UHGV virus genome: UHGV-0134996
Reading direction: 5' to 3' (one strand)
Source: a virus
Length of the DNA stretch: 64,000 nucleotides
In this document: positions 1 to 64,000 of the stretch, piece by piece
How the letters are laid out: each line of letters opens with the position of its first letter
How positions within the stretch are numbered: the first letter of the stretch is position 1
Notes under the pieces: model-generated
What the model was told of the DNA's origin: nothing
Database searches by the model: none
The model's input: the letters and a program-made list of their open reading frames with translations, nothing else
Position numbers and translations under genes: made by a program

Positions 1-116
1 GCAGATTTTACGTAGCGCAACCTTGATCAAATGATCAAGTGATCACTATTTGACCTGATAAGGTATTGAACTGTATGGATTTACAGGTAAATTAATCATG
101 TTCAATAACCCTTAAG

Positions 117-150
117 ATAACTTCGTATAATGTATGCTATACGAAGTTAT
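117..150. other. loxP: loxP site-specific recombination site (Cre target)
   Basis: Exact 34-bp ATAACTTCGTATA-ATGTATGC-TATACGAAGTTAT: two 13-bp inverted repeats around an 8-bp spacer. Confidence 0.97.
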
Positions 151-193
151 CAGGTCCGAAGAGGAGTTTACGTCCAGCTGCGCACAAAAATCA

Positions 194-210
194 AGAATTA
201 TTAGAGCAGT
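194..210 (-). promoter_or_regulatory. C1 operator-like site (ImmC Op99 cluster)
   Basis: AGAATTATTAGAGCAGT resembles reverse complement of the 17-bp C1 operator consensus ATTGCTCTAATAAATTT. Confidence 0.55.
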
Positions 211-276
211 AAATTTTGAGAGAAAAATCCCACTCCACCAGCTAAAAACTGGATTGTTTTTCATAGTTGTTTGACA

Positions 277-293
277 ATTGCTCTAATAAATTA
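277..293 (+). promoter_or_regulatory. C1 operator (ImmC Op99 cluster) upstream of coi-c1
   Basis: ATTGCTCTAATAAATTA, 16/17 match to C1 operator consensus. Confidence 0.75.
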
Positions 294-531
294 TAGTTTT
301 GCCGCCGTTACGTAATACGACTTTGGATTCACTATTTAATGTGTCTTCAGCGTTGTAGAGCGGCTCAGAAGGAAATGAGCAAACAGGGAAACCTTATACA
401 ACGGCATTACAGCTATGCATTGCTCATCTTACACACAGCGCAATGTTGTTAGATTACCCCAGCATGGATCATGGGTGAAACAGTAGGTCAGAGCTTCAGG
501 CTCTGTGTTGTCAATACAGTGAGGCATAATT

Positions 532-741
532 ATGGCTTTCATTCAACCAACCATCGACGACGTTAGACATTGCTCTAACGCTTTATCTGTAGACCCTGCC
601 GAAACCGACGCTGCCCGCGCCATTGCTGAACACTACTCAAAGATATCCAATCAGGAGTACCGCATCACCCAAGACGACCTGGATGACCTCACTGACACAA
701 TCGAATATCTCATGGCAACTAACCAGTTAGACTCACAATAA
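532..741 (+). CDS. coi: Coi, C1 inactivator
   Basis: 69-aa ORF with GAGG RBS immediately upstream of c1; size, sequence and position as P1 Coi. Confidence 0.9.
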   Translation: MAFIQPTIDDVRHCSNALSVDPAETDAARAIAEHYSKISNQEYRITQDDLDDLTDTIEYLMATNQLDSQ

Positions 742-758
742 ATGCACTAATAAATCTA
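742..758 (+). promoter_or_regulatory. operator-like / late-promoter-like motif between coi and c1
   Basis: ATGCACTAATAAATCTA, variant of the C1 operator core CTAATAAAT. Confidence 0.45.
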
Positions 759-851
759 TTATTTTTGTTTGATCCCTCTATAATATAGGTCAGTAATGAC
801 CGGTTTTCTCAGCCGGGCGTTATTGACCATGTCAATTCTGGAGGAGGATCA

Positions 852-1703
852 ATGATAAATTATGTCTACGGCGAACAACTGTACCAGGAGTTCGTCAGCT
901 TCAGGGATCTCTTTCTAAAAAAAGCTGTTGCACGCGCCCAACACGTTGATACAGCCAGCGACGGTCGTCCTGTACGCCCGGTTGTCGTTCTACCGTTCAA
1001 AGAAACTGACAGCATTCAGGCTGAAATTGATAAATGGACTTTAATGGCGCGGGAACTGGAACAGTACCCAGACCTCAATATCCCAAAGACTATTTTATAT
1101 CCAGTGCCTAACATCCTTCGCGGTGTGCGCAAGGTTACAACTTATCAGACAGAAGCTGTGAACAGCGTCAACATGACCGCTGGCCGCATTATTCATCTGA
1201 TTGATAAGGACATTCGCATCCAAAAAAGCGCGGGGATCAATGAGCACAGTGCGAAATACATAGAGAACCTGGAAGCAACAAAAGAGCTAATGAGGCAGTA
1301 CCCGGAGGATGAAAAATTCCGTATGCGCGTACACGGCTTTAGCGAAACAATGCTGCGCGTTCACTACATCTCCAGTAGTCCTAACTACAATAACGGTAAA
1401 TCAGTTAGTTACCATGTGCCGCTGTGTGGCGTGTTTATCTGCGATGAAACTCTCCGTGATGGAATCATCATCAACGGTGAATTCGAGAAAGCAAAATTTA
1501 GCCTTTATGACTCCATAGAACCGATCATCTGCGACCGCTGGCCGCAAGCAAAAATATATCGCCTGGCAGATATTGAAAATGTAAAAAAACAAATTGCCAT
1601 CACTCGTGAAGAGAAAAAGGTTAAGTCAGCCGCATCAGTTACGCGCAGCCGTAAAACCAAGAAGGGGCAGCCAGTAAACGACAACCCCGAAAGCGCGCAA
1701 TAA
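852..1703 (+). CDS. c1: C1 master repressor of lysogeny
   Basis: 283-aa ORF, GAGGAGG RBS; N-terminus MINYVYGEQLYQEF and length as P1 C1. Confidence 0.95.
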   Translation: MINYVYGEQLYQEFVSFRDLFLKKAVARAQHVDTASDGRPVRPVVVLPFKETDSIQAEIDKWTLMARELEQYPDLNIPKTILYPVPNILRGVRKVTTYQTEAVNSVNMTAGRIIHLIDKDIRIQKSAGINEHSAKYIENLEATKELMRQYPEDEKFRMRVHGFSETMLRVHYISSSPNYNNGKSVSYHVPLCGVFICDETLRDGIIINGEFEKAKFSLYDSIEPIICDRWPQAKIYRLADIENVKKQIAITREEKKVKSAASVTRSRKTKKGQPVNDNPESAQ

Positions 1704-1705
1704 AT

Positions 1706-1730
1706 TATGCCCGGCATCAACCGGGCATTC
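1706..1730. terminator. hairpin between convergent c1 and ant-like gene (bidirectional terminator candidate)
   Basis: GCCCGG-catcaa-CCGGGC stem-loop followed by T-rich run. Confidence 0.5.
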
Positions 1731-1735
1731 TTCCA

Positions 1736-2791
1736 TTATTCAGCCGCCACCGGTTTTAACAAGCCAGCATCGAGCAGTTTACGCGTCAACCACTGCTGGC
1801 CTTTACCCGTTAATTGAGGCGTCAACCGTATCTGGTAGCCATCTTCATCATCCAGCACCACTTCTTTCACCGTGAAATACCCCGCATTGATGTACTGCTG
1901 GAACGGCACATTTTTACGTCCACCGGACGCTATCAGGATGCCGTTCTCCCGTAACCAGGCAAACAGCGCGTTTTGCTTAAGTCCAACAACCTTTGCAAAA
2001 TTTCCAATCAGGATCCCCTTAGCCACTGATACCCGGTCGGCAAAATCGACTTTGGGGGCTGCGGCCACCAGCTGCTGATTTAGCTGGTGGGCTTTCTGTT
2101 CCAGAAGTTGCTTTTGTTCAGCCAGTTCGGCAGCCAGGCGCAGAGCTTCGGGCAATGTTTGGGGGATCGCTGGAGAAGCAGCGCTAACCTGCTGCAACTC
2201 CTCCAGCTTGTCGATCAGCGAACGGCGGACCGCTTTTGACTCGCGCGCGGCGACTCGCAGGGCTTGTTTGAAAGTCATGGTGATAATGTCTATGTTTGCA
2301 CCATTTTTGCGACCTACACTTTTTGTGTAGGTCTCACCTTCAAGCTCATCTACAACCTTCTCAATAAACTTATTATTTCTTACTAATGGTTCCCCACATA
2401 ACTTACGCGCCTCATTAACCATCTTTAACAGCGTCTGGCTGTCGATTGTGTCTCCGGTGTTGGGGATAGCATCCATGACCGGTGCTGGTGTGGTTGCTGT
2501 CAAAGGCTTTGTAACGACAACATCTGGTTTGCTTGCTTTCATTCTGTGTGCCTCCTTGCGTGTTTCGGCTGCGACGGTTGCGTAATTCAGATGCCCCTGT
2601 TCGAGCAGGTATTCGCGGATATCAGACAACAGAATGCGGTGAACAGCGTTCTTGTCCTTTCTCCGGTAAAGTTGTTTGGTGATCATGAAGTAGTTGGCAA
2701 TAACACCCGGTATATCCCTGGTACTGATACAGGATGTGTGCTGTTCAATTGCCTCAATCATTTCTTCACGGGTGACTAATGACGTTCTCAT
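1736..2791 (-). CDS. antirepressor, Ant-like with KilA-C type C-terminal domain (second copy in window)
   Basis: 351 aa; C-terminal half near-identical to the ant at 53270-54310 and related to KilA C-terminus; ATG start overlaps upstream icd-like stop (ATGA). Confidence 0.75.
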   Translation of the reverse strand: MRTSLVTREEMIEAIEQHTSCISTRDIPGVIANYFMITKQLYRRKDKNAVHRILLSDIREYLLEQGHLNYATVAAETRKEAHRMKASKPDVVVTKPLTATTPAPVMDAIPNTGDTIDSQTLLKMVNEARKLCGEPLVRNNKFIEKVVDELEGETYTKSVGRKNGANIDIITMTFKQALRVAARESKAVRRSLIDKLEELQQVSAASPAIPQTLPEALRLAAELAEQKQLLEQKAHQLNQQLVAAAPKVDFADRVSVAKGILIGNFAKVVGLKQNALFAWLRENGILIASGGRKNVPFQQYINAGYFTVKEVVLDDEDGYQIRLTPQLTGKGQQWLTRKLLDAGLLKPVAAE

Positions 2792-3009
2792 CGTCCCTCC
2801 TGAGCAGAAGTGTTAACAGGGAGGCACCAGTAACTGAGAGAATTGCGCGAGTTAGTTGAAAAACGGGCAGTAAAAATGCAGGGGCCATCAGGCAATTGAG
2901 AGCGTGCCTCATCTTCTGTCGGTGCAATAACGAAGTGATAGTGACGTTTTTGGCAGGAGTAAAAGCGCCAGATAAATTCAGGATGAGTTGGGGTAGGGAT
3001 AGTAGCCAT
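2788..3009 (-). CDS. Icd-like small protein, translationally coupled to ant-like gene
   Basis: 73 aa from internal ATG with AAGGAGG RBS; paralog of the 73-aa icd at 54307-54528 (PEFIWRFYSC...DGPCIFTARFS). Confidence 0.6.
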   Translation of the reverse strand: MATIPTPTHPEFIWRFYSCQKRHYHFVIAPTEDEARSQLPDGPCIFTARFSTNSRNSLSYWCLPVNTSAQEGR

Positions 3010-3329
3010 ATTGGCAGCCTCCTTAGACGTTGGTATGTAACCACCGCAGAAGAGACCAATCTTGCTGGCGGTGGACTGTACGGAGTTGGCCTTACTGGCG
3101 TCCAAGGTAACCAGCCTACCCGAAGGTAGCCCCATACAGCCCACCATTGTAGAGGTGTGCGTGTACGCCGATACAAAAAAAAGACGCGAGCGGCGTCTGT
3201 ATCGCCTTAGACTTAAGCGGGAGGCCAATCCCGGCACCCGTTTTAATGAGGTGCCTGATAAGCATAAACCGAAAATGCCTCAAGGCGCAAGAGGTCAGGT
3301 TCAATGTAACATCGGCAGTCAAAAAACAC

Positions 3330-3346
3330 AATTTATTAGAGCAAAT
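3330..3346 (-). promoter_or_regulatory. C1 operator upstream of the icd/ant-like module
   Basis: AATTTATTAGAGCAAAT, 16/17 match to reverse complement of operator consensus. Confidence 0.7.
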
Positions 3347-3348
3347 AT

Positions 3349-4833
3349 TTATTCGTTAAGCCATGCAAGAGCTTCATCAACCTGCGCTTCGTCTTCGACG
3401 CTAAGCACTTCATCCTGGGGAACATAATCCGCCAGCATAGCGAAACAATATGTATCCCAATGGTCTGGTGAGTGCAGGTTGAGTTTTTTCTTCATATCCT
3501 CCTTACTCATCACCTTCCATTGACCTGCGGAGTTAATCCCTACAGGGATTTTCGACGCTTCCTCAATAGTTTCATTACCCTTATCCAGTCTCATACGACC
3601 AGATTTTACTGCCTCTGCGGCTTGAACGTTGGCATAAGCACGTTTATCAAAGTACAGGCTCTTATCTTCACGGCTATGCATCTTTTTACCCCAGCGTATA
3701 CGCTGTACGGTAATACCATAATGCTCGTACATCAGATCCGCCGTTGCTTTACCCAGGCCATCGCCGTCTATCGCTATGGTGATATTTGGGAATCGCTCAG
3801 GATTGCATTCTGCGAAAATTTTGGCGGCAAGCTGCGTTTCTGTAACGTCTGTGTATTCCAGCATTCGATAGTTGATTACACGGCGTTTATTTCGCTGGCC
3901 GGACACCATCATGATATTGATAACGGACTTATCCCGTCCCGTACCACCAGCAACGTCCACACATGCAAGCCAGCCCCATCCTTTTGCAATCTTGACTTTC
4001 CGCCGCGTTGCACGTTCAACCTCATCACGCCCAAGAAGGAAGCCATCCTGTGATTTAGGGAATAGGCCGCGTACCTTAATCATGTACATAGGGTTATCAC
4101 GCCCGCCGTACTCCGCCAGCTTCATTTTGATAAATGCTGGCGTTACCAGCGGTGATTCCTCACTGTTAAGCGTGATCGCCGTATAAACGCCATCTGGGTT
4201 ACCAGGACGCTTGGCCAGTTTATGGTGAGTATCGTAGAAATAGCCGCTTGGGCGTGTAGGCTGTGACAGTAATAAGATGCGGTTATCCTGTCCGGTAAGA
4301 GCACCGGTGATGATACCGAAAGCTCTATCACTGACACCGGAGGCTTCATCGATAATATACAGAAGATGATCTGCGTGTTCACCGGCGAGAGCTTCTTCAC
4401 TTCCCAGACGAAAGCCCTTCGGTACTACAGTCCATACACCTTTACCAGTAACCTCATAGAAAGCGGTTTCTGTCAGAACAAAATAATCAGCAAGCCATGG
4501 AAAACGGCTGGTGGCAGTAGCCCAGTTTATCTTGATGTACTTGAATATACCGGTCATTACCTGCTGAATTTTGTTCGCAACGATAATGGCGCGGGCACCG
4601 GGATACATGATTATGAACAACATGATCATGATAGAAGTCATGTCTGATTTCCCGGTACCGTGACCAGACGAAACAGATGTCTTGCTACCCTGTTCCTGCA
4701 CAGACTCAATAATCAGATCCTGCTGCCAGGTAGGTGTTTTGCCGAATAAAACATCAGCGGCCGCAATCCAGTCATAACGATATAGCGCCACCAGCTCGCG
4801 CCAACGTGGATCCGTTACGCAACTTCTGGCCAT
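3349..4833 (-). CDS. pacB: PacB, terminase large subunit
   Basis: 494 aa; ATP-binding motif region; start overlaps pacA stop (TAATG); position as in P1 pac operon. Confidence 0.85.
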
Positions 4834-6026
4834 TAATCATCATCCCCGTATAGCTTGCGGGTAACTTCTTCGTCTTCCTCCTCGTCTTCGTCCAGGTCTT
4901 GTTCCAGCCATGGGTCGTTTGATACACCTTCAGTATCAACATCTCCATAACCGCCTGTATCAACGATATCGGCGATTTCTTCCCTACGCTGCTCAATCCA
5001 CAATGCGGCATCGGCGCGGCGGTTGGCGGCCCGTTCTCGCGCAACTTTGTCCAGATCGTCAAGAGAAGGGCCACCGACGGCTGTTTGCCTTTCCTCATCA
5101 TCGGTATTGGTCTTAGGAGCACGCAGATCGGCTTTGATTTGCTCCAGCATCAGGGGCGGCACTTTCCCGCCATGCGCCTCGATGAATTCAGCTGCTTCCA
5201 GCACTGACCAGTTATTTTCACGCTTTCGTTCGTATGCCAGCTTAACAATGCCAGCTTGCCCCATAGATAAAGCGTGCTTTTCCGCCTCCCGGCTTTCTTT
5301 TCGATAGTTATTCCGGATGCTGTAAATGGTGTTGATCAGGCTGCTTATCTGCGCGGAACAGCTGTTTAGCATGCTCGCGATACGATATTCAGGCGGAGTC
5401 CCTTCACCATCGTCTTTTTGCTGATCGCGCATTTCCTGCACCAGACGAATACACGTATCCCTGGCGTTCTCCAGCATAAGGAGATGAGAAAGAGACTTTT
5501 CAAGAAGAGTGGTTTCCAGAACATCGGCCCCGGACCGACGCAACATAGCGCGCGCGGCCTTCCGCGCTTCAACGTTATCTATCAGGTAATCGTCAGCTTC
5601 GAATTCAAAGCGTTCACCATCATCATCCAGGGTGTCGCGTTCCAGGCGATCACGTAAGGTCCGGTGGGCGCGGGTGATCACGTCATGATCATCAGAACGA
5701 TCATTTATGCGCTTATTCTGGCGCTTCGCGTTCTCGACTGCGGCACTGACAACAGCATTAACTCTTTGTTTTTCAGCCATTTCAGCCACAATGTGATCAC
5801 CTGCATGTTGATCATTAGCGTGATCAATGATCATGCTTTTTAGTGGTTTTCTGACAGGCTTATTTGGCTTACGGCTGTCCGCTGTTCCGGTGTCTTCTTT
5901 GAATGCACGGAGATAACGACGTGCGGTGTTTGGGTTGAGATTAAACTCGGCGGCATATTGTGCGATGGTGTAACCACCATCTCGCGCCAGGCGAGCAAAA
6001 TTCTTCTTGTGATCGTCCCAGGTCAC
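4833..6026 (-). CDS. pacA: PacA, terminase small subunit (pac recognition)
   Basis: 397 aa, N-terminus [20 protein letters not shown], acidic C-terminus; contains the pac GATC clusters; GTG start with AAGGAAG RBS. Confidence 0.85.
5645..5835. other. pac: pac packaging site inside pacA
   Basis: Two clusters of TGATCA/GATC hexamers (about 5648-5703 and 5792-5833) about 90 bp apart, the P1 pac architecture. Confidence 0.75.
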
Positions 6027-6112
6027 TTATGCTTCCTTTCGTATAAAACTCTTTTTGACGCGAGGGTAACGAAAGTCACATGTCAAAAGGCCCGGAACGG
6101 GCAAGCAATCAA

Positions 6113-6565
6113 TCAGATACGTGCGGATGTGGCATTACCGTAATGACGGTGCTGACGGACCACCTTATTGAAAAGTTGACGCGCCATCACCCAAGGCTGG
6201 TGCTCCCGGCGTTCCTTTTCGTCCTGCGTCATATAGAGTTCGTTCTGGAGTTTTTCATCAAACCGGCGCGGAGCGCGGCTGCGGCGAAAGAATTCAGGAT
6301 TCAGAGAGTGGATCTGAAATCTACGTGGGCGTGTACTGTCATCAATCAAAACAGACGAATACTTAGACACAGCGATAGCCTTTAAGCGCAGATAAACATC
6401 GCGCTTATCGACATCCAGATGCGGGTATTCCTTTTCAAGAATTGCTGCGAGTTCTTTCGCTGATAGAAGAGATTTAGTGCGGATCATGTAATCCGCAATC
6501 TCGTACGATGTTATTCGTGAGTGATTTATTTCCATGAAGTGGCGTCCCTGCCAGTTAAGTAACAT
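6113..6565 (-). CDS. lpa: Lpa, late promoter activator
   Basis: 150-aa ORF directly upstream of pacA, P1 position of lpa (gene 10). Confidence 0.7.
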   Translation of the reverse strand: MLLNWQGRHFMEINHSRITSYEIADYMIRTKSLLSAKELAAILEKEYPHLDVDKRDVYLRLKAIAVSKYSSVLIDDSTRPRRFQIHSLNPEFFRRSRAPRRFDEKLQNELYMTQDEKERREHQPWVMARQLFNKVVRQHRHYGNATSARI

Positions 6566-6637
6566 CCTGTCACCTACTGATTAGCCCATGTCAACTAATC
6601 AACGTGGAATATAATACCCTCGATTAAAGAAATAGCA

Positions 6638-6654
6638 ATACATTAGAGCAATTT
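6638..6654 (-). promoter_or_regulatory. C1 operator-like site upstream of lpa
   Basis: ATACATTAGAGCAATTT, partial match (ATTAGAGCAAT core). Confidence 0.45.
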
Positions 6655-7697
6655 TATCTAACGCTCGACGAGTGACTTGTGATAGCGCCGACTCCAAGCG
6701 CGTAATCAAAGAACAATCGTTGATGCATCGCCAGCCTACCGTGCGTCTTCTCCCAATTATCGCGGTCACGCTCAATATCACGCTGGCATGACTGGCACAG
6801 AGGAATAGCATAAATGTCATGCGCGCATAATCGACTATGACGAACGATATAAGGCGTAATGTGAGCGCCAGCTCCCGCAGCTCCACAGCCACAGCATGGA
6901 CGGGAAGCCACAAAGTCCATGTACTCGGGCAATTTTAGCGATTGAAGTTTTGGTATTTTGAAATGCGCCATACCTGGGTCGGAGTCAACATCCACAGGGC
7001 ATACTTTTGCACGCATCGGCGCGGCGCGTTCTTCCATCATCTGAACATATGCTGTAGCGCGATCGTCATACGGGCGAATATCCGCCTCTTTCAGAGGTCC
7101 GCTATCCTGCGGAGTAGCCTTCATCTTATTTATTGATATGCGGCAGACTTCTTCCGGCATCAGGTGCATCATGTTGCGCATGAAAGCCCACCAGCACAGC
7201 TCCTGAATACTTAAATCATGGCTATTTGAAAGGCCCATTTCCTGACGGGCGACATCCAGTATCCAGTTAACGCGATTATTGTGCAGCGTTTCTTTCAGCT
7301 CATTAAAACCACGCATCCGGTAATGGTTATCGTGATGCCAGCACAACAACACCGCGCTATTGTCTCGTTCAGCGTGGACAATATGGTTGTCACACCAACT
7401 ACGATCTGCGGCCTGGCATTGACCCTCTTTCCTACGCAACCACGCCACCAGCGCGTCAATTCCACCAATACGGCGAAACAGTTCATCGCTGTTAAAAAAC
7501 GGCTGCAACGCCTCATTTGTTGCCATGGTTTGCTCGGTAACAACGAGGCCGTCTTCCATGTGCTCGATTAACTCACGCGGCACCGGCTCCATAATAAATT
7601 TACGGCCAGCCTCCACCAGCTTTCTGACCTCCTGATCCACTTTGAACGTGGCGACGCCAAGCTCTTTTTGTACAAAGGGAGTAATTACGGCTTTCAC
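6654..7697 (-). CDS. hypothetical protein with C-terminal cysteine cluster (P1 pdcB position)
   Basis: 347-aa ORF; CCGCG...C..C-x2-C cluster suggests metal binding; sits between doc and lpa. Confidence 0.55.
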
Positions 7698-7724
7698 ATC
7701 ACACCTTTCATCACTGATTGGGCT

Positions 7725-7925
7725 TTATCTGCTGCCCGGCATTCTCTGTTTAAGCACAACCATTTCCTGACGGCATAACACAGCAATAGCGGTCCTGGCA
7801 CCAATTTGCTTACCAACCAGGTATTGCTTTACCTCGCGGCGACTCACGCCATCAAGAAGCATCTTTAACGCTTCACGGGACAATTTGTTGTATTTACGTG
7901 CCATTAATCTACTCCGCGGAACCAT
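7725..7925 (-). CDS. small basic hypothetical protein (P1 pdcA position)
   Basis: 66-aa ORF downstream of doc, overlaps doc 3' end by 17 nt. Confidence 0.35.
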
Positions 7926-8289
7926 ACAATCTACGTAACGTGTCGGCGACAGAAGATACAGATATCTCTCCTGTCGCAGCCCCTACGGTAAGGTCTGCCA
8001 GTTCAGGTGAATCAAATACCTGCACCCCGTTACGGCGTAGAAATAACAGCGCACTGTTTAGCGCGGTACGCTTATTGGCATCATTGAATATATGCCCTCT
8101 CGCTGTAGCCACCAGGTAGGTGGCGGAGACTTCGAAAAGGTCGGTGATCTCTTCGTAGGCAACTCTGGCCTGAACTCTCCCGATAATGGCCTCTGCCCTA
8201 CCCGGATCTGACATTCCCGGCAGGCCGCCGTAGCGGTTTATATTCGCATCATGAAGCGCAATAAGTTCTTCCGGTGATATATGCCTCAT
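7909..8289 (-). CDS. doc: Doc toxin (Fic-fold kinase) of phd-doc addiction module
   Basis: 126 aa; start overlaps phd stop (TAATG); sequence and size as P1 Doc. Confidence 0.92.
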
Positions 8290-8510
8290 TATCGGTTAAC
8301 CAGTTCCTTGTTGGTGGAGTCCAGGGTGTCAAACAGGGATGCAAATTCAGCATCCAGCGCCGCTTTTTTGTAGGCTTCGAAAGTAGCCTTGCTGACAATT
8401 ACTGCTGGCTCACGGCCTCTGCGGGTGATTTCAACCTCTTCCCCGGCTTCAACATTGTTGAGCACTTCAGAAAGGTTGCCGCGCGCGGTACGGAAGTTAA
8501 TGGATTGCAT
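8289..8510 (-). CDS. phd: Phd antitoxin
   Basis: 73 aa [39 protein letters not shown]... as P1 Phd. Confidence 0.92.
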
Positions 8511-8582
8511 AAACACCTCATGTACTCGTTATGTGTACACAATTATAAACCTCACAGGCATAAAGCACCAGCACTTTGCAGC

Positions 8583-8972
8583 TTAAATAACCGGACAATC
8601 ATCAAATTCCCCACTTCGGGCATCATTGATGACATGAGTGATCACACCAAAAACAGCATTACTGCCCGTGTATCCATCGTCATCTACTGGTAACGCCTCT
8701 TTCTTCCCGGTGCTTAAGTCCTCCAGGTGCTGGCGCGGATACTTCCTGTATCTCTTTATGCGATATTCACCCTCCATAGCGCACACAAGCAGAGAACCAT
8801 CAACCGGAGTAAGCGAGGAATCAACCACCAGCAAAGCACCCTGCAATATTCCCTCACGGTGATGGCTATCAGCTGCCCGCATGAAGTAGGTCGCTGAAGG
8901 ATGTCTAATTATCTGCTGATCAAGAGAAATTCGGCTTTCAACATAATCCGCCGCAGGAGAAGGGAAGCCCAT
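8583..8972 (-). CDS. humD: HumD, UmuD-prime-like S24 peptidase-fold protein
   Basis: 129 aa with UmuD/LexA C-terminal domain similarity; SOS box just upstream. Confidence 0.8.
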   Translation of the reverse strand: MGFPSPAADYVESRISLDQQIIRHPSATYFMRAADSHHREGILQGALLVVDSSLTPVDGSLLVCAMEGEYRIKRYRKYPRQHLEDLSTGKKEALPVDDDGYTGSNAVFGVITHVINDARSGEFDDCPVI

Positions 8973-8990
8973 AGCGTTTTACCTCAATGA

Positions 8991-9010
8991 TACTGTTTAT
9001 TCATACAGTA
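8991..9010. promoter_or_regulatory. LexA box (SOS operator) upstream of humD
   Basis: TACTGTTTATTCATACAGTA contains CTGT-N8-ACAG palindrome 20 bp upstream of humD start. Confidence 0.8.
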
Positions 9011-9095
9011 TACATTGAAAAGGCATAGTTTGTGAAAGCGGGGTTTGTAGGCGCGCCACGCTGGGGGCTAATCACATTTCTCCCCCATCTTGCCG

Positions 9096-9347
9096 TTATT
9101 TTTTTGGTGCATCCTCGTTCTGATACACCGGATCGCTCCCTTTTGGCAACTGGAGGCTTAACTGCCGGTAGTGCCGTAGCCGTTCCATGAAATAGGCGCG
9201 CAGGTTTTCCGGTTGCTCACGGGCCACCTGCTCTGCAATCACAGGTATATTCAGCCGTTCTTTGTAAGCAACGCCGCTGGCGGCAAGGTCTACGTTCACC
9301 TTGTCTCGCTCTTCCTGGCTTTTAGCTGCTATATTTCGATCTGACAC
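9096..9347 (-). CDS. hot: Hot, homolog of DNA polymerase III theta subunit (HolE)
   Basis: 83 aa; [33 protein letters not shown] matches HolE family; GTG start with GGAGG RBS. Confidence 0.8.
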
Positions 9348-9379
9348 AAGAAACCTCCAGGAGTTAGTGGATCAGGCAC

Positions 9380-9730
9380 ATGCACAATAACGTTCTCAAT
9401 GTTAGCCGTTCAATTCAGACAATCAGAGACTGCACCAGTGTGGTGGCATCAATCCCGTTGCGGAACAGCATAGACGAACTGCAAATTCGTGTATTGAATC
9501 CGAATCAGGCTAATAAGCAATTGCGCTTTATTTTGACGCTGAAAAGTGAAACAGAGGGGATAAAGCACAGAGTAAAAGTGTTTTCTGAGGCCATTCTGCT
9601 TAATGGGAAGCTCCGGCATCTGGTAAGGCCAGAACGTCAATATCCTGACGTCCTGGCGCGTGAAAAAGACCTTCTTTCTGAAGTTCAGGATAGGGTGATC
9701 GATTTCGTCAAATGCTATCCCCTGCATTGA
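9380..9730 (+). CDS. hypothetical protein (only plus-strand ORF in this block)
   Basis: 116-aa ORF, opposite to neighbours; no strong RBS seen. Confidence 0.3.
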   Translation: MHNNVLNVSRSIQTIRDCTSVVASIPLRNSIDELQIRVLNPNQANKQLRFILTLKSETEGIKHRVKVFSEAILLNGKLRHLVRPERQYPDVLAREKDLLSEVQDRVIDFVKCYPLH

Positions 9731-9996
9731 GGGCAGGTGTTCCCTTCCGCAAAGTAGGGAAAATTGCTATCAAGTTCATCACACCATCTGCGATGGTCGT
9801 AGCACCAAAACGCCTCCCACGGTGCACGGAAATACTTCATCCACCAGGACACTCGATCAGGTATATCTGCTGGTGGCAGTTCTTCTGGCAATAATTTGCC
9901 TGATAATTCCCTTTCCGCCCGCGACAGCATTTTTTTGAGGCTCGCGTTCTCTTTTTCAAGCTCATCTACGCGCACCTGTAATTCAGCTTTCGTTGG
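9715..9996 (-). CDS. hypothetical coiled-coil protein
   Basis: ORF from internal ATG (MPTKAELQVRVDELEKENASLKK...), 14-nt overlap with upstream gene. Confidence 0.45.
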   Translation of the reverse strand, partial: PTKAELQVRVDELEKENASLKKMLSRAERELSGKLLPEELPPADIPDRVSWWMKYFRAPWEAFWCYDHRRWCDELDSNFPYFAEGNTCPQCRG

Positions 9997-10663
9997 CATG
10001 GTCCACCTCATGCTTTTCAGCCACCAGCGGCAATAAAGCCCTGGCCATCTTATGAACCAATAGTGCATCAATAATGCCAAGCGTATGCCCCGGCTTAATG
10101 TTTAATGCCGCCTCAAGGCGACACCTTTCCAGGCCACTTTTCTCGGCTTGTTTATGATGATCTGGTGTAATAACGTCGCCCAAAACACGGCTAATTCTTT
10201 CTCGTAATTGCTGGGTGCCAGCACACTTGATCGCTGTATCGTGGAGACGGTTAACCAGTTCGCGATAAACATGCGGCTTAATTCGGATACGTTCACCGGT
10301 GACGCCCTTTCCTGGTGCTGGCACCGAACTATCCGGAATATCCGGATAGTTGCCAGCCTCGTAAGCTACCCGCAGCCAGTGCATGAATGTTTCAGTGGAC
10401 ACACAACCACAGTCCACATCGATTTTCCCGCGTTGCTGTTCCAGCCAATGCTCAAAATTCAATCTACACGTATTACTTTCATGTTGCTCTTTTTGTCTCA
10501 AGGCCAGCACCTGTTGGGCCAGTTCCAGAACGATACCGGGTGACGCTAACCTCTCAAATTCCAATAAATAGTTTGCGTCAGGATGACAAGTAGCCTCGCC
10601 TGCAAAAAATACCAATTGCTGTAAGTATGCTGTCGTTAGAGTAGTCATTTCTTTTTGCGCCAT
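9983..10663 (-). CDS. hypothetical protein
   Basis: 226-aa ORF in tightly packed minus-strand operon. Confidence 0.5.
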   Translation of the reverse strand: MAQKEMTTLTTAYLQQLVFFAGEATCHPDANYLLEFERLASPGIVLELAQQVLALRQKEQHESNTCRLNFEHWLEQQRGKIDVDCGCVSTETFMHWLRVAYEAGNYPDIPDSSVPAPGKGVTGERIRIKPHVYRELVNRLHDTAIKCAGTQQLRERISRVLGDVITPDHHKQAEKSGLERCRLEAALNIKPGHTLGIIDALLVHKMARALLPLVAEKHEVDHANES

Positions 10664-11019
10664 TTCTTTTCACATTCCTTAGTCCATTTTTCAATGTTCA
10701 TTTTGGCAATATCAGTCATTCCATCACCTAAGAAATACTTTTTCCGGTACGTCTTGCACTTAAACCACACTACAACAGCCACCAGCCAGAAAATAAAAGG
10801 CCATACGGCAATACCAACTCCAGCCGCGATAAAGCCCAATATCCATAAATGAAGCTCTCCAACTTCTGTTTCCGGCAATATTCTTAAAGAATTAAACAGC
10901 AGGCTGAACGAATGGTCGTATGCATTGGCAGTATAAGACATGCAATCCATATAATTAAAGTCATAGCCTGCGGCTGCCGCCCATAATGGGCGGTCAAGAA
11001 AATGTTTTAGTGTCATCAT
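10645..11019 (-). CDS. hypothetical membrane protein
   Basis: 124-aa ORF with hydrophobic helices (IAAGVGIAVWPFIFWLVAVVVWF). Confidence 0.5.
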   Translation of the reverse strand: MMTLKHFLDRPLWAAAAGYDFNYMDCMSYTANAYDHSFSLLFNSLRILPETEVGELHLWILGFIAAGVGIAVWPFIFWLVAVVVWFKCKTYRKKYFLGDGMTDIAKMNIEKWTKECEKKWRKKK

Positions 11020-11025
11020 ATTAAT

Positions 11026-11319
11026 TTAAGGTTCAGACCAGTTATCTTCAATAGCAATGCTTAATCTTTGTAGCCATTCTGCTAATTTCAGCATTGCTTC
11101 TCTTTCGCTTAAACCACACGGAAAATCATCAAGCGATATTGTTGGCTTGAAGTTTCCCAAATTATCCATTTCAACGGTCAGATTTTGCTCCAGAACGGTA
11201 TTTCTTACACGGCTATTGTGCCGAAGCAAATATACTGAACGTGATTTATTGGTTTTGTGGTCGAACGTATATTCGGTAAGTATCATCTGACTTCCTCCAT
11301 GATTATTACCGCGCCACAT
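11026..11319 (-). CDS. hypothetical protein
   Basis: 97-aa ORF. Confidence 0.45.
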   Translation of the reverse strand: MWRGNNHGGSQMILTEYTFDHKTNKSRSVYLLRHNSRVRNTVLEQNLTVEMDNLGNFKPTISLDDFPCGLSEREAMLKLAEWLQRLSIAIEDNWSEP

Positions 11320-11342
11320 AATTACTCCGTGTTAATTGAAAT

Positions 11343-11645
11343 TTAGCTATTAATCTTCACTTTTATCGCGAACACCTTTACCGGTTTATCACCGAAGTGT
11401 GGTTGTGTGATTGTTTTTATTTCATATCCGTTATACGGGACGTCAATTCTGCGACTGAAGTCTTTGCGCTTCGGATATCCCTTTGTGATAATCAGGCGGT
11501 AATACTTACGGTTAACGAGGCGCTTATTCCAGTAGTCATTACACAGGCGATACTCTTCCGTTTTCTCCCCGCGAATCATGGCATCGAAGTATTCACCTTT
11601 AACGGCAAGTTGCAGGTTAGCCATTACCTCACCTCCAGTCTCCAT
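11343..11645 (-). CDS. hypothetical protein
   Basis: 100-aa ORF. Confidence 0.45.
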   Translation of the reverse strand: METGGEVMANLQLAVKGEYFDAMIRGEKTEEYRLCNDYWNKRLVNRKYYRLIITKGYPKRKDFSRRIDVPYNGYEIKTITQPHFGDKPVKVFAIKVKINS

Positions 11646-11884
11646 ACCGCCTGACCAATCCGGCTGGCATGGGTATCTTTGGATACTGTTCCGTCTTTAG
11701 CCAGCTCCATAAGAATTTTGCGCAAATCTGCCGAACGCCATTCTTCATCAGGAAATGCCTTCTCCATTGCCAACCGCAGATTCCAGGTTGCCATCCTGAA
11801 TGGATATTCCCCGCCGAGAGCTTTATCTTGCAGGGCAGCCCGGGAACGCATCACCTGCAAAACCTTCTCTTTTACATCCATCAT
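11624..11884 (-). CDS. hypothetical protein
   Basis: ORF from internal ATG (MMDVKEKVLQ...) overlapping upstream stop as ATGA. Confidence 0.4.
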   Translation of the reverse strand: MMDVKEKVLQVMRSRAALQDKALGGEYPFRMATWNLRLAMEKAFPDEEWRSADLRKILMELAKDGTVSKDTHASRIGQAVWRLEVR

Positions 11885-12738
11885 TTCGCCTCCTGCGGCG
11901 GTTCTGGTAGCGGCATCCAGAACAAGGCGTTCCCTAACCACGATAAAGTGCCGTCGCTCAACTCCACGTATTCCCCTTGTACCTGTCCTGCCATATACTC
12001 GCCGTGCTTTGAATAAATTAAAATCCAATCATCTTGAGGGGGCATTCGCTCACTACAGCTTATCCAACCATCCGGAGTTACCGGAGAGTTGCCTGCCAGT
12101 CTACGCAAAACAGCCTTAACAGCCTCAATACGGTCATCATCGTAACTTTCCGCCGTATCTATGCGGTCGAGCATGATGATTGCGTTATCAATATCAGGAT
12201 TGCCGGTCCACTCATTACCGCGATTGGATTCGGCAGCCTGGTTGCCGCGTACTGGTTGATTGTCGGCTTTACCCAGTCTGTCGTCGCTGCATGAATGCCC
12301 TTCCAGCCAGGCCAATGCTTGTCGCATGAAATACGCAATATGTTTGCCGTGGTAATCGTCTTCATCGATGTGAAAAGCGATACTACGAATGTATTCAATT
12401 GCGTTTTCAATGGCCTCTAACGCTATCGGCGCTGGCGGAGTGGTATATAGTTTTCGACATTTGTATATCCAACCGGCATGGTCAGGCGTGTCTGTAAAAC
12501 GCAAATCGTCTTCGTAGCACTCACGACTACGTTCTTTCCATTCCGTCCACGGAACACCGCTATTCCAGGTGGGGCGAGTGCAGGACTGATACAGAACAGG
12601 CTCTGCTTCCAGCGATGCCAGCACGATACGCGCCAGTTCTTCCGCTTCTTCTGCTGGCAGTACAACGTTGCTATCAGGTCCGTATGTTTCGCGCCACTGC
12701 TTGATTGTCAGCAGTCGCTCTTTGGTAATAGTGATCAT
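11881..12738 (-). CDS. hypothetical protein
   Basis: 285-aa ORF. Confidence 0.5.
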   Translation of the reverse strand: MITITKERLLTIKQWRETYGPDSNVVLPAEEAEELARIVLASLEAEPVLYQSCTRPTWNSGVPWTEWKERSRECYEDDLRFTDTPDHAGWIYKCRKLYTTPPAPIALEAIENAIEYIRSIAFHIDEDDYHGKHIAYFMRQALAWLEGHSCSDDRLGKADNQPVRGNQAAESNRGNEWTGNPDIDNAIIMLDRIDTAESYDDDRIEAVKAVLRRLAGNSPVTPDGWISCSERMPPQDDWILIYSKHGEYMAGQVQGEYVELSDGTLSWLGNALFWMPLPEPPQEAK

Positions 12739-13322
12739 GCCGCGTTTCCTTCTTTCTTATTAACAATTACACCGTCATATATTTCATTAAGGTGCCCTCT
12801 CAACTCCATGCGCCTTAATGCAGATAACATGTAATCGCATTCAACCTGCTTATTCCCAATAAAAGGTTTATCTTCAGGGTTACCCCAACAGCAATTACCC
12901 TTGGGCCACCCATGTACTTTCCGTACTCTTCCGTTAACAACGTGAAGTAATCCCCAGCCAGGTGGTAAATCCTCAATTGAAATAATTCCCGGCTCACTAA
13001 TAAAGAATCGCCAGTCGCCCATTCCAAGAGACGGATTTTTACGAAAACGCTTTTTTCTATCTGCCAACAAATCAGCACGAGAACACTTCGCCTCTATCAG
13101 GCATGATGCTGAATTTCTGAACCCCATAGCATCTGGCTGTTCTCCGGTACTGGTTACAGCTATAAAGCGGTCATGAAAACAAACCTTGAACCCGTTGCGC
13201 TTAAGGAACTTGTACGCAATCTGACAGAGTTCGCGGTGTGTTAACGCCATATCACTCTCCTTTAGTGCGCAAATGGTTTTTCCAGCGGTTTTGCGCCGCG
13301 CTGGGCTTTTTGCAAAAACCAC
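12735..13322 (-). CDS. hypothetical protein with possible PD-(D/E)xK nuclease-like motif
   Basis: 195 aa; ...GEQPDAMGF...CLIEAKCSRADL... resembles PD..(D/E)xK signature. Confidence 0.4.
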   Translation of the reverse strand: MVFAKSPARRKTAGKTICALKESDMALTHRELCQIAYKFLKRNGFKVCFHDRFIAVTSTGEQPDAMGFRNSASCLIEAKCSRADLLADRKKRFRKNPSLGMGDWRFFISEPGIISIEDLPPGWGLLHVVNGRVRKVHGWPKGNCCWGNPEDKPFIGNKQVECDYMLSALRRMELRGHLNEIYDGVIVNKKEGNAA

Positions 13323-13785
13323 AATCCATCATCCCGTAATATTTCATCAACCCCATCCGTCGGTTGCTGAGTCTCACCCACTGCCAGACGCCAGGAGCGT
13401 TTCTACGAACTAACAGAATCTTTGCTTTACGGTTTTTCATCTTACTGCGTACCCTTTCTTCCGCCTGTTCTGTGACGCAGTAGGCTTACGCTTTGCGGCA
13501 AAAGCCACCTGACCAAATGGATGGAGTACCGCTATCTTATGGTTGCTAATAACCAGCTCCACCACACGCACAGGTCGCTGTAAAAAAAGTCGTTTTGCCT
13601 TACGGTTTTTCATCGCTTTGCTCTCCTGCGTCTCTTTGCTGCTCGTCGTGCCGCTGCAATACCGGTATGGCGGCGCTTTGGTGCCGGGATGATGTTGTCA
13701 GCCATCAGGACATGTGGCTTTGCAATTAGCGCAGAAGCCCAAAAACGAGTCGGGTACGGTAACAAGCCGATACATGCCACACGCA

Positions 13786-14541
13786 CTACTCACCTCCGTT
13801 GATGCGAATGCCAGCGGCACGGGAATCATTCCATCGCTTTACTTCTTCACGAATTACGTCAATGCATTCTTTCGAATCCATTAGGTAATCTTCATCAAAA
13901 AGCCTTTCCTGTTCGTTTTCTATCGCAACAATGATTGCTTCAACTAACTTTTGTGCCTGAGAACCACTTTCTAACTCTGCAATGCGCTTCTCTGCGGCTT
14001 CCAGCTTCTCGCGCATATCGTCAACGTACTCGACCAGAGATCCGCCAGCAGGAATTTCGCACTCCTCGACCAGTTGGAAGTAGATATCAGCTGCGGCCCG
14101 TGTGTTGCTATGCCTAGCGTCGCCCATCTCACCTTCACGAAGAGCATCGCGTTCGGCGGTAAGATTGGCTATTTTGCTGTCTTTGCCTTCCAGCTCAACG
14201 CGAAGCCTCCCTACCGTTAGCGCAATTTCCTCGTTCTCCTGGTCACGGCGTTTGATGTATTGCTGGTTTCTTTCCAGTTCATCCAGTAATGCCGTCACGG
14301 TAGCTGGATTGGCTGCGGCGATGAATTCAGCATTGGCCTGCTGTTCTATTTGGAAATCTTCATCGAAACCGCTTTCAGGATGCGCTCCTTCAATTCTGCA
14401 AATGGGAATATATCCAGCAACCTCGCGATGAATTAGTGCATCATCACCATCAAATCGTCCCTCTCCATATTCGAGCGACCACACACCACACGTTGCTTTC
14501 TCTGCCTTTTCACGCAGTGCCTGATAGTCAATCTTGCTCAC
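13786..14541 (-). CDS. Ead/Ea22-like coiled-coil protein (paralog 1)
   Basis: 251 aa; N-terminal DYQALREKAEKAT..W motif and coiled-coil centre. Confidence 0.55.
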   Translation of the reverse strand: MSKIDYQALREKAEKATCGVWSLEYGEGRFDGDDALIHREVAGYIPICRIEGAHPESGFDEDFQIEQQANAEFIAAANPATVTALLDELERNQQYIKRRDQENEEIALTVGRLRVELEGKDSKIANLTAERDALREGEMGDARHSNTRAAADIYFQLVEECEIPAGGSLVEYVDDMREKLEAAEKRIAELESGSQAQKLVEAIIVAIENEQERLFDEDYLMDSKECIDVIREEVKRWNDSRAAGIRINGGE

Positions 14542-15272
14542 TGGTTGCCTCCTTTGCGAAGCTGGGCAGCAAAGTCAACTAACCACTCAGTCATTTCAAC
14601 CTTCCCTACCAGGTCTGAACCAGGGTGCATACAGCAATCACTCTGCGCCGCTTTGAAATCCTTATACTCATATTCTTGGGCCACCAGATTTTTTGCAGCT
14701 TCTATAGCAGCATCCACCCCCTGCGCCCGGACTTCAGCCAAGAAAGCGTCGGTGGCTGACATATTTCCTGTTGCCTTCATGGCCTTCAAAATAACCAGAA
14801 CGCCATCTCGCCCAACCACCTCAGCGATAACCTCGGTGTTGTCGCCAACAACATCGCAGAATGCCTGAACTGCCTTACGAGCCAGCTCATTCTCCACTGC
14901 CAGCGCCGTGCGATTACCCTCCAGCTCTGCAATGCGCTGTTTTGCGGCATCCAGTTCAATCGACAATTTTTCCAACTGCTCTTGATGCTTCTTGTATTCC
15001 TGATATGCGTGCCAAGACTGACCTTTGCGCACACTATCAGTGATATCAGTAATCTGTTCTGGTGTTAGCGTGGTCAGTGGCTGTGATGGGAAAATAAGCA
15101 CTTTCCCGGAATCCCAATCAAAACCAGCGTGAATTGACTGAACCTCAACTGAAGGTGTTGAACCAATGCTGCCAGGCGAATGAACAACGATTGTTACATC
15201 CATATCGCGACGATGGCTGTGGTTGTTGGACAAAATACGATTCACCAACTCAGAAAATTTGGAAATTTTCAT
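14538..15272 (-). CDS. Ead/Ea22-like coiled-coil protein (paralog 2)
   Basis: 244 aa; shares ATDAFLAEVRAQG and coiled-coil with neighbours. Confidence 0.55.
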   Translation of the reverse strand: MKISKFSELVNRILSNNHSHRRDMDVTIVVHSPGSIGSTPSVEVQSIHAGFDWDSGKVLIFPSQPLTTLTPEQITDITDSVRKGQSWHAYQEYKKHQEQLEKLSIELDAAKQRIAELEGNRTALAVENELARKAVQAFCDVVGDNTEVIAEVVGRDGVLVILKAMKATGNMSATDAFLAEVRAQGVDAAIEAAKNLVAQEYEYKDFKAAQSDCCMHPGSDLVGKVEMTEWLVDFAAQLRKGGNQ

Positions 15273-15555
15273 GCTGATTCCCCTTTCTCTGCTCTCTCCT
15301 GTCGGAACATCACTATCATCAGGTCGCCTTTTGTCGCTATCCTGGCTGTTGTACCTGGTTCAATGCGGCTAAGCTCAAATGCGTCATAGAACGCTTCTAA
15401 TGCCTTCTGGCGTAGTTCCTGTTTGCGCCGTTTTTTCCACTGTTTTAGGAAAATGGAACCCAGCCATCGCCATGTGCGGGACATGATGTAAAGCCAACCG
15501 AGAAGTGCCAGACCGGTATTTAGGAGCGTATCGATCGTTATTGTCGTGTCGATAT

Positions 15556-16266
15556 TCACTGGCTGCTTCCTTTGCGAATCTGTTCCGCCCATTCTTCAAG
15601 GGATTTCTCCGCATATTCACCAGACAGGCCATCAATCGGATGCGCTTCATTAGCCAACTCTTCTTTCGCTGACAAAATCATGCGTGTAACGTCGAAAACT
15701 TCACGCAAAGACTTATTGATAAATCCGTGATTGAACGCAGCAGCAAGACGGCTGGCGGTATAGTTAATCCCCTCGTTGCGTGCTTCCGCACGAATTTCAG
15801 CCAGAAAAGCATCGGTAGCTGGAGTTTCGCTGTGGTGCAGGGCATCGTTGATAATCATTGCAGCAACTCCGGCCTGCCCTGCATCCGTGACCGACACATG
15901 ATCAAGAGTTACAGCCATTGCGAGTTTCAGCCCGGCGTTCTCTGCCACCAGAGCCGCGAGCTTAGTCTCAAGCGGTGCTATTCGGCACATAGCATCAATA
16001 TTTGTGTCCTCCAGGCGCTTAATTTCGCCCAGGAGTGCCAGCGCAACTTTTGGTGGGATAGCCGCGATATAACGGGCATTAGCACCAGCATTCCTTTGCC
16101 CATCAATGCCAGGCCAGTCAATAAAGTATCCGCAATGCCTACCCTCAGACGTGCGCGCAGGATAAATGCCGTTATGACCCGGCAAAATATATGCTACCCA
16201 TTCATCTTGCGTTGCCTGTTCCGCCGCCTCGCGCAGTTCTTGATAGTCAATTGTCATTCTCGCCAT
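15556..16266 (-). CDS. Ead/Ea22-like protein (paralog 3)
   Basis: 236 aa; MARMTIDYQELREAAEQATQDEW... and ATDAFLAEIRAEA shared with paralog 2. Confidence 0.55.
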   Translation of the reverse strand: MARMTIDYQELREAAEQATQDEWVAYILPGHNGIYPARTSEGRHCGYFIDWPGIDGQRNAGANARYIAAIPPKVALALLGEIKRLEDTNIDAMCRIAPLETKLAALVAENAGLKLAMAVTLDHVSVTDAGQAGVAAMIINDALHHSETPATDAFLAEIRAEARNEGINYTASRLAAAFNHGFINKSLREVFDVTRMILSAKEELANEAHPIDGLSGEYAEKSLEEWAEQIRKGSSQ

Positions 16267-16898
16267 CCTTCACAGTTGTAATCACGACAGCCTTCAAAAT
16301 CATATGGGCTGTACTGCCAGGTGATTTTTCCGCAATGCGGACAATTCCAACGCACCTTCCCGCTTCGCGACTTCTTTCTTCTGTTCTGCTTTTTCAACCA
16401 GTCAGGCATGATCAAACCTGCGCCCTGAACCATTGTTCTGCGGTTAAAGTTATTGATATTGAACGTCCGGCGCTTTGCTGCATCAGCAATGGAAAATGGC
16501 AACCAAACTATTCCTGGTTCGTTTTTGTTGGCGACGCTAAAGATGGTCGCTTTACTGAAGTCATCTGTTGGCAATCCACCGTGTTGAAGCCAGTAAACAT
16601 CGTTGCCGTTCCAGCTACCTTTTTTGTAGGCCACATACGCAGTGCAATCTGACTCAATCAGGCTTTCTGTAGGGATGTACTGGCAATCAACGTGCCACAC
16701 AGCCATTGCATCCACACTATCGGCACAAACAGGCTGATCGATATCTCGCCCACAATTCCAGGCTTTTTGGGCTTCTTCCAGCGTGTAAACATGAGCGCGA
16801 TCGATATCAGAACTGTAACCATTGCCGTTATGGCAATGGAATGAGGCGTTATTACCCACAGTTTCACGCAAGCACATCATGTAAAAACGGTTACTCAC
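16254..16898 (-). CDS. hypothetical cysteine-rich protein
   Basis: 214-aa ORF with C-terminal CPHCG...C..C motif. Confidence 0.45.
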   Translation of the reverse strand: MSNRFYMMCLRETVGNNASFHCHNGNGYSSDIDRAHVYTLEEAQKAWNCGRDIDQPVCADSVDAMAVWHVDCQYIPTESLIESDCTAYVAYKKGSWNGNDVYWLQHGGLPTDDFSKATIFSVANKNEPGIVWLPFSIADAAKRRTFNINNFNRRTMVQGAGLIMPDWLKKQNRRKKSRSGKVRWNCPHCGKITWQYSPYDFEGCRDYNCEGWRE

Positions 16899-17106
16899 TG
16901 GATGCCTCCCAGCAAATTTGTCTTATATAAGAACTGTTAACGCGCTTTACTTTCCCGTCGAACTCCAGTTTCTTTAGACGACGCAAAACGTATGCCGTTT
17001 TGAGTGTGCGATATTTATCCCTAAGCCAGTTGGTCACGACGTAAGTCATACAGCGCCCGTGTTCTTCCAACACCCGAACTATTTCTTCGTCGGTTGGCTT
17101 GCTCAT
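16891..17106 (-). CDS. hypothetical small protein
   Basis: 71-aa ORF, overlapping neighbours in operon fashion. Confidence 0.4.
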   Translation of the reverse strand: MSKPTDEEIVRVLEEHGRCMTYVVTNWLRDKYRTLKTAYVLRRLKKLEFDGKVKRVNSSYIRQICWEASSE

Positions 17107-17324
17107 TTTGTCGCTCCTTCAGCTTTCTCTACTTTCGCTGCCATGATTTCCAGCTTTTGTGCTGCCGATGCCGCTAACCTGTGAAATTCTTCATCTGTTT
17201 CAACTGGAATTGGTACAAACCTGACACCAATTTGAGCAAGGCTATGCGCCATTTCGAGACTTGCTCTTAACTCTGCTGGGGATGCTTTATTCAGGCCGAC
17301 TTCCTCACAAATAACTGATTGCAT
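17103..17324 (-). CDS. hypothetical small protein
   Basis: 73-aa ORF. Confidence 0.4.
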   Translation of the reverse strand: MQSVICEEVGLNKASPAELRASLEMAHSLAQIGVRFVPIPVETDEEFHRLAASAAQKLEIMAAKVEKAEGATK

Positions 17325-17333
17325 ACGCTCGCC

Positions 17334-18059
17334 CTACTGAATACGCTCAAACTCGATTACCCAAACCCAGGGATTAGCGCTCCAGCTTTCTTCGCCGTAG
17401 ATGGATTCCCACAGGCGCTGGAACGCAACCTTGGCCATTGCGAAATCCCCCTTGGGAGTAAGGAATGTTCCCGGGTGATCAGGAAGCAAACTTCCAGCAG
17501 GCGGAACACCCTCATCCCTTGCATCGCATTCGCTGATATCGTTCAACCGCTCAACGCGCACGTTGGTAATTTCCACCAGGATGCGTGATGCCCATCGCGG
17601 CATGTGAATTGATGGACGCCACCCACCATCAAACTTTTCATTCACAGTGTGAGGTTTCCAGTCGGCATCATCGGGTATCGACCATAAACCGTAATCACCA
17701 GGCTTTTGCTCACAACTGGCCCGATAAATCCTTGCTGCGTTCTTCTCATCGCCACGACAAAGGTTGTCGTTCCAGTCCACACTGCAACCATCTTCATTGC
17801 CTAATATCGCCCATGTTTCACGAACCCAAATTCGATCGCCGACGATACCAAAGGGGCAATTGAAAACACTGCTTACACCATCAGCCCCGTACCACTGAAA
17901 ACCTGCACCAATTTTTCTAATCATCACTGGTGCTTCTGGACCAACTTCCGCAGGCTGATTTTTCATTATCCGCCGCGTCTGCGTTTTCCTTCCTTCGAGG
18001 ATGGCTCGGACCATCTCATCGTTGAAAATCATGCCGCGCTCTTTCACTTCGCCTTTCAT
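17334..18059 (-). CDS. hypothetical protein, possible ASCH/PUA-like fold
   Basis: 241-aa ORF; first gene after the C1 operator at 18238. Confidence 0.45.
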   Translation of the reverse strand: MKGEVKERGMIFNDEMVRAILEGRKTQTRRIMKNQPAEVGPEAPVMIRKIGAGFQWYGADGVSSVFNCPFGIVGDRIWVRETWAILGNEDGCSVDWNDNLCRGDEKNAARIYRASCEQKPGDYGLWSIPDDADWKPHTVNEKFDGGWRPSIHMPRWASRILVEITNVRVERLNDISECDARDEGVPPAGSLLPDHPGTFLTPKGDFAMAKVAFQRLWESIYGEESWSANPWVWVIEFERIQ

Positions 18060-18237
18060 GCATCCCCCTTACCCATGCGCGACGATGCCGCCAAAAGTGA
18101 TAGAGAACAGCCAGAAATAGATCGCGGCCATAATGATTTTGAATGCCGTGTTCATATTTTCAGCTCCTGTGATTGATTGGATACATGCCGCGCCTTGCGG
18201 CATGTTTTTATTTTCACTTTCTCTGTTTTAAAAATCA

Positions 18238-18254
18238 AGATTTATTAGAGCAAT
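18238..18254 (-). promoter_or_regulatory. C1 operator overlapping the 3' end of the HAD-phosphatase gene
   Basis: AGATTTATTAGAGCAAT, 15/17 to reverse complement of consensus. Confidence 0.65.
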
Positions 18255-18760
18255 TACTGTTGATGGAGAAGCGCGTTTTCATACTCCCTGACCATTAACG
18301 TAAGTACGCCGTGACTCCTGAAAACACGCGCCACTTCAATCTTATCTTCCAGCGCGAACGCGATTTTACTTAGACCAATTTTCTTAAGGAGAGCAATCTT
18401 TGCTGGGCCGTCATTTCTGTCATCGGTGGCAGGACGCATAGATAGCAAAGGCTCAGCCCCGTTTGTTACGTGCTTACGCAACCAGGCTCGTGTTTTATCC
18501 CTGGCTATCTCACAGCGCCCGGTTACAAACCAGACCGTGTAAACGTTAAATAACTGGCGCACCATATCAATAACTGGAGTGATGGGAGCATCAGTGTCAC
18601 AGGCAAGGTTAAACTCGTTCCAGTGCTCTGTTAATGCACCTTTGCCAGGTGGTGGAAGCAAATGCAGCCTGTCTTCCGTTGCCTCTGATATCGTCCCATC
18701 AATATCGACTATGACGATATACGGACGTTCCTGGTGTGCGTGTTTATTGAAAATACTCAA
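18254..18760 (-). CDS. HAD-superfamily phosphatase (P1 Pap-like position)
   Basis: 168 aa; DIDGT motif (IVIVDIDGTIS) typical of HAD phosphatases. Confidence 0.65.
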   Translation of the reverse strand: MSIFNKHAHQERPYIVIVDIDGTISEATEDRLHLLPPPGKGALTEHWNEFNLACDTDAPITPVIDMVRQLFNVYTVWFVTGRCEIARDKTRAWLRKHVTNGAEPLLSMRPATDDRNDGPAKIALLKKIGLSKIAFALEDKIEVARVFRSHGVLTLMVREYENALLHQQ

Positions 18761-18833
18761 ATGCCCTCCTCATTGGACGAAAAAAATGCTGGTGGGACGC
18801 ACTCCACCAGCATTAAAAGTGACACTGTAACTA

Positions 18834-20096
18834 TCAGCGAACGTAAATAGTGCCGCCGTTCTCTTTTTCCCATGCATCGCTACGTGCATAGCAAACATCG
18901 AGAAGTCTTCTTGCCGCTGTTTCCTCTAAACCCAATTCGACAACCAACTGCTCATGACGGCGGGTAACCACATCAAACAGGGTATGCAGCCCTTTATTGG
19001 CCAGTTCATCAATGAATTCCGGTTCGAACGGTAGCTCTGCATCTGCCAACATAACCTCTTGCGCCCACTCGACACGGCGGACCAGTTCCGGGCGGCGGCT
19101 TTCCATCTCTTTACAGATCATTTCATGGAAGAACTCTACCCAACCTTCCGGCTGGAACTCGCGGAAAATGGCCAACGGCTGGAAGTTTGGCATCAACCAT
19201 TCGTTGATACGTATATCAATGGCATAGCCCATGTCGCAGCAGAACTGATAAGCAAAGTCCAGCTTAGAAACGATATAAGGACGCTCGTTATTGAACTCTT
19301 TAGGCGATGAGATCCCATAAGCCAGGAGGCGCGGGAAGAATGAGATTTGCCCTAACGTCGGATGGAGTTTGCTTGCAGGGAAACGGCGCTCAGTAATGCC
19401 ATACATTTCCTTCTTGAGCGTCGCAAATTTGGCGTTTTCATTAACCAGCTCGGTAACCTCTGCTTTTTTATTAGCAAATGCCACGCGCGCCTCGCTTGCA
19501 TCTTTAATAGCCTTTTTGAGCTGTTGGTTAAGGTCGACAATCTGCTTACGCAGTTCCTGTCGCTCGCTTTTGGCTTTGTTATAGCGTTTCTCAAGGTTAA
19601 AAGGATCAAGTTTCATGATCTCTTTATATTGAGATTTTAGAGTTGAAATCTGTGAGTTCCGCAGCACAACCATCGCGGTCATTTCATTGAGTTTTGTTTC
19701 CAGCTCAATGCTTATACGTTCGGCATTATCAGCACGCTGGTTGGCGTCATGCGTCGCATCTTCGATCGCGTCCTGTTGCTGGCGTTTCAAATGTTCAATT
19801 TCCAGCTGAAGCTCTTCAATTTCTTTACCCTTCAGACCGAGATCCAACTGCATATTTTCAGCTGCATCTACCAGGGAGTTATGGCTATCAGCTTCTGCGT
19901 TATAAACATCAATAAGCTGTGCGTGAAGCATCTCCGCTGACTGAACCGCATTATCAAAAAAACGTGCTGTGAGGTCATCACAACTAACGCGGCGTTGCGC
20001 GGCCCGGATGTTCTGGATAATGGCCGGGATACCGGCATTCAGGACATCAGGGATAGATACATTTTCGATTGATTGGTTTTGTGCTGAAGTGCTCAT
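18834..20096 (-). CDS. hypothetical protein with long central coiled coil
   Basis: 420-aa ORF; heptad-rich region residues about 80-230. Confidence 0.5.
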   Translation of the reverse strand: MSTSAQNQSIENVSIPDVLNAGIPAIIQNIRAAQRRVSCDDLTARFFDNAVQSAEMLHAQLIDVYNAEADSHNSLVDAAENMQLDLGLKGKEIEELQLEIEHLKRQQQDAIEDATHDANQRADNAERISIELETKLNEMTAMVVLRNSQISTLKSQYKEIMKLDPFNLEKRYNKAKSERQELRKQIVDLNQQLKKAIKDASEARVAFANKKAEVTELVNENAKFATLKKEMYGITERRFPASKLHPTLGQISFFPRLLAYGISSPKEFNNERPYIVSKLDFAYQFCCDMGYAIDIRINEWLMPNFQPLAIFREFQPEGWVEFFHEMICKEMESRRPELVRRVEWAQEVMLADAELPFEPEFIDELANKGLHTLFDVVTRRHEQLVVELGLEETAARRLLDVCYARSDAWEKENGGTIYVR

Positions 20097-20097
20097 T

Positions 20098-20316
20098 TCA
20101 AAGTTCCGTATTAGCTTGTGCTTCGGTCATTTTTCCTAAGTATGAAGGAGGAAGGACTACGCAATTTGTATCCAGTCCCTCACCTATGGCAGCCTGTAAA
20201 ATTCTGGCTAAGGTGAGTCTCTTGTTGCGATACCTGGTGATGACATGCCTGATACCGCCGGTCGGCGTAACAAAGGCGATCAGCCAGTAGTGATATTTCC
20301 GTCGGAATGGCCACAT
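20098..20316 (-). CDS. hypothetical small protein
   Basis: 72-aa ORF immediately downstream of operator pair. Confidence 0.4.
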   Translation of the reverse strand: MWPFRRKYHYWLIAFVTPTGGIRHVITRYRNKRLTLARILQAAIGEGLDTNCVVLPPSYLGKMTEAQANTEL

Positions 20317-20330
20317 AGTGCACCTTGTAG

Positions 20331-41468: not shown

Positions 41469-42278
41469 ATGCAAGAAGAGAAACAACACTACCTCTACGT
41501 TCTGGTGCCAGAGAACGGAGATACTTTTAAAATCGGCATTTCATGTGGTCCATTGGCACGGTTTAAAGGACTACAAGTGAGTCCCGATTTTGCGCTTTCA
41601 CGGGTCTATCGTGGTACGCGTTTGGCAATGGTTAATCTTGAGCGGGCTTTACACGCAACCTTTTTCCCCTGGAATGCGCCGTGGGAGAAAAGCGTCGGTG
41701 GCGGGCATACTGAATGGTTTACACGAGAGTGTCTTGATAAGGTTTTGGCTCATATCGAATATCTAAATGATATGTGGGGAGGGATTCTCGAGCGCATTAA
41801 GTCGAATGATTTACTTCAGCGTCCAGTAGATGCTGCTTGCTCTTTCGAAAAAGAGCTGGATGTTACTTCTATCGTGACTTTCAAAGATGACGCAGGAATG
41901 AGGGACGTGGCTTATGTCTCCATATCTGGCTATGAACCGGACGCGATCCGCGCTCAATGTGAATTGCTGAAAGCAATGTTTATGCTTCGGACTAAATATC
42001 CCTGGGATACAGGGCGGGTGTGCTTCCCTATGGAAGAGTTAACCGCCACCATTGATTCCCAGCTTTACCACGATAATCCAGAGAAGTTTTTTAGCCTTTT
42101 AGCCGGTAATGGGCTTAACTGTGTGTCCGGGCTGGGGCGAAGTAGAATCCAACATGCCTCGCTCTTCGGTCCCTTCTTTTACGATCGACACGGGTACTTT
42201 GAGGCTGAACTTCCGGCGCTTACGCGTGCTATAGATACTATCGATTTCGAACGATTATTCGCTGCTCTTAGCAAATAA
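41469..42278 (+). CDS. T5orf172 (GIY-YIG-like) domain protein with unknown C-terminal domain
   Basis: 269 aa, ATG start; N-terminal YLYVLVPENGDTFKIGIS...GGGHTEWF matches T5orf172/MUG113 signature. Confidence 0.6.
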   Translation: MQEEKQHYLYVLVPENGDTFKIGISCGPLARFKGLQVSPDFALSRVYRGTRLAMVNLERALHATFFPWNAPWEKSVGGGHTEWFTRECLDKVLAHIEYLNDMWGGILERIKSNDLLQRPVDAACSFEKELDVTSIVTFKDDAGMRDVAYVSISGYEPDAIRAQCELLKAMFMLRTKYPWDTGRVCFPMEELTATIDSQLYHDNPEKFFSLLAGNGLNCVSGLGRSRIQHASLFGPFFYDRHGYFEAELPALTRAIDTIDFERLFAALSK

Positions 42279-42285
42279 CACTGAT

Positions 42286-42306
42286 GCCCCTGAACGGGGC
42301 TTTTTT
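42286..42306 (+). terminator. rho-independent terminator after the T5orf172-like gene
   Basis: GCCCCTGAACGGGGC hairpin followed by TTTTTT. Confidence 0.8.
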
Positions 42307-42446
42307 GTGCCCTCCTTGTAACTCTCAATCGTGCAAAATGAACCAAACATGCAGAGAATGCTATGTACAAGCATCTACGCATACATTATTATTTTATGCA
42401 GCATTTTTAATTAAATTCAAAAATACAGCATAAAGGATGACTTTCG

Positions 42447-43643
42447 ATGAGTGATTCCAGCCAGCTTCACAAGGTTGCTCAAAGAGCAAACAGAATGCTC
42501 AATGTTCTGACTGAACAAGTACAGTTGCAAAAGGATGAGCTACACGCGAACGAGTTTTACCAGGTCTATGCGAAAGCGGCACTGGCAAAATTGCCTCTAT
42601 TGACTCGAGCGAACGTTGACTATGCCGTAAGTGAAATGGAAGAAAAGGGTTATGTTTTCGATAAACGCCCTGCTGGCTCTTCAATGAAATATGCGATGTC
42701 AATTCAGAACATCATTGACATATATGAACATCGCGGAGTGCCAAAATACCGGGATCGCTACAGCGAAGCGTATGTGATTTTCATCTCCAATCTTAAAGGC
42801 GGTGTGTCAAAAACTGTATCGACGGTTTCTCTGGCGCATGCAATGCGTGCCCACCCTCATCTTCTGATGGAAGATTTAAGGATTCTGGTTATTGACCTTG
42901 ATCCGCAATCTTCAGCAACGATGTTTTTAAGCCATAAACACTCTATTGGTATCGTAAACGCAACATCTGCACAGGCTATGTTGCAGAATGTAAGCCGTGA
43001 AGAGCTGTTAGAGGAGTTTATTGTTCCTTCTGTTGTACCTGGGGTTGACGTTATGCCTGCGTCGATTGACGATGCCTTTATTGCATCCGATTGGAGAGAG
43101 CTGTGCAATGAGCATCTACCGGGTCAGAACATCCATGCTGTCCTGAAAGAAAATGTGATTGATAAGCTGAAGAGCGATTATGACTTTATCCTCGTTGATA
43201 GTGGTCCTCACCTTGACGCCTTCCTGAAAAATGCTTTGGCCTCGGCCAATATACTGTTTACACCTCTGCCGCCAGCAACTGTCGATTTCCACTCATCGCT
43301 TAAATACGTTGCCCGCCTTCCTGAGTTGGTGAAACTCATTTCGGATGAAGGCTGCGAGTGCCAGCTTGCGACTAACATTGGTTTTATGTCCAAGTTGAGT
43401 AACAAGGCAGATCATAAGTATTGCCATAGCCTGGCTAAAGAAGTGTTCGGTGGGGATATGCTCGATGTCGTCCTCCCTCGCCTTGACGGTTTTGAACGTT
43501 GCGGCGAGTCTTTTGACACTGTTATTTCAGCTAACCCGGCAACGTATGTTGGTAGTGCTGATGCATTGAAGAACGCGCGAATTGCCGCGGAAGATTTTGC
43601 TAAAGCAGTTTTTGACCGTATTGAATTTATCAGATCTAACTGA
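42447..43643 (+). CDS. parA: ParA partition ATPase
   Basis: 398 aa; deviant Walker A (NLKGGVSKT); size and sequence as P1 ParA. Confidence 0.92.
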   Translation: MSDSSQLHKVAQRANRMLNVLTEQVQLQKDELHANEFYQVYAKAALAKLPLLTRANVDYAVSEMEEKGYVFDKRPAGSSMKYAMSIQNIIDIYEHRGVPKYRDRYSEAYVIFISNLKGGVSKTVSTVSLAHAMRAHPHLLMEDLRILVIDLDPQSSATMFLSHKHSIGIVNATSAQAMLQNVSREELLEEFIVPSVVPGVDVMPASIDDAFIASDWRELCNEHLPGQNIHAVLKENVIDKLKSDYDFILVDSGPHLDAFLKNALASANILFTPLPPATVDFHSSLKYVARLPELVKLISDEGCECQLATNIGFMSKLSNKADHKYCHSLAKEVFGGDMLDVVLPRLDGFERCGESFDTVISANPATYVGSADALKNARIAAEDFAKAVFDRIEFIRSN

Positions 43644-43659
43644 GGAGTAAGAAACCCCC

Positions 43660-44661
43660 ATGTCAAAGAAAAACAGACCAACAATTGGGCGAACCCTTAA
43701 TCCTTCAATATTAAGCGGATTTGATAGTTCTTCAGCCTCTGGCGATCGAGTCGAGCAGGTATTCAAGTTATCAACTGGTCGCCAGGCCACATTTATTGAA
43801 GAGGTAATACCTCCGAACCAGGTAGAAAGCGATACCTTTGTTGATCAGCATAACAACGGGCGTGACCAGGCATCTCTTACGCCAAAATCATTAAAAAGTA
43901 TCCGAAGCACTATTAAGCATCAGCAATTTTACCCTGCAATAGGTGTCAGACGGGCTACAGGGAAAATTGAAATTTTGGATGGTTCCCGGCGTCGAGCTTC
44001 TGCCATCTTAGAGAACGTAGGGTTGCGGGTTTTAGTCACGGACCAGGAGATCAGCGTTCAGGAAGTGCAAAATTTAGCGAAAGACGTTCAGACAGCATTG
44101 CAGCACAGCATTCGAGAAATAGGTCTGCGTTTGATGCGAATGAAAAATGATGGGATGAGTCAGAAGGATATTGCAGCCAAAGAAGGGCTGTCTCAGGCGA
44201 AGGTCACGCGTGCTCTCCAGGCAGCGAGTGCTCCGGAAGAATTAGTCGCCCTTTTCCCTGTGCAGTCGGAATTAACCTTTTCGGACTACAAAACGCTTTG
44301 TGCTGTTGGCGACGAAATGGGGAACAAGAATTTAGAGTTTGATCAGCTTATTCAAAACATATCCCCGGAAATAAACGACATCTTATCCATTGAAGAAATG
44401 GCCGAAGATGAAGTTAAAAATAAAATCCTGCGCTTGATAACAAAGGAAGCCTCACTACTCACGGATAAAGGTTCTAAAGATAAGTCCGTAGTTACTGAAT
44501 TATGGAAATTTGAGGACAAGGATCGCTTTGCAAGGAAGCGCGTGAAAGGCCGTGCATTTTCTTATGAGTTTAATCGACTCTCAAAAGAGTTACAGGAAGA
44601 ACTCGACAGGATGATTGGGCATATCCTTAGAAAGAGCCTCGATAAAAAGCCGAAGCCTTAA
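43660..44661 (+). CDS. parB: ParB partition protein
   Basis: 333 aa; MSKKNRPTIGRTLNPSILSGFD... as P1 ParB. Confidence 0.92.
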   Translation: MSKKNRPTIGRTLNPSILSGFDSSSASGDRVEQVFKLSTGRQATFIEEVIPPNQVESDTFVDQHNNGRDQASLTPKSLKSIRSTIKHQQFYPAIGVRRATGKIEILDGSRRRASAILENVGLRVLVTDQEISVQEVQNLAKDVQTALQHSIREIGLRLMRMKNDGMSQKDIAAKEGLSQAKVTRALQAASAPEELVALFPVQSELTFSDYKTLCAVGDEMGNKNLEFDQLIQNISPEINDILSIEEMAEDEVKNKILRLITKEASLLTDKGSKDKSVVTELWKFEDKDRFARKRVKGRAFSYEFNRLSKELQEELDRMIGHILRKSLDKKPKP

Positions 44662-44664
44662 ACT

Positions 44665-44760
44665 TTCGCCATTCAAATTTCACTATTAACTGACTGTTTT
44701 TAAAGTAAAATACTCTAAAATTTCAAGGTGAAATCGCCACGATTTCACCTTGGATTTTAC
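44665..44760. other. parS: parS centromere-like partition site
   Basis: ATTTCAC heptamer boxes, AT-rich IHF-like core, and TCGCCA hexamer boxes directly downstream of parB. Confidence 0.8.
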
Positions 44761-44864
44761 CTTCCTCCCCTCCTCCCGAAAAAATAAAAAAATTGCTTGT
44801 CACGAGAAAGTCAACAAGTGACTTTCAATAAAATCTCTTCCGAAAAGGGATTCACACAAGTGCC

Positions 44865-46592
44865 TTGTGTTTAAGGAAGAGTAAATTGAGTAACTTACGC
44901 GAATACCAGAATCGTATTGCAGATATCGCAAAACGCTCTAAAGCTGTGCTTGGCTGGGCAAGCACTGCGCAGTTCGGTACTGATAACCAATTCATTAAAG
45001 ATGATGCCGCGCGTGCCGCATCTATCCTTGAAGCTGCACGTAAAGACCCGGTTTTTGCGGGTATCTCTGATAATGCCACCGCTCAAATCGCTACAGCGTG
45101 GGCAAGTGCACTGGCTGACTACGCCGCAGCACATAAATCTATGCCGCGTCCGGAAATTCTGGCCTCCTGCCACCAGACGCTGGAAAACTGCCTGATTGAG
45201 TCCACCCGCAATAGCATGGATGCCACTAATAAAGCGATGCTGGAATCCGTCGCAGCAGAGATGATGAGCGTTTCTGACGGTGTTATGCGTCTGCCTTTAT
45301 TCCTCGCGATGATCCTGCCTGTTCAGTTGGGGGCAGCTACCGCTGATGCGTGTACCTTCATTCCGGTTACGCGTGACCAGTCCGACATCTATGAAGTCTT
45401 TAACGTGGCAGGTTCCTCTTTTGGTTCTTATGCTGCTGGTGATGTTCTGGACATGCAATCCGTCGGTGTGTACAGCCAGTTACGTCGCCGCTATGTGCTG
45501 GTGGCAAGCTCCGATGGCACCAGCAAAACCGCAACCTTCAAGATGGAAGACTTCGAAGGCCAGAATGTACCAATCCGAAAAGGTCGCACTAACATCTACG
45601 TTAACCGTATTAAGTCTGTTGTTGATAACGGTTCCGGCAGCCTACTTCACTCGTTTACTAATGCTGCTGGTGAGCAAATCACTGTTACCTGCTCTCTGAA
45701 CTACAACATTGGTCAGATTGCCCTGTCGTTCTCCAAAGCGCCGGATAAAGGCACTGAGATCGCAATTGAGACGGAAATCAATATTGAAGCCGCTCCTGAG
45801 CTGATCCCGCTGATCAACCACGAAATGAAGAAATACACCCTGTTCCCAAGTCAGTTCGTTATCGCGGCTGAGCACACGGTACAGGCGGCGTATGAAGCAC
45901 AGCGTGAATTTGGTCTGGACCTGGGTTCCCTACAGTTCCGCACCCTGAAGGAATACCTGTCTCATGAACAGGATATGCTGCGTCTTCGCATCATGATCTG
46001 GCGCACTCTTGCGACCGACACCTTTGACATCGCTCTGCCGGTTAACCAGTCCTTTGATGTATGGGCAACCATCATTCGTGGCAAATTCCAGACTGTATAT
46101 CGCGACATTATTGAGCGCGTTAAATCTTCTGGTGCGATGGGGATGTTTGCTGGTGCTGATGCAGCATCTTTCTTCAAACAGTTGCCGAAGGATTTCTTCC
46201 AGCCAGCCGAAGACTATATCCAGACTCCGTATGTTCACTACATCGGTACCCTGTTCGGTAACGTGAAAGTGTACGAAGTACCTGCTGGTATTTGTAAGAA
46301 CTTAACGACTGAGAACATTCAGTTCAGCTCGATGGATGTGCTGTGCTACGTCCGTGATGAAAATCCGGGTAAAGCAGGCTTCGTGACTGGTGATGCTGTC
46401 CCGGCTATCCCGTTCCAGCATCCGACCACTCCGGCGCTGGTCAACCGTACCACACTGTGGGGTTCGGCTATCAACGATATGCACCCACGCAACGGCGCTG
46501 ATTACTTCACTCGTGTAACGCTGACAATGGCCAAAAAAGGCGGGCTTAACTTTATAAGCGGCGACACGATTGATGCCGGTGACTCTGAGTAA
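44865..46592 (+). CDS. major head protein candidate (P1 gene 23 position)
   Basis: 575-aa first gene after parS; track start is TTG, alternative TTG at about 44886 has AAGGAAG RBS. Confidence 0.5.
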   Translation: MCLRKSKLSNLREYQNRIADIAKRSKAVLGWASTAQFGTDNQFIKDDAARAASILEAARKDPVFAGISDNATAQIATAWASALADYAAAHKSMPRPEILASCHQTLENCLIESTRNSMDATNKAMLESVAAEMMSVSDGVMRLPLFLAMILPVQLGAATADACTFIPVTRDQSDIYEVFNVAGSSFGSYAAGDVLDMQSVGVYSQLRRRYVLVASSDGTSKTATFKMEDFEGQNVPIRKGRTNIYVNRIKSVVDNGSGSLLHSFTNAAGEQITVTCSLNYNIGQIALSFSKAPDKGTEIAIETEINIEAAPELIPLINHEMKKYTLFPSQFVIAAEHTVQAAYEAQREFGLDLGSLQFRTLKEYLSHEQDMLRLRIMIWRTLATDTFDIALPVNQSFDVWATIIRGKFQTVYRDIIERVKSSGAMGMFAGADAASFFKQLPKDFFQPAEDYIQTPYVHYIGTLFGNVKVYEVPAGICKNLTTENIQFSSMDVLCYVRDENPGKAGFVTGDAVPAIPFQHPTTPALVNRTTLWGSAINDMHPRNGADYFTRVTLTMAKKGGLNFISGDTIDAGDSE

Positions 46593-46652
46593 TCAGGGGA
46601 AGTTCTCCGTTTAACATAGCGCCCCCGTGCGGGGCGCATAACAGGGAAAGTT

Positions 46653-48242
46653 ATGTCTCAATATTCAATTCAACAGTCATTAGGTAATGCATCCGGCGTC
46701 GCTGTTAGCCCGATCAATGCCGATGCGACGTTATCTACCGGTGTTGCATTAAATAGCAGCTTGTGGGCTGGTATTGGCGTATTTGCGCGTGGCAAGCCGT
46801 TTACTGTTCTTGCGGTTACTGAGTCCAATTACGAAGATGTTCTCGGCGAACCGCTGAAGCCGTCTTCCGGCTCACAGTTCGAACCAATTCGCCATGTATA
46901 CGAAGCTATTCAGCAAACGTCAGGTTATGTTGTTCGTGCTGTTCCGGATGATGCGAAGTTCCCGATTATTATGTTCGATGAATCAGGCGAACCGGCTTAC
47001 AGTGCGTTGCCATACGGTTCTGAAATTGAACTTGATAGCGGCGAAGCCTTTGCTATCTACGTTGATGATGGTGATCCGTGTATTTCACCTACCCGTGAGT
47101 TAACCATCGAAACGGCAACAGCGGACAGCGCAGGTAATGAACGCTTCCTCCTGAAACTGACCCAGACGACTTCGCTCGGCGTGGTAACGACCCTGGAGAC
47201 ACACACTGTGTCTTTGGCGGAAGAAGCAAAAGATGACATGGGCCGCTTGTGTTATCTGCCTACGGCTCTGGAAGCCCGTTCTAAATATCTGCGCGCGGTT
47301 GTTAATGAAGAGCTGATTTCGACGGCGAAAGTAACAAATAAAAAATCGCTGGCGTTCACTGGCGGTACCAACGGCGATCAGTCGAACATTTCCACTGCTG
47401 CTTACCTGCGTGCGGTGAAAGTGCTGAACAATGCGCCGTACATGTACACCGCTGTTCTCGGCCTGGGTTGCTATGACAATGCGGCGATCACTGCGTTAGG
47501 TAATATCTGTTCTGATCGCTTGATTGATGGCTTCTTTGATGTCAAACCGACATTGACGTACACGGAAGCGATCTCTGCTGTTGAAGATACCGGTTTACTT
47601 GGTACCGATTATGTAAGCTGTGCTGTCTATCATTTCCCGTTCTCCTGCAAAGACAAATGGACCCAATCCCGCGTGGTCTTCGGTCTGTCTGGCGCGGCGT
47701 ATGCGGCGAAAGCTCGTGGCGTCAAGAAAAACTCCGATGTCGGCGGTTGGCATTACTCACCGGCTGGTGAAGAACGTGCCGTCATTGCTCGTGCATCACT
47801 TCAACCGCTGTATCCGGAAGACACCCCGGACGAAGAAGCTATGGTCAAGGGCCGACTCAATAAAGTATCTGTAGGTACTTCGGGCCAGATGATCATCGAT
47901 GATGCTTTAACTTGCTGCACGCAGGACAACTATCTGCATTTCCAGCACGTCCCATCCCTGATGAACGCAATCAGCCGTTTCTTTGTCCAGTTAGCCCGAC
48001 AGATGAAGCATAACCCGGACGGCATTACTGAGTCTGGCCTGACTAAAGGGATGACCAAACTTTTGGATCGCTTTGTCGCCTCCGGCGCTCTGGTGGCTCC
48101 TCGTGATCCTGATGCTGACGGTACAGAACCGTATGTGCTGAAAGTTACGCAGGCGGAATTCGATAAATGGGAAGTAGTCTGGGCCTGCTGCCCGACTGGC
48201 GTAGCCCGTCGTATCCAGGGCGTACCGCTGCTTATTAAGTAA
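46653..48242 (+). CDS. tail sheath protein
   Basis: 529 aa; contractile-tail sheath family features; follows head gene as in P1 (gene 22). Confidence 0.65.
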   Translation: MSQYSIQQSLGNASGVAVSPINADATLSTGVALNSSLWAGIGVFARGKPFTVLAVTESNYEDVLGEPLKPSSGSQFEPIRHVYEAIQQTSGYVVRAVPDDAKFPIIMFDESGEPAYSALPYGSEIELDSGEAFAIYVDDGDPCISPTRELTIETATADSAGNERFLLKLTQTTSLGVVTTLETHTVSLAEEAKDDMGRLCYLPTALEARSKYLRAVVNEELISTAKVTNKKSLAFTGGTNGDQSNISTAAYLRAVKVLNNAPYMYTAVLGLGCYDNAAITALGNICSDRLIDGFFDVKPTLTYTEAISAVEDTGLLGTDYVSCAVYHFPFSCKDKWTQSRVVFGLSGAAYAAKARGVKKNSDVGGWHYSPAGEERAVIARASLQPLYPEDTPDEEAMVKGRLNKVSVGTSGQMIIDDALTCCTQDNYLHFQHVPSLMNAISRFFVQLARQMKHNPDGITESGLTKGMTKLLDRFVASGALVAPRDPDADGTEPYVLKVTQAEFDKWEVVWACCPTGVARRIQGVPLLIK

Positions 48243-48251
48243 GGAAATACA

Positions 48252-49067
48252 ATGAGCAAAAACTTTTTTCAATCCGGGGCATTTTTGGGGAATGGACTGT
48301 CCCGTTTCGCTTTGAACTCTGATCCTGTGCAGCTGATGGAGTCTGCCCGAGCAAGCGCTGAACCGCCAACAGATCCGGTTATCAATAATAATCCGGAACC
48401 GGCGGCACAGACTAACGATAACGTTCCATCTGCCCCGGCTCCTGAGCAAATCCTGGAAGGGAAAGACGGTAAAGAATGGACCGTCGAACAGGCGCACCAG
48501 ATGATTCTGGAAGCTGCAAATCGAAGTGCTATGCAGAATGCGTTGAGTGATGCGGCCGACGCCGTTTTCGCCTGGGCTGATAGCGGTGATCTGACTTTCG
48601 ACTCCCTTGATGGTTTCGTTCAGGCTATCGCTGGTATCTCTGATGACGACGACTCCGAAGTTACAGAAGAACAGGACGATGCCTATAACGAAGCATGGGC
48701 AAATGTTGCTGACTTCCTCGCAGCATGCGGTGTAGATGATGACCTGATCGAAGCACTGGCTGACGATGAAGACGACGACGCAGCTGCTGATGTTGGTGCC
48801 TCTATCGCTGGTTTAGATAGCGACGACCGCGACGAACTGGAAGCGGCGTTTGTTGTTGCTGGCACTTCTGATGAAATGCTGACTGAAGCATTTAAGAAGG
48901 TTGTTCGTAATGGTGAGATCAAACTCATCCGTAAACGCCTGCGTAAAAAACGTCTGACTGCGGCTCAAAAATCGGCGCTGAAAAAAGCGCGTCGAAAAGC
49001 CCAGACCGGCGCGGCAAAACTTGCCCGCAAAAAGTCAATGAAACTGCGCCGTAAGCGCCTTGGCTAA
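48252..49067 (+). CDS. hypothetical structural protein with acidic core and basic C-terminal tail
   Basis: 271 aa; D/E-rich centre, K/R-rich C-terminus. Confidence 0.5.
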   Translation: MSKNFFQSGAFLGNGLSRFALNSDPVQLMESARASAEPPTDPVINNNPEPAAQTNDNVPSAPAPEQILEGKDGKEWTVEQAHQMILEAANRSAMQNALSDAADAVFAWADSGDLTFDSLDGFVQAIAGISDDDDSEVTEEQDDAYNEAWANVADFLAACGVDDDLIEALADDEDDDAAADVGASIAGLDSDDRDELEAAFVVAGTSDEMLTEAFKKVVRNGEIKLIRKRLRKKRLTAAQKSALKKARRKAQTGAAKLARKKSMKLRRKRLG

Positions 49068-49102
49068 AGGAGGAGGCCGGAGAACTCCGGCCTTTAACTT
49101 GA

Positions 49103-49684
49103 ATGGCACCTATACCTTATGGGGTTTACAGCCAGGCTGACGGTGTATCGCCATTTCTGAAAGTTACTTTAACGAACTCTCAGTACCAGGTTACCGGATA
49201 TATCAGCCAGGGGGCAGCAATGAACATGGCCCAGAATTGGGAAGCGCCGTTTACCGGTATGTCCATGGGGTCTGTTGCTGGTGCTTTCAGTGGTTTTGCG
49301 CAGGTTGGCACTGAAACAACGTCGGTGGCCCGTTGGAACAGCTTAATGGTTTGGGAGGGGGGAACACCGCCGACTTTCACGCTGCCAGTAACTTTCATCG
49401 CTTTGTTTGACCCATTCACGGAGGTTTCAGGAGCTATCGCCGCATTGTCAGCGATGATTAGCCCGGAACTTAAAGATGCCAGTATTGGTGGTCGAATCCC
49501 GGAGCGTGTGACGCTAAACATTGGTCGCCGGATCAACATCATTGATGTCGCTATCCAGGACATAAGTTTCGATCTCGATGCGCCCAGGGACAGCAATGGG
49601 CATTTCCTGAAAAACACCGTCAACCTCCAGTTGACCGGTTCTTCGATATATAACAGCTCCGATATTGTTCGGGCGTTCCAGTAA
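49103..49684 (+). CDS. hypothetical tail/structural protein
   Basis: 193-aa ORF in late operon. Confidence 0.45.
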   Translation: MAPIPYGVYSQADGVSPFLKVTLTNSQYQVTGYISQGAAMNMAQNWEAPFTGMSMGSVAGAFSGFAQVGTETTSVARWNSLMVWEGGTPPTFTLPVTFIALFDPFTEVSGAIAALSAMISPELKDASIGGRIPERVTLNIGRRINIIDVAIQDISFDLDAPRDSNGHFLKNTVNLQLTGSSIYNSSDIVRAFQ

Positions 49685-49695
49685 AAGGATTTTAT

Positions 49696-50205
49696 ATGGG
49701 GCACAATAACACTAAGGGAAACCGTAAATTTATTAAGGGCCGCTATACTGCCAACGCGGCCAAAGGCGAACGACTGGTATCTTCTGAATTCCAGCTCACT
49801 TTTGCAGGCCATGAAGATATCAGCGTACTGGTTCGCACGTCGCAAATTCCTGAAATGACCCGCGAGGATGTGGAGGACTATGGTCCGAATGGTGTGAAGT
49901 TCAACCAGCACGGTCCAATTCGAAACTCTGGGGAAATCCAGGTCCAGTGCGTGGAGACTATCGAAGGCGATATTCTTCAGTTCATTAAAGATCGCATTGC
50001 GGCGAAGGACTATGTTGATATCACGATGGCTGCTACCCCTGAATCCAAATCTTCCGGGGTTAACGCTGTGACAAAAGCTGCTACAACAATTGAAATGTTG
50101 GACTGCAAAATCTACAGTGATGCAATCGACTTTAGTACCGAAGATGTGACTGCTGCTGTGCGCCCGTCACTTCGTATCGTCTACAACTGGATTGATTGGG
50201 ATTAA
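49696..50205 (+). CDS. hypothetical tail/structural protein
   Basis: 169-aa ORF followed by strong terminator. Confidence 0.45.
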   Translation: MGHNNTKGNRKFIKGRYTANAAKGERLVSSEFQLTFAGHEDISVLVRTSQIPEMTREDVEDYGPNGVKFNQHGPIRNSGEIQVQCVETIEGDILQFIKDRIAAKDYVDITMAATPESKSSGVNAVTKAATTIEMLDCKIYSDAIDFSTEDVTAAVRPSLRIVYNWIDWD

Positions 50206-50224
50206 GAGTCATCCCTTGTATTTT

Positions 50225-50248
50225 AAAGCTCCTTCGGGAGCTTTTTTA
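50225..50248 (+). terminator. rho-independent terminator of head/sheath operon
   Basis: AGCTCCTTCGGGAGCT hairpin followed by TTTTTT. Confidence 0.85.
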
Positions 50249-50320
50249 TTTGGAGAGGAAAGGGTGCATTGAGGATACCTGACACACGAAGAGTGGCGGG
50301 ATCTCTCCCCGCCAGGTCTC

Positions 50321-50476
50321 TTACCTTTCAGATTCGTAGGCTGTGAAGACAGTGACCTCCGTCTGGCTGGTTCGGATTCGTACCTCGCAGAGGTCTTTCC
50401 TCGTTACCAGTGCCGTCACAATGACGGTTAAACAGATGACGATCAGAGCGATTAATATCGCTTTTTGCTGCTTCAT
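50321..50476 (-). CDS. hok: Hok/Gef-family type I toxin
   Basis: 51 aa MKQQKAILIALIVICLTVIVTALVTRKDLCEVRIRTSQTEVTVFTAYESER, near-identical in pattern to E. coli Gef/HokC; frame missing from ORF track. Confidence 0.85.
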   Translation of the reverse strand: MKQQKAILIALIVICLTVIVTALVTRKDLCEVRIRTSQTEVTVFTAYESER

Positions 50477-50534
50477 AGCCTGCTTCTCCTTGACCTTTTG
50501 GTCGGTAAGAGGCTAATCTACGTATGCTAAGCAT
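50328..50534 (-). CDS. mok: Mok-like overlapping reading frame (modulator of killing)
   Basis: 68-aa ORF overlapping nearly all of hok in another frame and starting upstream, as in hok/mok/sok loci. Confidence 0.6.
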   Translation of the reverse strand: MLSIRRLASYRPKGQGEAGYEAAKSDINRSDRHLFNRHCDGTGNEERPLRGTNPNQPDGGHCLHSLRI

Positions 50535-50657
50535 AGATATGGCCTCAGATTAATGTTAAGCGTCTTGCAGGACGCGTAATGTTATCTGGGGCTTTCTTCT
50601 ATCTGCTTTTCGGGTAATGCCTGAAGCAGATAGCCTCAAGCACCCGCAACGATTGTA

Positions 50658-50984
50658 TCAATGTCTGGCTTTTTTTCTATAGAAATCACCTGGAAGGGTG
50701 AATATCCACATCAGAAGAAATGTTGCAGCAAACATGATCCCTAATGGCCAGACCGCGCCAAAGAAAATCCATACTAAGATCTCCTCTGCTCGTTCTTTGC
50801 GGTCGATATCGACAAGCATTTTTCGGCTGATCATGTATACACAGAAGCCAATACAAACATATCCTGCAAAAGCGATCGCTAACTGTAAAAAATCAGATTG
50901 CATCTCCGACCTCAAACTGAAAACGCCAGGTGACTCCAGATTAGAGCAATCTATCACCCTCTGAATCCTGCCGGTATACCCCAT
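50658..50984 (-). CDS. small membrane protein downstream of repL
   Basis: Two hydrophobic helices; overlaps repL 3' end so start likely internal (MQSDFLQ...). Confidence 0.45.
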   Translation of the reverse strand: MGYTGRIQRVIDCSNLESPGVFSLRSEMQSDFLQLAIAFAGYVCIGFCVYMISRKMLVDIDRKERAEEILVWIFFGAVWPLGIMFAATFLLMWIFTLPGDFYRKKARH

Positions 50985-51799
50985 TGTTCGTTATCTTTAT
51001 TTTTGGCTAAAACCGCATTAAGAGCTTCGTTTACCGTCATGCAATGCGGCAGATTATCGAAGTTTGATATCCCGCCAATATCAGGAGAACGCTTGTCCTT
51101 CAGGTAAGCATATTTCCGCGCTGCCGCCTCTACTTTCTGCTTGAACTCATGTTTTTGAGCGCGTTTTTTGGATAACCGCAGATTGTCAGCCTTTGCTTTT
51201 GCCTCAGCGATCCATGAAATCAATTTTTTGAGTCTGGTCGTTCCGGCACCGCCGGAAACTGATCTTTTTGTTTTTTTAACTTGTGACTTCTTATTCTTTA
51301 TTGCCACGTCATCCTGACAGGGGGAGGGGGTATCATTTTGACATGGGGGTGTGGATAAAAAATTAAATAAAGCCAATGTCTTAGCGAGAACAGCTTTAAC
51401 CTTGGTTGCCGCTGAAGAGATCTTTAATTTGCTTTCAATCAGCGCATTTTTGGCTTGTTGTGCGAAGGCCAAAAAGGATGGTGTAAACCGGTACAGGTTA
51501 GCGCGACGTTCACGGTGATCGCCGATAACAATCTCTACAGACAGAATTCCTTTGTTTACAGCTTCACGGAATGCACGAACGACGGTTGATTGGCTATAAC
51601 CAGTTTCTGCCGCGATCAGGCGGTGAGGCTTGTGAATGAAGTATTCACTGGTTGTTGCCGCGAGATTTGCACATTGCGACAGGATATGCCCGGCGCTACG
51701 GGATAGACCGGAGTGTGTTACAAAGCAGGCCAATTCATAGCCAGAAAAAGTAAAATCGCTCATCGTTATACAGCTCAGGAAAGTGACTTTAGCCAGCAT
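50954..51799 (-). CDS. repL: RepL, lytic replicon initiator
   Basis: 281 aa downstream of kilA under the same C1 operator; P1 RepL size and position. Confidence 0.85.
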   Translation of the reverse strand: MLAKVTFLSCITMSDFTFSGYELACFVTHSGLSRSAGHILSQCANLAATTSEYFIHKPHRLIAAETGYSQSTVVRAFREAVNKGILSVEIVIGDHRERRANLYRFTPSFLAFAQQAKNALIESKLKISSAATKVKAVLAKTLALFNFLSTPPCQNDTPSPCQDDVAIKNKKSQVKKTKRSVSGGAGTTRLKKLISWIAEAKAKADNLRLSKKRAQKHEFKQKVEAAARKYAYLKDKRSPDIGGISNFDNLPHCMTVNEALNAVLAKNKDNEQWGIPAGFRG

Positions 51800-51828
51800 T
51801 ACAATGCTGGTGGTTCTTACTACGTCTG

Positions 51829-52629
51829 TTAGCGCGTTGCCGCGACAGGTACCAGCACACCAGCATCAAGCAATCGCTTCATCAGCCACTGCTGACCTTT
51901 GCCGGTTATACGAGTCGTGAAAGAAATCCTGCTTCCATTGCTTGTATCGATCACGGTTTCTTTAAGGGTGAAATACCCACGGGATATGTATTCTTGTTTG
52001 GGGACGTTCCTGCGTTCACCGGTTGCGATCAGAATTCCGTTATCACGCAACCAGGTGAAGAGATAGTTTTGGCCCAGGCCGAGCACTTTGGCATAGTTGC
52101 CGATTAGAACCCCGCTGGCGGTAGCAACGCGTTCGGCGAATTCGACTTTAGGTGCATCCATCAGCATTTTTTGCTCCAGCCGTTGCTTTTGCTCTGCCAG
52201 GTCAGCAGCCAAACGGAGAGCTTCTGGGAGGCTCTTCGGAATAGCAGGTTGTAATCTTCCGGCTCGATAGTCGATAAATGTCTGGTTTACCTTCAGCCGA
52301 AACGCGGGAGAAATCCAGCCTGCGTACTCCACTGCGAGCAATTCATGGGCAAAAGTGCCGCCGCCACGGCCTTCGAACGAAACTATGCAATTCTGCATAG
52401 TTTCTTTTTCAAGCTCTTCGATGAGCTGTTTTGCTGACAGCGTTCTTAGCCATTGAGCTGGCGCTTTATGGGCACCGAGTCCGCTCGCTCTGTGTAGAGC
52501 ATTAAGGTTGTAACGGCCAGCGCGGTCGGTCGTAATTTCAACACCACAAATAACGGGCAGAGTGGTTGAAGGATCGACATTTTGATGAAGGTTTGATATA
52601 TTCATATCCGCATTGAATGTTTGTTGCAT
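51829..52629 (-). CDS. kilA: KilA (KilA-N plus KilA-C domains)
   Basis: 266 aa; C-terminal domain homologous to the Ant C-termini in this window; first gene after operator at 52700. Confidence 0.85.
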   Translation of the reverse strand: MQQTFNADMNISNLHQNVDPSTTLPVICGVEITTDRAGRYNLNALHRASGLGAHKAPAQWLRTLSAKQLIEELEKETMQNCIVSFEGRGGGTFAHELLAVEYAGWISPAFRLKVNQTFIDYRAGRLQPAIPKSLPEALRLAADLAEQKQRLEQKMLMDAPKVEFAERVATASGVLIGNYAKVLGLGQNYLFTWLRDNGILIATGERRNVPKQEYISRGYFTLKETVIDTSNGSRISFTTRITGKGQQWLMKRLLDAGVLVPVAATR

Positions 52630-52699
52630 TTTTTCTCCAAATTTGCATCAACCTTCAATCACCAGCTCGAAATGGTGATTCTTTGCACTCAGAAAACAA

Positions 52700-52716
52700 A
52701 ATTTATTAGAGCAAAT
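52700..52716 (-). promoter_or_regulatory. C1 operator controlling kilA-repL (Op53-like)
   Basis: AATTTATTAGAGCAAAT, 16/17 to reverse complement of consensus, about 70 bp upstream of kilA start. Confidence 0.8.
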
Positions 52717-52840
52717 TTTTCCAGTCCGATCCAGATCGGGTTGGTCGATCTGCTCAGAAACCTGTCAGTTCGCTGGCAGGTTTTTTTGTATAAGGCGTTT
52801 TTCAATGTGGATTTGTGGCTGGCTAAAACGAAAAAGGCCA

Positions 52841-52869
52841 CAGGTTTTACCCTGTGGCCTGTTCGGGCG
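52841..52869 (-). terminator. rho-independent terminator at the end of the icd-ant operon
   Basis: GGCCACAGG-gttttac-CCTGTGGCC hairpin followed on the minus strand by TTTTT. Confidence 0.8.
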
Positions 52870-52914
52870 CAACGCGCTGCTGTTACACTGCGGAACTAAC
52901 GCCCTCCAATGTTG

Positions 52915-53031
52915 TTATGCAATGTGGAGAAGTGAGGCAATCACTGATGCCAACACAGAACTTGACGCTCCGATGATGACAGGAACAATGATGTTGGTCA
53001 CAATCCACTTGCAAGCTTTTTGAAGAGTCAT
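52915..53031 (-). CDS. 38-aa hydrophobic peptide downstream of ant
   Basis: MTLQKACKWIVTNIIVPVIIGASSSVLASVIASLLHIA: ATG with GGAG RBS 7 nt upstream, one predicted TM helix; not in ORF track. Confidence 0.4.
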   Translation of the reverse strand: MTLQKACKWIVTNIIVPVIIGASSSVLASVIASLLHIA

Positions 53032-53100
53032 TACGAAGCTCCGCACACTTGCAACAGCAACTGCTTGCGGCTATCCTCTTGTTGATCAGACATAAGGAAT

Positions 53101-53146
53101 GCCCTCGCTGGTTGCCTCCATGCAACGTTGTGGCGAGGGTTTTTTC
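53101..53146 (+). terminator. plus-strand hairpin plus T-run (terminator-like) facing the small peptide gene
   Basis: GCCCTCGC...GCGAGGG stem followed by TTTTTT on the plus strand; no plus-strand CDS upstream. Confidence 0.5.
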
Positions 53147-53269
53147 TGTCTGGAGGCTACGCATCCAGGAGTTCATAACCCCCGCATAACGTTGCGCCTC
53201 CCCTGAAAAACAGGGTTGGGCATATCGTACACATGCCTGTAATTTATGGCAAATCTTGGTCTGAATACG

Positions 53270-54310
53270 TTAAGACAAGGACGCCACTGGTTTTAACAAG
53301 CCAGCATCAAGTAGCTTGCGAGTCAACCACTGCTGGCCTTTACCCGTTAATTGGGGCGTCAGCCGTATCTGGTAGCCATTTTCATCATCCAGCACCACTT
53401 CTTTCACCGTGAAATACCCGGCGTTGATGTACTGTTGGCGCGGTACGTTTTTGCGCGCACCAAAAGCCATGAGAATGCCGTTCTGGCGCAACCATGAGAA
53501 AAGGGCGTTTTGCTTAAGTCCAACGACCTTTGCAAAGTTCCCGATCAGGATTCCATTAGCCACTGATACCCGGTCGGCAAAATCGACTTTAGGGGCTGCG
53601 GCCACCAGCTGTTGTTCCAGCTGCATTTTCTGTTCTGCCAACTCGGCAGCCAGGCGTAGAGCTTCTGGTAATGTTTGGGGGATCGATGGGGCAGGGGAGT
53701 TTGCCTGCTGCAATTCTTCCAGTTTGTCGATCAGCGAACGGCGGACCGCTTTTGACTCGCGCGCGGCGACTCGCAGGGCTTGTTTGAAAGTCATGGTTAT
53801 GACAAGCATTGATGTTTTGTTCATTTTTTCCACTACACTTTTTGTGTAGTGCTCACCATCAAGCTCATCGAGTATTTTTTCGATGAATTTGTTGTTCCGA
53901 ACCTCTGGTTCCCCACATAACTTACGCGCTTCATTGACCATCTTTAACAGTGTCAGGCTGTCGATTGTGTCTCCGGTGTTGGAGATAACATGCACTGCTG
54001 GTGATGGCGTAGCTGAAGCAACAGGTGCTGGTTTTTCAACATTCAAATTATTACCGGTCATTCTGCGCGCCTCCTTTCTCATTTCTGCTGCCACTGTTGC
54101 GTAACGTAGACGTCCTTGTTCAATCAAATAATCCCTGATCTCGGCTATCAGTAGCCTGTTGATCACAGCCTTATCTGTTCGGGTATAAAAACGTCTGGTT
54201 ATCATGAAATAGTTGGCAATTGCGCCGGGGATCTCCCGTGTCGGCATACAGGTTGTATGCAAAGCGATCGCTTCGGCTATTTCATTACGGGTGACGAGAG
54301 GTGTTTTCAT
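53270..54310 (-). CDS. ant1: Ant1/Ant2 antirepressor (ImmI)
   Basis: 346 aa; start overlaps icd stop (ATGA); adjacent to kilA-repL as in P1 ImmI. Confidence 0.85.
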   Translation of the reverse strand: MKTPLVTRNEIAEAIALHTTCMPTREIPGAIANYFMITRRFYTRTDKAVINRLLIAEIRDYLIEQGRLRYATVAAEMRKEARRMTGNNLNVEKPAPVASATPSPAVHVISNTGDTIDSLTLLKMVNEARKLCGEPEVRNNKFIEKILDELDGEHYTKSVVEKMNKTSMLVITMTFKQALRVAARESKAVRRSLIDKLEELQQANSPAPSIPQTLPEALRLAAELAEQKMQLEQQLVAAAPKVDFADRVSVANGILIGNFAKVVGLKQNALFSWLRQNGILMAFGARKNVPRQQYINAGYFTVKEVVLDDENGYQIRLTPQLTGKGQQWLTRKLLDAGLLKPVASLS

Positions 54311-54528
54311 AAACCCCCCTGAACGTTGGCAGAGAAGGGGAGGCTCCAGTAACTAAGTGAATTGCGCGAGTCAGTTGAAAAACGGGCAGTAAAAATGCAG
54401 GGGCCATCAGGCAATTGAGAGCGTGCTTCGTCTTCAGTTGCTGCGATAACGAAGTGATAGTGGTGTTTTTTACAGGAATAGAAACGCCAGATGAATTCTG
54501 GGCGTGCGCAAGGATTGGCATTAACCAT
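54307..54528 (-). CDS. icd: Icd, interference with cell division
   Basis: 73 aa MVNANPCARPEFIWRFYSCKK..., translationally coupled to ant. Confidence 0.8.
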   Translation of the reverse strand: MVNANPCARPEFIWRFYSCKKHHYHFVIAATEDEARSQLPDGPCIFTARFSTDSRNSLSYWSLPFSANVQGGL

Positions 54529-54842
54529 AGTTACGGCCTCACAATCAGGTTTAACAACCTGCTACCCGCTGCTAAACAGGTGGCAGGACGTGACGGGGTT
54601 AGCAGACTGGCGATTGTGAAACCAGCAGGCCGAAGCCTCCCCATCACGCCCCACCATAATTTGGGCGTAACGCGGTTTTACGGACACAAAAATACCGCAA
54701 TATCGGATATCTGCGGCTGTCCGCACAATCATTCAGGCTGCTAAACCCGGTCGCAGAATTTGCTACGACGGCGGAACTATAAGCCTGAACGATTAAAAGG
54801 TCAATATGATGCGAAAAGATAGCATTCGCGACTTAAAAATAC

Positions 54843-54859
54843 AAATCTATTAGAGCATT
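54843..54859 (-). promoter_or_regulatory. C1 operator of ImmI (Op51-like)
   Basis: AAATCTATTAGAGCATT, 14/17 to reverse complement of consensus, upstream of the c4/icd leader. Confidence 0.65.
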
Positions 54860-54928
54860 ATCTGATTAGTAAATACACAACTGGATCTAATAACCTCTTT
54901 TTTTTAAAGGCGAAAATATGTACCCTAA

Positions 54929-55603
54929 ATGAGTTATAAGGCAGGTGAGGTTATAATGAGAAAACTATTACTACCGTTATTATTTATGGCTGGGACTGTT
55001 AATGCAGCATCAAGCGTAAAGGAGATTTGTACCGATTATACGAAATACCTTGGGCACGTTTACGGCTTTGCTGTCAGTCAAGACGAATCCATGCGCAAGA
55101 AGTTACTGTCAGATATGAAACGCCTTAAACTTTCTGAAGCGATGGTGCAGCAAGAACTGTATAAAGTCGCAACCAACGAAAATGCTAAATATCAATATTC
55201 TCGCCTGTTAAATCCCGACGCAAACGAGATCAATCGAAGCTCTTTCGATTATATGGTAAAGGCATGCGAAACCGCTCCTGATTTTGCTATTCCTAGCTGG
55301 GGTGTGCTGGTGGCGAGCAATGCCGTTAATAAAGAAGACGTTGGAAGAAATGGCATTGATTCAATCAGAAACTCACCGGGAATGCGCCATCAAAACGTTC
55401 AGGGTACGCTTGAAGAACGGGCCAGGGGGCCGGGTACAAACTCCCCAATGGGAAACCTCTCCCCGGAGGAATTGCAAGAGTATAACCAACGGATGGAGCA
55501 GTATGAGAAAGCTGCACGCGAAAAAATGGAACAACAAAAAAACGGATCTCTTAATACTTTCCAGCAAGGTTTAAAAGCGCTTAATTTACCCTATGAATGG
55601 TGA
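54929..55603 (+). CDS. secreted protein with Sit-like motif (superinfection-exclusion candidate)
   Basis: Signal peptide MRKLLLPLLFMAGTVNA; shares GMR..VQGTLEERARG.GT motif with Sit C-terminal region. Confidence 0.55.
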   Translation: MSYKAGEVIMRKLLLPLLFMAGTVNAASSVKEICTDYTKYLGHVYGFAVSQDESMRKKLLSDMKRLKLSEAMVQQELYKVATNENAKYQYSRLLNPDANEINRSSFDYMVKACETAPDFAIPSWGVLVASNAVNKEDVGRNGIDSIRNSPGMRHQNVQGTLEERARGPGTNSPMGNLSPEELQEYNQRMEQYEKAAREKMEQQKNGSLNTFQQGLKALNLPYEW

Positions 55604-55654
55604 ATATATGGTGGTTAACTAATTAAAATATTAATATCCAAAGGAGATAAATTA

Positions 55655-56131
55655 ATGCGCATCAAACGATTTTTACTAGTTATTGCTTTGCTTACTCCGT
55701 TTTCATCAATGGCAAATGTAAGCAAATGGTCAACCGGCGAGACTCATGGTGTTCGTTCTTATGCTGTTTCCAGCAAAGATAATTATACGCTTACATTTGA
55801 GTGCGATGTTGGATTTAATAATACGGATCCCAATCAAGTAGGAACACGACTACTCACTCTCATGAAAACAGAACCTGGCGGTGAGTCATTTGAGGCTAAA
55901 AAAGAACAAATAACGCTGAAAGTTGGTGATGATGAATATCCTATCAGTTCTATCGGTTCCTCTGTGGGTGATAGTTACTGGTATGGTTTTTGGTCAGATA
56001 CCCCTGATATGGAAGTTAAAACATTCGATGCATACGTAGACGGAAAAAAAATCGCAACATTTACGCTACGTAAGGCCGCAGAGCTTTTCAACGCGGCACC
56101 TGAAGATGGCTGCCTGAAGCGCGCAAAATGA
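55655..56131 (+). CDS. secreted/periplasmic protein
   Basis: 158 aa with signal peptide MRIKRFLLVIALLTPFSSMA. Confidence 0.55.
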   Translation: MRIKRFLLVIALLTPFSSMANVSKWSTGETHGVRSYAVSSKDNYTLTFECDVGFNNTDPNQVGTRLLTLMKTEPGGESFEAKKEQITLKVGDDEYPISSIGSSVGDSYWYGFWSDTPDMEVKTFDAYVDGKKIATFTLRKAAELFNAAPEDGCLKRAK

Positions 56132-56165
56132 CCTGTCACAAATGACTACTCGTAGAATCGGTTAA

Positions 56166-56756
<591 letters not shown>

Positions 56757-56766
56757 GGGAGCTGAT

Positions 56767-57378
56767 ATGGGGCTTAATGTTGCTTCAGTAAAGTCTTATG
56801 TATCTTCGGCATTAACGACGACATTATTTGGCTCCGGCGTTGGTGAGCGGGAAGTTGGTAAGCTGACGTCAATCATCATGAACAAAATGTTGTTCGCGCA
56901 AGGATGGCAGTTCTCTGTCGAAGTTGATGGACTGGAGGGGGCAGACTTCTTTGCCAAAGACATTACCTACCACGATTACAGCATCGAATATGAAACGATT
57001 AAAATCGGCGGAGGGAATATCCTTCAACCAACGGAGCGTTCGCCTGGGCAGATAACAATGATGGTCAGGGATACCGGTGATGGCCTTGTTTTTGACTGGT
57101 TTAATACGGCAAAAAGTCGGGTGATCAATCCGGACGGTACCGGGAATATACCGTCTAAATATTTGCTCAATGTGCGTATTTATCGGTTGCTGTCTTCCGG
57201 CTTAACCAAACTGGAAAATGAGATGACGGTATTCCCGGTCACTACCGGCGATGTCACCTATGCGCGAGATCAGGTTACTGAATTTAAGTCATTCCCAATG
57301 ACCTTCGCATTGCACAGCACGTTTAACCAATCCTCAAGTTCTTTGGCTTCCCTTCTGGGCTTTAGCTTTTCTCTTTGA
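56767..57378 (+). CDS. tail tube protein candidate
   Basis: 203 aa; position two genes upstream of tape measure (P1 tub position). Confidence 0.45.
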   Translation: MGLNVASVKSYVSSALTTTLFGSGVGEREVGKLTSIIMNKMLFAQGWQFSVEVDGLEGADFFAKDITYHDYSIEYETIKIGGGNILQPTERSPGQITMMVRDTGDGLVFDWFNTAKSRVINPDGTGNIPSKYLLNVRIYRLLSSGLTKLENEMTVFPVTTGDVTYARDQVTEFKSFPMTFALHSTFNQSSSSLASLLGFSFSL

Positions 57379-57392
57379 ATTAAGGAGCAAGG

Positions 57393-58274
57393 ATGCTTTT
57401 ACCTCTTTTCCCGCTACCATCGCGGCCAACTGAATTGATCCAGTTCCGTCAGCCGAATATTGCTGATGCGATGCGTTTCAACTCGATAACACCGGAGGAA
57501 CAAGAACAACAGACAACGGCGTATTTAAAAGCCTTGCTGGCTGAACCCGCGAAATATGATCCCCTGACATGGACGGCGCAGGACCGGATTACCGCGTTAT
57601 GGTGGATATTTACTGGCTCCCGTGAAACACCGGTCGAGACATTCACCTACACCTGTAAACATTGCGGTAAAGAGCATTATTACGATTGCGATATGAATGC
57701 TCTGGCTGAAGATATCCAGGTCCTGGAAGTGGAACCGTTCATTGACGATATTGAGGTGTCTGTAGAGGGCGTGCCTTATCAATGGCGTATCGTGCCGCTT
57801 GATGGTTGGGCAATGGAAATGCTGGAGATGCGCCGTGCAGCATTGCCACCTGAAGACGACGCGGAATTCAAAGAAGCGATCGTTGATTTGCGTTTTTGGG
57901 AATTCGCTTATCAGTGTGAACTTTATAACGATGTTAGCGGTACTCGTGAAGAGCAGGCTGAGCGTCGTTATGAAACGATCAAACGGATGGCCATTGATAC
58001 TGAATTTATGAAGCTGGCGGCACACATCCGGCTGGCTCATGAAAAGCTCGAACATGGTTTACCGTGCTACATCGATAAAGGCGAAATGCGTCTTCGTCTC
58101 CCGCCGCACAAATGCCCAAACCAGGATACAAAGGAGTCCACAGAGGGTGCGTATACCCGTCTGTGGGTGCCCTTTCGGGCTACCGACTTCATTCCACAGG
58201 TGGGGATTGAAAAGCTATCAGACCTTAGTGTCCAACCTGGTTTTGTATGGGGGTATACCGATTCAGGACGCTGA
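57393..58274 (+). CDS. hypothetical tail assembly protein (upstream of tape measure)
   Basis: 293-aa ORF with C-x2-C...C motif. Confidence 0.45.
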   Translation: MLLPLFPLPSRPTELIQFRQPNIADAMRFNSITPEEQEQQTTAYLKALLAEPAKYDPLTWTAQDRITALWWIFTGSRETPVETFTYTCKHCGKEHYYDCDMNALAEDIQVLEVEPFIDDIEVSVEGVPYQWRIVPLDGWAMEMLEMRRAALPPEDDAEFKEAIVDLRFWEFAYQCELYNDVSGTREEQAERRYETIKRMAIDTEFMKLAAHIRLAHEKLEHGLPCYIDKGEMRLRLPPHKCPNQDTKESTEGAYTRLWVPFRATDFIPQVGIEKLSDLSVQPGFVWGYTDSGR

Positions 58275-58355
58275 AAGGCTCACTGAATCCTATGCGTTTT
58301 TCCTGTTGGAGAAACTGGAAGAAAAACTTAAACCGAAGCGGTAGGCGATAAGATC

Positions 58356-61300
58356 ATGGAAAGAAAAAACGCCAACATTGACGATGTGATAAGGACGGTT
58401 GAAACCGCCAGCGCAAAAGAGCTGGAAGAGCTTGCAGGTATTCGGGAAGCCGTTGAAGATTTGAAAGGGGGGCGAGTTGCTACAGTTGATCCTGTCTCTC
58501 GCAGTGTGTCGGCATTAAATCGCACAATCGAAAATTCCCGGCCAGACTTTGTGGCCAATGCGCCATCAGTGGACCCTATTGTTGAGGCAATGAAACGGCT
58601 TAATTTAGGGGACGTTTCTCGTGTAGTTCAGGAGGATGTTGCTCTACAGGAACCGCAGGCCAAATCAACTACGCGAAAGGGTAAAAAACGACGCAAGAAG
58701 GCTATAACAGAAGATGTAAAGGCGCAACGGACCGAAGCAGCCGAACACGCTCGCGAAATGTTCGGTCAAAAAGGCGGTGCGCAAAAAAGCCAAAACCAAC
58801 GCGATGCGCGTGGTCGTTTTATTGGAAAGTCAGGGAGTAAGGCCGCAGCGGAAGATGCCCGTGCTGAACGTGCTGAAAAGGCTAGGCGCAAAGAGGATGA
58901 TGAGCGTCTAAATGCTGAATCAGGTTTATTAAAAAAACTGTCAAAAGTAGCTGAAGGCATAGGTAACCCTTCAGAGACTCGTGCCGTCGATGCGTTAGGT
59001 TATGCCGTTGCTGGTCCATTGTGGGCAGCAGGGAAGGAGCTTGGCGGGATATCAAAAGAAGTTGGTGGATCGCTTAATGGTGCCAGAAAGTCTATTGCCG
59101 ATGTGATTCGTGGCAATGACGATAACAGCCGTAGAAAAGGTTTTTTTAGGCGTAAATCGCAAAATAGTGCCGATGTCGTTCAGGTTAACACCCAAAAACG
59201 GACGGTTCAGGAACTTCAGGAGCAGACCAGCGAAATTAAAGAGGGCAATGACAAGATTCTCCGCGCCCTTGATCAGATAGCCAAAAACACCGGTAAAAAG
59301 AAGGGCGGCTTGCTGTCCAAACTATTTAGCCTGTTAGGGAAGGGGGCCGGTGGCGTCGCGTCGTTGTTAATGGGGCGTGGCATGCTGAAAAAAGCTGGAG
59401 CACTCGCTTTTGGCGCTCTGGGGGCAAAGAAACTTGTAGGAATGCTACGCGGTGGTGGCAAGAAGACTCTCGCTCATGAAGGCGGAGATTTGGCTGCCCG
59501 GGCAGCAGGTAAACTTGGATTAAAGGCAGTTGGTAAAGGGGCGTTACGCGCAATTCCCCTAGTCGGCACAGTGGCTGGAGGTATTTATGATGCGGTAACC
59601 GGTTGGAATGATACAGAAGCGCAACGTCGAGCGTTTGGGCTTAAATCAGGACAAGATCCATCATTCCAGCAAAAAGCCGCTTATACGTTAGCCAATGTTC
59701 TTGATTTGGGGGGACTGGTATCTGGTATTAGCAGCGCTATTGGTGATGTTCTCAAATCACTTGGATTTGAGGATATCGGCAATATGTTGCAATCATTTTC
59801 GACGGAAAGTATTGCCCAGGCCATTGATAGCGGGGTTACCAACTTAGAAACATATATTTCTAACCTTGGCGACACCATTTCTACCAAGTTCGATGATTAC
59901 ACAGCAAAGATTGGTGATGCTGTTTCAGCATGGTTTAGCGATACATCTAATAAGTTGCTTGAAAAGCTGGATGCCATAAAAGACTTCTTTACTGTCGATA
60001 ACCTGAAACAGGTTTTCAGTGATGCAATTGATAGTGCAATTGACTTCATTAAGAACCCAGGGAAACACATTAAAGAGGCGGCTGGTAATATTTGGGATGG
60101 GGTTAAAAATTTACCCGGTAAAGCATTAGATGCAGCGGTTGATGCCGTTAAAAATACCCCTGCGGCAATGATTGTATCAAAAATACCCAATCCGATCGGC
60201 GAGGCTAATGCAAAAGAAATCACTCCAGAGTTAAAAGCTCCGGTTAATAGCCACCAGGAGACATCTGATTCTAAAACTGAATCCGATGCTAAACAGACTA
60301 ATATTGCTACCCGCGTGATAAATGCGGCACTGGACACGGCGAAAGATAGCAATAAAACAGTTAAAGAAACTGCCAATCAGATTATCAATGCAAATGCCGT
60401 AGAAACGGGCAATAGCGCGGTGCGGAAAATTGATTCAGCTATTGGACAAAATAGCTCGTCATCATCGTCGCGTAATACCACCGGCACTGGGAATGACATT
60501 CAGAAAGCTGCTGATACCTACAATAATGGCAACTTAGATGTAAAAGTCGGAAGCCTTGGCGCTGAAGGTAAGGCAAATCTCGATAAGTTAGCTCCGTATT
60601 TTGCTGAACTAGAGAATAAATATGGTCTTCCTGAAGGCACTCTTTACGCGATTGCTGCAACTGAATCTGGTGGTAATCCATACGCAAAATCCCAAACTGG
60701 TGCTCTAGGAATGTTTCAGTTCACGGGCATTGCTCGTGAAGAGACTGGCTTAGCTGAAGGTGAATCGTTTGATCCTGTGAAATCGGCAGAAGCTGCGGCT
60801 CTTCTCATGAGCAAGTATCTGAAGCAAGCCAATGGAGACTTAAACGAGGCCATCACTGCATATAACGCTGGGTTTGGCACTATTAATAAGTGGAAAAAAG
60901 GCACCGGTGACTTATCGAAGGAAAACCGTGAGTACGCGATCAAGGTCAATACTCATCGTGCTCGCTATTTAGGTGGTGAAATCTATACACCTGGGGCAGG
61001 AGCACAGGGTGGGGCGCAATATGGAGTGAGGGGACAACTGCCTGATAACGCCGTTATCGATCAGTCTACTGGTCTGGCGTTTACCCCTGGTGATAGCCCG
61101 TTTGAGAAAGGCGGTCTGGTAGACAAAATCGGCAATGCTGTTGGCGTTAACGATCTGGTCAACAAATTCATGAATGGCCGGGGTATGCGTCGGGAAGTCG
61201 TTCAGGGAACGCTCGAAGAACGTGCACGAGGGAAGGGGACCGCAACAGCAGCTGGCAATGTGTATGTTGATACTCCGATGCCAGTTGAAGAGGCGCGTCC

Positions 61301-61748
61301 GGTGGCCAGCAACTCAAGTTACTTTGACCAACTCGGCGCACAAATGGGGATTGATGGACTATTCGATAAACTCCGCAACTCGCCGGGGATGCGGAAAAAT
61401 AATGCGCCTGAACCAGCCTCCACGTCCCAGGTGACGACTGCCGCCAACGATTTGCAGCAACCAACCGGTCGTATGCAGATAGACGGGCAGGTTATTAGTG
61501 ACCTTGGCGGTTCCGGTGCCAAGCCGACAATGCAGTTGGCTGATAATACCGTTTCACTTGATGGTGAAACGAAGCGGCTGTTTGCGCAGATGACCTCATT
61601 GCTTGCCAGGATTGAAGAGCACACCAAAGACTCGGCGAAAGGCCAGGGAACTGTCGTAAAGGTCAGCACGCCTCAGCCGGGCGTTATGCGCACGGTACCA
61701 CTGTCAATTGATGATCCGTTGATGAATGACTACGCGAGAGTTGATTGA
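58356..61748 (+). CDS. sit: Sit, tape-measure/injection protein with lytic transglycosylase (SLT) domain
   Basis: 1130 aa; SLT motif AIAATESGGNPYAKSQTGALGMFQF; long helical/Gly-rich regions. Confidence 0.85.
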   Translation: MERKNANIDDVIRTVETASAKELEELAGIREAVEDLKGGRVATVDPVSRSVSALNRTIENSRPDFVANAPSVDPIVEAMKRLNLGDVSRVVQEDVALQEPQAKSTTRKGKKRRKKAITEDVKAQRTEAAEHAREMFGQKGGAQKSQNQRDARGRFIGKSGSKAAAEDARAERAEKARRKEDDERLNAESGLLKKLSKVAEGIGNPSETRAVDALGYAVAGPLWAAGKELGGISKEVGGSLNGARKSIADVIRGNDDNSRRKGFFRRKSQNSADVVQVNTQKRTVQELQEQTSEIKEGNDKILRALDQIAKNTGKKKGGLLSKLFSLLGKGAGGVASLLMGRGMLKKAGALAFGALGAKKLVGMLRGGGKKTLAHEGGDLAARAAGKLGLKAVGKGALRAIPLVGTVAGGIYDAVTGWNDTEAQRRAFGLKSGQDPSFQQKAAYTLANVLDLGGLVSGISSAIGDVLKSLGFEDIGNMLQSFSTESIAQAIDSGVTNLETYISNLGDTISTKFDDYTAKIGDAVSAWFSDTSNKLLEKLDAIKDFFTVDNLKQVFSDAIDSAIDFIKNPGKHIKEAAGNIWDGVKNLPGKALDAAVDAVKNTPAAMIVSKIPNPIGEANAKEITPELKAPVNSHQETSDSKTESDAKQTNIATRVINAALDTAKDSNKTVKETANQIINANAVETGNSAVRKIDSAIGQNSSSSSSRNTTGTGNDIQKAADTYNNGNLDVKVGSLGAEGKANLDKLAPYFAELENKYGLPEGTLYAIAATESGGNPYAKSQTGALGMFQFTGIAREETGLAEGESFDPVKSAEAAALLMSKYLKQANGDLNEAITAYNAGFGTINKWKKGTGDLSKENREYAIKVNTHRARYLGGEIYTPGAGAQGGAQYGVRGQLPDNAVIDQSTGLAFTPGDSPFEKGGLVDKIGNAVGVNDLVNKFMNGRGMRREVVQGTLEERARGKGTATAAGNVYVDTPMPVEEARPVASNSSYFDQLGAQMGIDGLFDKLRNSPGMRKNNAPEPASTSQVTTAANDLQQPTGRMQIDGQVISDLGGSGAKPTMQLADNTVSLDGETKRLFAQMTSLLARIEEHTKDSAKGQGTVVKVSTPQPGVMRTVPLSIDDPLMNDYARVD

Positions 61749-62104
61749 TGGCCAACAATAACGAAATTGATCCTTTGCTGACGCTGGAGTTATCCGGCGT
61801 AAAAACGTATGAGTCCCAGGAGGAGGCCTGGGGCGCTCGTTTATATGAGTGGCTAAACACTTATCAGGGTGAGGTATACGGAGATCCGTCATGGGGCAAT
61901 GTTTTACCGCAGTTTAAACACGAACCGACCAACTTGTCGCATGTTCAAATTGCGGTTGAGGCAATGCTGTTGCAAAAACTGACGGTAGATTTACCTGACA
62001 TACCGATTTCTGGCTTGTCAGTAGCCGAGGGAGATGCTTTTGATAAGTTGAAAATATCCATTCGTATCAGGGATATAACTATCACACAGGACGTGGTGCT
62101 ATGA
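61745..62104 (+). CDS. baseplate wedge protein (gp25/GPW-like)
   Basis: 119 aa, start overlaps sit stop; follows tape measure as in myovirus baseplate operons. Confidence 0.5.
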   Translation: MMANNNEIDPLLTLELSGVKTYESQEEAWGARLYEWLNTYQGEVYGDPSWGNVLPQFKHEPTNLSHVQIAVEAMLLQKLTVDLPDIPISGLSVAEGDAFDKLKISIRIRDITITQDVVL

Positions 62105-63534
62105 GTAAAACAACACCGACTAAAGACAGTATTCGTGCAGAGTTTGAAGAGCTTGTCGAGAAAGATTCATTCTGGTCGAAGTTTGTCGGCTCTCAATTTG
62201 TCTCGATGCTGACATTGTTTATTACCCAGATTGTCTACAGGTGCTTTCAGTATGCCGATGCGGCACTGGCTGAAGGCTTTATATCGACCGCGACGCGGCG
62301 TTCCTCTATCCTGGCAGCGGCAGAAACGAATAGTTACGTTGGTACCAAGCCAACACCGTCATCCGGGATGGTTGAGATCACAGCCACAAGTGAAGATGCT
62401 CCAGCGGTAATCCCCAAAAACACGCCTTTAATATCTGACGACCAGTACCCTTACATGACTATGGATGTATGCAGGTTGGTTGACGGCACCGGTACGGTAG
62501 AAGTGGCACAGTTGGAAATCCAGGAGGTGACATATACCGTTACGGCAGCCAAAGAATTTCTGGAAGTCGTGTTATCAAAGGCTCTCACTGCTGTCTGCTA
62601 TAAGCTGGAAGTATTCGTGACGACCGATGGTAAGACCACGCAGTGGTCTTCCAGCACAATGTTCCGGTTAGCTGGTAGTAAAAGCCAGGTCTACGTTGAG
62701 TTTTATAAACCATCCGAACAGTTGGGTGTTCGATTCGGCGATGGGCTAATTGGGCAAATACCGCCAGAAGGCTCGACAATTACGCTTAAGGTATGGTGCA
62801 CCAACGGCGATATAACCCTGGTTGCTGGCCAAAACCTGACGCCTGTCGATTCTGCGGCTAATTTAGCTAATTTGATTTCAGTTAAGACAACGACACCTAT
62901 AACCGCAGGTACCGATGCTGAAACAACGGAGATCACACGTAACCGTGCACAATATTACCTTGCCTATGATGATCAGGTTGTATGGGGCGGGGACTATACG
63001 TATTTTCTGGTTCGTAACATCCCGGGGCTGTCCTGGGTAAAGGCATGGGGCGAAGGCCAGCAAGAGAAATTAGATGGTGCTTATAATGTTCAGAATATCA
63101 ATAAGATATTTATTTCAGGATGGCATCCAAATAAAAGCCAGTCAGAGCTTGAAGAAATGATCCTGACTGCCTTTAAGAAGGTACCGAATGAACTGAACAA
63201 GAAATTCTCTTATAAAGAGGTCAGAAAACTACCATTTAAGATAACCATCACCGGACGGATATCGGCAAGCCTGACCATTGAGAACGTGACCGATGAGCTG
63301 AAGTCGGCACTGGAAACAAAATTTGGGCGCGACTCAACTTTCTTTGATCCGAACCGCGTCGGAAAGTACATCCTGATTAAGAAAAAAGACGTTTGGGCGT
63401 TTATCGAAACGTTGGGCTATTTCCGCGACTTTTATCTGGAGTTTGTCGAGTGGAATGAGTCCAACGGCTTTTACGATTTCGTTTATCTGGATACAGGAAA
63501 CTCCACCTTCAATATTTCGTATGAGGAGGAGTGA
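62101..63534 (+). CDS. baseplate protein (gpJ-like)
   Basis: 477 aa, overlapping start/stop with neighbours. Confidence 0.5.
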   Translation: MSKTTPTKDSIRAEFEELVEKDSFWSKFVGSQFVSMLTLFITQIVYRCFQYADAALAEGFISTATRRSSILAAAETNSYVGTKPTPSSGMVEITATSEDAPAVIPKNTPLISDDQYPYMTMDVCRLVDGTGTVEVAQLEIQEVTYTVTAAKEFLEVVLSKALTAVCYKLEVFVTTDGKTTQWSSSTMFRLAGSKSQVYVEFYKPSEQLGVRFGDGLIGQIPPEGSTITLKVWCTNGDITLVAGQNLTPVDSAANLANLISVKTTTPITAGTDAETTEITRNRAQYYLAYDDQVVWGGDYTYFLVRNIPGLSWVKAWGEGQQEKLDGAYNVQNINKIFISGWHPNKSQSELEEMILTAFKKVPNELNKKFSYKEVRKLPFKITITGRISASLTIENVTDELKSALETKFGRDSTFFDPNRVGKYILIKKKDVWAFIETLGYFRDFYLEFVEWNESNGFYDFVYLDTGNSTFNISYEEE

Positions 63535-64000
63535 TGCAACGTTCCTGGTTTAATAACCGGCTTACATCAGCTAAGCAAAAGTCATTGCTCTATAAATCAT
63601 TGGCTGATTTGGTTCAGTCAATGATGGACACCTTTGTTGACCCATGGTTGGAGCGAATTACCAACCGGAAGTCTATTTTCTCCATGAGCAAGGAGGATCT
63701 GGAGACCAGGACAAATGAACTTGGCCAGTTTTTTACTATCAGAACGTCGAATTCATCTTCCGTTCCGATGTTGTTACAACAGCGGTTTGATGAGATCCAT
63801 TTTAAGGGTACTGAACGCCCTATAAACCAGACAATTTATCGCGAATTTAACGGTATATCGGTTTTATGGGATCCCATATATGCTCCGGTGGACTTTGAAC
63901 GTCATCCCTATGGCACGGTCCTGATTCCAGAAAGCACACTGGAAACTACCGGCGGCACATTCGGTGAGATGTTTCTGACTTCCAGAGGAATGATCAGTAT
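63534..64000 (+). CDS. baseplate/tail fiber-associated protein, 5' partial (runs off window)
   Basis: ATG at 63534 overlapping upstream stop; open frame MQRSWFNNRLTSAKQKSLLYKSL... continues to window end. Confidence 0.45.
   Translation, partial: MQRSWFNNRLTSAKQKSLLYKSLADLVQSMMDTFVDPWLERITNRKSIFSMSKEDLETRTNELGQFFTIRTSNSSSVPMLLQQRFDEIHFKGTERPINQTIYREFNGISVLWDPIYAPVDFERHPYGTVLIPESTLETTGGTFGEMFLTSRGMIS

Follow-up and report, generated by a model that had tools for sequence, protein, structure and literature searches.

C1 operators of a P1-like plasmid prophage, with an Op51-type site ahead of a second immI-like module

Introduction

A 17-bp sequence recurs across a 64,000-nucleotide stretch of the viral genome UHGV-0134996, the whole of which we call the window, and raises the question of whether its copies are operators of a single repressor and, if so, which operons that repressor governs. 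Phage P1 possesses 22 operators of the C1 repressor with this consensus (PMC8546580). The original prediction for this DNA, made from the letters alone, proposed a dispersed C1 regulon that takes in a second icd-ant module, an Ea22-like block, a GT/phosphatase cassette and hrdC-dmt.

Judged by its sequence, the window is part of a P1-like phage-plasmid, or plasmid prophage. It runs colinear with the P1 reverse complement (~94800 to 38736) at 93-98% identity, and a c1 gene (852-1703, plus strand) occupies the position orthologous to that of P1 c1. The product of this gene, which would read all of the sites, is identical to P1 C1.100 at 279 of 283 residues (99%), and a cognate C1 repressor is encoded on the same element as its putative operators. 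Oref, Omat and other outside operators are not seen because the window spans only ~59 kb of the genome.

Here, we present evidence that this P1-like plasmid prophage has a master repressor C1 of the P1 type and that the recurring sequences are very probably its dispersed asymmetric 17-bp operators. The operator map is that of the already-known P1 system and is ordinary save for one extra, unannotated site. Furthermore, we describe the module that lies behind this site and a gene block that may have come under C1 control through an operator of the P1 type.

Results

Operator sites and their P1 counterparts

The window was searched with the consensus ATTGCTCTAATAAATTT, allowing up to 3 mismatches, and returned 14 matches against 0.37 expected; the largest count in any shuffle was 3, and 0 of 100 shuffles reached 14. 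All of the sites listed in the original prediction exist. The scan with a position weight matrix (PWM) that it had suggested as a check, built here from 19 annotated P1 operators with a cut-off of 14 bits or more, identified 16 sites against a null mean of 0.4, and there are 16 copies of the core TGCWCTAAT where 1.14 would be expected. The sites are asymmetric 17-bp sequences near ATTGCTCTAATAAATTT, and for 15 of the 16 PWM sites the P1 record AF234172 annotates an operator at the orthologous position: Op99e, d, c and a, Op94, Op88, Op86a and b, Op83, Op82, Op72a and b, Op68, Op53 and Op51. These 15, together with Op99b, coincide with protein_bind features designated 'phage repressor C1' in that record, so that positional orthology extends to every site but the one at 3329-3345. 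With Op99b left out, 12 of the 15 orthologues are identical to the P1 17-mer and 3 are one base off. The annotated P1 promoter hexamers are conserved at the orthologous sites, and RCS47 carries the same site set. Compared with the P1 operators (Op2-Op99; Oref to Oc1e in AF234172/NC_005856), the consensus, the repressor and the positions relative to genes are the same. The proposal of a dispersed repressor regulon is borne out by this orthology and by the 99% identical C1; C1 occupancy of the sites would follow from them, and all functional statements below are carried over from P1. Experimental support for each P1 operator is taken from GenBank annotation and, reportedly, from footprinting papers of 1987-1992.

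In the c1 region, P1 annotation assigns five operators. Oc1e (Op99e, ACTGCTCTAATAATTCT; 194-210, minus strand) differs from P1 by one change (T2C), scores 22.1 bits and faces the leftward cre promoter P4cre, cre itself being beyond the window edge. Oc1d (Op99d; 277-293, plus strand) has the P1 sequence, scores 26.4 bits, and is annotated between the -35 and -10 of P1coi as controlling imcAB-coi-c1. Oc1c (Op99c, ATTGCTCTAACGCTTTA; 569-585, plus strand) is intragenic, within coi; its sequence is that of P1, but it matches the consensus poorly (6.8 bits in a leave-one-out score), and its operator status therefore rests on the P1 annotation. The bivalent Oc1ab (741-768), which overlaps the -35 of Pc1 and would mediate C1 autoregulation, consists of Op99a (741-757, plus strand), with the P1 sequence, and Op99b (752-768, minus strand), with one change from P1. 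Op99b and Op99c are poor consensus matches in P1 too.

The remaining orthologues are likewise assigned by P1 annotation. Olpa (Op94; 6636-6652, minus strand) overlaps the -35 of Plpa and gates lpa (6113-6565), and therefore would gate all late genes; the operator (19.6 bits) and its flanks are the same as in P1. OpmgT (Op88; 18238-18254, minus strand), identical to P1, overlaps P1pmgT and P2pmgT. OpmgRa (Op86a; 20380-20396, minus strand) overlaps the -35 of PpmgR and controls pmgR-pmgS, with OpmgRb (Op86b; 20331-20347, plus strand) as an inverted auxiliary partner site; both are identical to P1. Oppp (Op83; 23097-23113, plus strand), with one change (C1T), controls pmgN-pmgO-pmgP-ppp-pmgQ, which is the GT/phosphatase cassette (20398-23095); RCS47 names for the cassette genes include glycosyltransferase and metallophosphoesterase. 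O26 (Op82, GCACTAATAATT; 24004-24020, plus strand), identical to P1, lies in the divergent promoter region of pmgL and gene 26. The bivalent Obanab (34054-34081) of the ban operon comprises Op72b (34054-34070, plus strand) and Op72a (34065-34081, minus strand), both the same as in P1. Odmt (Op68; 37746-37762, minus strand), identical to P1, adjoins Pdmt and controls uhr-hrdC-dmt, and OrepL (Op53; 52699-52715, minus strand), also identical, overlaps the -10 of PkilA and controls kilA-repL, the lytic replicon. Oc4 (Op51, AATGCTCTAATAGATTT; 54843-54859, minus strand) belongs to the primary immI module and carries one change (A13G); the C4 RNA and targets located 3' of it are identical to the P7 type. 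For Op99e and Op51, as substituted relative to P1, operator function is predicted.

One P1 operator, in contrast to its P1 form, is truncated here. At Orlf (Op55; 50935-50951, minus strand; ATTGCTCTAAT followed by CTGGAG), the core TGCWCTAAT still matches and the PWM score is below 8 bits. The first 11 nt (ATTGCTCTAAT) are retained, and where P1 has the 3' half of the operator and rlfAB the window has a 108-aa ORF and hok/sok (sok, RF01794; Hok, by Pfam), with the homology breakpoint at P1 51585. By this alignment, Op55 has been destroyed by the hok/sok insertion.

Against this map, the original prediction placed five sites 1-2 nt off. The exact positions are 3329-3345, 6636-6652, 20380-20396 and 52699-52715 (for 3330-3346, 6638-6654, 20382-20398 and 52700-52716) and, for one supposed variant, 741-757 (for 742-758); the supposed variant within 23096-23116 is at 23097-23113. 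The site that it called weak is Op94, identical to P1, and its bipartite site at 34054-34081 resolves into the two operators of Obanab. Most sites are indeed placed at the start of an operon, but Op99e faces cre, Op86b is an inverted auxiliary and Op99c is inside coi. Op99c and Op99b, half of the bivalent c1 operator, were missed, and the truncation of Op55 was overlooked. The P1 annotation already places hrdC-dmt (Odmt/Op68) and the GT/phosphatase cassette (Oppp/Op83) under the repressor. The operator of the cassette is the 23097 site that had been demoted to a variant; the 20331/20380 pair controls pmgR-pmgS instead.

An extra Op51-type site precedes a second immI-like module

The only non-P1 site among the 16 PWM sites is TTTGCTCTAATAAATTG (3329-3345, minus strand; 22.2 bits), which has 2 mismatches to the consensus and begins 3 nt past the pacB stop; no counterpart is present at the pacB-c1 junction of P1. 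It lies upstream of a complete second immI-like module (1736-3254, minus strand) inserted between pacB and c1. The module consists of an isrK-like leader with a terminator (3177-3254; Rfam isrK, RF01394, 60.8 bits, gathering score 50), a C4 antisense RNA (3064-3151; RF01695, 75.9 bits, gathering score 45), icd (2788-3009), which has an ATGA overlap with ant, and ant (1736-2791), all on the minus strand. Its Ant is 74% identical to Ant1 of the primary immI module (53270-54859), whose own C4 RNA (54576-54661) scores 69.6 bits with RF01695. The second module thus contains the features of an immI-type locus, a C4 RNA, two target pairs and an icd translationally coupled to an Ant1 homologue, and lies away from the canonical location between sim and kilA-repL, where the primary module is found.

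The second C4 RNA is predicted to fold in the same way as P1 C4, and its loops are complementary to a1/b1 and a2/b2 in the window. This pairing covaries among relatives, the a1/a'/a2 and b1/b'/b2 sets showing 0 mismatches over 49 copies that represent five C4 specificity combinations. With a C4 RNA above the gathering score and matched specificities in 49 copies, the second module is evidently live.

The site at 3329-3345 can be aligned in every column with Op51 of the primary module, and the match extends to the positions of the P51a and P51b hexamers, which identifies the site, at the level of sequence, as a paralogue of Op51. As in most operators, its 5' end is the one farther from the gene. 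Each of the 43 leader-anchored IMG/VR loci that include upstream sequence contains the site, as do 6 PLSDB plasmids and RCS47, the copy in RCS47 being identical. Among 32 distinct relatives the site is invariant save for positions 1 and 12, and the 8 nt upstream are variable, with indels. Because the relatives are close and the downstream leader is nearly invariant too, this conservation is weak evidence when taken alone. The 3' end of the site overlaps a hand-found candidate -35, TTGTGT (3/6), with an extended -10, TGnTACATT, at a spacing of 17 nt; a consensus promoter scan over 3329-3345 called no promoter, and the promoter positions in this module are putative. From the Op51 paralogy together with the conservation, it is reasonable to infer that C1 controls the second icd-ant module, as originally proposed.

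The site might instead be a passenger or relic that arrived with the module and does not repress it, in which case a constitutive P51b-like promoter further downstream would mainly drive the module, or read-through from pacAB, and C1 would at most form a roadblock that hinders late transcription from reading through into the module and antisense c1. In P1 immI the main promoter, P51b, is annotated downstream of Op51 and is not under C1 control, and at the P51b position of the second module there is a counterpart, TTGCGC-N18-TATGCT; the proximity of the site to the pacB stop on the same strand and the silence of the promoter scan are also in keeping with such a relic. Drift, such as Op55 has undergone, would be expected of a relic, whereas every copy keeps 15 of the 17 consensus positions next to a decaying spacer, and the -10 candidate TGnTACATT at the P51a-equivalent spacing is likewise kept. 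We consider a relic unlikely, and favor a C1-responsive operator.

The Ea22/DUF551 block probably lies in the Op88 operon

In comparison with P1, the Op88-controlled pmgT operon carries here a 7-kb non-P1 block (10364-17364, minus strand) that contains two Ead_Ea22 genes (13789-14541 and 15559-16266) and a DUF551 gene (11884-12738), all identified by Pfam on the minus strand. Op88 heads a gene string from 18059 to 9983 that contains this block, and the ORFs of the string are all on the minus strand and mostly overlap by 1-13 nt. The block lies 1.3-8 kb downstream of Op88. Within it there is no operator-grade PWM match, and neither a strong minus-strand terminator nor a good promoter was called. 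As the block has no operator of its own and is part of the same-strand string behind Op88, co-transcription from that promoter region and control by C1, as the original prediction assumed, are a reasonable inference.

Internal promoters missed by a consensus scan could exist, and the block could be moron-like cargo that runs on its own promoters, independently of C1 and outside the regulon. P1 does not have the block, which varies among relatives (PMC6906374) and lacks an operator, and a gap of 23 nt and a few weak hairpins occur within it. Its genes, however, all share the pmgT strand with their short overlaps, the scan found no well-placed minus-strand promoter within it, promoter-like sites in 8900-18400 are fewer than in shuffles (4 versus 12.6), and homologues of pmgT and pmgU/V, which belong to one P1 operon, flank it. 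Independent expression of the block is accordingly an option to which we give perhaps one chance in several, and Op88 control is the reading that we retain.

T6A sites are operators of an ordinary subclass

The original prediction regarded GCACTAAT(A/T)AAT variants as possible late promoters or weaker operators. The GCACTAAT-type sites are Op99a (741-757), Op83 (23097-23113) and Op82 (24004-24020), all on the plus strand and all annotated C1 operators; the last reads GCACTAATAATT and therefore does not fit the variant string exactly. Their T6A form is an ordinary operator subclass, represented by 5 of 19 P1 operators, with Op72b and Omat among the sites that carry it. That they are Lpa-dependent late promoters rather than operators was raised only by that suggestion, to which may be added the location of O26 near LP26 and LPpmgL. 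Eight annotated P1 late promoters share a 9-bp, AAGTGACTT-like -22 box of the A-A-G-T-G-A-C-T-T type, located ~4 nt upstream of a -10 hexamer and unlike GCACTAAT; no such box overlaps any of the three sites, and the LP26 box (AACAAATGACT) lies 25 nt beyond O26 and is conserved separately. We reject the late-promoter assignment as highly improbable. The AT-rich 3' half of the motif, and PWM matches of 8-10 bits (11000, 14426, 29884) that are at chance level, could suggest that the sites are an AT-rich word recurring by chance in intergenic DNA that is itself AT-rich, but the shuffles and the orthology to annotated operators already refute this idea.

Discussion

The second module resembles the immI locus of P1 and P7, in which the order is Op51 - P51a/P51b - a1b1 leader - c4 - a2b2 - icd - ant1/2, and its operator is at the same offset from promoter-like hexamers. 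It differs from that locus in lying between pacB and c1, not beside sim and kilA, in a leader that scores as Rfam isrK rather than c4-a1b1, and in C4 loops (AGGCCAA / CCTTGGAC) orthogonal to both the P1 and P7 types. The leader match, ahead of a C4-type RNA and an antirepressor gene, recalls the isrK/antirepressor locus of Salmonella Gifsy-1 (RF01394); here the backbone is that of P1 and the leader follows a C1 operator, and the likeness, resting on the Rfam isrK match, is a lead. RCS47, JL22, vB_EcoM-673R5, pTZ20_1P and several hundred PLSDB plasmids share the ant insertion between pacB and c1, and also the variable block between pap and lxr (PMC6906374). In published descriptions and record annotations of P1-like plasmids, which give only 'ant' and short hypothetical ORFs, we found no mention of the operator at 3329-3345, the C4 RNA or the leader.

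The mechanism by which the map would operate is established for P1 and carried over by orthology. In the lysogen, monomeric C1, aided by the corepressor Lxc/Bof, would occupy each operator, most of which overlap the -35 or -10 hexamer of a σ70 promoter, and would thereby shut it off. Through Op99a-e, C1 would hold its own coi-c1 switch off; through Op94, lpa, the activator of all late promoters; through Op53, the lytic replicon kilA-repL; through Op72ab, the ban helicase operon; and through Op68, uhr-hrdC-dmt. Op88, Op86ab and Op83 would keep the pmgT, pmgR and pmgN-ppp early operons silent, Op82 the divergent pmgL/26 region, and Op51 the C1-sensitive immI promoter. Inactivation of C1 by Coi or Ant would then allow all of these promoters to fire together.

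Results

The C1 regulon of P1 is conserved in the window

In megablast searches of phage records with the three thirds of the window, P1, P7, RCS47, JL22 and other Punavirus genomes matched at 95-99% identity. By blastn, the window follows the reverse complement of P1 (AF234172) colinearly from the lox site (134, equivalent to P1 94800) to P1 38736, interrupted by non-P1 segments at 1752-3348, about 9341-10021, 10364-17364, 35190-35774, 40086-42348, 50247-50940, 52787-53286 and 55095-56138. The repressor encoded by 852-1703 is identical to P1 C1.100 at 279 of 283 positions, and the P1 operator consensus is therefore valid for the window. The segment at 40086-42348 substitutes for the P1 repA and upper oriR region and carries a different Rep3-type initiator (40256-41176, with weak Rep3_N and Rep3_C matches) and a T5orf172-domain gene (41469-42278); the plasmid replicon is thus not that of P1.

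The original prediction had placed 17-bp C1 operators at operon starts across the window. Allowing up to three mismatches, the consensus ATTGCTCTAATAAATTT matched 14 times, against 0.37 expected, and none of 100 shuffles reached 14. The position weight matrix (PWM) scan proposed as a check, with a matrix built from 19 annotated P1 operators, returned 16 sites of at least 14 bits, against 0.4 in Markov-1 random sequences, and the core TGCWCTAAT occurred 16 times, against 1.14 expected. These counts rule out a chance origin of the matches.

Each C1 operator in the P1 record is a protein_bind feature, and we extracted these 17-mers and aligned them to the window with 60-nt flanks. Identical to P1 are Oc1d/Op99d (277-293), Oc1a/Op99a (741-757), Olpa/Op94 (6636-6652), OpmgT/Op88 (18238-18254), OpmgRb/Op86b (20331-20347), OpmgRa/Op86a (20380-20396), O26/Op82 (24004-24020), the bivalent Obanab/Op72ab (34054-34081), Odmt/Op68 (37746-37762) and OrepL/Op53 (52699-52715). 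Single substitutions distinguish Oc1e/Op99e (194-210, T2C), Oppp/Op83 (23097-23113, C1T) and Oc4/Op51 (54843-54859, A13G) from their P1 counterparts. A named P1 operator thus lies at the orthologous position of every predicted site except 3329-3345, and the annotated P1 promoter hexamers that the operators overlap are also kept. The RCS47 region compared contains the same operator set. P1 operators were defined by C1 binding in the footprinting literature of 1987-1992, a history reflected in the P1 record, which cross-references deposited operator fragments (PP1OP68A and PP1OP88A among others). The predicted coordinates fell within 1-2 nt of these sites, the exact positions being 3329-3345, 6636-6652, 20380-20396, 52699-52715 and 741-757 where they differed. 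The map also lacked Op99c (569-585, within coi) and Op99b (752-768), the other half of the bivalent c1 operator. A recent paper on P1 puts the number of its C1 operators at 22, with precisely this consensus (PMC8546580).

One P1 operator has been destroyed. P1 rlfA-rlfB is swapped for a 108-aa ORF, which has no Pfam match, and a hok/sok toxin-antitoxin (50247-50951; Hok at 50324-50476 by Pfam, sok at 50471-50645 by Rfam RF01794). The breakpoint of P1 homology lies inside Op55, after its 11th base, and 50935-50951 retains only ATTGCTCTAAT. The PWM found no operator-grade site in the non-P1 DNA at 10364-17364, 40086-42348, 50247-50940, 52787-53286 and 55095-56138; the only matches, of 9-10 bits, were at 11000, 14426 and 29884, no more than chance would give (about 7 expected at a cut-off of 8 bits).

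Assignment of operators to transcription units

Three sites had been set apart as GCACTAAT variants that might be late promoters or weaker operators. They are the ordinary operators Op99a, Op83 and Op82, and the T6A form that they share is found in 5 of 19 P1 operators. The eight annotated P1 late promoters that we extracted carry a -22 box (AAGTGACTT-type) unrelated to these sites, which excludes the late-promoter reading; the LP26/LPpmgL box lies 25 nt past O26 and is conserved separately. The site at 6636-6652, labelled "weak", is Op94, unchanged from P1, which we take to control lpa and, through it, late transcription as a whole.

The glycosyltransferase/phosphatase cassette (pmgN-pmgO-pmgP-ppp-pmgQ, 20398-23095) would be under C1 control as predicted, not through the sites at 20331 and 20380, which according to the P1 annotation control pmgR-pmgS, but through Oppp (23097-23113), a site that had been doubted and downstream of which the cassette lies. 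The label "glycosyltransferase" derives solely from the RCS47 RefSeq name, since PmgQ has no Pfam match. Repressor control of hrdC-dmt is likewise expected; in P1, the placement of the ppp cassette under Op83 and of hrdC-dmt under Op68 is already annotated. The inverted Op86 sites flank a perfect hairpin, AAAAAACGTGATGAGTGTACATCACGTTTT (20348-20379), the sequence of which is the same in P1; it looks like a terminator of the upstream ppp-pmgQ operon placed between two C1 sites.

The Ea22 block, 7 kb of non-P1 DNA (10364-17364), is flanked by a PmgT-like gene (17334-18059) on one side and a pmgU/V-like gene (9983-10663) on the other and encodes Ead_Ea22 domains (13789-14541 and 15559-16266) and a DUF551 domain (11884-12738) recognized by Pfam. 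All ORFs from 18059 to 9983 lie on the minus strand, mostly with overlaps of 1-13 nt. Within the block the PWM found no operator-grade site, and a consensus scan found no convincing internal minus-strand promoter and no strong terminator. Together these features make it a reasonable operon inference that the block is under Op88/PpmgT. The insertion point corresponds to P1 85182/85183, within the P1 pmgT frame (9983-18059 compared with P1 84488-85557), and the PmgT-like protein has 241 aa in the window and 310 aa in P1; P1 pmgT may therefore have arisen by a deletion that fused two genes, separate ones in the window.

A probable additional operator heads a second antirepressor module

The candidate operator without a P1 counterpart, TTTGCTCTAATAAATTG at 3329-3345 (-), scores 22.2 bits and starts 3 nt past the pacB stop codon. 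In P1 the gap between pacB and c1 is only 24 bp and has no such operator, whereas the window carries a 1.6-kb insertion at this point. The insertion contains a second antirepressor module on the minus strand: an isrK-like leader (3177-3254; Rfam 60.8 bits, gathering score 50) terminating in a hairpin and T-run, a C4 antisense RNA (3064-3151; Rfam 75.9 bits, gathering score 45), icd (2788-3009) and ant (1736-2791), which has an ATGA overlap with icd. Its Ant and the primary Ant1 share 74% identity. Between the convergent stop codons of c1 and the second ant, the window has a GC-rich hairpin, ATGCCCGGCATCAACCGGGCAT (1704-1735), that P1 lacks; if it were missing, transcription of the module would continue into c1 in the antisense direction.

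In an alignment of the module and the primary immI (54530-54875), the operators fall in register, as do the P51a-equivalent hexamers (TTGTGT, 17 nt, TGnTACATT in the second module), the P51b-equivalent hexamers (TTGCGC, 18 nt, TATGCT) and the leader terminators. These four landmarks identify 3329-3345 as an Op51 paralogue, and most likely it would serve, like Op51, to place the upstream promoter of the antirepressor operon under C1 control. The candidate promoter at the operator came from this alignment; a consensus promoter scan over the module called none at 3329-3345.

No change in the operator core was seen among six PLSDB copies and RCS47. IMG/VR was scanned with a 39-nt leader pattern, so as not to select on the operator, and in 43 of 43 loci with upstream sequence the end of pacB was followed by (T/C)TTGCTCTAAT(A/G)AATTG. 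Among 32 distinct sequences the operator varies at positions 1 and 12 only (G at position 12 is also found in Op94), and the 8 nt separating it from the pacB stop codon vary in sequence and length. None of the 43 informative loci had the leader in a non-P1 context without the operator; all are P1-like with pacB upstream, and the scan therefore shows constancy without contrast. Because the sequences compared come from close relatives and the leader, too, hardly varies, conservation is supportive of the operator, not decisive.

C4 specificity of the second module

RCS47, JL22, vB_EcoM-673R5 and several hundred PLSDB plasmids carry the module, with 100% identity in NZ_CP104510.1. Its C4 loops, a' (AGGCCAA) and b' (CCTTGGAC), are complementary to a1/b1 within the leader and to a2/b2 before icd. 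They differ from those of the primary C4, the loops and targets of which are identical to P7. Across 49 copies (loci L004-L054; window 3000-3260, -), three a-types (TTGGCCT, TTGGAAC and TTGAGAC) and three b-types (GTCTAAGG, GTCAAAGG and GCAAAAGG) occur in five combinations. In every copy a1/a'/a2 and b1/b'/b2 are complementary with 0 mismatches (in the window type, only G-U pairs). The mechanism of P1/P7 heteroimmunity predicts just such three-way compensation of C4 loops and targets, which argues that the second module is under selection.

The primary immI (54530-54875, -) has C4 loops and targets of the P7 type rather than the P1 type; it equals P7 (AF503408) across a1/b1, c4 and a2/b2, in a backbone mostly nearer to P1. 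Divergent from Oc4, like simABC in P1, two ORFs replace the P1 sim superimmunity genes (54929-56131, +), one of 224 aa with a sub-threshold PTP-like phytase match and one of 158 aa with no match.

Discussion

The system described here is none other than the C1 regulon of P1, carried by a close relative, and recovering it from sequence rediscovers textbook knowledge. The original prediction was essentially right in its interpretation. The operator map adds little, since the P1 C1 regulon has been understood for decades and the reference record gives its annotation at base resolution.

The new content is modest: what appears to be one unlisted Op51-type operator, heading a widespread second antirepressor module of orthogonal specificity. 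The insertion of ant between pacB and c1 has been noted for pTZ20_1P and RCS47 (Venturini 2019; PMC6906374). That paper mentions the ant insertion only and does not use the word "operator", the RCS47 record leaves the interval from ant to pacB unannotated, and our literature search found no description of the extra operator, C4 or leader of this module. We tentatively suggest, with something short of even confidence, that P1-like plasmid prophages commonly hold a second, independently addressed switch (C1 operator, leader, C4, icd and ant) with combinatorially diversified C4 loops, giving two orthogonal immunity specificities under one master repressor, and that 3329-3345 is an unlisted member of the C1 regulon.

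The practical use of the map is correct annotation transfer to the backbone of P1-like resistance and virulence plasmids, showing which cargo genes probably stay silent in the lysogen and come on upon induction. The extra operator and the orthogonal C4/Ant module may bear on heteroimmunity, coexistence and cross-induction. If the proposal is true, the second switch could set which related phage-plasmids, themselves spreaders of resistance genes, coexist, exclude or induce each other.

Follow-up and report, generated by a model that had tools for sequence, protein, structure and literature searches.

Between c1 and pacB of the P1-like phage-plasmid UHGV-0134996, within the 64,000-nucleotide stretch that was analysed (the window), lies a compact gene cassette with the makeup of an intact second ImmI-type antirepressor switch controlled by antisense RNA. 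The cassette is encoded on the minus strand, as are all features given below. Read from pacB toward c1, it comprises a C1 operator, two promoter-like sites, an IsrK-type leader, a C4 RNA, the targets a2 and b2, icd and ant, with each part of P1 ImmI found in unchanged order. The operator-like 17-mer TTTGCTCTAATAAATTG (3329-3345) starts 3 nt past the pacB stop codon and differs from the P1 C1 operator consensus ATTGCTCTAATAAATTT at two positions; 14 such sites were found in the window, versus 0.37 expected by chance. At the sequence level, it is placed relative to the promoter-like sites as Oc4/Op51 is in P1, overlapping the -35 element of the upstream one. That site (3303-3331), the putative counterpart of P1 P2c4 (P51a), reads -35 TTGTGT (3331-3326), a 17-nt spacer and -10 TACATT (3308-3303). 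The second (3255-3283), the putative counterpart of P1c4 (P51b), reads -35 TTGAGG (3283-3278), a 17-nt spacer and -10 TATCAG (3260-3255), and stops just short of the start of the IsrK-like match. Both were read from the sequence and assigned solely by where they fall when aligned to the promoters annotated in P1; they are weak matches that a strict sigma-70 consensus scan missed. At the opposite end, a terminator-like hairpin, ATGCCCGGTTGATGCCGGGCAT (1707-1728), lies between the stop codons of ant and c1 and is likely to act as a two-way terminator.

The leader (3177-3254) scored 60.8 bits against the Rfam isrK family (RF01394; gathering score 50), and its terminator hairpin (3198-3182) is followed by a run of eight T. 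It contains a1 (TTGGCCT, 3228-3222) within a hairpin loop and b1 (GTCTAAGG, 3212-3205), both complementary to loops of the C4 RNA. By itself, the IsrK-like part folded no better than shuffled sequence (z -1.2), and when the structure of the whole leader was predicted, a1 and b1 paired in cis with the downstream RNA. Against the Rfam c4-a1b1 family (RF03163), which represents the P1-type a1/b1 leader, the cassette reached 20.5 bits versus a gathering score of 46.7; its leader is of the IsrK/P4-CI subtype.

The C4-type antisense RNA (3064-3151, core about 3145-3070) matched Rfam RF01695 over its full length with 75.9 bits, versus a gathering score of 45. Its minimum free energy structure (-41.6 kcal/mol, z -3.5) agrees with the family model, in line with the proposal of the sequence-only reading that a c4-like RNA would lie in this leader. 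A long closing stem surrounds two hairpins and leaves two recognition sequences exposed, b' (CCTTGGAC, 3107-3100) in a hairpin loop and a' (AGGCCAA, 3092-3086) in a 3' single-stranded stretch. We examined stem covariation over eight gap-free 76-nt alleles only. In these, 99.5% of the stem cells were paired, compared with 27-45% in slid controls, and 15 of the 27 pairs had changed on both sides, indicative of compensatory change. A MAFFT alignment that added the P1 and P7 c4 sequences to the new alleles misaligned the 3' end and was not used for covariation.

Downstream of the C4 RNA follow a2 (TTGGTCT, 3053-3059) and b2 (CGTCTAAGG, 3029-3021), the latter sharing bases with the Shine-Dalgarno sequence of icd, AAGGAGG (3024-3018), so that the two together span 3018-3029. 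The icd-like ORF (2788-3009, 73 aa) was recognized by NCBIfam phage_ICD_like (NF033153) with 50 bits, a model that the Icd of the canonical module in the same genome also passes. Its stop codon overlaps the ant start in the tetranucleotide ATGA (2791-2788). The 351-aa, Ant1-like product of ant (1736-2791) belongs to PHROG 63, anti-repressor Ant (E 2e-116), and carries a C-terminal KilAC domain (Pfam PF03374, E 2e-31). A predicted nested Ant2-like reading frame (1736-2542) would start at M84 (ATG, 2542-2540), preceded by AAGGAGG (2557-2551), at the same codon position as the annotated ant2 start of P1.

The canonical ImmI module (53270-54859) adjoins kilA-repL and served as our comparator. It consists of an operator (54843-54859), an a1b1 leader (54730-54782), c4 (54576-54661), icd (54307-54528) and ant (53270-54310), scoring 69.6 bits for Rfam C4, less than the copy between pacB and c1, and 55.5 bits for c4-a1b1; its c4 is identical to that of P7. 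The sequence-only reading had described two modules of one architecture, in which a 73-aa Icd overlaps by ATGA an Ant of about 350 aa with a KilA-C end, each behind its own C1 operator. This description holds, with the first operator lying one base off the claimed 3330-3346. The leaders indeed differ strongly, as it had stated, with 45% identity and 30 gapped columns. Nor can the leader of the cassette be aligned with that of P1 (45% identity). Two finer claims required correction. The roughly 170 nt said to be near-identical across the icd start are 85.4% identical (146/171, longest exact run 54 nt), pair with 54339-54509 and lie within icd from codon 7 on, leaving the start unspanned. The N-terminal 100 aa or so of the two Ant proteins, said to differ completely, are clearly homologous; the proteins align from end to end with 74% identity, and M84 is kept. 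For Icd, residues 10-72 are 83% identical, and the first nine codons are only 44% identical. Since the cassette sits between pacB and c1, and not in the order sim-ImmI-kilA-repL as in P1 and P7, it is of the ImmI type without being the ImmI locus.

We then compared cognate with non-cognate pairing, counting contiguous complementarity over unpaired loop bases only and adding a family-wide best-site score for which the same search on non-cognate loops served as control. This procedure replaced RNAduplex energies computed with loops that included stem nucleotides, which were noisy and separated the two classes poorly. Within the cassette, a1 matches its loop at 7/7 positions, a2 forms 7 bp (one G-U), b1 forms 8 bp and b2 forms 9 bp (one G-U) over the icd Shine-Dalgarno sequence. 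Each of the two recognition sequences has one upstream and one downstream target, as in P1 and P7, and b2 lies at the ribosome-binding site of icd. Tested on the targets of the canonical P7-type module, the same loops find at most 5-7 bp, 2-4 of which are G-U. Both recognition sequences are wholly unlike those of the resident c4 and unrelated to the known pairs (CUGUCAA and CACUAAC in P1, CUGCUAA and CACAAUC in P7). The 135 related leaders show 12 loop combinations, built from 9 types of a' and 6 of b', with loops and targets changing together: a2 and b2 fit their own loops in all 135 (at least 6.5/7 and 7.5/8), while the non-cognate means were 4.8 and 5.6. Because a1 does not match a' in two natural recombinants among these leaders, a1 may be dispensable. 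At least five (a', b') combinations occur at the pacB-c1 site, including AGGCCAA/CCTTGGAC, GTCTCAA/CCTTTGAC and GTTCCAA/CCTTTTGC. When one genome per species was searched, the exact C4 code of the window occurred in a single Escherichia contig, with no sign of sharing with non-P1 elements.

Taken together, the C4 score, the stem covariation, the distinct loops and their matching targets support the earlier suggestion that the genome has a further antirepressor module, controlled by a c4-type RNA specific to it, that could confer heteroimmunity. We favor the reading, at a probability of roughly 0.7, that the cassette is complete and functional, a second immunity unit of the ImmI type which works like P1/P7 c4-icd-ant under an orthogonal RNA code. 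Transcription would start at the two promoters behind the C1 operator and first yield the IsrK-like leader, bearing the decoy or target sequences a1 and b1 and ending at a leaky terminator, and then a tRNA-like C4 RNA that is presumably cut out of the transcript, as RNase P does with the C4 of P1 and P7. Its exposed sequences, a' AGGCCAA and b' CCUUGGAC (the RNA form of the b' loop), would pair with a2 and b2 on the mRNA of their own operon. Because b2 covers the icd ribosome-binding site, icd would go untranslated; translational coupling through ATGA, and probably Rho polarity as in P1, would in turn keep Ant1 and Ant2 off, and C1 would stay active. Once made, Ant is predicted from its homology to the canonical protein to inactivate C1. 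On these complementarities, the C4 RNA of the cassette cannot be expected to pair with P7-type targets, nor P7-type c4 with those of the cassette, so that the prophage would have a pair of antirepressors, each under a separate lock, and would supply two immunity RNAs. Once resident, it would silence incoming phages carrying either code; as an invader, it would break the immunity of a lysogen missing one of its codes. The module thus probably changes which related phages a lysogen is immune to.

Both ORFs are under purifying selection (dN/dS 0.19 in icd, 0.18 in ant). With dN/dS of about 0.18 at a dS of about 0.86, the two modules therefore reflect an old divergence and not decay. The equal constraint on the two genes also bears on a different view of the cassette, namely that it serves the plasmid-prophage in addiction or stress, with C4 resembling an antitoxin, Icd, a cell-division inhibitor, acting as the toxin and Ant having a secondary role. 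Such a role would suit the annotation of Icd-like ORFs as cell-division inhibitors, the predicted blocking of the Icd ribosome-binding site by an antisense RNA, and a low-copy plasmid with other RNA-controlled killer systems (sok). Yet ant is conserved as strongly as icd and is coupled to it by the ATGA overlap, and translation of icd in P1 serves mainly the expression of ant. As we also found no evidence for a stability difference between the RNA and the mRNA, we regard an addiction role as quite improbable and retain the immunity reading.

A closely similar cassette is the ant insertion of phage RCS47 (FO818745) and plasmid pTZ20_1P (PMC6906374), which shares the site, flanks, operator, promoters and IsrK-type leader. 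In RCS47, icd is 93% identical and the Ant N- and C-termini are near-identical. RCS47 departs from the cassette of the window in its C4 scaffold, in its code (a' GUCUCAA, b' CCUUUGAC) and in its 371-aa Ant, which has an ORF6N domain (Pfam PF10543) at its centre. The ORF6N-centred form is the one found in most relatives at this site, so that the antirepressor target may in general not be C1. By contrast, the Ant centre of the window (about 2170-2540) is, like its C-terminus, of the canonical P1 Ant type, revealing a mosaic structure; a P1-type centre at 95% identity or more was found in only 13 plasmids. Recent gene conversion from the canonical ant of the window was considered as its source and rejected, with a dS of about 0.72 between the two.

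That ORF6N predominance is also an argument for supposing that the same RNA-controlled cassette directs Ant at repressors of co-resident elements, such as prophages and satellites, instead of C1, and so serves conflict between elements. The leader adds to it: across about 260 nt it has 88-89% identity with the leader of a P4-like satellite found in one E. coli chromosome, and the two have the RNA scaffold and the a' code in common. P4 immunity (seqA-CI RNA-seqC) acts by premature transcription termination. The P4-like element has a different b' code (CCUUGAUU), replication genes (TOPRIM/DUF927 primase) in place of icd-ant downstream, and no C1 operator. In P4 itself, the RNA is the immunity factor and has targets on both sides (PMC4825925). 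The related antirepressor AnrP of Salmonella Gifsy-1 likewise acts on a prophage circuit (PMC4825925). Several features of the window weigh against a foreign target: the P1-type centre and C-terminus of its Ant, the overall identity of 74% to the canonical protein with about 94% of C-terminal nonsynonymous sites unchanged, the retained nested Ant2 start, and the C1 operator in front, which ties the cassette to the C1 circuit. We consider action on other repressors unlikely here, and C1 the probable target within the immunity reading.

The Gifsy-1 isrK-STnc1160/orf45-anrP locus also informs how the leader might act. It resembles the cassette in its order of parts: first an RNA of the IsrK family that ends in a terminator, next a stable RNA released by processing, and then a short ORF whose translation is coupled to that of the KilAC-type antirepressor gene behind it. 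The cis pairing of a1/b1 in our predicted full-leader fold likewise resembles its "structure A" (PMC4825925). It differs in lacking a C1 operator, in an upstream ORF of 45 aa that is reported to overlap the processed RNA, with no Icd-type ORF reported, and in its output, which is AntQ-mediated growth arrest (PMC4825925). As the short IsrK RNA of Gifsy-1 activates translation in trans and does not repress it (PMC4825925), the sign or wiring of control in the cassette could differ from that of P1.

P1 has only a 24-bp spacer between pacB and c1, and P7 likewise lacks the insert. The module is present in RCS47, JL22, 673R5 and 258 PLSDB plasmids; in IMG/VR, all 55 loci retrieved with one leader pattern directly follow pacB, and complete E. 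coli genomes gave leader-like matches at 254 plasmid places versus 600 pacB places. About a third of P1-like plasmids carry it, and pLH85-a-A (NZ_CP100487) has a leader that is 100% identical to that of the window. The sequence-only reading had regarded the copy beside c1 as acquired; given this prevalence, that stands only relative to P1 and P7, and either gain or loss may account for the distribution. Altered versions also occur, namely an insertion between icd and ant (L056), a tandem duplication (L023) and a recombinant (L037). Such disrupted and rearranged copies, and the ability of P1 and P7 to manage without the module, are what one might cite for an inactive relic of duplication or recombination that is passively carried. 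We find this scarcely credible: every part is intact, dN/dS is low over a long divergence, stems and loop-target pairs show compensatory changes, and the module is found in hundreds of plasmids, none of which fits a decayed duplicate. The insert has already been annotated in RCS47, and in our literature search no paper analysed an additional ImmI or C4 of P1-like elements; one sentence in a 2019 paper (PMC6906374) is the sole mention. The published RCS47 and pTZ20_1P descriptions name ant and short ORFs without the RNA genes (PMC6906374). In present genome annotation, the RNA genes are either absent or mis-called as a pseudogene of an "ash family protein".

Beyond the functional second cassette, a broader scheme may be entertained, though we hold it only tentatively. 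P1-like phage-plasmids might harbour as many as three IsrK-C4-icd-ant cassettes that are interchangeable (at pacB-c1, the classical ImmI and a third site), whose two-part codes are reshuffled by recombination into a combinatorial heteroimmunity barcode that decides superinfection and induction. Because the same RNA scaffolds and half-codes also occur in P4-like satellites and other prophages, such a barcode could mediate cross-talk between unrelated mobile elements. If so, a satellite CI RNA could silence a phage-plasmid antirepressor, or the reverse.

The heteroimmunity of P1 and P7 is the classic example of phage immunity set by an antisense RNA and has, to our knowledge, always been ascribed to one ImmI locus. 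The mechanism itself is not new and the advance is incremental. A large fraction of natural P1-like phage-plasmids nevertheless appear to carry a second, sometimes a third, fully equipped cassette with orthogonal and polymorphic codes, which suggests, for this family, a combinatorial immunity spread over several loci. As P1-like phage-plasmids are important carriers of resistance genes, the finding would bear on coexistence or displacement among P1-like plasmids, on the stability of P1-derived vectors and lysogens, and on the annotation of RNA genes in their genomes.

The window is that of a P1-like phage-plasmid, in which coi (532-741, + strand) and c1 (852-1703, +) are transcribed toward pacB (3349-4833, -), itself adjoining pacA (4833-6026, -). 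In reference P1 only 24 bp separate the stops of pacB and c1; the window holds 1,645 bp (1704-3348) in their place, and the match of P7 and phiW39 to the window here is limited to the pacB and c1 gene ends. The sequence-only reading had proposed a second icd-ant module at this junction, missing from reference P1. Both observations are real, although two details of its description proved wrong. Every feature of the insert lies on the - strand, in the orientation of pacB. The cassette and c1 are convergent, with one hairpin between them (1704-1735), and a transcript reading out of the cassette would run antisense to c1.

The cassette encodes Icd (3009-2788, -; 73 aa), which passes NCBIfam phage_ICD_like, and, overlapping it at ATGA, Ant (2791-1736, -; 351 aa), a KilAC-domain protein of PHROG 63. 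Codon 84 of ant is an ATG preceded by AAGGAGG, in the same place as the annotated P1 ant2 start. A terminator-like hairpin (1728-1707, -) sits between the ant and c1 stops. The cassette Ant aligns with that of the canonical ImmI module (53270-54859) over its full length at 74% identity, so the N-termini do not differ completely as had been claimed; the Icd proteins are 83% identical over residues 10-72, and the 170 nt described as near-identical fall within icd and reach 85% identity. Between the copies, icd and ant give dN/dS values of 0.19 and 0.18 at a dS of about 0.86, which indicates long divergence with purifying selection rather than decay of a duplicate. Most relatives at the pacB-c1 site (RCS47, JL22, 673R5 and most plasmids) have an Ant whose central segment is an unrelated ORF6N domain, whereas the centre here is of the P1-Ant type, which only 13 PLSDB plasmids share at 95% identity or more. 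The cassette is therefore mosaic, and its Ant, judged by sequence, looks C1-directed.

Three bases past the pacB stop lies a C1-operator-like 17-mer, TTTGCTCTAATAAATTG (3345-3329, -; 2 mismatches), one of 14 such sites in the window against a chance expectation of 0.37. The intervening 3 nt (3346-3348) hold no terminator, and late transcription of the co-oriented pacA-pacB could enter the cassette by read-through. Of two putative promoters, the first, TTGTGT-17-TACATT (3331-3303, -), shares bases with the operator and aligns to annotated P1 P2c4/P51a; the second, TTGAGG-17-TATCAG (3283-3255, -), aligns to P1c4/P51b. Both are weak matches, and neither was called by a strict promoter scan.

Downstream of the promoters, an IsrK-like leader (3254-3177, -; Rfam isrK 60.8 bits, gathering score 50) displays UUGGCCU in the loop of its second hairpin, followed by single-stranded GUCUAAGG, and terminates in a hairpin and T8 (3198-3174). 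It is followed by a C4 RNA (3151-3064, -), which scores 75.9 bits with the Rfam C4 model against a gathering score of 45 and so exceeds the canonical copy of the window (69.6 bits; 54661-54576); its predicted fold has the C4 shape at -41.6 kcal/mol (z -3.5). Beyond it lie the downstream targets UUGGUCU (a2; 3059-3053, -) and CGUCUAAGG (b2; 3029-3021, -), the latter overlapping the icd Shine-Dalgarno AAGGAGG.

We took the pairing scheme from the annotated targets of P1 ImmI, where a1/a2 (UUGACAG) pair with a single-stranded stretch of c4 and b1/b2 (GUUAGUG) with its hairpin loop. In the cassette, the recognition sequence a' (AGGCCAA) is complementary to the upstream target a1 at 7/7 positions and forms 7 bp, one of them G-U, with a2; b' (CCUUGGAC(G)) forms 8 bp with b1 and 9 bp with b2, one G-U being present in each. 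The canonical c4 equals that of P7 base for base (a' CUGCUAA, b' CACAAUC). Cross-pairing between the modules reaches at best 5-7 bp with 2-4 G-U pairs, and the two codes are therefore orthogonal on paper. Together with the C4 score, this supports the earlier interpretation of a second antirepressor with its own c4-type RNA specificity. The leaders do differ, as had been noted: identity between the cassette leader and the P1-type leader is 45% and the c4-a1b1 score only 20.5 bits, ruling out a diverged P1 leader. The whole unprocessed leader (2995-3254, -) has a predicted fold of -101.2 kcal/mol (z -3.6), in which a1-a' and b1-b' pair in cis and the free C4 shape is not formed, resembling the inactive 'structure A' of Gifsy-1 isrK (PMC4825925).

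To compare codes, 135 leaders of the cassette type were collected from IMG/VR by two exact-pattern scans. Among them 9 types of a' and 6 of b' occur, joined in 12 combinations, and the pacB-c1 site alone has at least five combinations. All 135 show cognate matching of a2 to a' and of b2 to b' (at least 6.5/7 and 7.5/8), while non-cognate pairing averages 4.8 (a2) and 5.6 (b2). Mismatch of a1 to a' occurs only in loci L037 and L117, evident natural recombinants with a1 from one code and a'/a2 from another. In L037, pacB-leader-icd-ant is fused directly to kilA-repL, which implies recombination between the two cassettes. Across eight distinct alleles the C4 stems are 99.5% paired, and 15 of the 27 pairs show changes on both sides; none of the shuffles attained the covariation score observed, and slid controls were 27-45% paired. 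The leader comparison and stem covariation provide strong evidence, at the sequence level, for a functional C4 RNA with four functional targets and for diversifying pressure on their specificity.

Outside P1, an E. coli chromosome carries a P4-like satellite whose immunity region matches the cassette leader at 88-89% identity over about 260 nt, sharing scaffold and a' but differing in b'. The cassette leader is a member of the IsrK family, which has been studied in Gifsy-1. A single operon there comprises IsrK, STnc1160 (a processed RNA downstream of it), a short ORF and the antirepressor AnrP, and the authors noted structural kinship of the isrK system with P4 seqA/CI (PMC4825925).

The insert is present at the pacB-c1 junction in 258 of 783 matching PLSDB records; across 5,426 complete E. 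coli genomes, 600 plasmid places have pacB and 254 have leader-like sequence. A single leader pattern retrieved 55 IMG/VR loci, every one of them directly behind pacB, with c1 next in most. The cassette is a further example of a known system type, already in databases and noticed in print: RCS47 is annotated 'ant' here, PGAP labels the proteins icd-like and KilAC, and Venturini et al. 2019 noted that, as in RCS47, an antirepressor (ant) and two short hypothetical orfs are inserted at this junction (PMC6906374). In our literature search no paper described the C4 and IsrK RNAs, the orthogonality of the code or the series of alleles; this RNA layer and its alleles had gone unremarked. PGAP annotates an 'ash family protein' pseudogene, incomplete, at exactly the position of the C4 RNA gene in plasmid pLH85-a-A (L140, NZ_CP100487.1; 2714-2815, equivalent to window about 3135-3034), and a 342-aa 'ash family protein' CDS covers the RNA region of a P4-like element too (L141, 3637-4665); both look like protein calls superimposed on an RNA gene.

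An IsrK-type leader (a' GTTCCAA, b' CCTTTTGC) replaces the P1/P7-type leader at the classical ImmI site (ant-kilA-repL) of the P1-like contig L076 (313-4468), and leaders therefore appear exchangeable between sites. IsrK-C4-icd cassettes occupy a third site in four P1-like IMG/VR contigs (L064, L074, L090, L110), with another promoter region, no C1 operator, and flanks matching window 14.7-15.6 kb and 21.1-21.7 kb. Among individual variants, L008, L022 and L042 carry an additional inverted icd-ant about 4 kb past c1, L023 (7836-10201) has the cassette tandemly duplicated after pacB, L105 has an expanded (CACCAAT)n repeat between a2 and b2, and L056 (7412-8728) has about 1.3 kb inserted between icd and ant. 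Elsewhere in the window are three tRNA genes (31543-31615, 33246-33318 and 33324-33396, -; Rfam tRNA 64.7-74.5 bits) and, just past repL, a sok (hok/sok-type) antitoxin RNA (50471-50645, -; RF01794, 114.9 bits). P1 is known for phd/doc, and this sok RNA may mark an extra addiction module.

The mechanism we propose is modelled on P1 ImmI, whose steps were reportedly worked out by Citron, Schuster, Heinrich, Biere, Riedel and Hartmann (1990-1995); PMC12197685 summarises the part on c4. C4 would be produced out of the operon's own transcript and would pair with a2 and b2, blocking icd translation and, via translational coupling and polarity, Ant; the operator would put one promoter under C1 control as well. 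As in Gifsy-1, the short IsrK-like RNA may act by titrating C4 or by flipping the leader fold. What the analysis shows stops at the sequence level, at complementarity, predicted folds and sites; C4 processing, repression, polarity and C1 inactivation are inferred. Such a phage would supply a pair of immunity RNAs and keep both of its antirepressors locked, giving it wider immunity as a resident and a second key as an invader.

Follow-up and report, generated by a model that had tools for sequence, protein, structure and literature searches.

A predicted T5orf172-type nuclease gene resides at the edge of the p0111 replicon cassette of P1-like phage-plasmids

The window analysed in this work is a stretch of 64,000 nucleotides from viral genome UHGV-0134996, read 5' to 3' on one strand. 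At 41469-42278 on the plus strand it carries an open reading frame with ATG start and 269 codons, found exactly where it was originally predicted. Its position is also as predicted, between the incA-like iterons, the last of which ends 30 bp before the ATG, and the parA promoter. Two parts can be recognized in the product: an N-terminal T5orf172/GIY-YIG domain (aa 1-105; 41469..41783, plus strand) and a C-terminal domain (aa 106-269, with the stop codon at 41784..42278, plus strand). The gene possesses its own terminator, in keeping with the prediction. Promoter/terminator scan places an intrinsic-terminator-like hairpin (GCCCC-TGAAC-GGGGC) with T-run at 42286..42307 on the plus strand, 3' of the stop codon, where it ends the nuclease transcription unit before Ppar.

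Judged from blastn against the P1 locus (L001), P1 annotation and junction sequences, the gene is the last element of an alternative ("p0111") replicon cassette, located at 40095..42344 on the plus strand. The cassette begins with five direct origin iterons (40108..40215, plus strand) that were detected by repeat search upstream of repA'; they share the core TTGACTATACGCGA, are spaced by ~21 bp and have a consensus identical with that of the diverged locus L003. They are followed by repA' (40292..41176, plus strand), coding for a Rep3-family iteron initiator of p0111 type (294 aa), identified by Pfam Rep3_C and Rep3_N, blastp, plasmid tblastn and RCS47 annotation. RepA' is 42% identical to P1 RepA and 45-54% to RepFIB-type Reps. 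The repA' coding region itself contains, at 40894-40909, a sequence resembling an iteron (TGTTGACTATAAGCGA; 94% match with the reference iteron). Repeat search further revealed an incA-like field downstream of repA' (41177..41438), composed of two direct (41177, 41201) and four inverted (41296, 41358, 41390, 41420) iterons.

Two additional structures were noticed in this field. A stable hairpin without U-run (41222-41253, about -16.6 kcal/mol) lies between the direct and the inverted iterons; its left arm, TTGACGCTGGTGGATTTT, is kept in L003 and contains the DnaA-box-like GGTGGAT, and the hairpin may be an attenuator or a host-factor site. At about 41358-41386, two iteron halves make up a perfect 12-bp palindrome, GACTACAGTCAA ttt TTGACTGTAGTC. 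Its form recalls the inverted-repeat operators to which Rep dimers bind in F and pPS10, and it could regulate transcription into the nuclease gene.

Both boundaries of the cassette are sharp with respect to P1. On the left, P1 homology (96%; upfA and left oriR with DnaA box and GATC sites) stops at 40094. On the right, it restarts (98.8%) at 42345, 67 bp from the nuclease stop codon and 19 bp before the -35 of Ppar. The 2,250 bp in between stand in place of P1 incC iterons, repA and incA. Ppar of the P1-type parAB operon (42364..42392, plus strand), a promoter-like site collinear with annotated P1 Ppar (L001 4017-4045), is the first P1-homologous feature to the right and is followed by parA, starting at 42447, and P1-type parB. 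Over 40200-43700 the window shares 98.7-99.5% identity with P1-like phage-plasmids of the SJ46/RCS47/JL22 type; here the match to classical P1 starts only at the par promoter.

The P1 replicon (oriR/incC-repA-incA, IncY) thus shares with the cassette region the order of origin iterons, rep and control iterons, the left oriR with its DnaA box and GATC sites, and the par operon at the right, and differs in RepA, in iterons and in having no gene between incA and Ppar. The last point agrees with what the original prediction had stated of P1: according to P1 annotation, incA iteron 1 ends ~190 bp before Ppar. The prediction had also taken the gene for cargo inserted into the P1 replicon. Comparison of the repA-par junction shows whole-cassette replacement instead, and insertion was rejected, as the entire 2,250-bp block is non-homologous to P1, not the gene alone.

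The reading frame is not a chance one. Of 49 related loci, 40 have it intact, its product is matched end to end by PHROG 2876 ("unknown function", E 1e-194), and RefSeq labels it "GIY-YIG nuclease family protein" on hundreds of plasmids; it is therefore a real gene. Its GC content is unremarkable. The generic annotation is thus already known, and the occurrence of the gene in the p0111 cassette is already on record in the literature; our literature search found no characterisation, and the published comparisons it retrieved call the gene "unknown".

The N-terminal domain matches Pfam T5orf172 (PF10544) over aa 8-85 with 26.9 bits (E 6.9e-6), the curated cut-off being 20. The predicted T5orf172/MUG113 signature therefore stands as far as T5orf172 is concerned; the MUG113 match is below its cut-off. 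Exhaustive profile search among 1.84 billion representatives retrieved 161 matches at E <=1e-3, nearly all of them to the N-terminal domain alone, and 138 of 144 relatives from the profile search also match PF10544. Four residues (G23, R31, E58 and E82) are invariant in the 144 relatives and six more (Y10, K21, H62, G79, T81 and F84) are present in 90% or more of them. By sequence comparison, the conserved residues match the Tyr, Arg and Glu that typify GIY-YIG enzymes, with K21-I-G23 in place of YIG, as is usual for the T5orf172 branch. The GIY-YIG-like fold that the original prediction called for is present as well: the predicted N-terminal domain adopts the GIY-YIG (URI) alpha/beta fold, and its closest fold is Slx1. 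Of the original interpretation, the nuclease-type fold is thus supported and cargo insertion is not. The protein is a predicted nuclease, for which we infer endonuclease activity from conserved residues and modelled fold.

Relatives of the N-terminal domain are joined to diverse partners. Among the 144 relatives, the commonest recognisable partner domains are Rep3_N/WH1 (four cases, best E 8e-14) and Rep3_C/WH2 (two cases); HTH, MarR, zinc-finger and RHH modules are found besides. P0018, P0048 and P0035 represent a T5orf172 subfamily in which the domain is joined to a true, basic Rep3_N (WH1), some members having Rep3_C (WH2) as well; DNA-binding modules of initiators are in effect equipped with a nuclease. 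The sequences make these three proteins good candidates for origin-directed nucleases outside Vibrio phages, similar to Odn (see below). Metagenome scan showed heterogeneous neighbourhoods of N-domain relatives, with no consistent rep/par association; genome scan for the context of P0048 found no match.

The C-terminal part was predicted to be uncharacterised, and its ~165 aa indeed match no Pfam family; the same is true for the C-terminal domains of all four homologues that possess it. These are the nuclease itself, P0004, P0010 and P0012. P0004 and P0010 are the only near-full-length relatives in the exhaustive search, and the C-terminal domain of P0012 was seen only with the C-domain profile. 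Genome and viral scans for the contexts of P0010 and P0012 found no match. Structure prediction, which had been proposed for this domain, points to a fold resembling WH1 of Rep initiators (two structure searches on two models). Its best structural matches are dimeric WH1 forms (6h24, 2z9o, 1hkq), and its best neighbours belong to Rep3 initiators (RepE of F, RepA of pPS10, pi of R6K and MSBI1.176 Rep). Paralogues of the nuclease that carry true Rep3_N and Rep3_C lend independent support, from sequence, to a link to replication initiators.

Unlike Rep3 initiators, the C-terminal domain lacks WH2, has no detectable sequence relationship to them and is acidic where Reps are basic. Search of PDB chain sequences with the C-domain profile returned nothing meaningful, and hhalign gave 0.1% probability against the RepA family of P1, p0111 and Providencia and 1.5% against Rep3_N-type C-termini of paralogues. 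A recent Odn-like chimera with P1 RepA or RepA' was rejected on these two values. All four homologues have an acidic domain (pI about 5.1, net charge -4 to -9) with no conserved basic residue, as against pI 9-10 in real Rep modules, those of paralogues included. Since acidity is common to all four and the best matches are dimeric WH1 forms, the domain may, as far as models can tell, mediate protein contacts rather than read DNA. A Rep-WH1-like but acidic C-terminal domain is a new feature that emerges from these models.

Distribution of the gene follows that of the cassette. The nuclease is encoded in 401 PLSDB plasmids (all at least 90% identical) and RepA' (at least 80% identity) in about 398, so their ratio is close to 1:1. 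The p0111 cassette was found in 419 of 5,426 complete E. coli genomes and the IncY segment in 359 complete E. coli genomes; in a survey of 55 P1-like elements, 24 were of p0111 type and 31 of the other (IncY) type (PMC9603915). Among 57 loci, every p0111 cassette retains the nuclease gene or a remnant of it, and no IncY allele with the gene occurs among loci examined. Presence and absence thus vary for the whole replicon block, not for the nuclease gene alone. Such linkage can be accounted for without invoking function, since whatever lies in a non-homologous block is co-inherited. Large plasmids with the nuclease gene are P1 cointegrates and were rejected as independent hosts of the cassette. 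A nuclease-like gene is absent downstream of the closest non-P1 Reps (54% identical; Providencia, Moellerella).

Protein search among 5.8 billion clustered proteins retrieved a single diverged full-length relative, P0004 (44% identity). It is encoded on a 95.7-kb P1-like contig in the same slot, in the order Rep, T5orf172, parA, parB, gp23. The gene is thus a long-standing resident of the cassette. The L003-type cassette is absent from complete E. coli genomes.

Some cassettes are found elsewhere than on plasmids. In complete E. coli genomes the p0111 cassette with nuclease gene is also chromosomal in eight places (e.g. NZ_CP093011.1 4393179-4395428), presumably within integrated P1-like elements. 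According to a 2025 preprint, p0111 repA is also present on a plasmid without phage genes that has become part of the S. Agona chromosome. The P1-like p0111 replicon is called "IncHI1B" by MOB-suite (PLSDB typing, L006-L011), a label that is likely misleading for a non-mobilizable phage-plasmid of ~97 kb.

Comparison of the two P1-like lineages revealed that the nuclease diverges much faster than its neighbours. Amino acid identity is 84% for RepA', 89% for ParA, 80% for gp23, 82% for gp22, 67% for ParB and 44% for the nuclease, which splits into 62% for the N-terminal and 31% for the C-terminal domain. Nucleotide similarity of the two lineages ends exactly at the domain border. With synonymous sites saturated, dN amounts to 0.28 for the N-terminal domain, 0.72 for the C-terminal domain, 0.12 for RepA', 0.07 for ParA and 0.13 for gp23. 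The C-terminal domain has therefore diverged at ~6x the rate of RepA', while the iterons of the element itself are unchanged. Frame, length and catalytic-type residues have been kept in the long term despite saturated synonymous divergence. Left of the replicon, upfB and ppfA (38080-39387 versus L003 5260-6497) are also unusually diverged, with 57% and 49% identity compared with 80-89% for gp22, gp23 and ParA; the surroundings of the replicon are thus a wider zone of rapid change.

Variation within populations was followed in 49 informative loci (44 IMG/VR contigs together with plasmid and phage records). Of these, 40 (82%) retain the complete 269-aa frame, and in nine (18%) it is disrupted, by at least five independent events. 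One null allele, a stop at codon 112, characterises a clade that includes pO111_2, the p0111 replicon-type reference plasmid, in which the gene is annotated as two CDSs (L011, NC_013370, 2601-3410). Another has a stop at codon 228 and is found in SJ46 (L029, IMGVR_UViG_2974549561_000001, 4324-5130). Further alleles have a stop at codon 68 or, in an E. albertii plasmid, a 2-bp frameshift. In one contig (L052, IMGVR_UViG_2645727563_000002), nucleotides 295-523 of the gene are replaced by a 1,763-bp IS200/IS605-type element (6295-8057) with a 389-aa TnpB-like ORF and a truncated TnpA-like ORF. As pO111_2 and SJ46 carry null alleles, experiments on either element would miss any function of the gene. 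Two rearranged copies were also noticed. P0005 (197 aa, E. coli plasmid) is a chimeric ORF of 78 unrelated residues and nuclease aa 105-223. In an IncFIB cointegrate (L061 6001-6258), an IS1-bounded deletion has removed repA' and left only nuclease aa 184-269.

Across the same loci, neighbouring genes are nearly always intact (repA' 49/50, parA 48/49, parB 49/49), and natural null alleles are maintained in complete plasmids of ~97 kb. Segregating changes tell the same story: 34 synonymous, 35 nonsynonymous (ratio 1.03) and 3 nonsense in the nuclease gene, compared with 48/4/0 in repA', 51/1/0 in parA and 82/22/0 in parB (nuclease versus pooled neighbours, Fisher's test, odds ratio 6.9, p = 7e-10). 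Pairwise pN/pS is 0.28 for the nuclease versus 0.00-0.07 for neighbours. The nuclease gene is dispensable for plasmid maintenance and its recent constraint is weak. The original prediction had been set against a conserved replicon component with a maintenance role; nulls in complete plasmids speak against such a role, and an essential maintenance gene was rejected in view of natural nulls in pO111_2 and SJ46 next to neighbours that stay intact.

What the gene does for the element can be approached mainly by analogy. Our preferred reading, which we hold tentatively, is that the p0111 cassette of P1-like phage-plasmids carries it as a passenger and that it encodes a two-domain accessory conflict nuclease. 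The T5orf172/GIY-YIG domain would be the catalytic part and the fast-diverging WH1-like domain the specificity module. In the plasmid-prophage state a small amount of the protein would be made, probably from transcription that starts at the autoregulated repA' promoter and reads through. The stretch from repA' to the nuclease ORF showed no terminator-like site in the scan, and strict and relaxed conservation-aware scans gave no convincing sigma-70 promoter upstream of the ORF common to both lineages. Like ICP1 Odn, it would attack the DNA of a foreign replicon, for example a rival plasmid of P1-like or iteron type or a phage that enters the cell. Targeting might proceed by protein contact, i.e. 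by dimerisation or by docking onto an iteron-bound Rep initiator, and not by direct DNA reading. The element itself would be immune simply because the cassette has replaced the rival replicon sequence, and repair of the cut rival could, as a possible side effect, spread the cassette in a homing-like fashion. The element's own origin is an unlikely target, because the C-terminal domain changes ~6x faster than RepA' while iterons stay unchanged. A conflict role fits the location of the gene at the cassette edge, the automatic self-immunity and the fast C-terminal domain.

Co-occurrence of the two replicon types could have spoken against targeting of rivals, and it did not. IncY and p0111 are found together in 2 genomes versus about 28 expected (359 IncY, 419 p0111, union 776; Poisson p about 4e-10), a rarity confounded by shared immunity and par incompatibility.

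General anti-phage defence or abortive infection from the prophage, an idea of the original prediction, is somewhat unlikely. The C-terminal domain would sense a phage protein or nucleic acid and free the nuclease to act on phage or host DNA, with no relation to replicons. A nuclease effector with fast-evolving C-terminal domain, frequent loss and its own moron-like terminator suits such a role, as do relatives located among toxin-antitoxin genes, resolvases and transposases in variable DNA and an acidic domain appropriate for a protein sensor. However, none of 5,027 PADLOC models matched (PADLOC-DB v2, E up to 1), nor did NCBIfam; the function of the PHROG family is unknown and no phenotype is reported in the literature found. 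Moreover, fold similarity and Rep3-fused paralogues point specifically to replication initiators.

We consider it unlikely that the protein is a free-standing homing endonuclease, one that cuts the cassette-less IncY allele near the incA/Ppar junction so that repair copies the nuclease gene and repA' into the rival and replaces its replicon. T5orf172 phage homing endonucleases do occur at edges of exchanged modules (PMC10448857), and the nuclease gene, with degenerate copies from at least five inactivations, likewise adjoins the right cassette boundary. The layout of N-terminal catalytic domain, linker and C-terminal domain is I-TevI-like, repeated pseudogenisation suits a homing cycle, and both replicon types are common (31 versus 24 of 55, PMC9603915; 359 versus 419 genomes). 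On the other hand, the polymorphism concerns the whole replicon, with neither a p0111 cassette without the gene nor an IncY allele with it in the loci examined. The protein is acidic, without zinc-finger or other basic DNA-binding modules that 87% of T5orf172 homing endonucleases possess. The cassette has long co-diverged with the backbone (RepA' 84%, comparable with gp23 80%), which does not suggest recent sweeps.

A more specific form of the conflict reading, which we regard as quite unlikely, is a Rep-guided nuclease. By imitating the surface through which an iteron initiator dimerises, its acidic WH1-like domain would dock on a rival Rep (e.g. IncY RepA) at iterons, whereupon the GIY-YIG domain would cut the origin; competing P1-like or iteron plasmids would be killed or cured, and repair from the resident element would convert their replicons to p0111. 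Were it true, it would be a molecular driver of the swapping of replicons (incompatibility groups) and of the near-complete mutual exclusion of IncY and p0111, and a protein-guided counterpart of Odn.

Very doubtful is a non-essential accessory of replication or copy number, whose WH1-like domain would pair with RepA' (dimer-monomer balance, handcuffing) or whose Slx1-like nuclease would process intermediates at iterons. The gene follows the control iterons directly, with no terminator between, and keeps this position in two lineages; WH1 is the dimerisation domain of Reps, the best structural matches are dimeric, and Slx1 is a structure-specific nuclease. Yet natural nulls, reference pO111_2 included, occur in complete plasmids of ~97 kb, no such gene lies downstream of the nearest Rep relatives outside P1, and 31% identity of the C-terminal domain versus 84% of RepA', with iterons unchanged, argues against co-evolution with the supposed partner. 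A decaying relic without current function, kept only through trapping in a non-recombining cassette, is highly improbable: the nonsynonymous/synonymous ratio, the three nonsense changes and the 18% of disrupted loci agree with it, but 82% of loci retain the full frame, pN/pS of about 0.28 is below 1, and ORF, length, N-terminal domain (62%) and all catalytic-type residues have been kept across saturated synonymous divergence.

The conflict nuclease reading matters since P1-like phage-plasmids commonly carry genes for resistance and virulence in E. coli, Salmonella and E. albertii. If the nuclease is directed at replicons, the Odn principle would extend from a Vibrio phage-satellite system to enterobacterial plasmids, and a nuclease-based layer would be added to plasmid incompatibility and exclusion. 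This could explain the exchange of whole replication modules between otherwise near-identical elements and would provide a candidate tool for selective plasmid curing. T5orf172 fusions to true Rep3 WH1/WH2, a subfamily newly recognized here from sequence, are further candidates for replicon-directed nucleases. If the gene has no phenotype, it would be a clear example of a trapped, slowly decaying passenger. New in either case are the exact cassette boundaries and population evidence for dispensability and fast evolution.

Among known nucleases, Slx1/HIGLE structure-specific enzymes of the URI type are distant: they are eukaryotic, carry a RING/PHD finger, need Slx4 and share 11-17% sequence identity. 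In the GIY-YIG homing endonucleases I-TevI and Seg of T4, a catalytic domain of ~100 aa at the N-terminus is connected through a flexible linker to a C-terminal domain of ~150 aa, total length being near 250-270 aa, and the p0111 nuclease has the same domain layout and total size. It belongs to another GIY-YIG branch (KIG for YIG), and its acidic C-terminal domain is unrelated to that of I-TevI, which is basic with zinc finger and HTH.

T5orf172 homing endonucleases of ICP1-, T5- and Plateaulake-type phages are closer. They share with the p0111 nuclease the Pfam family, the modularity of nuclease and specificity parts, the location at the boundary of an exchanged module and degenerate alleles. 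However, their hosts are lytic phages, not a plasmid-prophage replicon, and 87% of them carry CapR, DUF723 or DUF4397 zinc-finger DNA-binding repeats (PMC10448857), none of which was found in the p0111 protein. Nor did any p0111 allele turn up from which the nuclease gene alone is missing.

Among characterised systems, the closest is Odn (Gp88) of Vibrio phage ICP1, in which a T5orf172 nuclease is fused to a RepA_N domain taken over from the target. Odn cleaves the replication origin of PLE, a satellite, in a way that depends on iterons, appears to drive swapping of PLE replication modules and is inactive as an E180A mutant (PMC8263062). Both proteins are phage-encoded and combine T5orf172 with a second module, of initiator type in Odn and initiator-like by predicted fold in the p0111 protein, and the predicted catalytic E180 of Odn has its counterpart in invariant E82 of the p0111 nuclease. 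The order of domains is reversed in Odn, with RepA_N at the N-terminus and T5orf172 at the C-terminus. Its binding domain is 42% identical to the target RepA_N, whereas resemblance of the acidic p0111 C-terminal domain is at the level of fold only and concerns the unrelated Rep3/WH1 class. A further difference is that the p0111 nuclease gene lies inside the replicon cassette of its own element. Odn acts in a conflict of mobile elements linked to replication-module swaps; by analogy, the p0111 nuclease may play a similar role, and this testable link to Odn-type replicon warfare is drawn here for the first time.

Follow-up and report, generated by a model that had tools for sequence, protein, structure and literature searches.

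A predicted intact hok/mok/sok type I cassette in the repL-bplB slot of a P1-like phage-plasmid

We analysed a 64,000-nt stretch of viral DNA (UHGV virus genome UHGV-0134996, hereafter the window) and conclude with high confidence that it carries an intact type I cassette, hok/mok/sok, which belongs to the prophage hokD/hokW clade and is predicted to work by the molecular mechanism known from plasmid R1. This confidence covers the identity and the molecular mechanism of the cassette; its biological role stands outside it. The cassette is an ordinary, already-known member of the textbook hok/sok family, and its gene is already named in RefSeq/GenBank. The element that hosts it is a P1-like (IncY) phage-plasmid, typed as IncY and non-mobilizable.

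The toxin gene hok occupies positions 50321-50476 on the minus strand and codes for a 51-residue protein with one transmembrane helix. Its ribosome binding site is AAGGAG (50491-50486). A preliminary description of the window had called this frame a Hok/Gef toxin, and its coordinates proved right: the product matches the Pfam family HOK_GEF (PF01848) with an E-value of 7.4e-20 (score 70.7 bits, cut-off 22, over profile positions 2-42 of 42) and PHROG 251, 'MokW-like host killing', with an E-value of 1.6e-30. These two values rule out a chance open reading frame. The exact 51-residue sequence is found in 533 public contigs under Hok family toxin names, and the toxin frame is thus not a one-off sequencing artefact. 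With the NCBIfam Hok subfamily model the protein scored 47.3 bits against a cut-off of 73, and the HokA model also stayed below its cut-off. Residue 37 is a serine at a position held by glycine in most relatives; serine, aspartate and alanine are found there in other loci. A search of the window for a second hok copy found none. Tandem hok cassettes lying within ~1.5 kb of each other were seen in two Photorhabdus contigs (L030, 554-884 and 1183-1449; L042, 140-490 and 685-886).

A second frame of 68 codons, present in the list of open reading frames, overlaps hok on the same strand (50328-50534). Its ATG (50534-50532) precedes that of hok by 58 nt, is in the +1 frame and follows a putative ribosome binding site, GAGG (50546-50543), placed 9 nt upstream. 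The earlier reading of this frame as a mok arrangement is borne out by its geometry, which is that of the mok gene annotated in phage Rac (MN652886; start 58 nt before the hok start, end 7 nt before the hok end), and by a match to PHROG 37205 (1.3e-20). We found no family match for the 68-residue product in Pfam or in NCBIfam, the latter being without a Mok model. The exact sequence is present in 117 contigs. When we searched the other loci with strict settings for mok, only the P1-like copies were positive; a relaxed search together with alignment revealed an upstream ATG in frame with hok in many loci. This in-frame ATG is located 57 nt from the hok ATG in hokW (L054:1563-1775, AP004402), in loci L006, L007 and L014, in Photorhabdus loci L028-L041 and in an IncFII locus (L051), and the 58-nt, +1 frame spacing occurs in the window, Rac, L023 and L025. 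The difference of a single nucleotide thus predicts, in place of a separate mok, a Hok with an N-terminal extension, which in AP004402 is the 70-residue ORF-33c.

Upstream of both frames we located a predicted sigma-70 promoter on the minus strand (50652-50679), with a -35 element TAGAAA (50679-50674), a 16-nt spacer and an extended -10 element TGaTACAAT, whose hexamer occupies 50657-50652. The promoter scan gave 9 of 12 matches plus the TG. The distance from the -10 box to the presumed start site equals that of TAGAAT in the Rac and hokW loci. From this promoter-like site we place the +1 of the hok mRNA at ~50645, and the full-length transcript is predicted to comprise ~424 nt (50645 to 50222, minus strand), extending from GGGUGCUUGAGG to a hairpin shared with the convergent gene bplB. 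This bplB terminator hairpin (50225-50244), reported by the terminator scan, is contained in sequence common to reference P1, in which homology extends to 50247. It probably also terminates the hok mRNA, whose 3' end we infer from it; only three U residues follow the hairpin in the minus direction.

The leader of this transcript (50471-50645, minus strand) matches Rfam family RF01794 with 114.9 bits (gathering score 59) over model positions 1-157 of 157. Although RF01794 bears the name 'sok antitoxin', the model was built in the sense of the hok mRNA, with a consensus that begins at the 5' end of the message and reaches as far as the hok AUG. The match consequently identifies the hok leader, and Sok is its reverse complement. 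Other Rfam candidates in 49500-51500 (CRISPR-DR46, ceN48, sbrA and a 21-bit plus-strand 'sok') scored far below their gathering scores and were treated as chance. We next compared the window by nucleotide similarity with 47 hok loci taken from one-genome-per-species contigs. Similarity starts nearly always at 50645-50647 and, where the 3' side is reached, ends at 50262; homology to Rac is likewise confined to 50262-50648. These borders indicate that the conserved unit is the transcript, from its 5' end to the fold-back element.

Hok-type fold-back elements, by which the preliminary description had suggested that its reading be checked, were found. When the 424-nt transcript (50645 to 50222) is folded at minimum energy, a tac-like 5' arm GGGUGCUUGAGG (50645-50634) pairs with an fbi-like 3' arm CCUCAAUGCACCC (50274-50262), and the resulting duplex of 12 bp contains one bulge (-21.0 kcal/mol). 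None of 200 shuffled 5' ends bound equally well. When the 3' end was removed in silico, the 5' end of the mRNA refolded as a local hairpin. Pairing between the ends together with refolding upon 3' truncation is the switch described for the R1 hok mRNA. We scored the duplex between a locus's own 5' end and its own 3' region in 37 loci: in most of them it is located 45-70 nt past the hok stop, and in 24 at most one of 200 shuffled 5' ends bound equally well. Pair changes are compensated, with GGGUGC/GCACCC becoming GGGCGC/GCGCCC, for example in Photorhabdus.

Covariation was assessed in an alignment of 21 sequences, namely the window and 20 homologous loci from Escherichia, Kluyvera, Citrobacter, Photorhabdus and Erwinia. 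The fold-back is retained with compensatory changes in the 20 homologous loci, and RNAalifold independently predicts the long-range fold-back helix from the 21 sequences, along with a 5' stem, a Sok-target hairpin, a helix sequestering the hok ribosome binding site and a second long-range helix, which closes the start region of hok. Over the whole fold, 96.8% of pairs are standard, compared with 41-48% when partners are slid by 1-3 columns, and 20 pairs are changed on both sides, compared with 0-9 in the slid controls; as the structure was derived from the same alignment on which it was scored, it has some advantage over these controls. None of 500 shuffles reached the observed values. In the fold-back helix itself, 4 of 10 alignment pairs show compensatory changes. 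The helix CUCUU/AAGGAG (helix 6), which engages the hok ribosome binding site, is paired in 100% of alignment cells (21 of 21 loci). The model suggests that the hok ribosome binding site is sequestered in the mRNA structure, and, by analogy with the R1 system, translation of hok may depend on that of mok.

The locus very likely also encodes Sok, the predicted antisense RNA. The preliminary description had expected it on the plus strand at 50480-50600, and both a candidate promoter (50490-50519) and a candidate RNA (~50525-50600) fall inside this interval. The promoter, read from the sequence, consists of a -35 element TTGACC (50490-50495), an 18-nt spacer and a -10 element TAATCT (50514-50519). 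The RNA, with both ends approximate, would be ~75 nt long and would start with a short 5' tail, continue as a long hairpin (50541-50593) and end in a U-rich tail. Its 5' tail is complementary to the mok start codon (50534-50532) and ribosome binding site (50546-50543). The fold of 50519-50597 on the plus strand has an energy of -32.2 kcal/mol (z=-4.87), and none of 200 shuffles was equally stable. A generic promoter and terminator scan of the window reported neither the Sok promoter nor the Sok terminator. The promoter was missed because TAATCT matches 3 of 6 consensus positions. The case for the Sok promoter and terminator is one of homology. The promoter is positionally homologous to TTGCGC-17-TATCCT of the R1-type IncFII locus, TAnnCT is found at the Sok -10 position in 17 of 21 aligned loci, and TAATCT aligns with the sokW -10 element TAACCT (AP004402). 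Takada et al. mutated the sense sequence TAGGTTA, which corresponds to antisense TAACCT(A), using primers YO-421/YO-422, and thereby abolished the antitoxin activity of sokW, 71 nt of which are complementary to the hokW leader (PMC8621323). Phage AP004402 holds every primer sequence of that study exactly.

We compared the surroundings of the cassette with those in reference P1 (NC_005856). As the preliminary description had placed it, the cassette is located between the terminator (50225-50244) of the 22-21-pmgG-bplB operon and repL (50954-51799), with an 81-residue open reading frame intervening between hok and repL. Near-identical records show the same order, with 22 (sheath), 21, pmgG and bplB on the plus strand, then hok, followed by repL, kilA and icd on the minus strand. 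By blastn, homology to P1 breaks at 50247, shortly after bplB and the hairpin that terminates it, and restarts at 50940, immediately beyond the repL stop. The swapped segment (50248-50939, 692 bp) contains the hok cassette and the 81-residue frame, and stands in for the 1,826-bp Orlf/Op55, rlfA, rlfB, pmgF segment of P1. The junction on the repL side (50940-50955) falls inside the C1 operator Op55 (Orlf), of which the first 11 nt, ATTGCTCTAAT, are retained and the remainder diverges from P1. A third cargo occupies the repL-bplB slot in RCS47 (L052:1778-3882), where we found a 198-residue protein with no function assigned and an IS605-family element, ISEc46. This third arrangement marks the slot as a hotspot for cargo or recombination in P1-like elements.

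The neighbouring 81-residue frame (50658-50903, minus strand) codes for a hydrophobic hypothetical protein and is outside the toxin-antitoxin module, although its last codons contain the predicted hok promoter. It had been listed as 108 residues from an upstream ATG. The whole profile of PHROG 3772 aligns to residues 28-108 of this longer version (E=1.7e-53), and PGAP labels the 246-nt gene a hypothetical protein. The exact 81-residue sequence is present in at least 1,000 contigs. Assignments of the 108-residue version to B12D or PRA1 (Pfam) or to ElxI1 (NCBIfam) were rejected, the scores being below cut-off. A 146-kb IncFIB/IncHI1B plasmid (L055:867-1319) has the same hokD gene together with the last ~119 bp of the 81-residue frame. 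As this piece travels with hokD, the mobile unit may reach ~125 bp upstream of the hok mRNA.

We next surveyed the distribution of the locus. A match over at least 80% of positions 50200-50700 is found in about 415 PLSDB plasmids, in most of them at 99% identity or more; the carriers are mainly E. coli, with some Salmonella and Klebsiella. Examples of elements with this allele are plasmid pXJW9B263-2 (NZ_CP067401) and phage phi456. The segment rlfA-rlfB-pmgF of reference P1 is found in ~99 PLSDB plasmids. Among 5,426 complete E. coli genomes, 234 have the complete bplB-hok-orf81-repL arrangement, and a hok-like match of some kind is found in 4,744. Very short contigs in the assemblies of Acinetobacter idrijaensis (L013, 275 bp), Xanthomonas pisi (L026, 431 bp) and a Candidatus Scatousia metagenome-assembled genome (L050) also contain hok loci, with 87-99% identity to the window cassette; the Acinetobacter contig includes the P1-type bplB terminator flank. 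These three look like contamination of non-enterobacterial assemblies.

The locus had been described as hidden, which is not really the case, as near-identical plasmid records already annotate the 51-residue gene as hokD or Hok/Gef. These are its usual names in public records, with MokW used in MH422554. In the near-identical plasmid and P1-like phage records that we inspected, mok and Sok annotations are absent. Our literature search found no description of hok in P1-like or IncY phage-plasmids; the hok mentions in the literature searched concern only IncF, IncI2 and IncK plasmids of the same strains. More generally, gene tracks based on the length of open reading frames can display the mok frame in place of the toxin.

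Further observations concern other parts of the window. Rfam places the expected immI c4 at 54576-54661, with its a1/b1 targets at 54730-54782. It also finds a second C4 antisense RNA (75.9 bits) beside an isrK-like RNA (60.8 bits) at 3064-3254 on the minus strand, and the region downstream of pacB matches RCS47, JL22 and 673R5, in which ant/roi and icd-like genes are annotated. This suggests that the 3064-3254 region belongs to a second antirepressor-type immunity module. Three tRNA genes are found by Rfam on the minus strand (31543-31615, 33246-33318 and 33324-33396), which would match the tRNA set of phage P1.

The anatomy of the cassette, read together with the established model of R1 hok/sok, allows us to propose a mechanism. 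A constitutive promoter would produce a stable hok mRNA of ~424 nt, in which the extreme 5' end and the 3' element pair, so that the message would be locked, untranslatable and inaccessible to Sok. Slow trimming from the 3' end would strip the fold-back element and let the 5' end refold, exposing the mok translation start. Translation of mok would then be required to open the sequestered hok ribosome binding site. As long as the element is present, the short-lived ~75-nt Sok would pair across the mok ribosome binding site and start codon, block translation and mark the duplex for cleavage by RNase III. Once the supply of Sok stops, the stored mRNA would be translated, and the 51-residue Hok would damage the inner membrane. 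Points that we weighed against our main explanation are the weak Sok -10 element, the three U residues after the hairpin, Ser-37 and the sub-cut-off NCBIfam Hok scores.

What the cassette does for its host element is less certain than how it would work. We lean, by a little, towards post-segregational killing as its main role, with the cassette acting as a fast RNA addiction module beside the slower phd-doc on a single-copy plasmid prophage. The preliminary description had also placed phd-doc on the element, and both genes are indeed inside the window (phd 8292-8510, doc 7912-8289; together 7912-8510). We prefer this role because the host element is a plasmid prophage of low copy number and cured cells are killed fast by R1 hok-sok. 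Both R1 hok-sok and P1 phd-doc kill cured cells, Hok within ~30 min and systems with protein antitoxins over hours (PMC10899753). The other roles that we considered share the same molecular mechanism and are compatible with post-segregational killing. For the closest tested relative, hokW-sokW, it is help in phage release that has been shown, not maintenance (PMC8621323). The cassette could accordingly be a lysis or release helper that fires upon prophage induction like hokW-sokW of Sp5, with read-through from the C1-repressed kilA-repL genes possibly colliding with Sok transcription; we regard this as possible, if doubtful. Identity between the cassette and the hokW-sokW locus is 86.4%. Upon Sp5 induction sokW vanishes, HokW is made ahead of holin and endolysin (~1 h before the latter) and accelerates the release of progeny, and deletion halves the phage yield (PMC8621323). 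The context in the window fits as well, since repL and orf81 directly precede hok on the same strand, with a weak 5-bp stem (50701-50686) as the sole terminator-like site in between. The position downstream of C1-controlled kilA-repL, with only this weak hairpin in between, makes an induction-coupled role plausible. The hok cassettes of AP004402 and Rac are likewise co-oriented with upstream phage genes, but co-orientation in three contexts is weak evidence. The effect in Sp5 is modest (~twofold), P1 already times lysis with a holin, an antiholin and an endolysin of its own, and reference P1 manages without the cassette. A stronger version of this idea, which we consider unlikely, would wire the cassette to the lysis-lysogeny switch of P1: the junction halves Op55, and induction read-through would oppose the convergent Sok promoter and silence Sok. 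If true, a maintenance module would become an induction-triggered timer of membrane damage, and the loss of sokW in Sp5 would also be accounted for.

It is decidedly unlikely, in our estimate, that the cassette mainly serves abortive infection or exclusion, with the shut-off of host transcription by a lytic phage depleting Sok and freeing Hok. High-copy R1 hok-sok reduced the plating efficiency of T4 by 42% and gave smaller plaques (as cited in PMC8621323), but this reported effect is weak and needs a high copy number. The variable repL-bplB slot, with its differing accessory cargo among P1-like elements, is typical of defence or accessory hotspots. The P1 prophage is maintained at about a single copy, which speaks against exclusion. 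A decayed, non-functional hok relic, comparable to several chromosomal hok loci of E. coli K-12, is very improbable. Pedersen and Gerdes reportedly found, in 1999, that many chromosomal hok loci are inactivated, and the unusual Ser-37 of Hok and the weak Sok -10 box could be read in the same way. In the window, however, the promoter, the fold-back arms, mok, hok, both ribosome binding sites and the predicted Sok promoter and hairpin all remain undamaged and in register, and the sequence is at least 99% identical across ~400 plasmids from several genera. Post-segregational killing remains the role that we slightly favour. A fast RNA-based module and the slow, protein-based phd-doc on one element bear on attempts at curing such plasmids. 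Among natural P1-like plasmids that have been sequenced, the hok allele of the repL-bplB slot is ~4 times commoner than the rlfA-rlfB-pmgF allele. Work on reference P1 thus under-represents the maintenance and killing equipment of clinically relevant, resistance-carrying P1-like plasmids.

We finally compared the cassette with known systems. Its closest experimentally studied relative is hokW-sokW of Sakai prophage 5, a Stx2 phage, which functions as a toxin-antitoxin pair (Takada et al. 2021, PMC8621323). The two loci are 86.4% identical in DNA over 387 bp, and HokW differs from the window Hok in 6 of 51 residues (counted by eye), with differences in the C-terminal residues. The 5' end is GGGUGCUUGAGG in both, and they agree in the 3' fold-back element and, as predicted for the window, in the positions of the Sok -35 and -10 elements and in the long Sok hairpin. 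Both are found on temperate phages, hokW-sokW in an integrated lambdoid prophage and the window locus in a plasmid prophage. In hokW the upstream ATG is 57 nt away and in frame (70-residue ORF-33c), whereas in the window it is 58 nt away in the +1 frame and opens a separate mok of 68 codons.

The founding type I system, hok/sok (parB) of R1/IncF, has the same architecture in our alignment with the R1-type IncFII locus, hok coming last. In this alignment the 5' end is GGCGCUUGAGGC, and the block AGCCUCUUACCG...CAAGGAGAAG is conserved. The Sok promoter and the Sok hairpin are placed as predicted in the window, where the hairpin is ~20 nt longer. The R1 and window Hok proteins share 40% identity. 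A terminator of its own follows the 3' fold-back element in R1, whereas the window cassette appears to use the bplB hairpin, and the replicon types differ.

The name that PGAP/RefSeq gives to the P1-like gene is that of hokD (relF) from the Qin prophage of K-12, and the window Hok is ~90% identical to hokD-type proteins from Escherichia chromosomes. According to what Pedersen and Gerdes are said to have described in 1999, K-12 hokD is without a mok/sok leader. The window locus, in contrast to K-12 hokD, has a complete leader, mok and a predicted Sok promoter. The type II addiction module of P1, phd-doc, is present on the same element and is unrelated to the hok cassette in sequence and mechanism. 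Cells from which the plasmid has been lost are killed or arrested by phd-doc too. The protein antitoxin of phd-doc is broken down by ClpXP in the course of hours; Sok, an RNA, has a half-life of minutes (PMC10899753).

Follow-up and report, generated by a model that had tools for sequence, protein, structure and literature searches.

A probable LDR-type (ldr/rdl) toxin-antitoxin element inserted downstream of ant in a P1-like phage-plasmid

A 495-bp insert at the junction of immunity operon and lytic replicon

The window analyzed here, a stretch of 64,000 nucleotides of the virus genome UHGV-0134996, closely follows phage P1 on both sides of the end of ant, with 98.2% identity over 50940-52787 and 93.8% identity over 53283-54800. 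Between these blocks, comparison with P1 reveals a 495-bp insert (52788-53282) that takes the place of about 17 bp at the P1 ant end. The insert is fused onto the last ant codons, changing the C-terminus of Ant from AIG* in P1 to ASLS* in the window, with the ant stop at 53270, where the first-pass annotation had placed it. In P1 only 6 bp separate the ant stop from the shared block in which the window and P1 resume their similarity, the position that the insert occupies in the window. The insertion site, flanked by the ant stop and the kilA/repL control region, is at the boundary of the immunity operon and the lytic replicon. The flanks are those of the P1 immI/lytic-replicon junction (ant, Op53/P53, P53as), including c4 RNA, icd, ant, the P53as promoter and terminator, kilA, and repL. 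The nearest of these features, just outside the module, is a P1-type plus-strand hairpin followed by T7 (52761-52787) that ends the P53as (PaskilA) antisense RNA. The 138-bp block that holds this terminator (52650-52787) is 92-94% identical to P1-type phage records, and the PaskilA promoter and start site, taken from the P1 annotation, have a matching promoter at 52574-52602 in the promoter scan.

The insert is absent from all 22 P1/P7/SJ46-type records of the phage collection (P1, P7, SJ46, RCS47, and 18 others), and megablast and blastn searches of the insert against this collection matched only the P1-type flank. About 30 near-identical copies of the module are found on P1-like plasmids, the carriers being true P1-like phage-plasmids from E. 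albertii, E. coli, and Salmonella, with E. coli EC23 (NZ_JBXRYE010000003.1) and E. albertii RM15116 p2RM15116 as examples. Plasmid matches fall in one place per record, with a second place only where an IS splits the unit. The window also carries a genuine hok/sok locus (50321-50645; 114.9 bits), the presence of which was counted against a toxin-antitoxin explanation for the insert.

The small ORF, its predicted mRNA, and the opposite-strand RNA

The insert contains a previously unannotated minus-strand ORF (53031->52915), referred to here as the toxin ORF, that encodes a 38-aa peptide, MTLQKACKWIVTNIIVPVIIGASSSVLASVIASLLHIA. The corresponding ORF list entry begins at an in-frame GTG (53046), giving 43 aa. 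As the first-pass annotation had noted, a Shine-Dalgarno GGAG (53042-53039) is properly spaced, 7 nt before the ATG, and hydropathy is consistent with a single membrane helix (GRAVY 1.44; top 19-residue window 2.28). In alignment with ldr, its start and stop codons fall at the ldr positions, the ORF being three codons longer, and the peptide shares M1-T2, P17-V-I-x-G21, and LASxI with LdrD. Its C-terminus (...VIASLLHIA) contains no Trp, and no Lys, Arg, Asp, or Glu follows residue 9. The Ldr/Fst superfamily signature, in which a conserved Trp follows the membrane helix and charged residues cluster behind it, is absent from the peptide (PMC2887945). Searches of Pfam (including PF13940, Ldr_toxin) and NCBIfam at E <= 10 did not match the peptide, with the control LdrD scoring 93.7 bits; Pfam, NCBIfam, PHROGs, and PADLOC assign no family to the peptide or to the leader ORFs described below, and BLASTP returned no alignment of the peptide with LdrD. 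Members of the same lineage were the only tblastn matches among plasmids and phages, a degenerate-codon scan for TNIIVPVIIG across metagenomes and viral contigs found no divergent relatives, and a search of 5.8 billion proteins gave a single match, a partial 69-aa 'hypothetical protein' of an IS-interrupted copy. The peptide nevertheless resembles Ldr and the 30-aa Kluyvera and Atlantibacter peptides more than composition-matched shuffles do (p 0.006-0.02; about 0.02 for Ldr), and the coding part is near saturation relative to E. coli LDR.

A promoter predicted for the toxin mRNA lies on the minus strand downstream of the ant stop (53224-53252; -35 TTGCCA at 53252-53247, 17-nt spacer, -10 TACGAT at 53229-53224; 9/12 in the promoter scan). 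Its -10 element aligns with the TAGAAT/TAGTAT/TAGGAT of LDR copies, and the promoter is unchanged in 19 relatives. Transcription from this site would yield an mRNA of about 390 nt (52826-53217, minus strand). The 388 nt that were folded have a minimum free energy (MFE) of -169 kcal/mol and a z of -7.83 against shuffles, close to the z of -7.65 obtained for the K-12 ldrD mRNA, with the plus strand of the region as control at -144 kcal/mol and z -5.15. By prediction the toxin mRNA is thus long, stable, and highly structured, as is ldrD mRNA. A 5'-terminal hairpin, CCCUG-UUUUU-CAGGG (53201-53215), directly precedes the conserved GAGGCGCAA, and has counterparts in E. coli (GCCGG..CCGGU), Kluyvera (CCCGA..UCGGG), and Atlantibacter (CCAG..CUGG), the stem being kept by two-sided changes. 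The element GGCGCAACG (53190-53198) is predicted to fold back onto CGUUGCGCC at 52874-52866, two blocks that are the most conserved parts of LDR units, and the MFE structure places partners for 11 of the first 45 nt within the last 100 nt. The 3'UTR segment GGAGGGCGUUAGUUCCGCA (52889-52907) is the counterpart of the conserved (T/C)GACGCCC block of LDR units, which in most LDR copies is also predicted to pair with GGCGGCUAUAUGACG; here its predicted partners are the ribosome site and start codon of the toxin, such that 15 of 20 nt in the initiation region (-14 to +6) are paired with the 3'UTR in the MFE structure. Both the pairing of the initiation region with the 3'UTR and that of the two mRNA ends are predicted in most of 13 other LDR copies as well.

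The toxin mRNA would end at an intrinsic terminator (52826-52860, minus strand; stem 52860-52835, U-run to about 52826, 10 pairs in the terminator scan) that folds at -24.0 kcal/mol (z -4.9). It is homologous to LDR terminators, with 97.1% of cells paired across 14 sequences and, in the window, a compensatory double change of G-C to A-U. MAFFT set the short hairpins of the window out of register, so that pairs were counted formally for the terminator only and the other hairpins were read from the sequences. A terminator had been noted here in the first-pass annotation as that of the operon (52841-52869). Its position was off by about 10 nt, and it belongs to the LDR element itself, being the homologue of the ldr mRNA terminator; it probably ends ant read-through as well.

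On the plus strand, an Rdl-type promoter identified by homology (53049-53077; -35 TTGCAA, 17-nt spacer, -10 TATCCT at 53072-53077) precedes a putative Rdl-like antisense RNA of about 62 nt (53084-53145), comprising a 16-nt 5' tail, a hairpin, and U6, with its start placed from rdl homology. The promoter scores 8/12, under the threshold of the promoter scan; it aligns with TTG(T/C)AA-17-TAT(T/C)CT in 21 of 21 LDR copies among the matches listed, with GCGGCTAT invariant, and is unchanged in 19 relatives. The end of the -10 element lies 6 nt from the RNA start both here and in annotated rdlD, and the overall geometry (52-nt gap between start codon and RNA, RNA of about 62 nt, 38-aa ORF) parallels that of ldrD/rdlD (48-nt gap between start codon and rdlD 5' end, 64-nt RNA, 35-aa ORF). 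The plus-strand hairpin and T6 previously noted at 53101-53146 are present (stem 53101-53139, T6 53140-53145), with a fold of -22.4 kcal/mol (z -3.0) and a shape like that of RdlD; a simple terminator scan missed this hairpin because its apical part exceeds the loop limit of the scan. The apical CAGGU/ACCUG stem is lacking. One C-G pair of the Rdl stem is U-A in the window, a double change that preserves the stem, and U-G in Kluyvera, and the polymorphism 53132 G>A turns a U-G stem pair into U-A. The Rfam model of rdlD (RF01813) gives 18.4 bits over its full length, short of the gathering score of 50, and our own 21-sequence Rdl covariance model gives 18.3 bits (E 0.028), a tie with an unrelated terminator at 28833-28873; evidence for rdlD membership from the RNA alone is marginal. 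In Ldr-Rdl systems the antisense RNA, about 60 nt long, is encoded in cis opposite the 5'UTR of the mRNA, within the bounds of the mRNA and clear of the ribosome site, and at the level of sequence alone the same placement is found in the window (PMC4147584, PMC8594479). An RNA antisense to the 5' region of the peptide gene had been proposed in the first-pass annotation. The antisense layout stands and the target does not: by rdl homology the putative RNA most likely runs from 53084 to 53145 and covers the mRNA leader, at a distance of 52 nt from the start codon, and leaves the coding 5' end free.

The mRNA leader holds a candidate leader ORF (52883-53164, minus strand) of 93 aa from the ATG at 53164, or 97 aa from 53176, identified by frame homology. 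Its first 45 codons or so match the frame of the leader ORFs that end at the ldr start in K-12 LDR-A and in Klebsiella (..RIAA..C.C..) and that are taken to be ldrX; in the window the frame stays open at the toxin start and continues through the toxin ORF. A second, 20-aa ORF, MSDQQEDSRKQLLLQVCGAS (53031-53093, minus strand), has a UAA that overlaps the toxin AUG as UAAUG, and its AUG and GAGGG ribosome site fall where the leader is complementary to the Rdl-like RNA. This second ORF is poorly conserved among relatives, and we only infer that it might serve as an alternative leader. Leader ORFs are variable or absent among LDR copies, and since none in the window is arranged as in LDR-A, the leader-coupling step of the mechanism is uncertain. 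A plus-strand 'hypothetical protein' annotated in some relatives was treated as spurious because it overlaps promoters and terminators and is split in the window by a 1-bp indel.

Relation to LDR elements and to other type I systems

The ldrA-D/rdlA-D loci of E. coli K-12 are type I toxin-antitoxin loci (Kawano et al., 2002; RF01813; PF13940). An nhmmer profile built from the four K-12 LDR elements, LDR-A to D, matches the 64-kb window only at 53049-53218 (E 5.5e-9) and 52825-52872 (E 2.3e-6), on the same strand and collinear, and near-identical copies elsewhere align in one piece over profile positions 4-380 (E about 1e-15). In a MAFFT alignment with LDR-A to D the conserved blocks keep their order, and the toxin-mRNA promoter, 5' hairpin, Rdl promoter, Rdl-like hairpin with its U-run, start codon, stop codon, and terminator align one after the other. 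[quoted passage not shown] Other LDR copies for comparison, at least 21 of them usable, came from a scan of genome contigs for AACRTTGCGCCTCMCC, most matches of which are due to chance. The nhmmer profile detects a single LDR unit in the window, which lacks the direct repeats of LDR. Searching 5,426 E. coli genomes by blastn returned identical copies only and did not connect the insert to chromosomal LDRs, a link visible only by MAFFT and nhmmer.

K-12 LDR elements and the unit in the window both span about 0.5 kb and share the order mRNA promoter, 5' hairpin, GAGGCGCAA(Y)GTTGCG block, opposite-strand Rdl gene, ribosome site, small hydrophobic ORF, conserved 3'UTR blocks, and GGCC(G/A)CAGG terminator. 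Common to both are the Rdl promoter TTGYAA-17-TATYCT, an antisense RNA of about 60 nt placed wholly within the mRNA, some 50 nt ahead of the start codon, and an mRNA that is by prediction very stable with an occluded initiation region. However, identity is only about 50-55% over aligned columns, the peptide has 38 aa instead of 35, with a 4-residue insertion (ASSS) and the ending SLLHIA in place of W..(N/K)(K/R)K, the Rdl hairpin has no apical stem, the leader frame is open at the toxin start, and the unit is a single copy and not a tandem array. LDR-type repeats in Kluyvera sp. and Atlantibacter sp. (our loci L043 and L134), of which we found no description in the literature, have the same scaffold as the window and encode 30-aa peptides that likewise have no charged tail and go unrecognized by Pfam and NCBIfam. 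These peptides share MT(F/L)..A and T(S/N)II.P(I/V)(V/I)(V/I) with that of the window (p 0.006-0.02). The Kluyvera unit also shares the CCCUCG variant of the Rdl stem, and the Atlantibacter unit has AACGTTGCGCC in common with the window and a leader that is 71% identical. Both differ from the window in being chromosomal tandem copies with 30-aa instead of 38-aa peptides, a coding identity of only about 40%, and a full-length Rdl hairpin.

Ldr/Rdl systems have been treated as Hok/Sok-like in organization (PMC8594479, PMC8167048). In outline the module resembles hok/mok/sok of plasmid R1 and its relatives, with a stable folded mRNA, a 5'-3' fold-back, and an antisense RNA directed against the leader and not the toxin ribosome site; mok overlaps hok, and the 93-aa frame in the window likewise overlaps the whole toxin ORF. 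The two are unrelated in sequence and the 38-aa peptide is not Hok-like: Rfam sok reaches only 14.2 bits (E 4.3) at 53029-53183, and no Hok domain was found in the module peptide.

Proposed mode of action, alternatives, and implications

The homology of the locus and its regulatory parts, together with its geometry, predicted folds, and pattern of conservation, makes it quite likely that 52788-53282 is a single diverged LDR-type (ldr/rdl) type I toxin-antitoxin element inserted into a P1-like phage-plasmid. A constitutive promoter just past ant (-10 at 53229-53224) would give rise to an mRNA of about 390 nt with very extensive folding. Pairing of its 5' end with its 3' end and of the toxin ribosome site and AUG with the 3'UTR is predicted to keep this mRNA from being translated. 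The promoter at 53049-53077 on the other strand would drive the Rdl-like RNA (53084-53145, about 62 nt), which is complementary over its full length to the leader of the mRNA, some 50 nt ahead of the toxin start. This RNA may block a leader frame or structure needed for toxin translation, as proposed for RdlD and ldrX, may trigger cleavage of the duplex, or both. Were the short RNA no longer replenished, the mRNA would be translated and the 38-residue membrane peptide would stop growth or kill the cell. On a phage-plasmid the most likely pay-off would be stabilization of the element or competition with other elements; K-12 Ldr-RdlD was reported not to cause post-segregational killing, so a role in stabilization is a guess (PMC5367252).

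That the insert is instead a decayed relic, a former LDR element with no functional toxin that is kept only to separate the immI operon from the lytic replicon and to terminate transcription there, is unlikely. Decay would account for the loss of the family C-terminal signature and the failure of Pfam and NCBIfam to recognize the peptide, for an Rdl-like hairpin truncated at its apex, and for the missing LDR-A-type leader ORF ending at the toxin start. It would also fit the IS elements found inside the module in 9 of 19 aligned relatives without apparent harm, among them IS1 at 53239/53240, within the toxin-mRNA promoter, in five relatives, and the change of GGAG to GGAU (53039) in one intact copy. 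Yet the window retains intact versions of both promoters, of the ribosome site, ORF, and terminator, and of the long-range pairings; the mRNA is as over-structured as the functional ldrD mRNA, and peptides without the tail also occur in the tandem LDR copies of Kluyvera and Atlantibacter, so that tail loss alone is no sign of decay. In every one of the 20 copies examined the ORF remains open. In uninterrupted modules (11 of the 19 aligned relatives are intact) it has three synonymous changes and no non-synonymous ones, where 26% synonymous changes are expected (p about 0.017), a pattern that rests on three events since all known copies are at least 97% identical; with no divergent relatives found, the coding frame is testable on about 2% divergence only. 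The only amino-acid changes, I10V and K8E, are confined to copies broken by IS insertions.

A further reading, which we consider quite unlikely, is that the LDR unit is a transferable RNA chassis in which the promoters, the fold-back mRNA, and the Rdl antisense RNA are kept and the peptide is free to change, the phage-plasmid copy being wired to c4-icd-ant as an immunity-coupled kill switch or host shut-off. The 35-aa Ldr, the 30-aa tail-less peptides of Kluyvera and Atlantibacter, and the 38-aa peptide would then be three outcomes of one design, and once immunity was lifted toxin-bearing read-through would outnumber the short antisense RNA, which would set the module apart from a plain addiction system.

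It is improbable that the peptide belongs to the antirepressor operon as a small membrane effector, translated mostly from c4-icd-ant read-through once immunity is lifted and acting in a phage function such as exclusion, lysis timing, or host shut-off instead of in a self-contained toxin-antitoxin pair. Co-expression with ant had been put forward in the first-pass annotation, and its simple form fails because the module has its own promoter downstream of the ant stop, one conserved with LDR promoters. Read-through from ant is nonetheless unblocked, as no minus-strand terminator was found between the ant stop (53270) and the toxin ORF, the first being that at 52860-52826, and the insert is joined directly to the last ant codons. 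Against an effector of this kind, an antisense RNA gene is present whose only evident target is the toxin mRNA, homologous chromosomal elements work without an ant gene, and the predicted sequestration of the ribosome site does not depend on the transcript upstream. A longer antisense RNA of about 140-150 nt that overlaps the start codon and ribosome site and ends at the hairpin and T6 is extremely unlikely: the plus-strand sites within the ORF from which it would start (TTGACG-16-AACAAT, 52962-52989, and ATGACA-17-CACAAT, 52976-53004, both 9/12 in the promoter scan) fall within coding sequence that is not conserved and are without an LDR counterpart, a synonymous change (52966 C>A) falls inside the -35 hexamer of the first in 12 of 14 relatives compared, and TTGCAA-17-TATCCT downstream is kept in 22 of 22 family members listed, with the exact spacing to the RNA start of rdlD.

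As an LDR-type toxin-antitoxin element, the module would be the third system of toxin-antitoxin type on these elements, beside the hok/sok of the window and phd/doc, the toxin-antitoxin system known from P1. Its placement at the boundary of the immunity operon and the lytic replicon offers a simple test case for replicon stabilization by LDR. Ldr/Rdl has been described as chromosome-only, restricted to enterobacteria, without horizontal movement, and absent from mobile elements, in contrast to the complete LDR-type unit on P1-like phage-plasmids (PMC2887945, PMC5367252). Classical LDR matches in PLSDB were considered as known plasmid Ldr and rejected, the three records sampled all having a chromosomal kdsA-ldr-chaA context and no replicon type. 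Since the toxin goes unrecognized by protein-family libraries and unreported by annotation, peptide-based surveys under-count the Ldr/Rdl family, and locus- or RNA-based searches recover more of its members. Two recurrent IS insertions separate the toxin from its promoter or its leader, and these natural knock-outs can be compared with intact plasmids.

An Ldr/Rdl-type unit downstream of ant

The 495-bp module at 52788-53282 is a divergent form of the already known Ldr/Rdl type of locus; the form is new, the type is not. The features described in the first-pass annotation are present, including a 38-codon ORF (53031 to 52915, minus strand), a GGAG 7 nt 5' of the toxin ATG, a strong terminator on the minus strand, with its stem at 52860-52835 and a U-run reaching 52826, and, on the plus strand, a hairpin with T6 after it (53101-53145). 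The Rfam rdlD model matches 53084-53145 over its full length but weakly (18.4 bits). Because of this match, and because the M-T start and P17...G21 spacing of the peptide resembled Ldr toxins, the four E. coli K-12 "long direct repeat" (LDR) units were fetched and aligned, and conserved blocks were found in identical order across the entire unit. A profile of these four units matches the 64-kb window only at 53049-53218 (E 5.5e-9) and 52825-52872 (E 2.3e-6), two collinear segments, and on near-identical copies at other loci it gives a single uninterrupted match (profile positions 4-380). A pattern scan added at least 21 more LDR copies from E. coli, E. ruysiae, Citrobacter, Klebsiella, Pseudocitrobacter, Kluyvera, and Atlantibacter. 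In the joint alignment of the window with LDR copies, corresponding elements comprise the mRNA -10 box, the 5' hairpin immediately ahead of the invariant GAGGCGCAA, the Rdl promoter TTG(T/C)AA-17-TAT(T/C)CT with its invariant GCGGCTAT, the Rdl stem and U-run, the toxin start and stop codons, the 3'UTR blocks (T/C)GACGCCC and TTCGGGCGCA, and the GGCC(G/A)CAGG terminator. In geometry the unit matches ldrD/rdlD: in the window 52 nt separate the start codon from the antisense 5' end (48 nt in ldrD/rdlD), the antisense RNA is ~62 nt long (64 nt), the RNA start lies 6 nt from the -10 box in both, and the ORF encodes 38 aa (35 aa).

Predicted transcripts and translation

The predicted 388-nt toxin mRNA would be exceptionally structured, with a folding energy of -169 kcal/mol and a z-score of -7.83 (K-12 ldrD mRNA, -7.65); over this region, folding of the minus strand is favored over that of its complement by 25 kcal/mol. 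In the minimum-energy fold CGUUGCGCC, just 5' of the terminator, is paired with the 5' GGCGCAACG, and 15 of 20 nt at the toxin ribosome site and AUG are paired to the 3'UTR. Most of 13 further LDR copies are predicted to have pairings of both kinds, but between different sequences. Across 14 sequences the terminator helix shows 97% pairing, and the window carries a compensatory change.

The Rdl-like RNA is predicted to fold into a long hairpin preceded by a 16-nt tail and followed by a U-run, a shape like that of RdlD, although it is less stable (-22.4 kcal/mol, z -3.0, vs. -28.2 kcal/mol, z -4.15) and is missing the apical CAGGU/ACCUG stem. In the outer stem a C-G pair is replaced by U-A through a double change, for which the U-G of Kluyvera is an intermediate, and 53132 G>A, polymorphic among relatives, converts a U-G pair to U-A. 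The RNA scores under the Rfam rdlD gathering score, and with a purpose-built Rdl covariance model its E of 0.028 equals that of an unrelated terminator; taken alone, evidence from the antisense RNA is marginal. A plus-strand hairpin and U-run at 28833-28873 (GUCAAGGCUUAAGAAAAGCCC...GGGCUUUUCUGUU) ties with it in the covariance model (18.3 bits); its surroundings have no LDR homology, and it was taken as an ordinary terminator.

RdlD overlaps the 5'UTR of ldrD, not its ribosome site, and has been proposed to work via a leader ORF, ldrX, as Sok does via mok (PMC4147584, PMC8167048, PMC8594479). Two leader ORFs are candidates in the window sequence. One begins at ATG 53164 in a frame homologous to the family leader ORF (taken to be ldrX) and continues through the toxin ORF; the other is a 20-aa ORF starting within the Rdl-complementary stretch, with a UAA overlapping the toxin AUG. 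No terminator was found between ant and the module, and read-through from the immunity operon would therefore carry the toxin frame as well. We infer the start sites, toxicity, and role of the module; a stabilizing role would be a guess, since K-12 Ldr-RdlD was reported not to cause post-segregational killing (PMC5367252).

The peptide

The 38-aa peptide is hydrophobic enough for one membrane helix. Aligned with LdrD it has M1-T2, P17-V-I-x-G21 and, beyond a 4-residue insertion, LASxI, a similarity in modest excess over composition-matched shuffles (p 0.006-0.02). The Ldr/Fst signature of a Trp and a charged tail (PMC2887945) is absent, and the peptide is unrecognized by Pfam Ldr_toxin, NCBIfam, PHROGs, and PADLOC (LdrD control, 93.7 bits). 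LDR-type repeats in a Kluyvera sp. locus (L043; tandem copies at ~876-1250 and ~1328-1701) and an Atlantibacter sp. locus (L134; three copies between ~4529 and ~5915) encode 30-aa peptides, MTFREALVIAVVTSVIGPIVVTLICHFFNL and MTFKQAFWLAVLTSIIGPIVVALIRYFFSF, which likewise have no C-terminal Trp or charged tail, are not detected by Pfam Ldr_toxin or NCBIfam, and have T(S/N)II.P(I/V)(V/I)(V/I) in common with the window peptide. These look like an unrecognized toxin subtype on the LDR scaffold. Across these units, then, the regulatory scaffold is kept and the toxin is variable. In 6 of 14 relatives compared, 53046 C>T turns an in-frame GTG five codons 5' of the toxin ATG into ATG, which would permit a 43-aa form (MRSFVMTLQ...); this codon is not preceded by a ribosome site.

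Carrier element and polymorphism

The window is a P1-like phage-plasmid. Across the region it matches an E. coli EC23 plasmid record exactly (100%) and shares 97-99% identity with 21 plasmids; Escherichia (E. albertii and E. coli) accounts for 20 of these and Salmonella for the other. The genes flanking the insert are P1 genes: repL (50954-51799, -), kilA (51829-52629, -), and the P53as promoter (52574-52602, +) and terminator (52761-52787, +) on one side, and ant (53270-54310, -), icd (54307-54528, -), and C4 RNA (54576-54661, -) on the other. Identity to P1 is 98.2% up to 52787 and 93.8% from 53283 on; between these flanks the 495 bp replace ~17 bp of P1, changing the Ant C-terminus from AIG* to ASLS*. 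The insert is absent from all 22 P1/P7/SJ46-type phage records. Reviews place Ldr on no mobile elements and state that it does not spread horizontally (PMC5367252, PMC2887945), and no published description of an LDR unit on a phage-plasmid was found. Classical LDR matches in the plasmid collection had a kdsA-ldr-chaA context in 3/3 sampled records; PLSDB entries NZ_CP010135.1, NZ_CP082081.1, and CP088432.1 (L155-L158), with prfA-prmC-sirB-kdsA-ldr-chaA-chaB neighbors and no replicon type, appear to be pieces of chromosome submitted under a plasmid label.

Copies of the module were found in 21 plasmids, two "chromosome" records, seven viral contigs, and two metagenome contigs, all of one lineage (≥97% identical). 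Among the relatives aligned, both promoters are invariant. Uninterrupted modules carry three synonymous changes (G21, A22, L27) and no non-synonymous ones (26% synonymous expected; p ~0.017 for the all-synonymous pattern). Amino-acid changes (I10V, K8E) are confined to IS-interrupted copies, which also have one synonymous change (I14). There were two independent IS events. An "integrase core domain" element at 53044-53049, with a 6-bp duplication (CACACT) just 5' of the toxin ribosome site, separates the toxin ORF from leader and promoter (L002, L147, L153, L154), and an IS1 at 53239/53240 separates the -35 from the -10 box of the toxin promoter (L146, L008, L010, L152, L154). Of these, the annotated relatives, L146 and L154, have other DNA in place of the ant side. 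This pattern rests on small numbers and is only suggestive. Some RefSeq relatives are annotated with a 132-aa plus-strand "hypothetical protein," WP_063099948.1 (window 52621-53023), probably an artefact, as its frame crosses the P53 operator and both terminators, lies antisense to the toxin ORF, and is broken in the window into 92-aa and 72-aa ORFs by a 1-bp G indel at 52892/52893. In the E. coli ST2747 "chromosome" (L005; NZ_CP007393.1, 2224904-2233384) a repL-kilA-LDR-like-ant-icd block, with a longer ant (463 aa) and an adjoining truncated tail-tip gene, reflects an integrated P1-like element or else a join made in assembly.

A genuine type I hok/mok/sok locus lies just downstream of repL (50321-50645, -), with a 51-aa Hok (50321-50476), a 68-aa Mok-like ORF (50328-50534), and sok RNA (50471-50645; Rfam 114.9 bits). 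The element therefore has two unrelated type I modules, ~2.4 kb apart. A second c4-type immunity operon (1736-3254, -) includes a C4 antisense RNA (3064-3151, 75.9 bits), an isrK-like RNA (3177-3254, 60.8 bits), and a 351-aa Ant-like ORF (1736-2791), after which there is no LDR-like unit. Three tRNA genes (31543-31615, 33246-33318, and 33324-33396, -) are also present, as expected in a P1-type genome.

Follow-up and report, generated by a model that had tools for sequence, protein, structure and literature searches.

Why does a small secreted protein, encoded beside the immunity region of a P1-like phage, carry a stretch of sequence that also occurs in the phage's own tape-measure protein, Sit? 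The question concerns a 64-kb stretch of viral DNA, called the window here, whose source is a P1-like phage (Punavirus) and which was 99.9% identical to Escherichia phage vB_EcoM-Ro157c2YLVW over the 1.5-kb stretch queried. An earlier note on this DNA had described the product of an ORF at 54929-55603 as a secreted protein with a motif copied from Sit, and had proposed that it acts in a Sim-like superinfection exclusion by competing with incoming Sit. The answer bears on how the P1 tape-measure protein crosses the periplasm and on how the classic sim locus excludes phages.

A full-length SimA protein at the sim locus

The ORF lay between immI and the late tail operon pmgC-tub-pmgB-sit. The immI region of the window consisted of the C4 antisense RNA, its a1b1 target, and the minus-strand genes icd and ant, and the C4 and a1b1 elements were found directly beside the gene, in agreement with the earlier description of it as a neighbor of the immunity region (Table 1). 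In P1, the slot between c4/icd/ant and LPsit holds simA-simB-simC, the 'superimmunity' genes, and the window gene occupied the position of P1 simA between immI (c4/icd/ant) and pmgC. LPsit preceded the first gene of the tail operon, and from ~56138 on the DNA was identical to that of P1. Because LPsit forms the right edge of the variable sim cassette, both secreted-protein genes of the window lie outside the late tail operon. In most lineages, the second of these proteins goes together with the 215-aa SimA. A scan of the SimA locus for promoters and terminators found sites that were no more numerous or stronger than in shuffled sequence. On the minus strand, 51829-52629 and 53270-54310 were paralogous KilA-C/Ant-type antirepressor genes, equivalents of kilA and ant1/2, with a long C-terminal similarity as in P1, which is ordinary for an immI region.

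Table 1. Positions of sim- and sit-region features in the window
Feature	Position	Strand	Basis
C4 antisense RNA, immI	54576-54661	-	Rfam RF01695, 69.6 bits
a1b1 target of C4 RNA	54730-54782
Full-length SimA-family secreted protein	54956-55603	+	215 aa from M10; phrog_3933, P1 SimA match, RefSeq start
Signal peptide MRKLLLPLLFMAGTVNA of the signal peptidase I type, lipobox absent	54956-55006	+	Read from sequence
All-helical N-terminal domain, conserved Cys pair C25 and C104 (M10 numbering)	55013-55345	+
Sit-like linear motif GIDSIRNSPGMRHQNVQGTLEERARGPGTNSP, predicted disordered tail	55352-55447	+	BLASTP, profile cross-matches, pLDDT
Second secreted protein of cassette, 158 aa, beta-sandwich	55655-56131	+	phrog_3429 / PF27224
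Late promoter LPsit region	56138-56189	+	Alignment with P1, LPsit annotation of P1
Sit, tape-measure/injection transglycosylase, 1130 aa, SLT domain aa 748-857	58356-61748	+	Pfam SLT E 4.6e-27, phrog_2533, P1 annotation
Sit motif 1, aa 927-969, including FMNGRGMRREVVQGTLEERARGKGT and LVNKFMNGRGMRREVVQGTLEERARGKGT	61134-61262	+	BLASTP, motif HMM
Sit motif 2, aa 998-1016, GIDGLFDKLRNSPGMRKNN, short second copy	61347-61403	+	BLASTP, motif HMM

The longest reading, from 54929, gives an ORF of 224 aa, but the true start is probably the ATG of M10, because a Shine-Dalgarno sequence, AGGTGAGG, lies 7 nt upstream of it, most homologues begin there, and the RefSeq CDS in a 99.9%-identical phage starts at the equivalent codon. 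The residues that follow form a signal peptide, MRKLLLPLLFMAGTVNA, with a charged n-region, a hydrophobic core of mean Kyte-Doolittle value 2.25, and a VNA cleavage site before Ala-Ser, and this region was conserved among homologues as ANA/AS or AHA/SG (slash at the cleavage site). The signal peptide that the earlier note mentioned is thus of the Sec type, judged from these sequence features alone. A lipobox (L-x-x-C) was looked for in the signal peptide and was absent, the first cysteine being eight residues past the predicted cleavage site, and, as read from the model and the sequence, the mature protein appeared to contain only amphipathic helices and a polar tail, with no transmembrane segment. 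The AlphaFold2 model had pLDDT values of 71-86 in the N-terminal domain and below 50 at residues 134-168, which include the motif, and so places the motif on a flexible, presumably disordered, tail behind a helical domain.

Across its full length, the protein matched phrog_3933 (E 1.1e-136, residues 10-224 against profile positions 1-213 of 213), and database homologues carry the name 'simA domain protein'. It had no PADLOC or NCBIfam match, no fold or family was found that would explain its N-terminal domain, and none of the known exclusion or inhibitor proteins matched it in fold. The only Pfam match was to PTPlike_phytase (residues 34-118 of the 224-aa ORF; E 8e-6) and fell below threshold, at 26.4 bits against a cut-off of 27. 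Precomputed annotations list this Pfam family for many homologues as well, and we regard the match as probably a spurious helical one, albeit consistent across the homologues. An ORF in the +1 frame (55284-55574) overlapped the gene, and several 205-aa variants (P0002, P0004, P0007, P0008, and P0016) shifted into the +1 frame at or near the motif. These variants were mostly single-member clusters from read-archive assemblies, and their frameshifts probably arose at G/C runs through errors in sequencing or assembly.

Alignment with P1 identified the product of the ORF as P1 SimA in its full-length form. The two proteins share a locus, upstream region, PHROG, signal peptide, and first ~45 residues, with identity of the last two, but P1 SimA is a 52-aa stump, consisting of the signal peptide and ~25 residues, that stops short of the helical domain and the motif, whereas the window protein has the entire 215 aa. 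The DNA was identical to P1 from upstream of the start to ~55065 and then diverged; a recombination junction was apparent at ~55065-55095 (window 54929-55095 compared with positions 8230-8431 of the P1 locus, L001). The TAA stop of P1 simA aligned with a GAA codon in the window, and the ATG of P1 simB aligned with the codon for M55. Therefore, P1 simA is a remnant, in which the rest of the gene and its neighbor have been replaced by simB-simC. In PLSDB, 267 plasmids matched the protein, ~115-120 of them over most of its length and the others as P1-type stumps. The annotation of P1 'simA' should thus be corrected to that of a remnant of a larger gene, which is intact in ~40-45% of the P1-like plasmids that have simA-related sequence.

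Among ~70 P1-like loci that we fetched, the 47 with both genes complete were classified by layout, and three layouts recurred. The first contained the 215-aa SimA and 158-aa secreted protein, as in the window; the second, a 163-aa SimA stopping just past the motif, a 168-aa protein, and an SH3-domain protein; and the third, the P1-type simA stump with simB/simC. In the second layout (for example locus L006, 8001-10147, and loci L029-L041), the 163-aa SimA ended in ERARGPGVAP, the SH3-domain protein had 357-394 aa, and the cassette breakpoint fell directly past the Sit-like motif. Prior studies describe the sim region as a recombination hot spot (PMC9603915) and report that, between two D6-like prophages that are close relatives, the main differences lie near simB and in sit (PMC6799933). 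Truncation of simA in P1, followed there by simB/simC, suggests that these are functionally interchangeable cassettes. SimB and SimC had no similarity to the ORF or to Sit, and the motif was absent from both; the best BLASTP E-value between the ORF and SimC was 27, and SimC belongs to a different PHROG, phrog_14355. We therefore discarded SimB and SimC as relatives of either protein. The description of the window protein as Sim-like holds for its location at the P1 sim locus and fails for homology, as SimC is unrelated and has no Sit-like motif.

The secreted protein shares a motif with Sit

A P1 study describes Sit as carrying a transglycosylase needed for wall crossing (PMC9024508). BLASTP aligned ORF residues 131-177 with Sit residues 927-969 (23 of 47 identical, E 7e-9), and a second HSP matched the ORF with Sit residues 1003-1041, at motif 2 (E 0.006). 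The Smith-Waterman score was 101, compared to 40 ± 5.3 for 300 shuffles (z = 11.4). PHROG profiles matched in both directions, the ORF to the Sit family (phrog_2533, E 1.3e-7) and Sit to the ORF family (phrog_3933, E 7.8e-6). In a six-frame translation of the window, a motif HMM matched only the secreted ORF and Sit. The shared segment contained 15 residue types and 3.7 bits, which rules out low complexity as the source of the similarity. All of the peptides that the earlier note had quoted from the two proteins were present, and the similarity that it noticed is a significant one of ~45 aa; the two computational checks that it proposed, a pairwise alignment and a structure prediction, gave the values above and a tail of low pLDDT behind a folded helical domain, respectively. 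We found no mention of the SimA/Sit similarity in the published literature covered, which did not extend to the P1 genome paper (Lobocka et al., 2004).

The similarity is confined to the region of the motif, GIDSIRNSPGMRHQNVQGTLEERARGPGTNSP, which corresponds to residues 142-173 of the 224-aa ORF. Only ORF residues 138-180 matched phrog_2533, at profile positions 929-972. Members of the Sit family have a long helical ruler, a hydrolase domain, and a C-terminal end of the form PQP..VPLSIDDPLM; the secreted protein falls outside this family, having 215 aa, no SLT domain, and a match to the motif segment only.

The motif is conserved in both families

In SimA-like proteins, the core [NS]-[AS]-[PR]-G-M-R-[HQ]-Q was nearly invariant among E. 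coli, Salmonella, Klebsiella, Cronobacter, and Pantoea. The commonest variant was RNAPGMRHQ, and the window has RNSPGMRHQ. Asn139, Gly142, Met143, Arg144, and Gln146 were the only invariant positions of the C-terminal half in one alignment (A5), and Asn139, Met143, and Gln146 were conserved at 90% or more in another (A3). A helical N-terminal domain and two conserved cysteines were common to all SimA-like proteins, down to 38% identity in a Pantoea plasmid. The core was often extended by V-Q-G-T-L-x-x-R-A-x-G. Behind the core, at least three unrelated tail modules have been swapped: the Sit-like VQGTLEERARG extension, one or two Cys-loop modules, and a helical tail.

The placement of the SimA motif exactly at the junction of the conserved domain and these exchangeable tails, together with the flexible linkers around the Sit motif, could reflect a common processing site, at which a periplasmic or phage protease matures both proteins and frees the variable C-terminal module. 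Many tape-measure proteins are trimmed. We consider such a site quite improbable here: the 163-aa form ends 10-20 residues past the motif and would have nothing to release, the 11-residue VQGTLEERARG extension is longer than a typical cleavage site, and the accessible part of the P1 virion proteomics study reports no such processing of Sit (PMC9024508).

All SimA homologues with informative genomic context (about two-thirds of the matches listed) were on contigs of ~90 kb, the size of P1-type elements, and those without such context were short assembly fragments. A sit gene was present in every fetched SimA locus that was long enough to check. When genome and metagenome contigs were scanned for further SimA lineages, nothing was gained beyond the Pantoea element and E. 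coli types, and a motif-profile search of a set of 5.8 billion proteins returned only three simA fragments. Scans of viral contigs with NAxGMRHQ and AEGMRHQ DNA patterns found SimA-like and Sit-like genes, the other hits being chance matches in short non-coding frames, and revealed no independent family of small secreted motif carriers.

Searching 1.84 billion representative proteins by phmmer with the post-SLT region of Sit returned only 16 clusters. The distant Sit-like proteins (29-38% identity in the C-terminal region) all had one or two copies of the motif, with the pattern G, one or two residues, and then [DE].[LIV].xA[EP]G[ML]RHQ, and one of them contained RNAPGMRHQ, the same nine residues as the commonest SimA variant. 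An alignment of Sit-like proteins showed the motif as an island of conservation. The Ala/Pro/Gly/Ser/Thr linker around it is rich in indels and spans from the hydrolase domain to the conserved C-terminal ~90 residues. In two distant Sit-like proteins with the motif, the hydrolase domain seems, on reading the sequence, to be of a type other than SLT, in which case the motif would occur independently of the SLT fold. We also considered the motif as an autoinhibitory peptide specific for SLT, which is unlikely because it is kept beside this apparently different hydrolase, a difference judged by eye.

Among 38 distinct Sit proteins of the E. coli type, motif 1 was in a stretch that ranked among the least variable (diversity 0.00-0.01) and came directly behind the most variable one. 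That variable stretch, at ~60390-61050 (Sit residues 680-900, the SLT domain and its flanks), had by far the highest pairwise diversity, ~0.25-0.36, which looks like mosaic alleles of the hydrolase domain; the C-terminal 100 aa, like the motif-1 region, were almost invariant in the same set. At 61560-61745, the end of Sit, PQP....(V/I)PL.(I/V).DP(L/A)M, and the preceding D(L/Y)(S/G)(G/A)S..KP were kept in all distant Sit-like proteins, and this C-terminus is likely to be an anchoring element distinct from the shared motif.

Selection acts on the peptide in both genes

We defined a short linear motif as a conserved island that has a disordered or indel-rich context in both proteins and is maintained by selection. 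The shared segment has these features: a pLDDT below 50 in the SimA tail, an island in the Sit linker, an invariant core, and synonymous divergence. The last of these was evident at the DNA level, as identical residues of SimA and its cognate Sit were encoded by different codons at 10 of 17, 11 of 17, 12 of 18, and 6 of 10 positions in four lineages, and the window itself gave 10 of 17. These differing codons indicate that the similarity is old and has been kept by peptide-level selection in both genes. They rule out a recent duplication or gene conversion, and thus the part of the earlier note that called the motif copied from Sit, if a recent copy was meant.

The same results bear on whether the motif might be a functionless relic, a sit fragment captured by a neighboring gene through illegitimate recombination. 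The two genes are usually ~6 kb apart on the same strand, and the hot-spot character of the sim region noted above would allow such a capture. In a relic, however, one would not expect the motif core to be the best-conserved part of the family's C-terminal half at 38% overall identity, the residues to be kept at saturated synonymous sites, or the motif to be retained where the gene has been relocated, as in Pantoea. The codon comparison and conservation of the core largely refute this possibility, which we regard as highly improbable.

Several observations point to co-variation of SimA with the Sit of the same element. First, in Pantoea, SimA NAPGMRHQAVKGSMAERARG corresponds to Sit NAPGMRHQVATGSMADRAYG, with KGSMAERARG of SimA paired with TGSMADRAYG of Sit, and both proteins have GSMA where other lineages have GTLE (GTLEE in E. 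coli). The two Pantoea genes are more than 10 kb apart, and most other pairs are ~6 kb apart on the same strand. Second, Salmonella SimA has NAPGMRHQ and its Sit has SAPGMRHQ, and in S. arizonae both proteins end in G.GVS. Third, Sit motif 2 occurs as two alleles, RNSPGMRK and INARGMRS, that are associated with the SimA motif type: in E. coli, SimA N[AS]PGMR was found with Sit motif-2 N[AS]PGMR in 30 of 33 loci, and the distribution of 30/3 versus 2/7 gave a Fisher p of 1.4e-4, a value inflated by linkage and clonality of the loci, which are not independent samples. Finally, cognate similarity exceeded non-cognate similarity in all but 960 of 40320 permutations (p ~0.02, eight lineages), a mildly significant result. 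SimA from Cronobacter and Klebsiella shared the core only, with 1 of 25 residues outside the GMR anchor identical to their own Sit. Taken together, the statistics are weak and the co-variation is suggestive.

The Pantoea element (L143, 10001-11452; Candidatus Pantoea alvi PSNIH6, a 94.4-kb contig) is a divergent P1-like element in which the SimA-like gene does not adjoin sit. This gene is near large ORFs, called methyltransferase-like and DnaB-like solely for their size and position. After it come genes for a 123-aa secreted protein and for a 161-aa product resembling a membrane protein.

These patterns also affect two other explanations. One is that the motif is a shared docking module for the envelope (peptidoglycan or a periplasmic or inner-membrane host protein), which Sit uses at entry and which has no role in exclusion, the secreted protein serving the lysogen in another way, such as envelope remodeling or resistance to unrelated phages or colicins. 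Conservation of the motif in both families across genera and the cell-wall hydrolase domain that adjoins it in Sit agree with this proposal, as do the variable C-terminal modules of SimA, whose Cys-loop repeats and other forms resemble exchangeable effector or binding parts, and the cassette partners, which vary by lineage (the 158-aa beta-sandwich, or the 168-aa protein and the SH3-domain protein). It is nonetheless somewhat unlikely, because a family found only in P1-type elements, with Sit in every checkable fetched locus, argues for a Sit-linked role, because lineage-specific matches to the cognate Sit would be unexpected for a generic host ligand, and because the gene is at a known exclusion locus.

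The other, a mechanistic variant of exclusion, is that the secreted protein traps incoming Sit directly and jams the ejected tape-measure protein, either by homotypic pairing of the similar segments or by recognition of the Sit motif by the helical domain, for which the tethered copy in the same protein would serve as a lid. That the resemblance to the cognate Sit persists even in the unlinked Pantoea pair would be natural if the segments must pair, and the VQGTLEERA part of the motif extension was predicted by AlphaFold as a short helix. However, about half of the lineages have only the GMRxQ core and no helical extension, and AlphaFold gave no confident intramolecular docking of the motif, with its pLDDT below 50. 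We view a direct trap as unlikely.

A proposed model for exclusion by motif mimicry

Our preferred explanation, which we put forward tentatively, is that the secreted protein mimics, in the periplasm, a linear motif of the tape-measure protein, causes superinfection exclusion by competition, and represents an alternative sim cassette. By analogy with other tailed phages, the C-terminal part of Sit is expected to leave the tail first and to enter the periplasm of the infected cell. We infer that the secreted protein is made from the prophage and resides in the periplasm, where its helical domain would be disulfide-bonded and the flexible tail behind that domain would display the Sit motif. This resident copy could compete for the periplasmic ligand of the Sit motif, which might be a protein of the host envelope or a further protein ejected by the phage. 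Alternatively, the resident protein could co-associate with incoming Sit. By either route, genome delivery by superinfecting P1-like phages would be aborted, and the cassette would functionally replace SimB/SimC of P1.

In agreement with this model, the gene lies at the sim locus, its product has an export signal, the family is confined to P1-like elements that carry Sit, and SimB/SimC take its place in P1. The similarity to Sit, which is solid, spans genera, and is under purifying selection, is what a competitive mimic would need. Exclusion at the sim locus does not require mimicry, as SimC is unrelated and has no motif. A broader proposal, that SimA-like proteins as a family are dedicated periplasmic mimics of a docking motif in the tape-measure protein and co-evolve with the Sit of their own phage, is possible, but we hold it with less confidence.

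If that proposal is correct, these proteins would form the first tailed-phage exclusion system to copy a linear motif of an ejected tape-measure protein, and the G-M-R-H-Q island of Sit would mark where Sit contacts a partner that P1 requires to deliver its genome through the periplasm. The shared motif provides a precise handle: ~10 residues to mutate, a bait peptide, and predicted map positions for escape mutants. In Enterobacteriaceae, P1-like plasmids commonly carry resistance genes, and the spectrum of exclusion affects which phage-plasmids co-exist.

Comparison with known systems

The closest counterpart by position is P1 SimC, which occupies the same genomic slot and is exported like the window protein, but has no sequence similarity to it or to Sit. 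In work from 1989 by Kliem and Dreiseikelmann and from 1990 by Maillou and Dreiseikelmann, Sim (SimC) is reported to be processed, exported, and able to block P1 infection after adsorption. The sim phenotype of P1 was seen with multicopy clones. SimC and the window protein presumably act at the same stage, DNA entry. The P1 record annotates SimC as the superimmunity protein, and SimC is non-essential for plaque formation (PMC10695390).

Several prophage-encoded envelope proteins block the step that depends on tape-measure or ejection proteins, and escape mutations map to those proteins. Exclusion by HK97 gp15 reportedly acts on tape-measure-dependent injection, in studies by Cumby et al. from 2012 and 2015. 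TP-J34 Ltp also targets tape-measure-dependent injection (PMC3952083), P22 SieA acts on ejection proteins (PMC10461980), and the SNIPE nuclease belongs to an exclusion system that targets tape-measure or ejection proteins (PMC13190303). HK97 gp15, Ltp, and SieA are inner-membrane proteins or lipoproteins, whereas the window protein is predicted to be soluble and periplasmic and carries the motif of its target. HK97 gp15, P22 SieA, and T4 Imm have transmembrane segments, of which the mature window protein is predicted to have none, and Ltp-type lipoproteins have a lipobox, in contrast to the VNA/AS end of the window signal peptide. To our knowledge, none of gp15, Ltp, SieA, or SNIPE has been reported to copy its target, nor has a sequence resemblance to the target been described for gp15, Ltp, or SieA.

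T4 Sp inhibits the tail lysozyme gp5, and Ivy, MliC, and PliC are periplasmic inhibitors of lysozymes or lytic transglycosylases. Like these proteins, which neutralize a virion-borne or exogenous cell-wall hydrolase, the window protein is connected with such an enzyme, in that Sit has a hydrolase beside the motif, but none of them matches the window protein in fold or sequence, and the motif is probably not an SLT-specific inhibitor peptide, given its occurrence in the two distant Sit-like proteins discussed above.

The closest mechanistic analogy is found in filamentous phages, where, as Boeke, Model, and Zinder are said to have described in 1982, periplasmic domains of pIII occupy TolA and thereby exclude further phages. 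In both cases, a resident periplasmic copy of part of an entry protein would pre-occupy the entry pathway. In the Ff phages, this copy is the entry protein itself, made during infection, whereas in the P1-like phage it would be the product of a separate gene that shares only a motif of ~30-45 aa with the tape-measure protein of a tailed phage.
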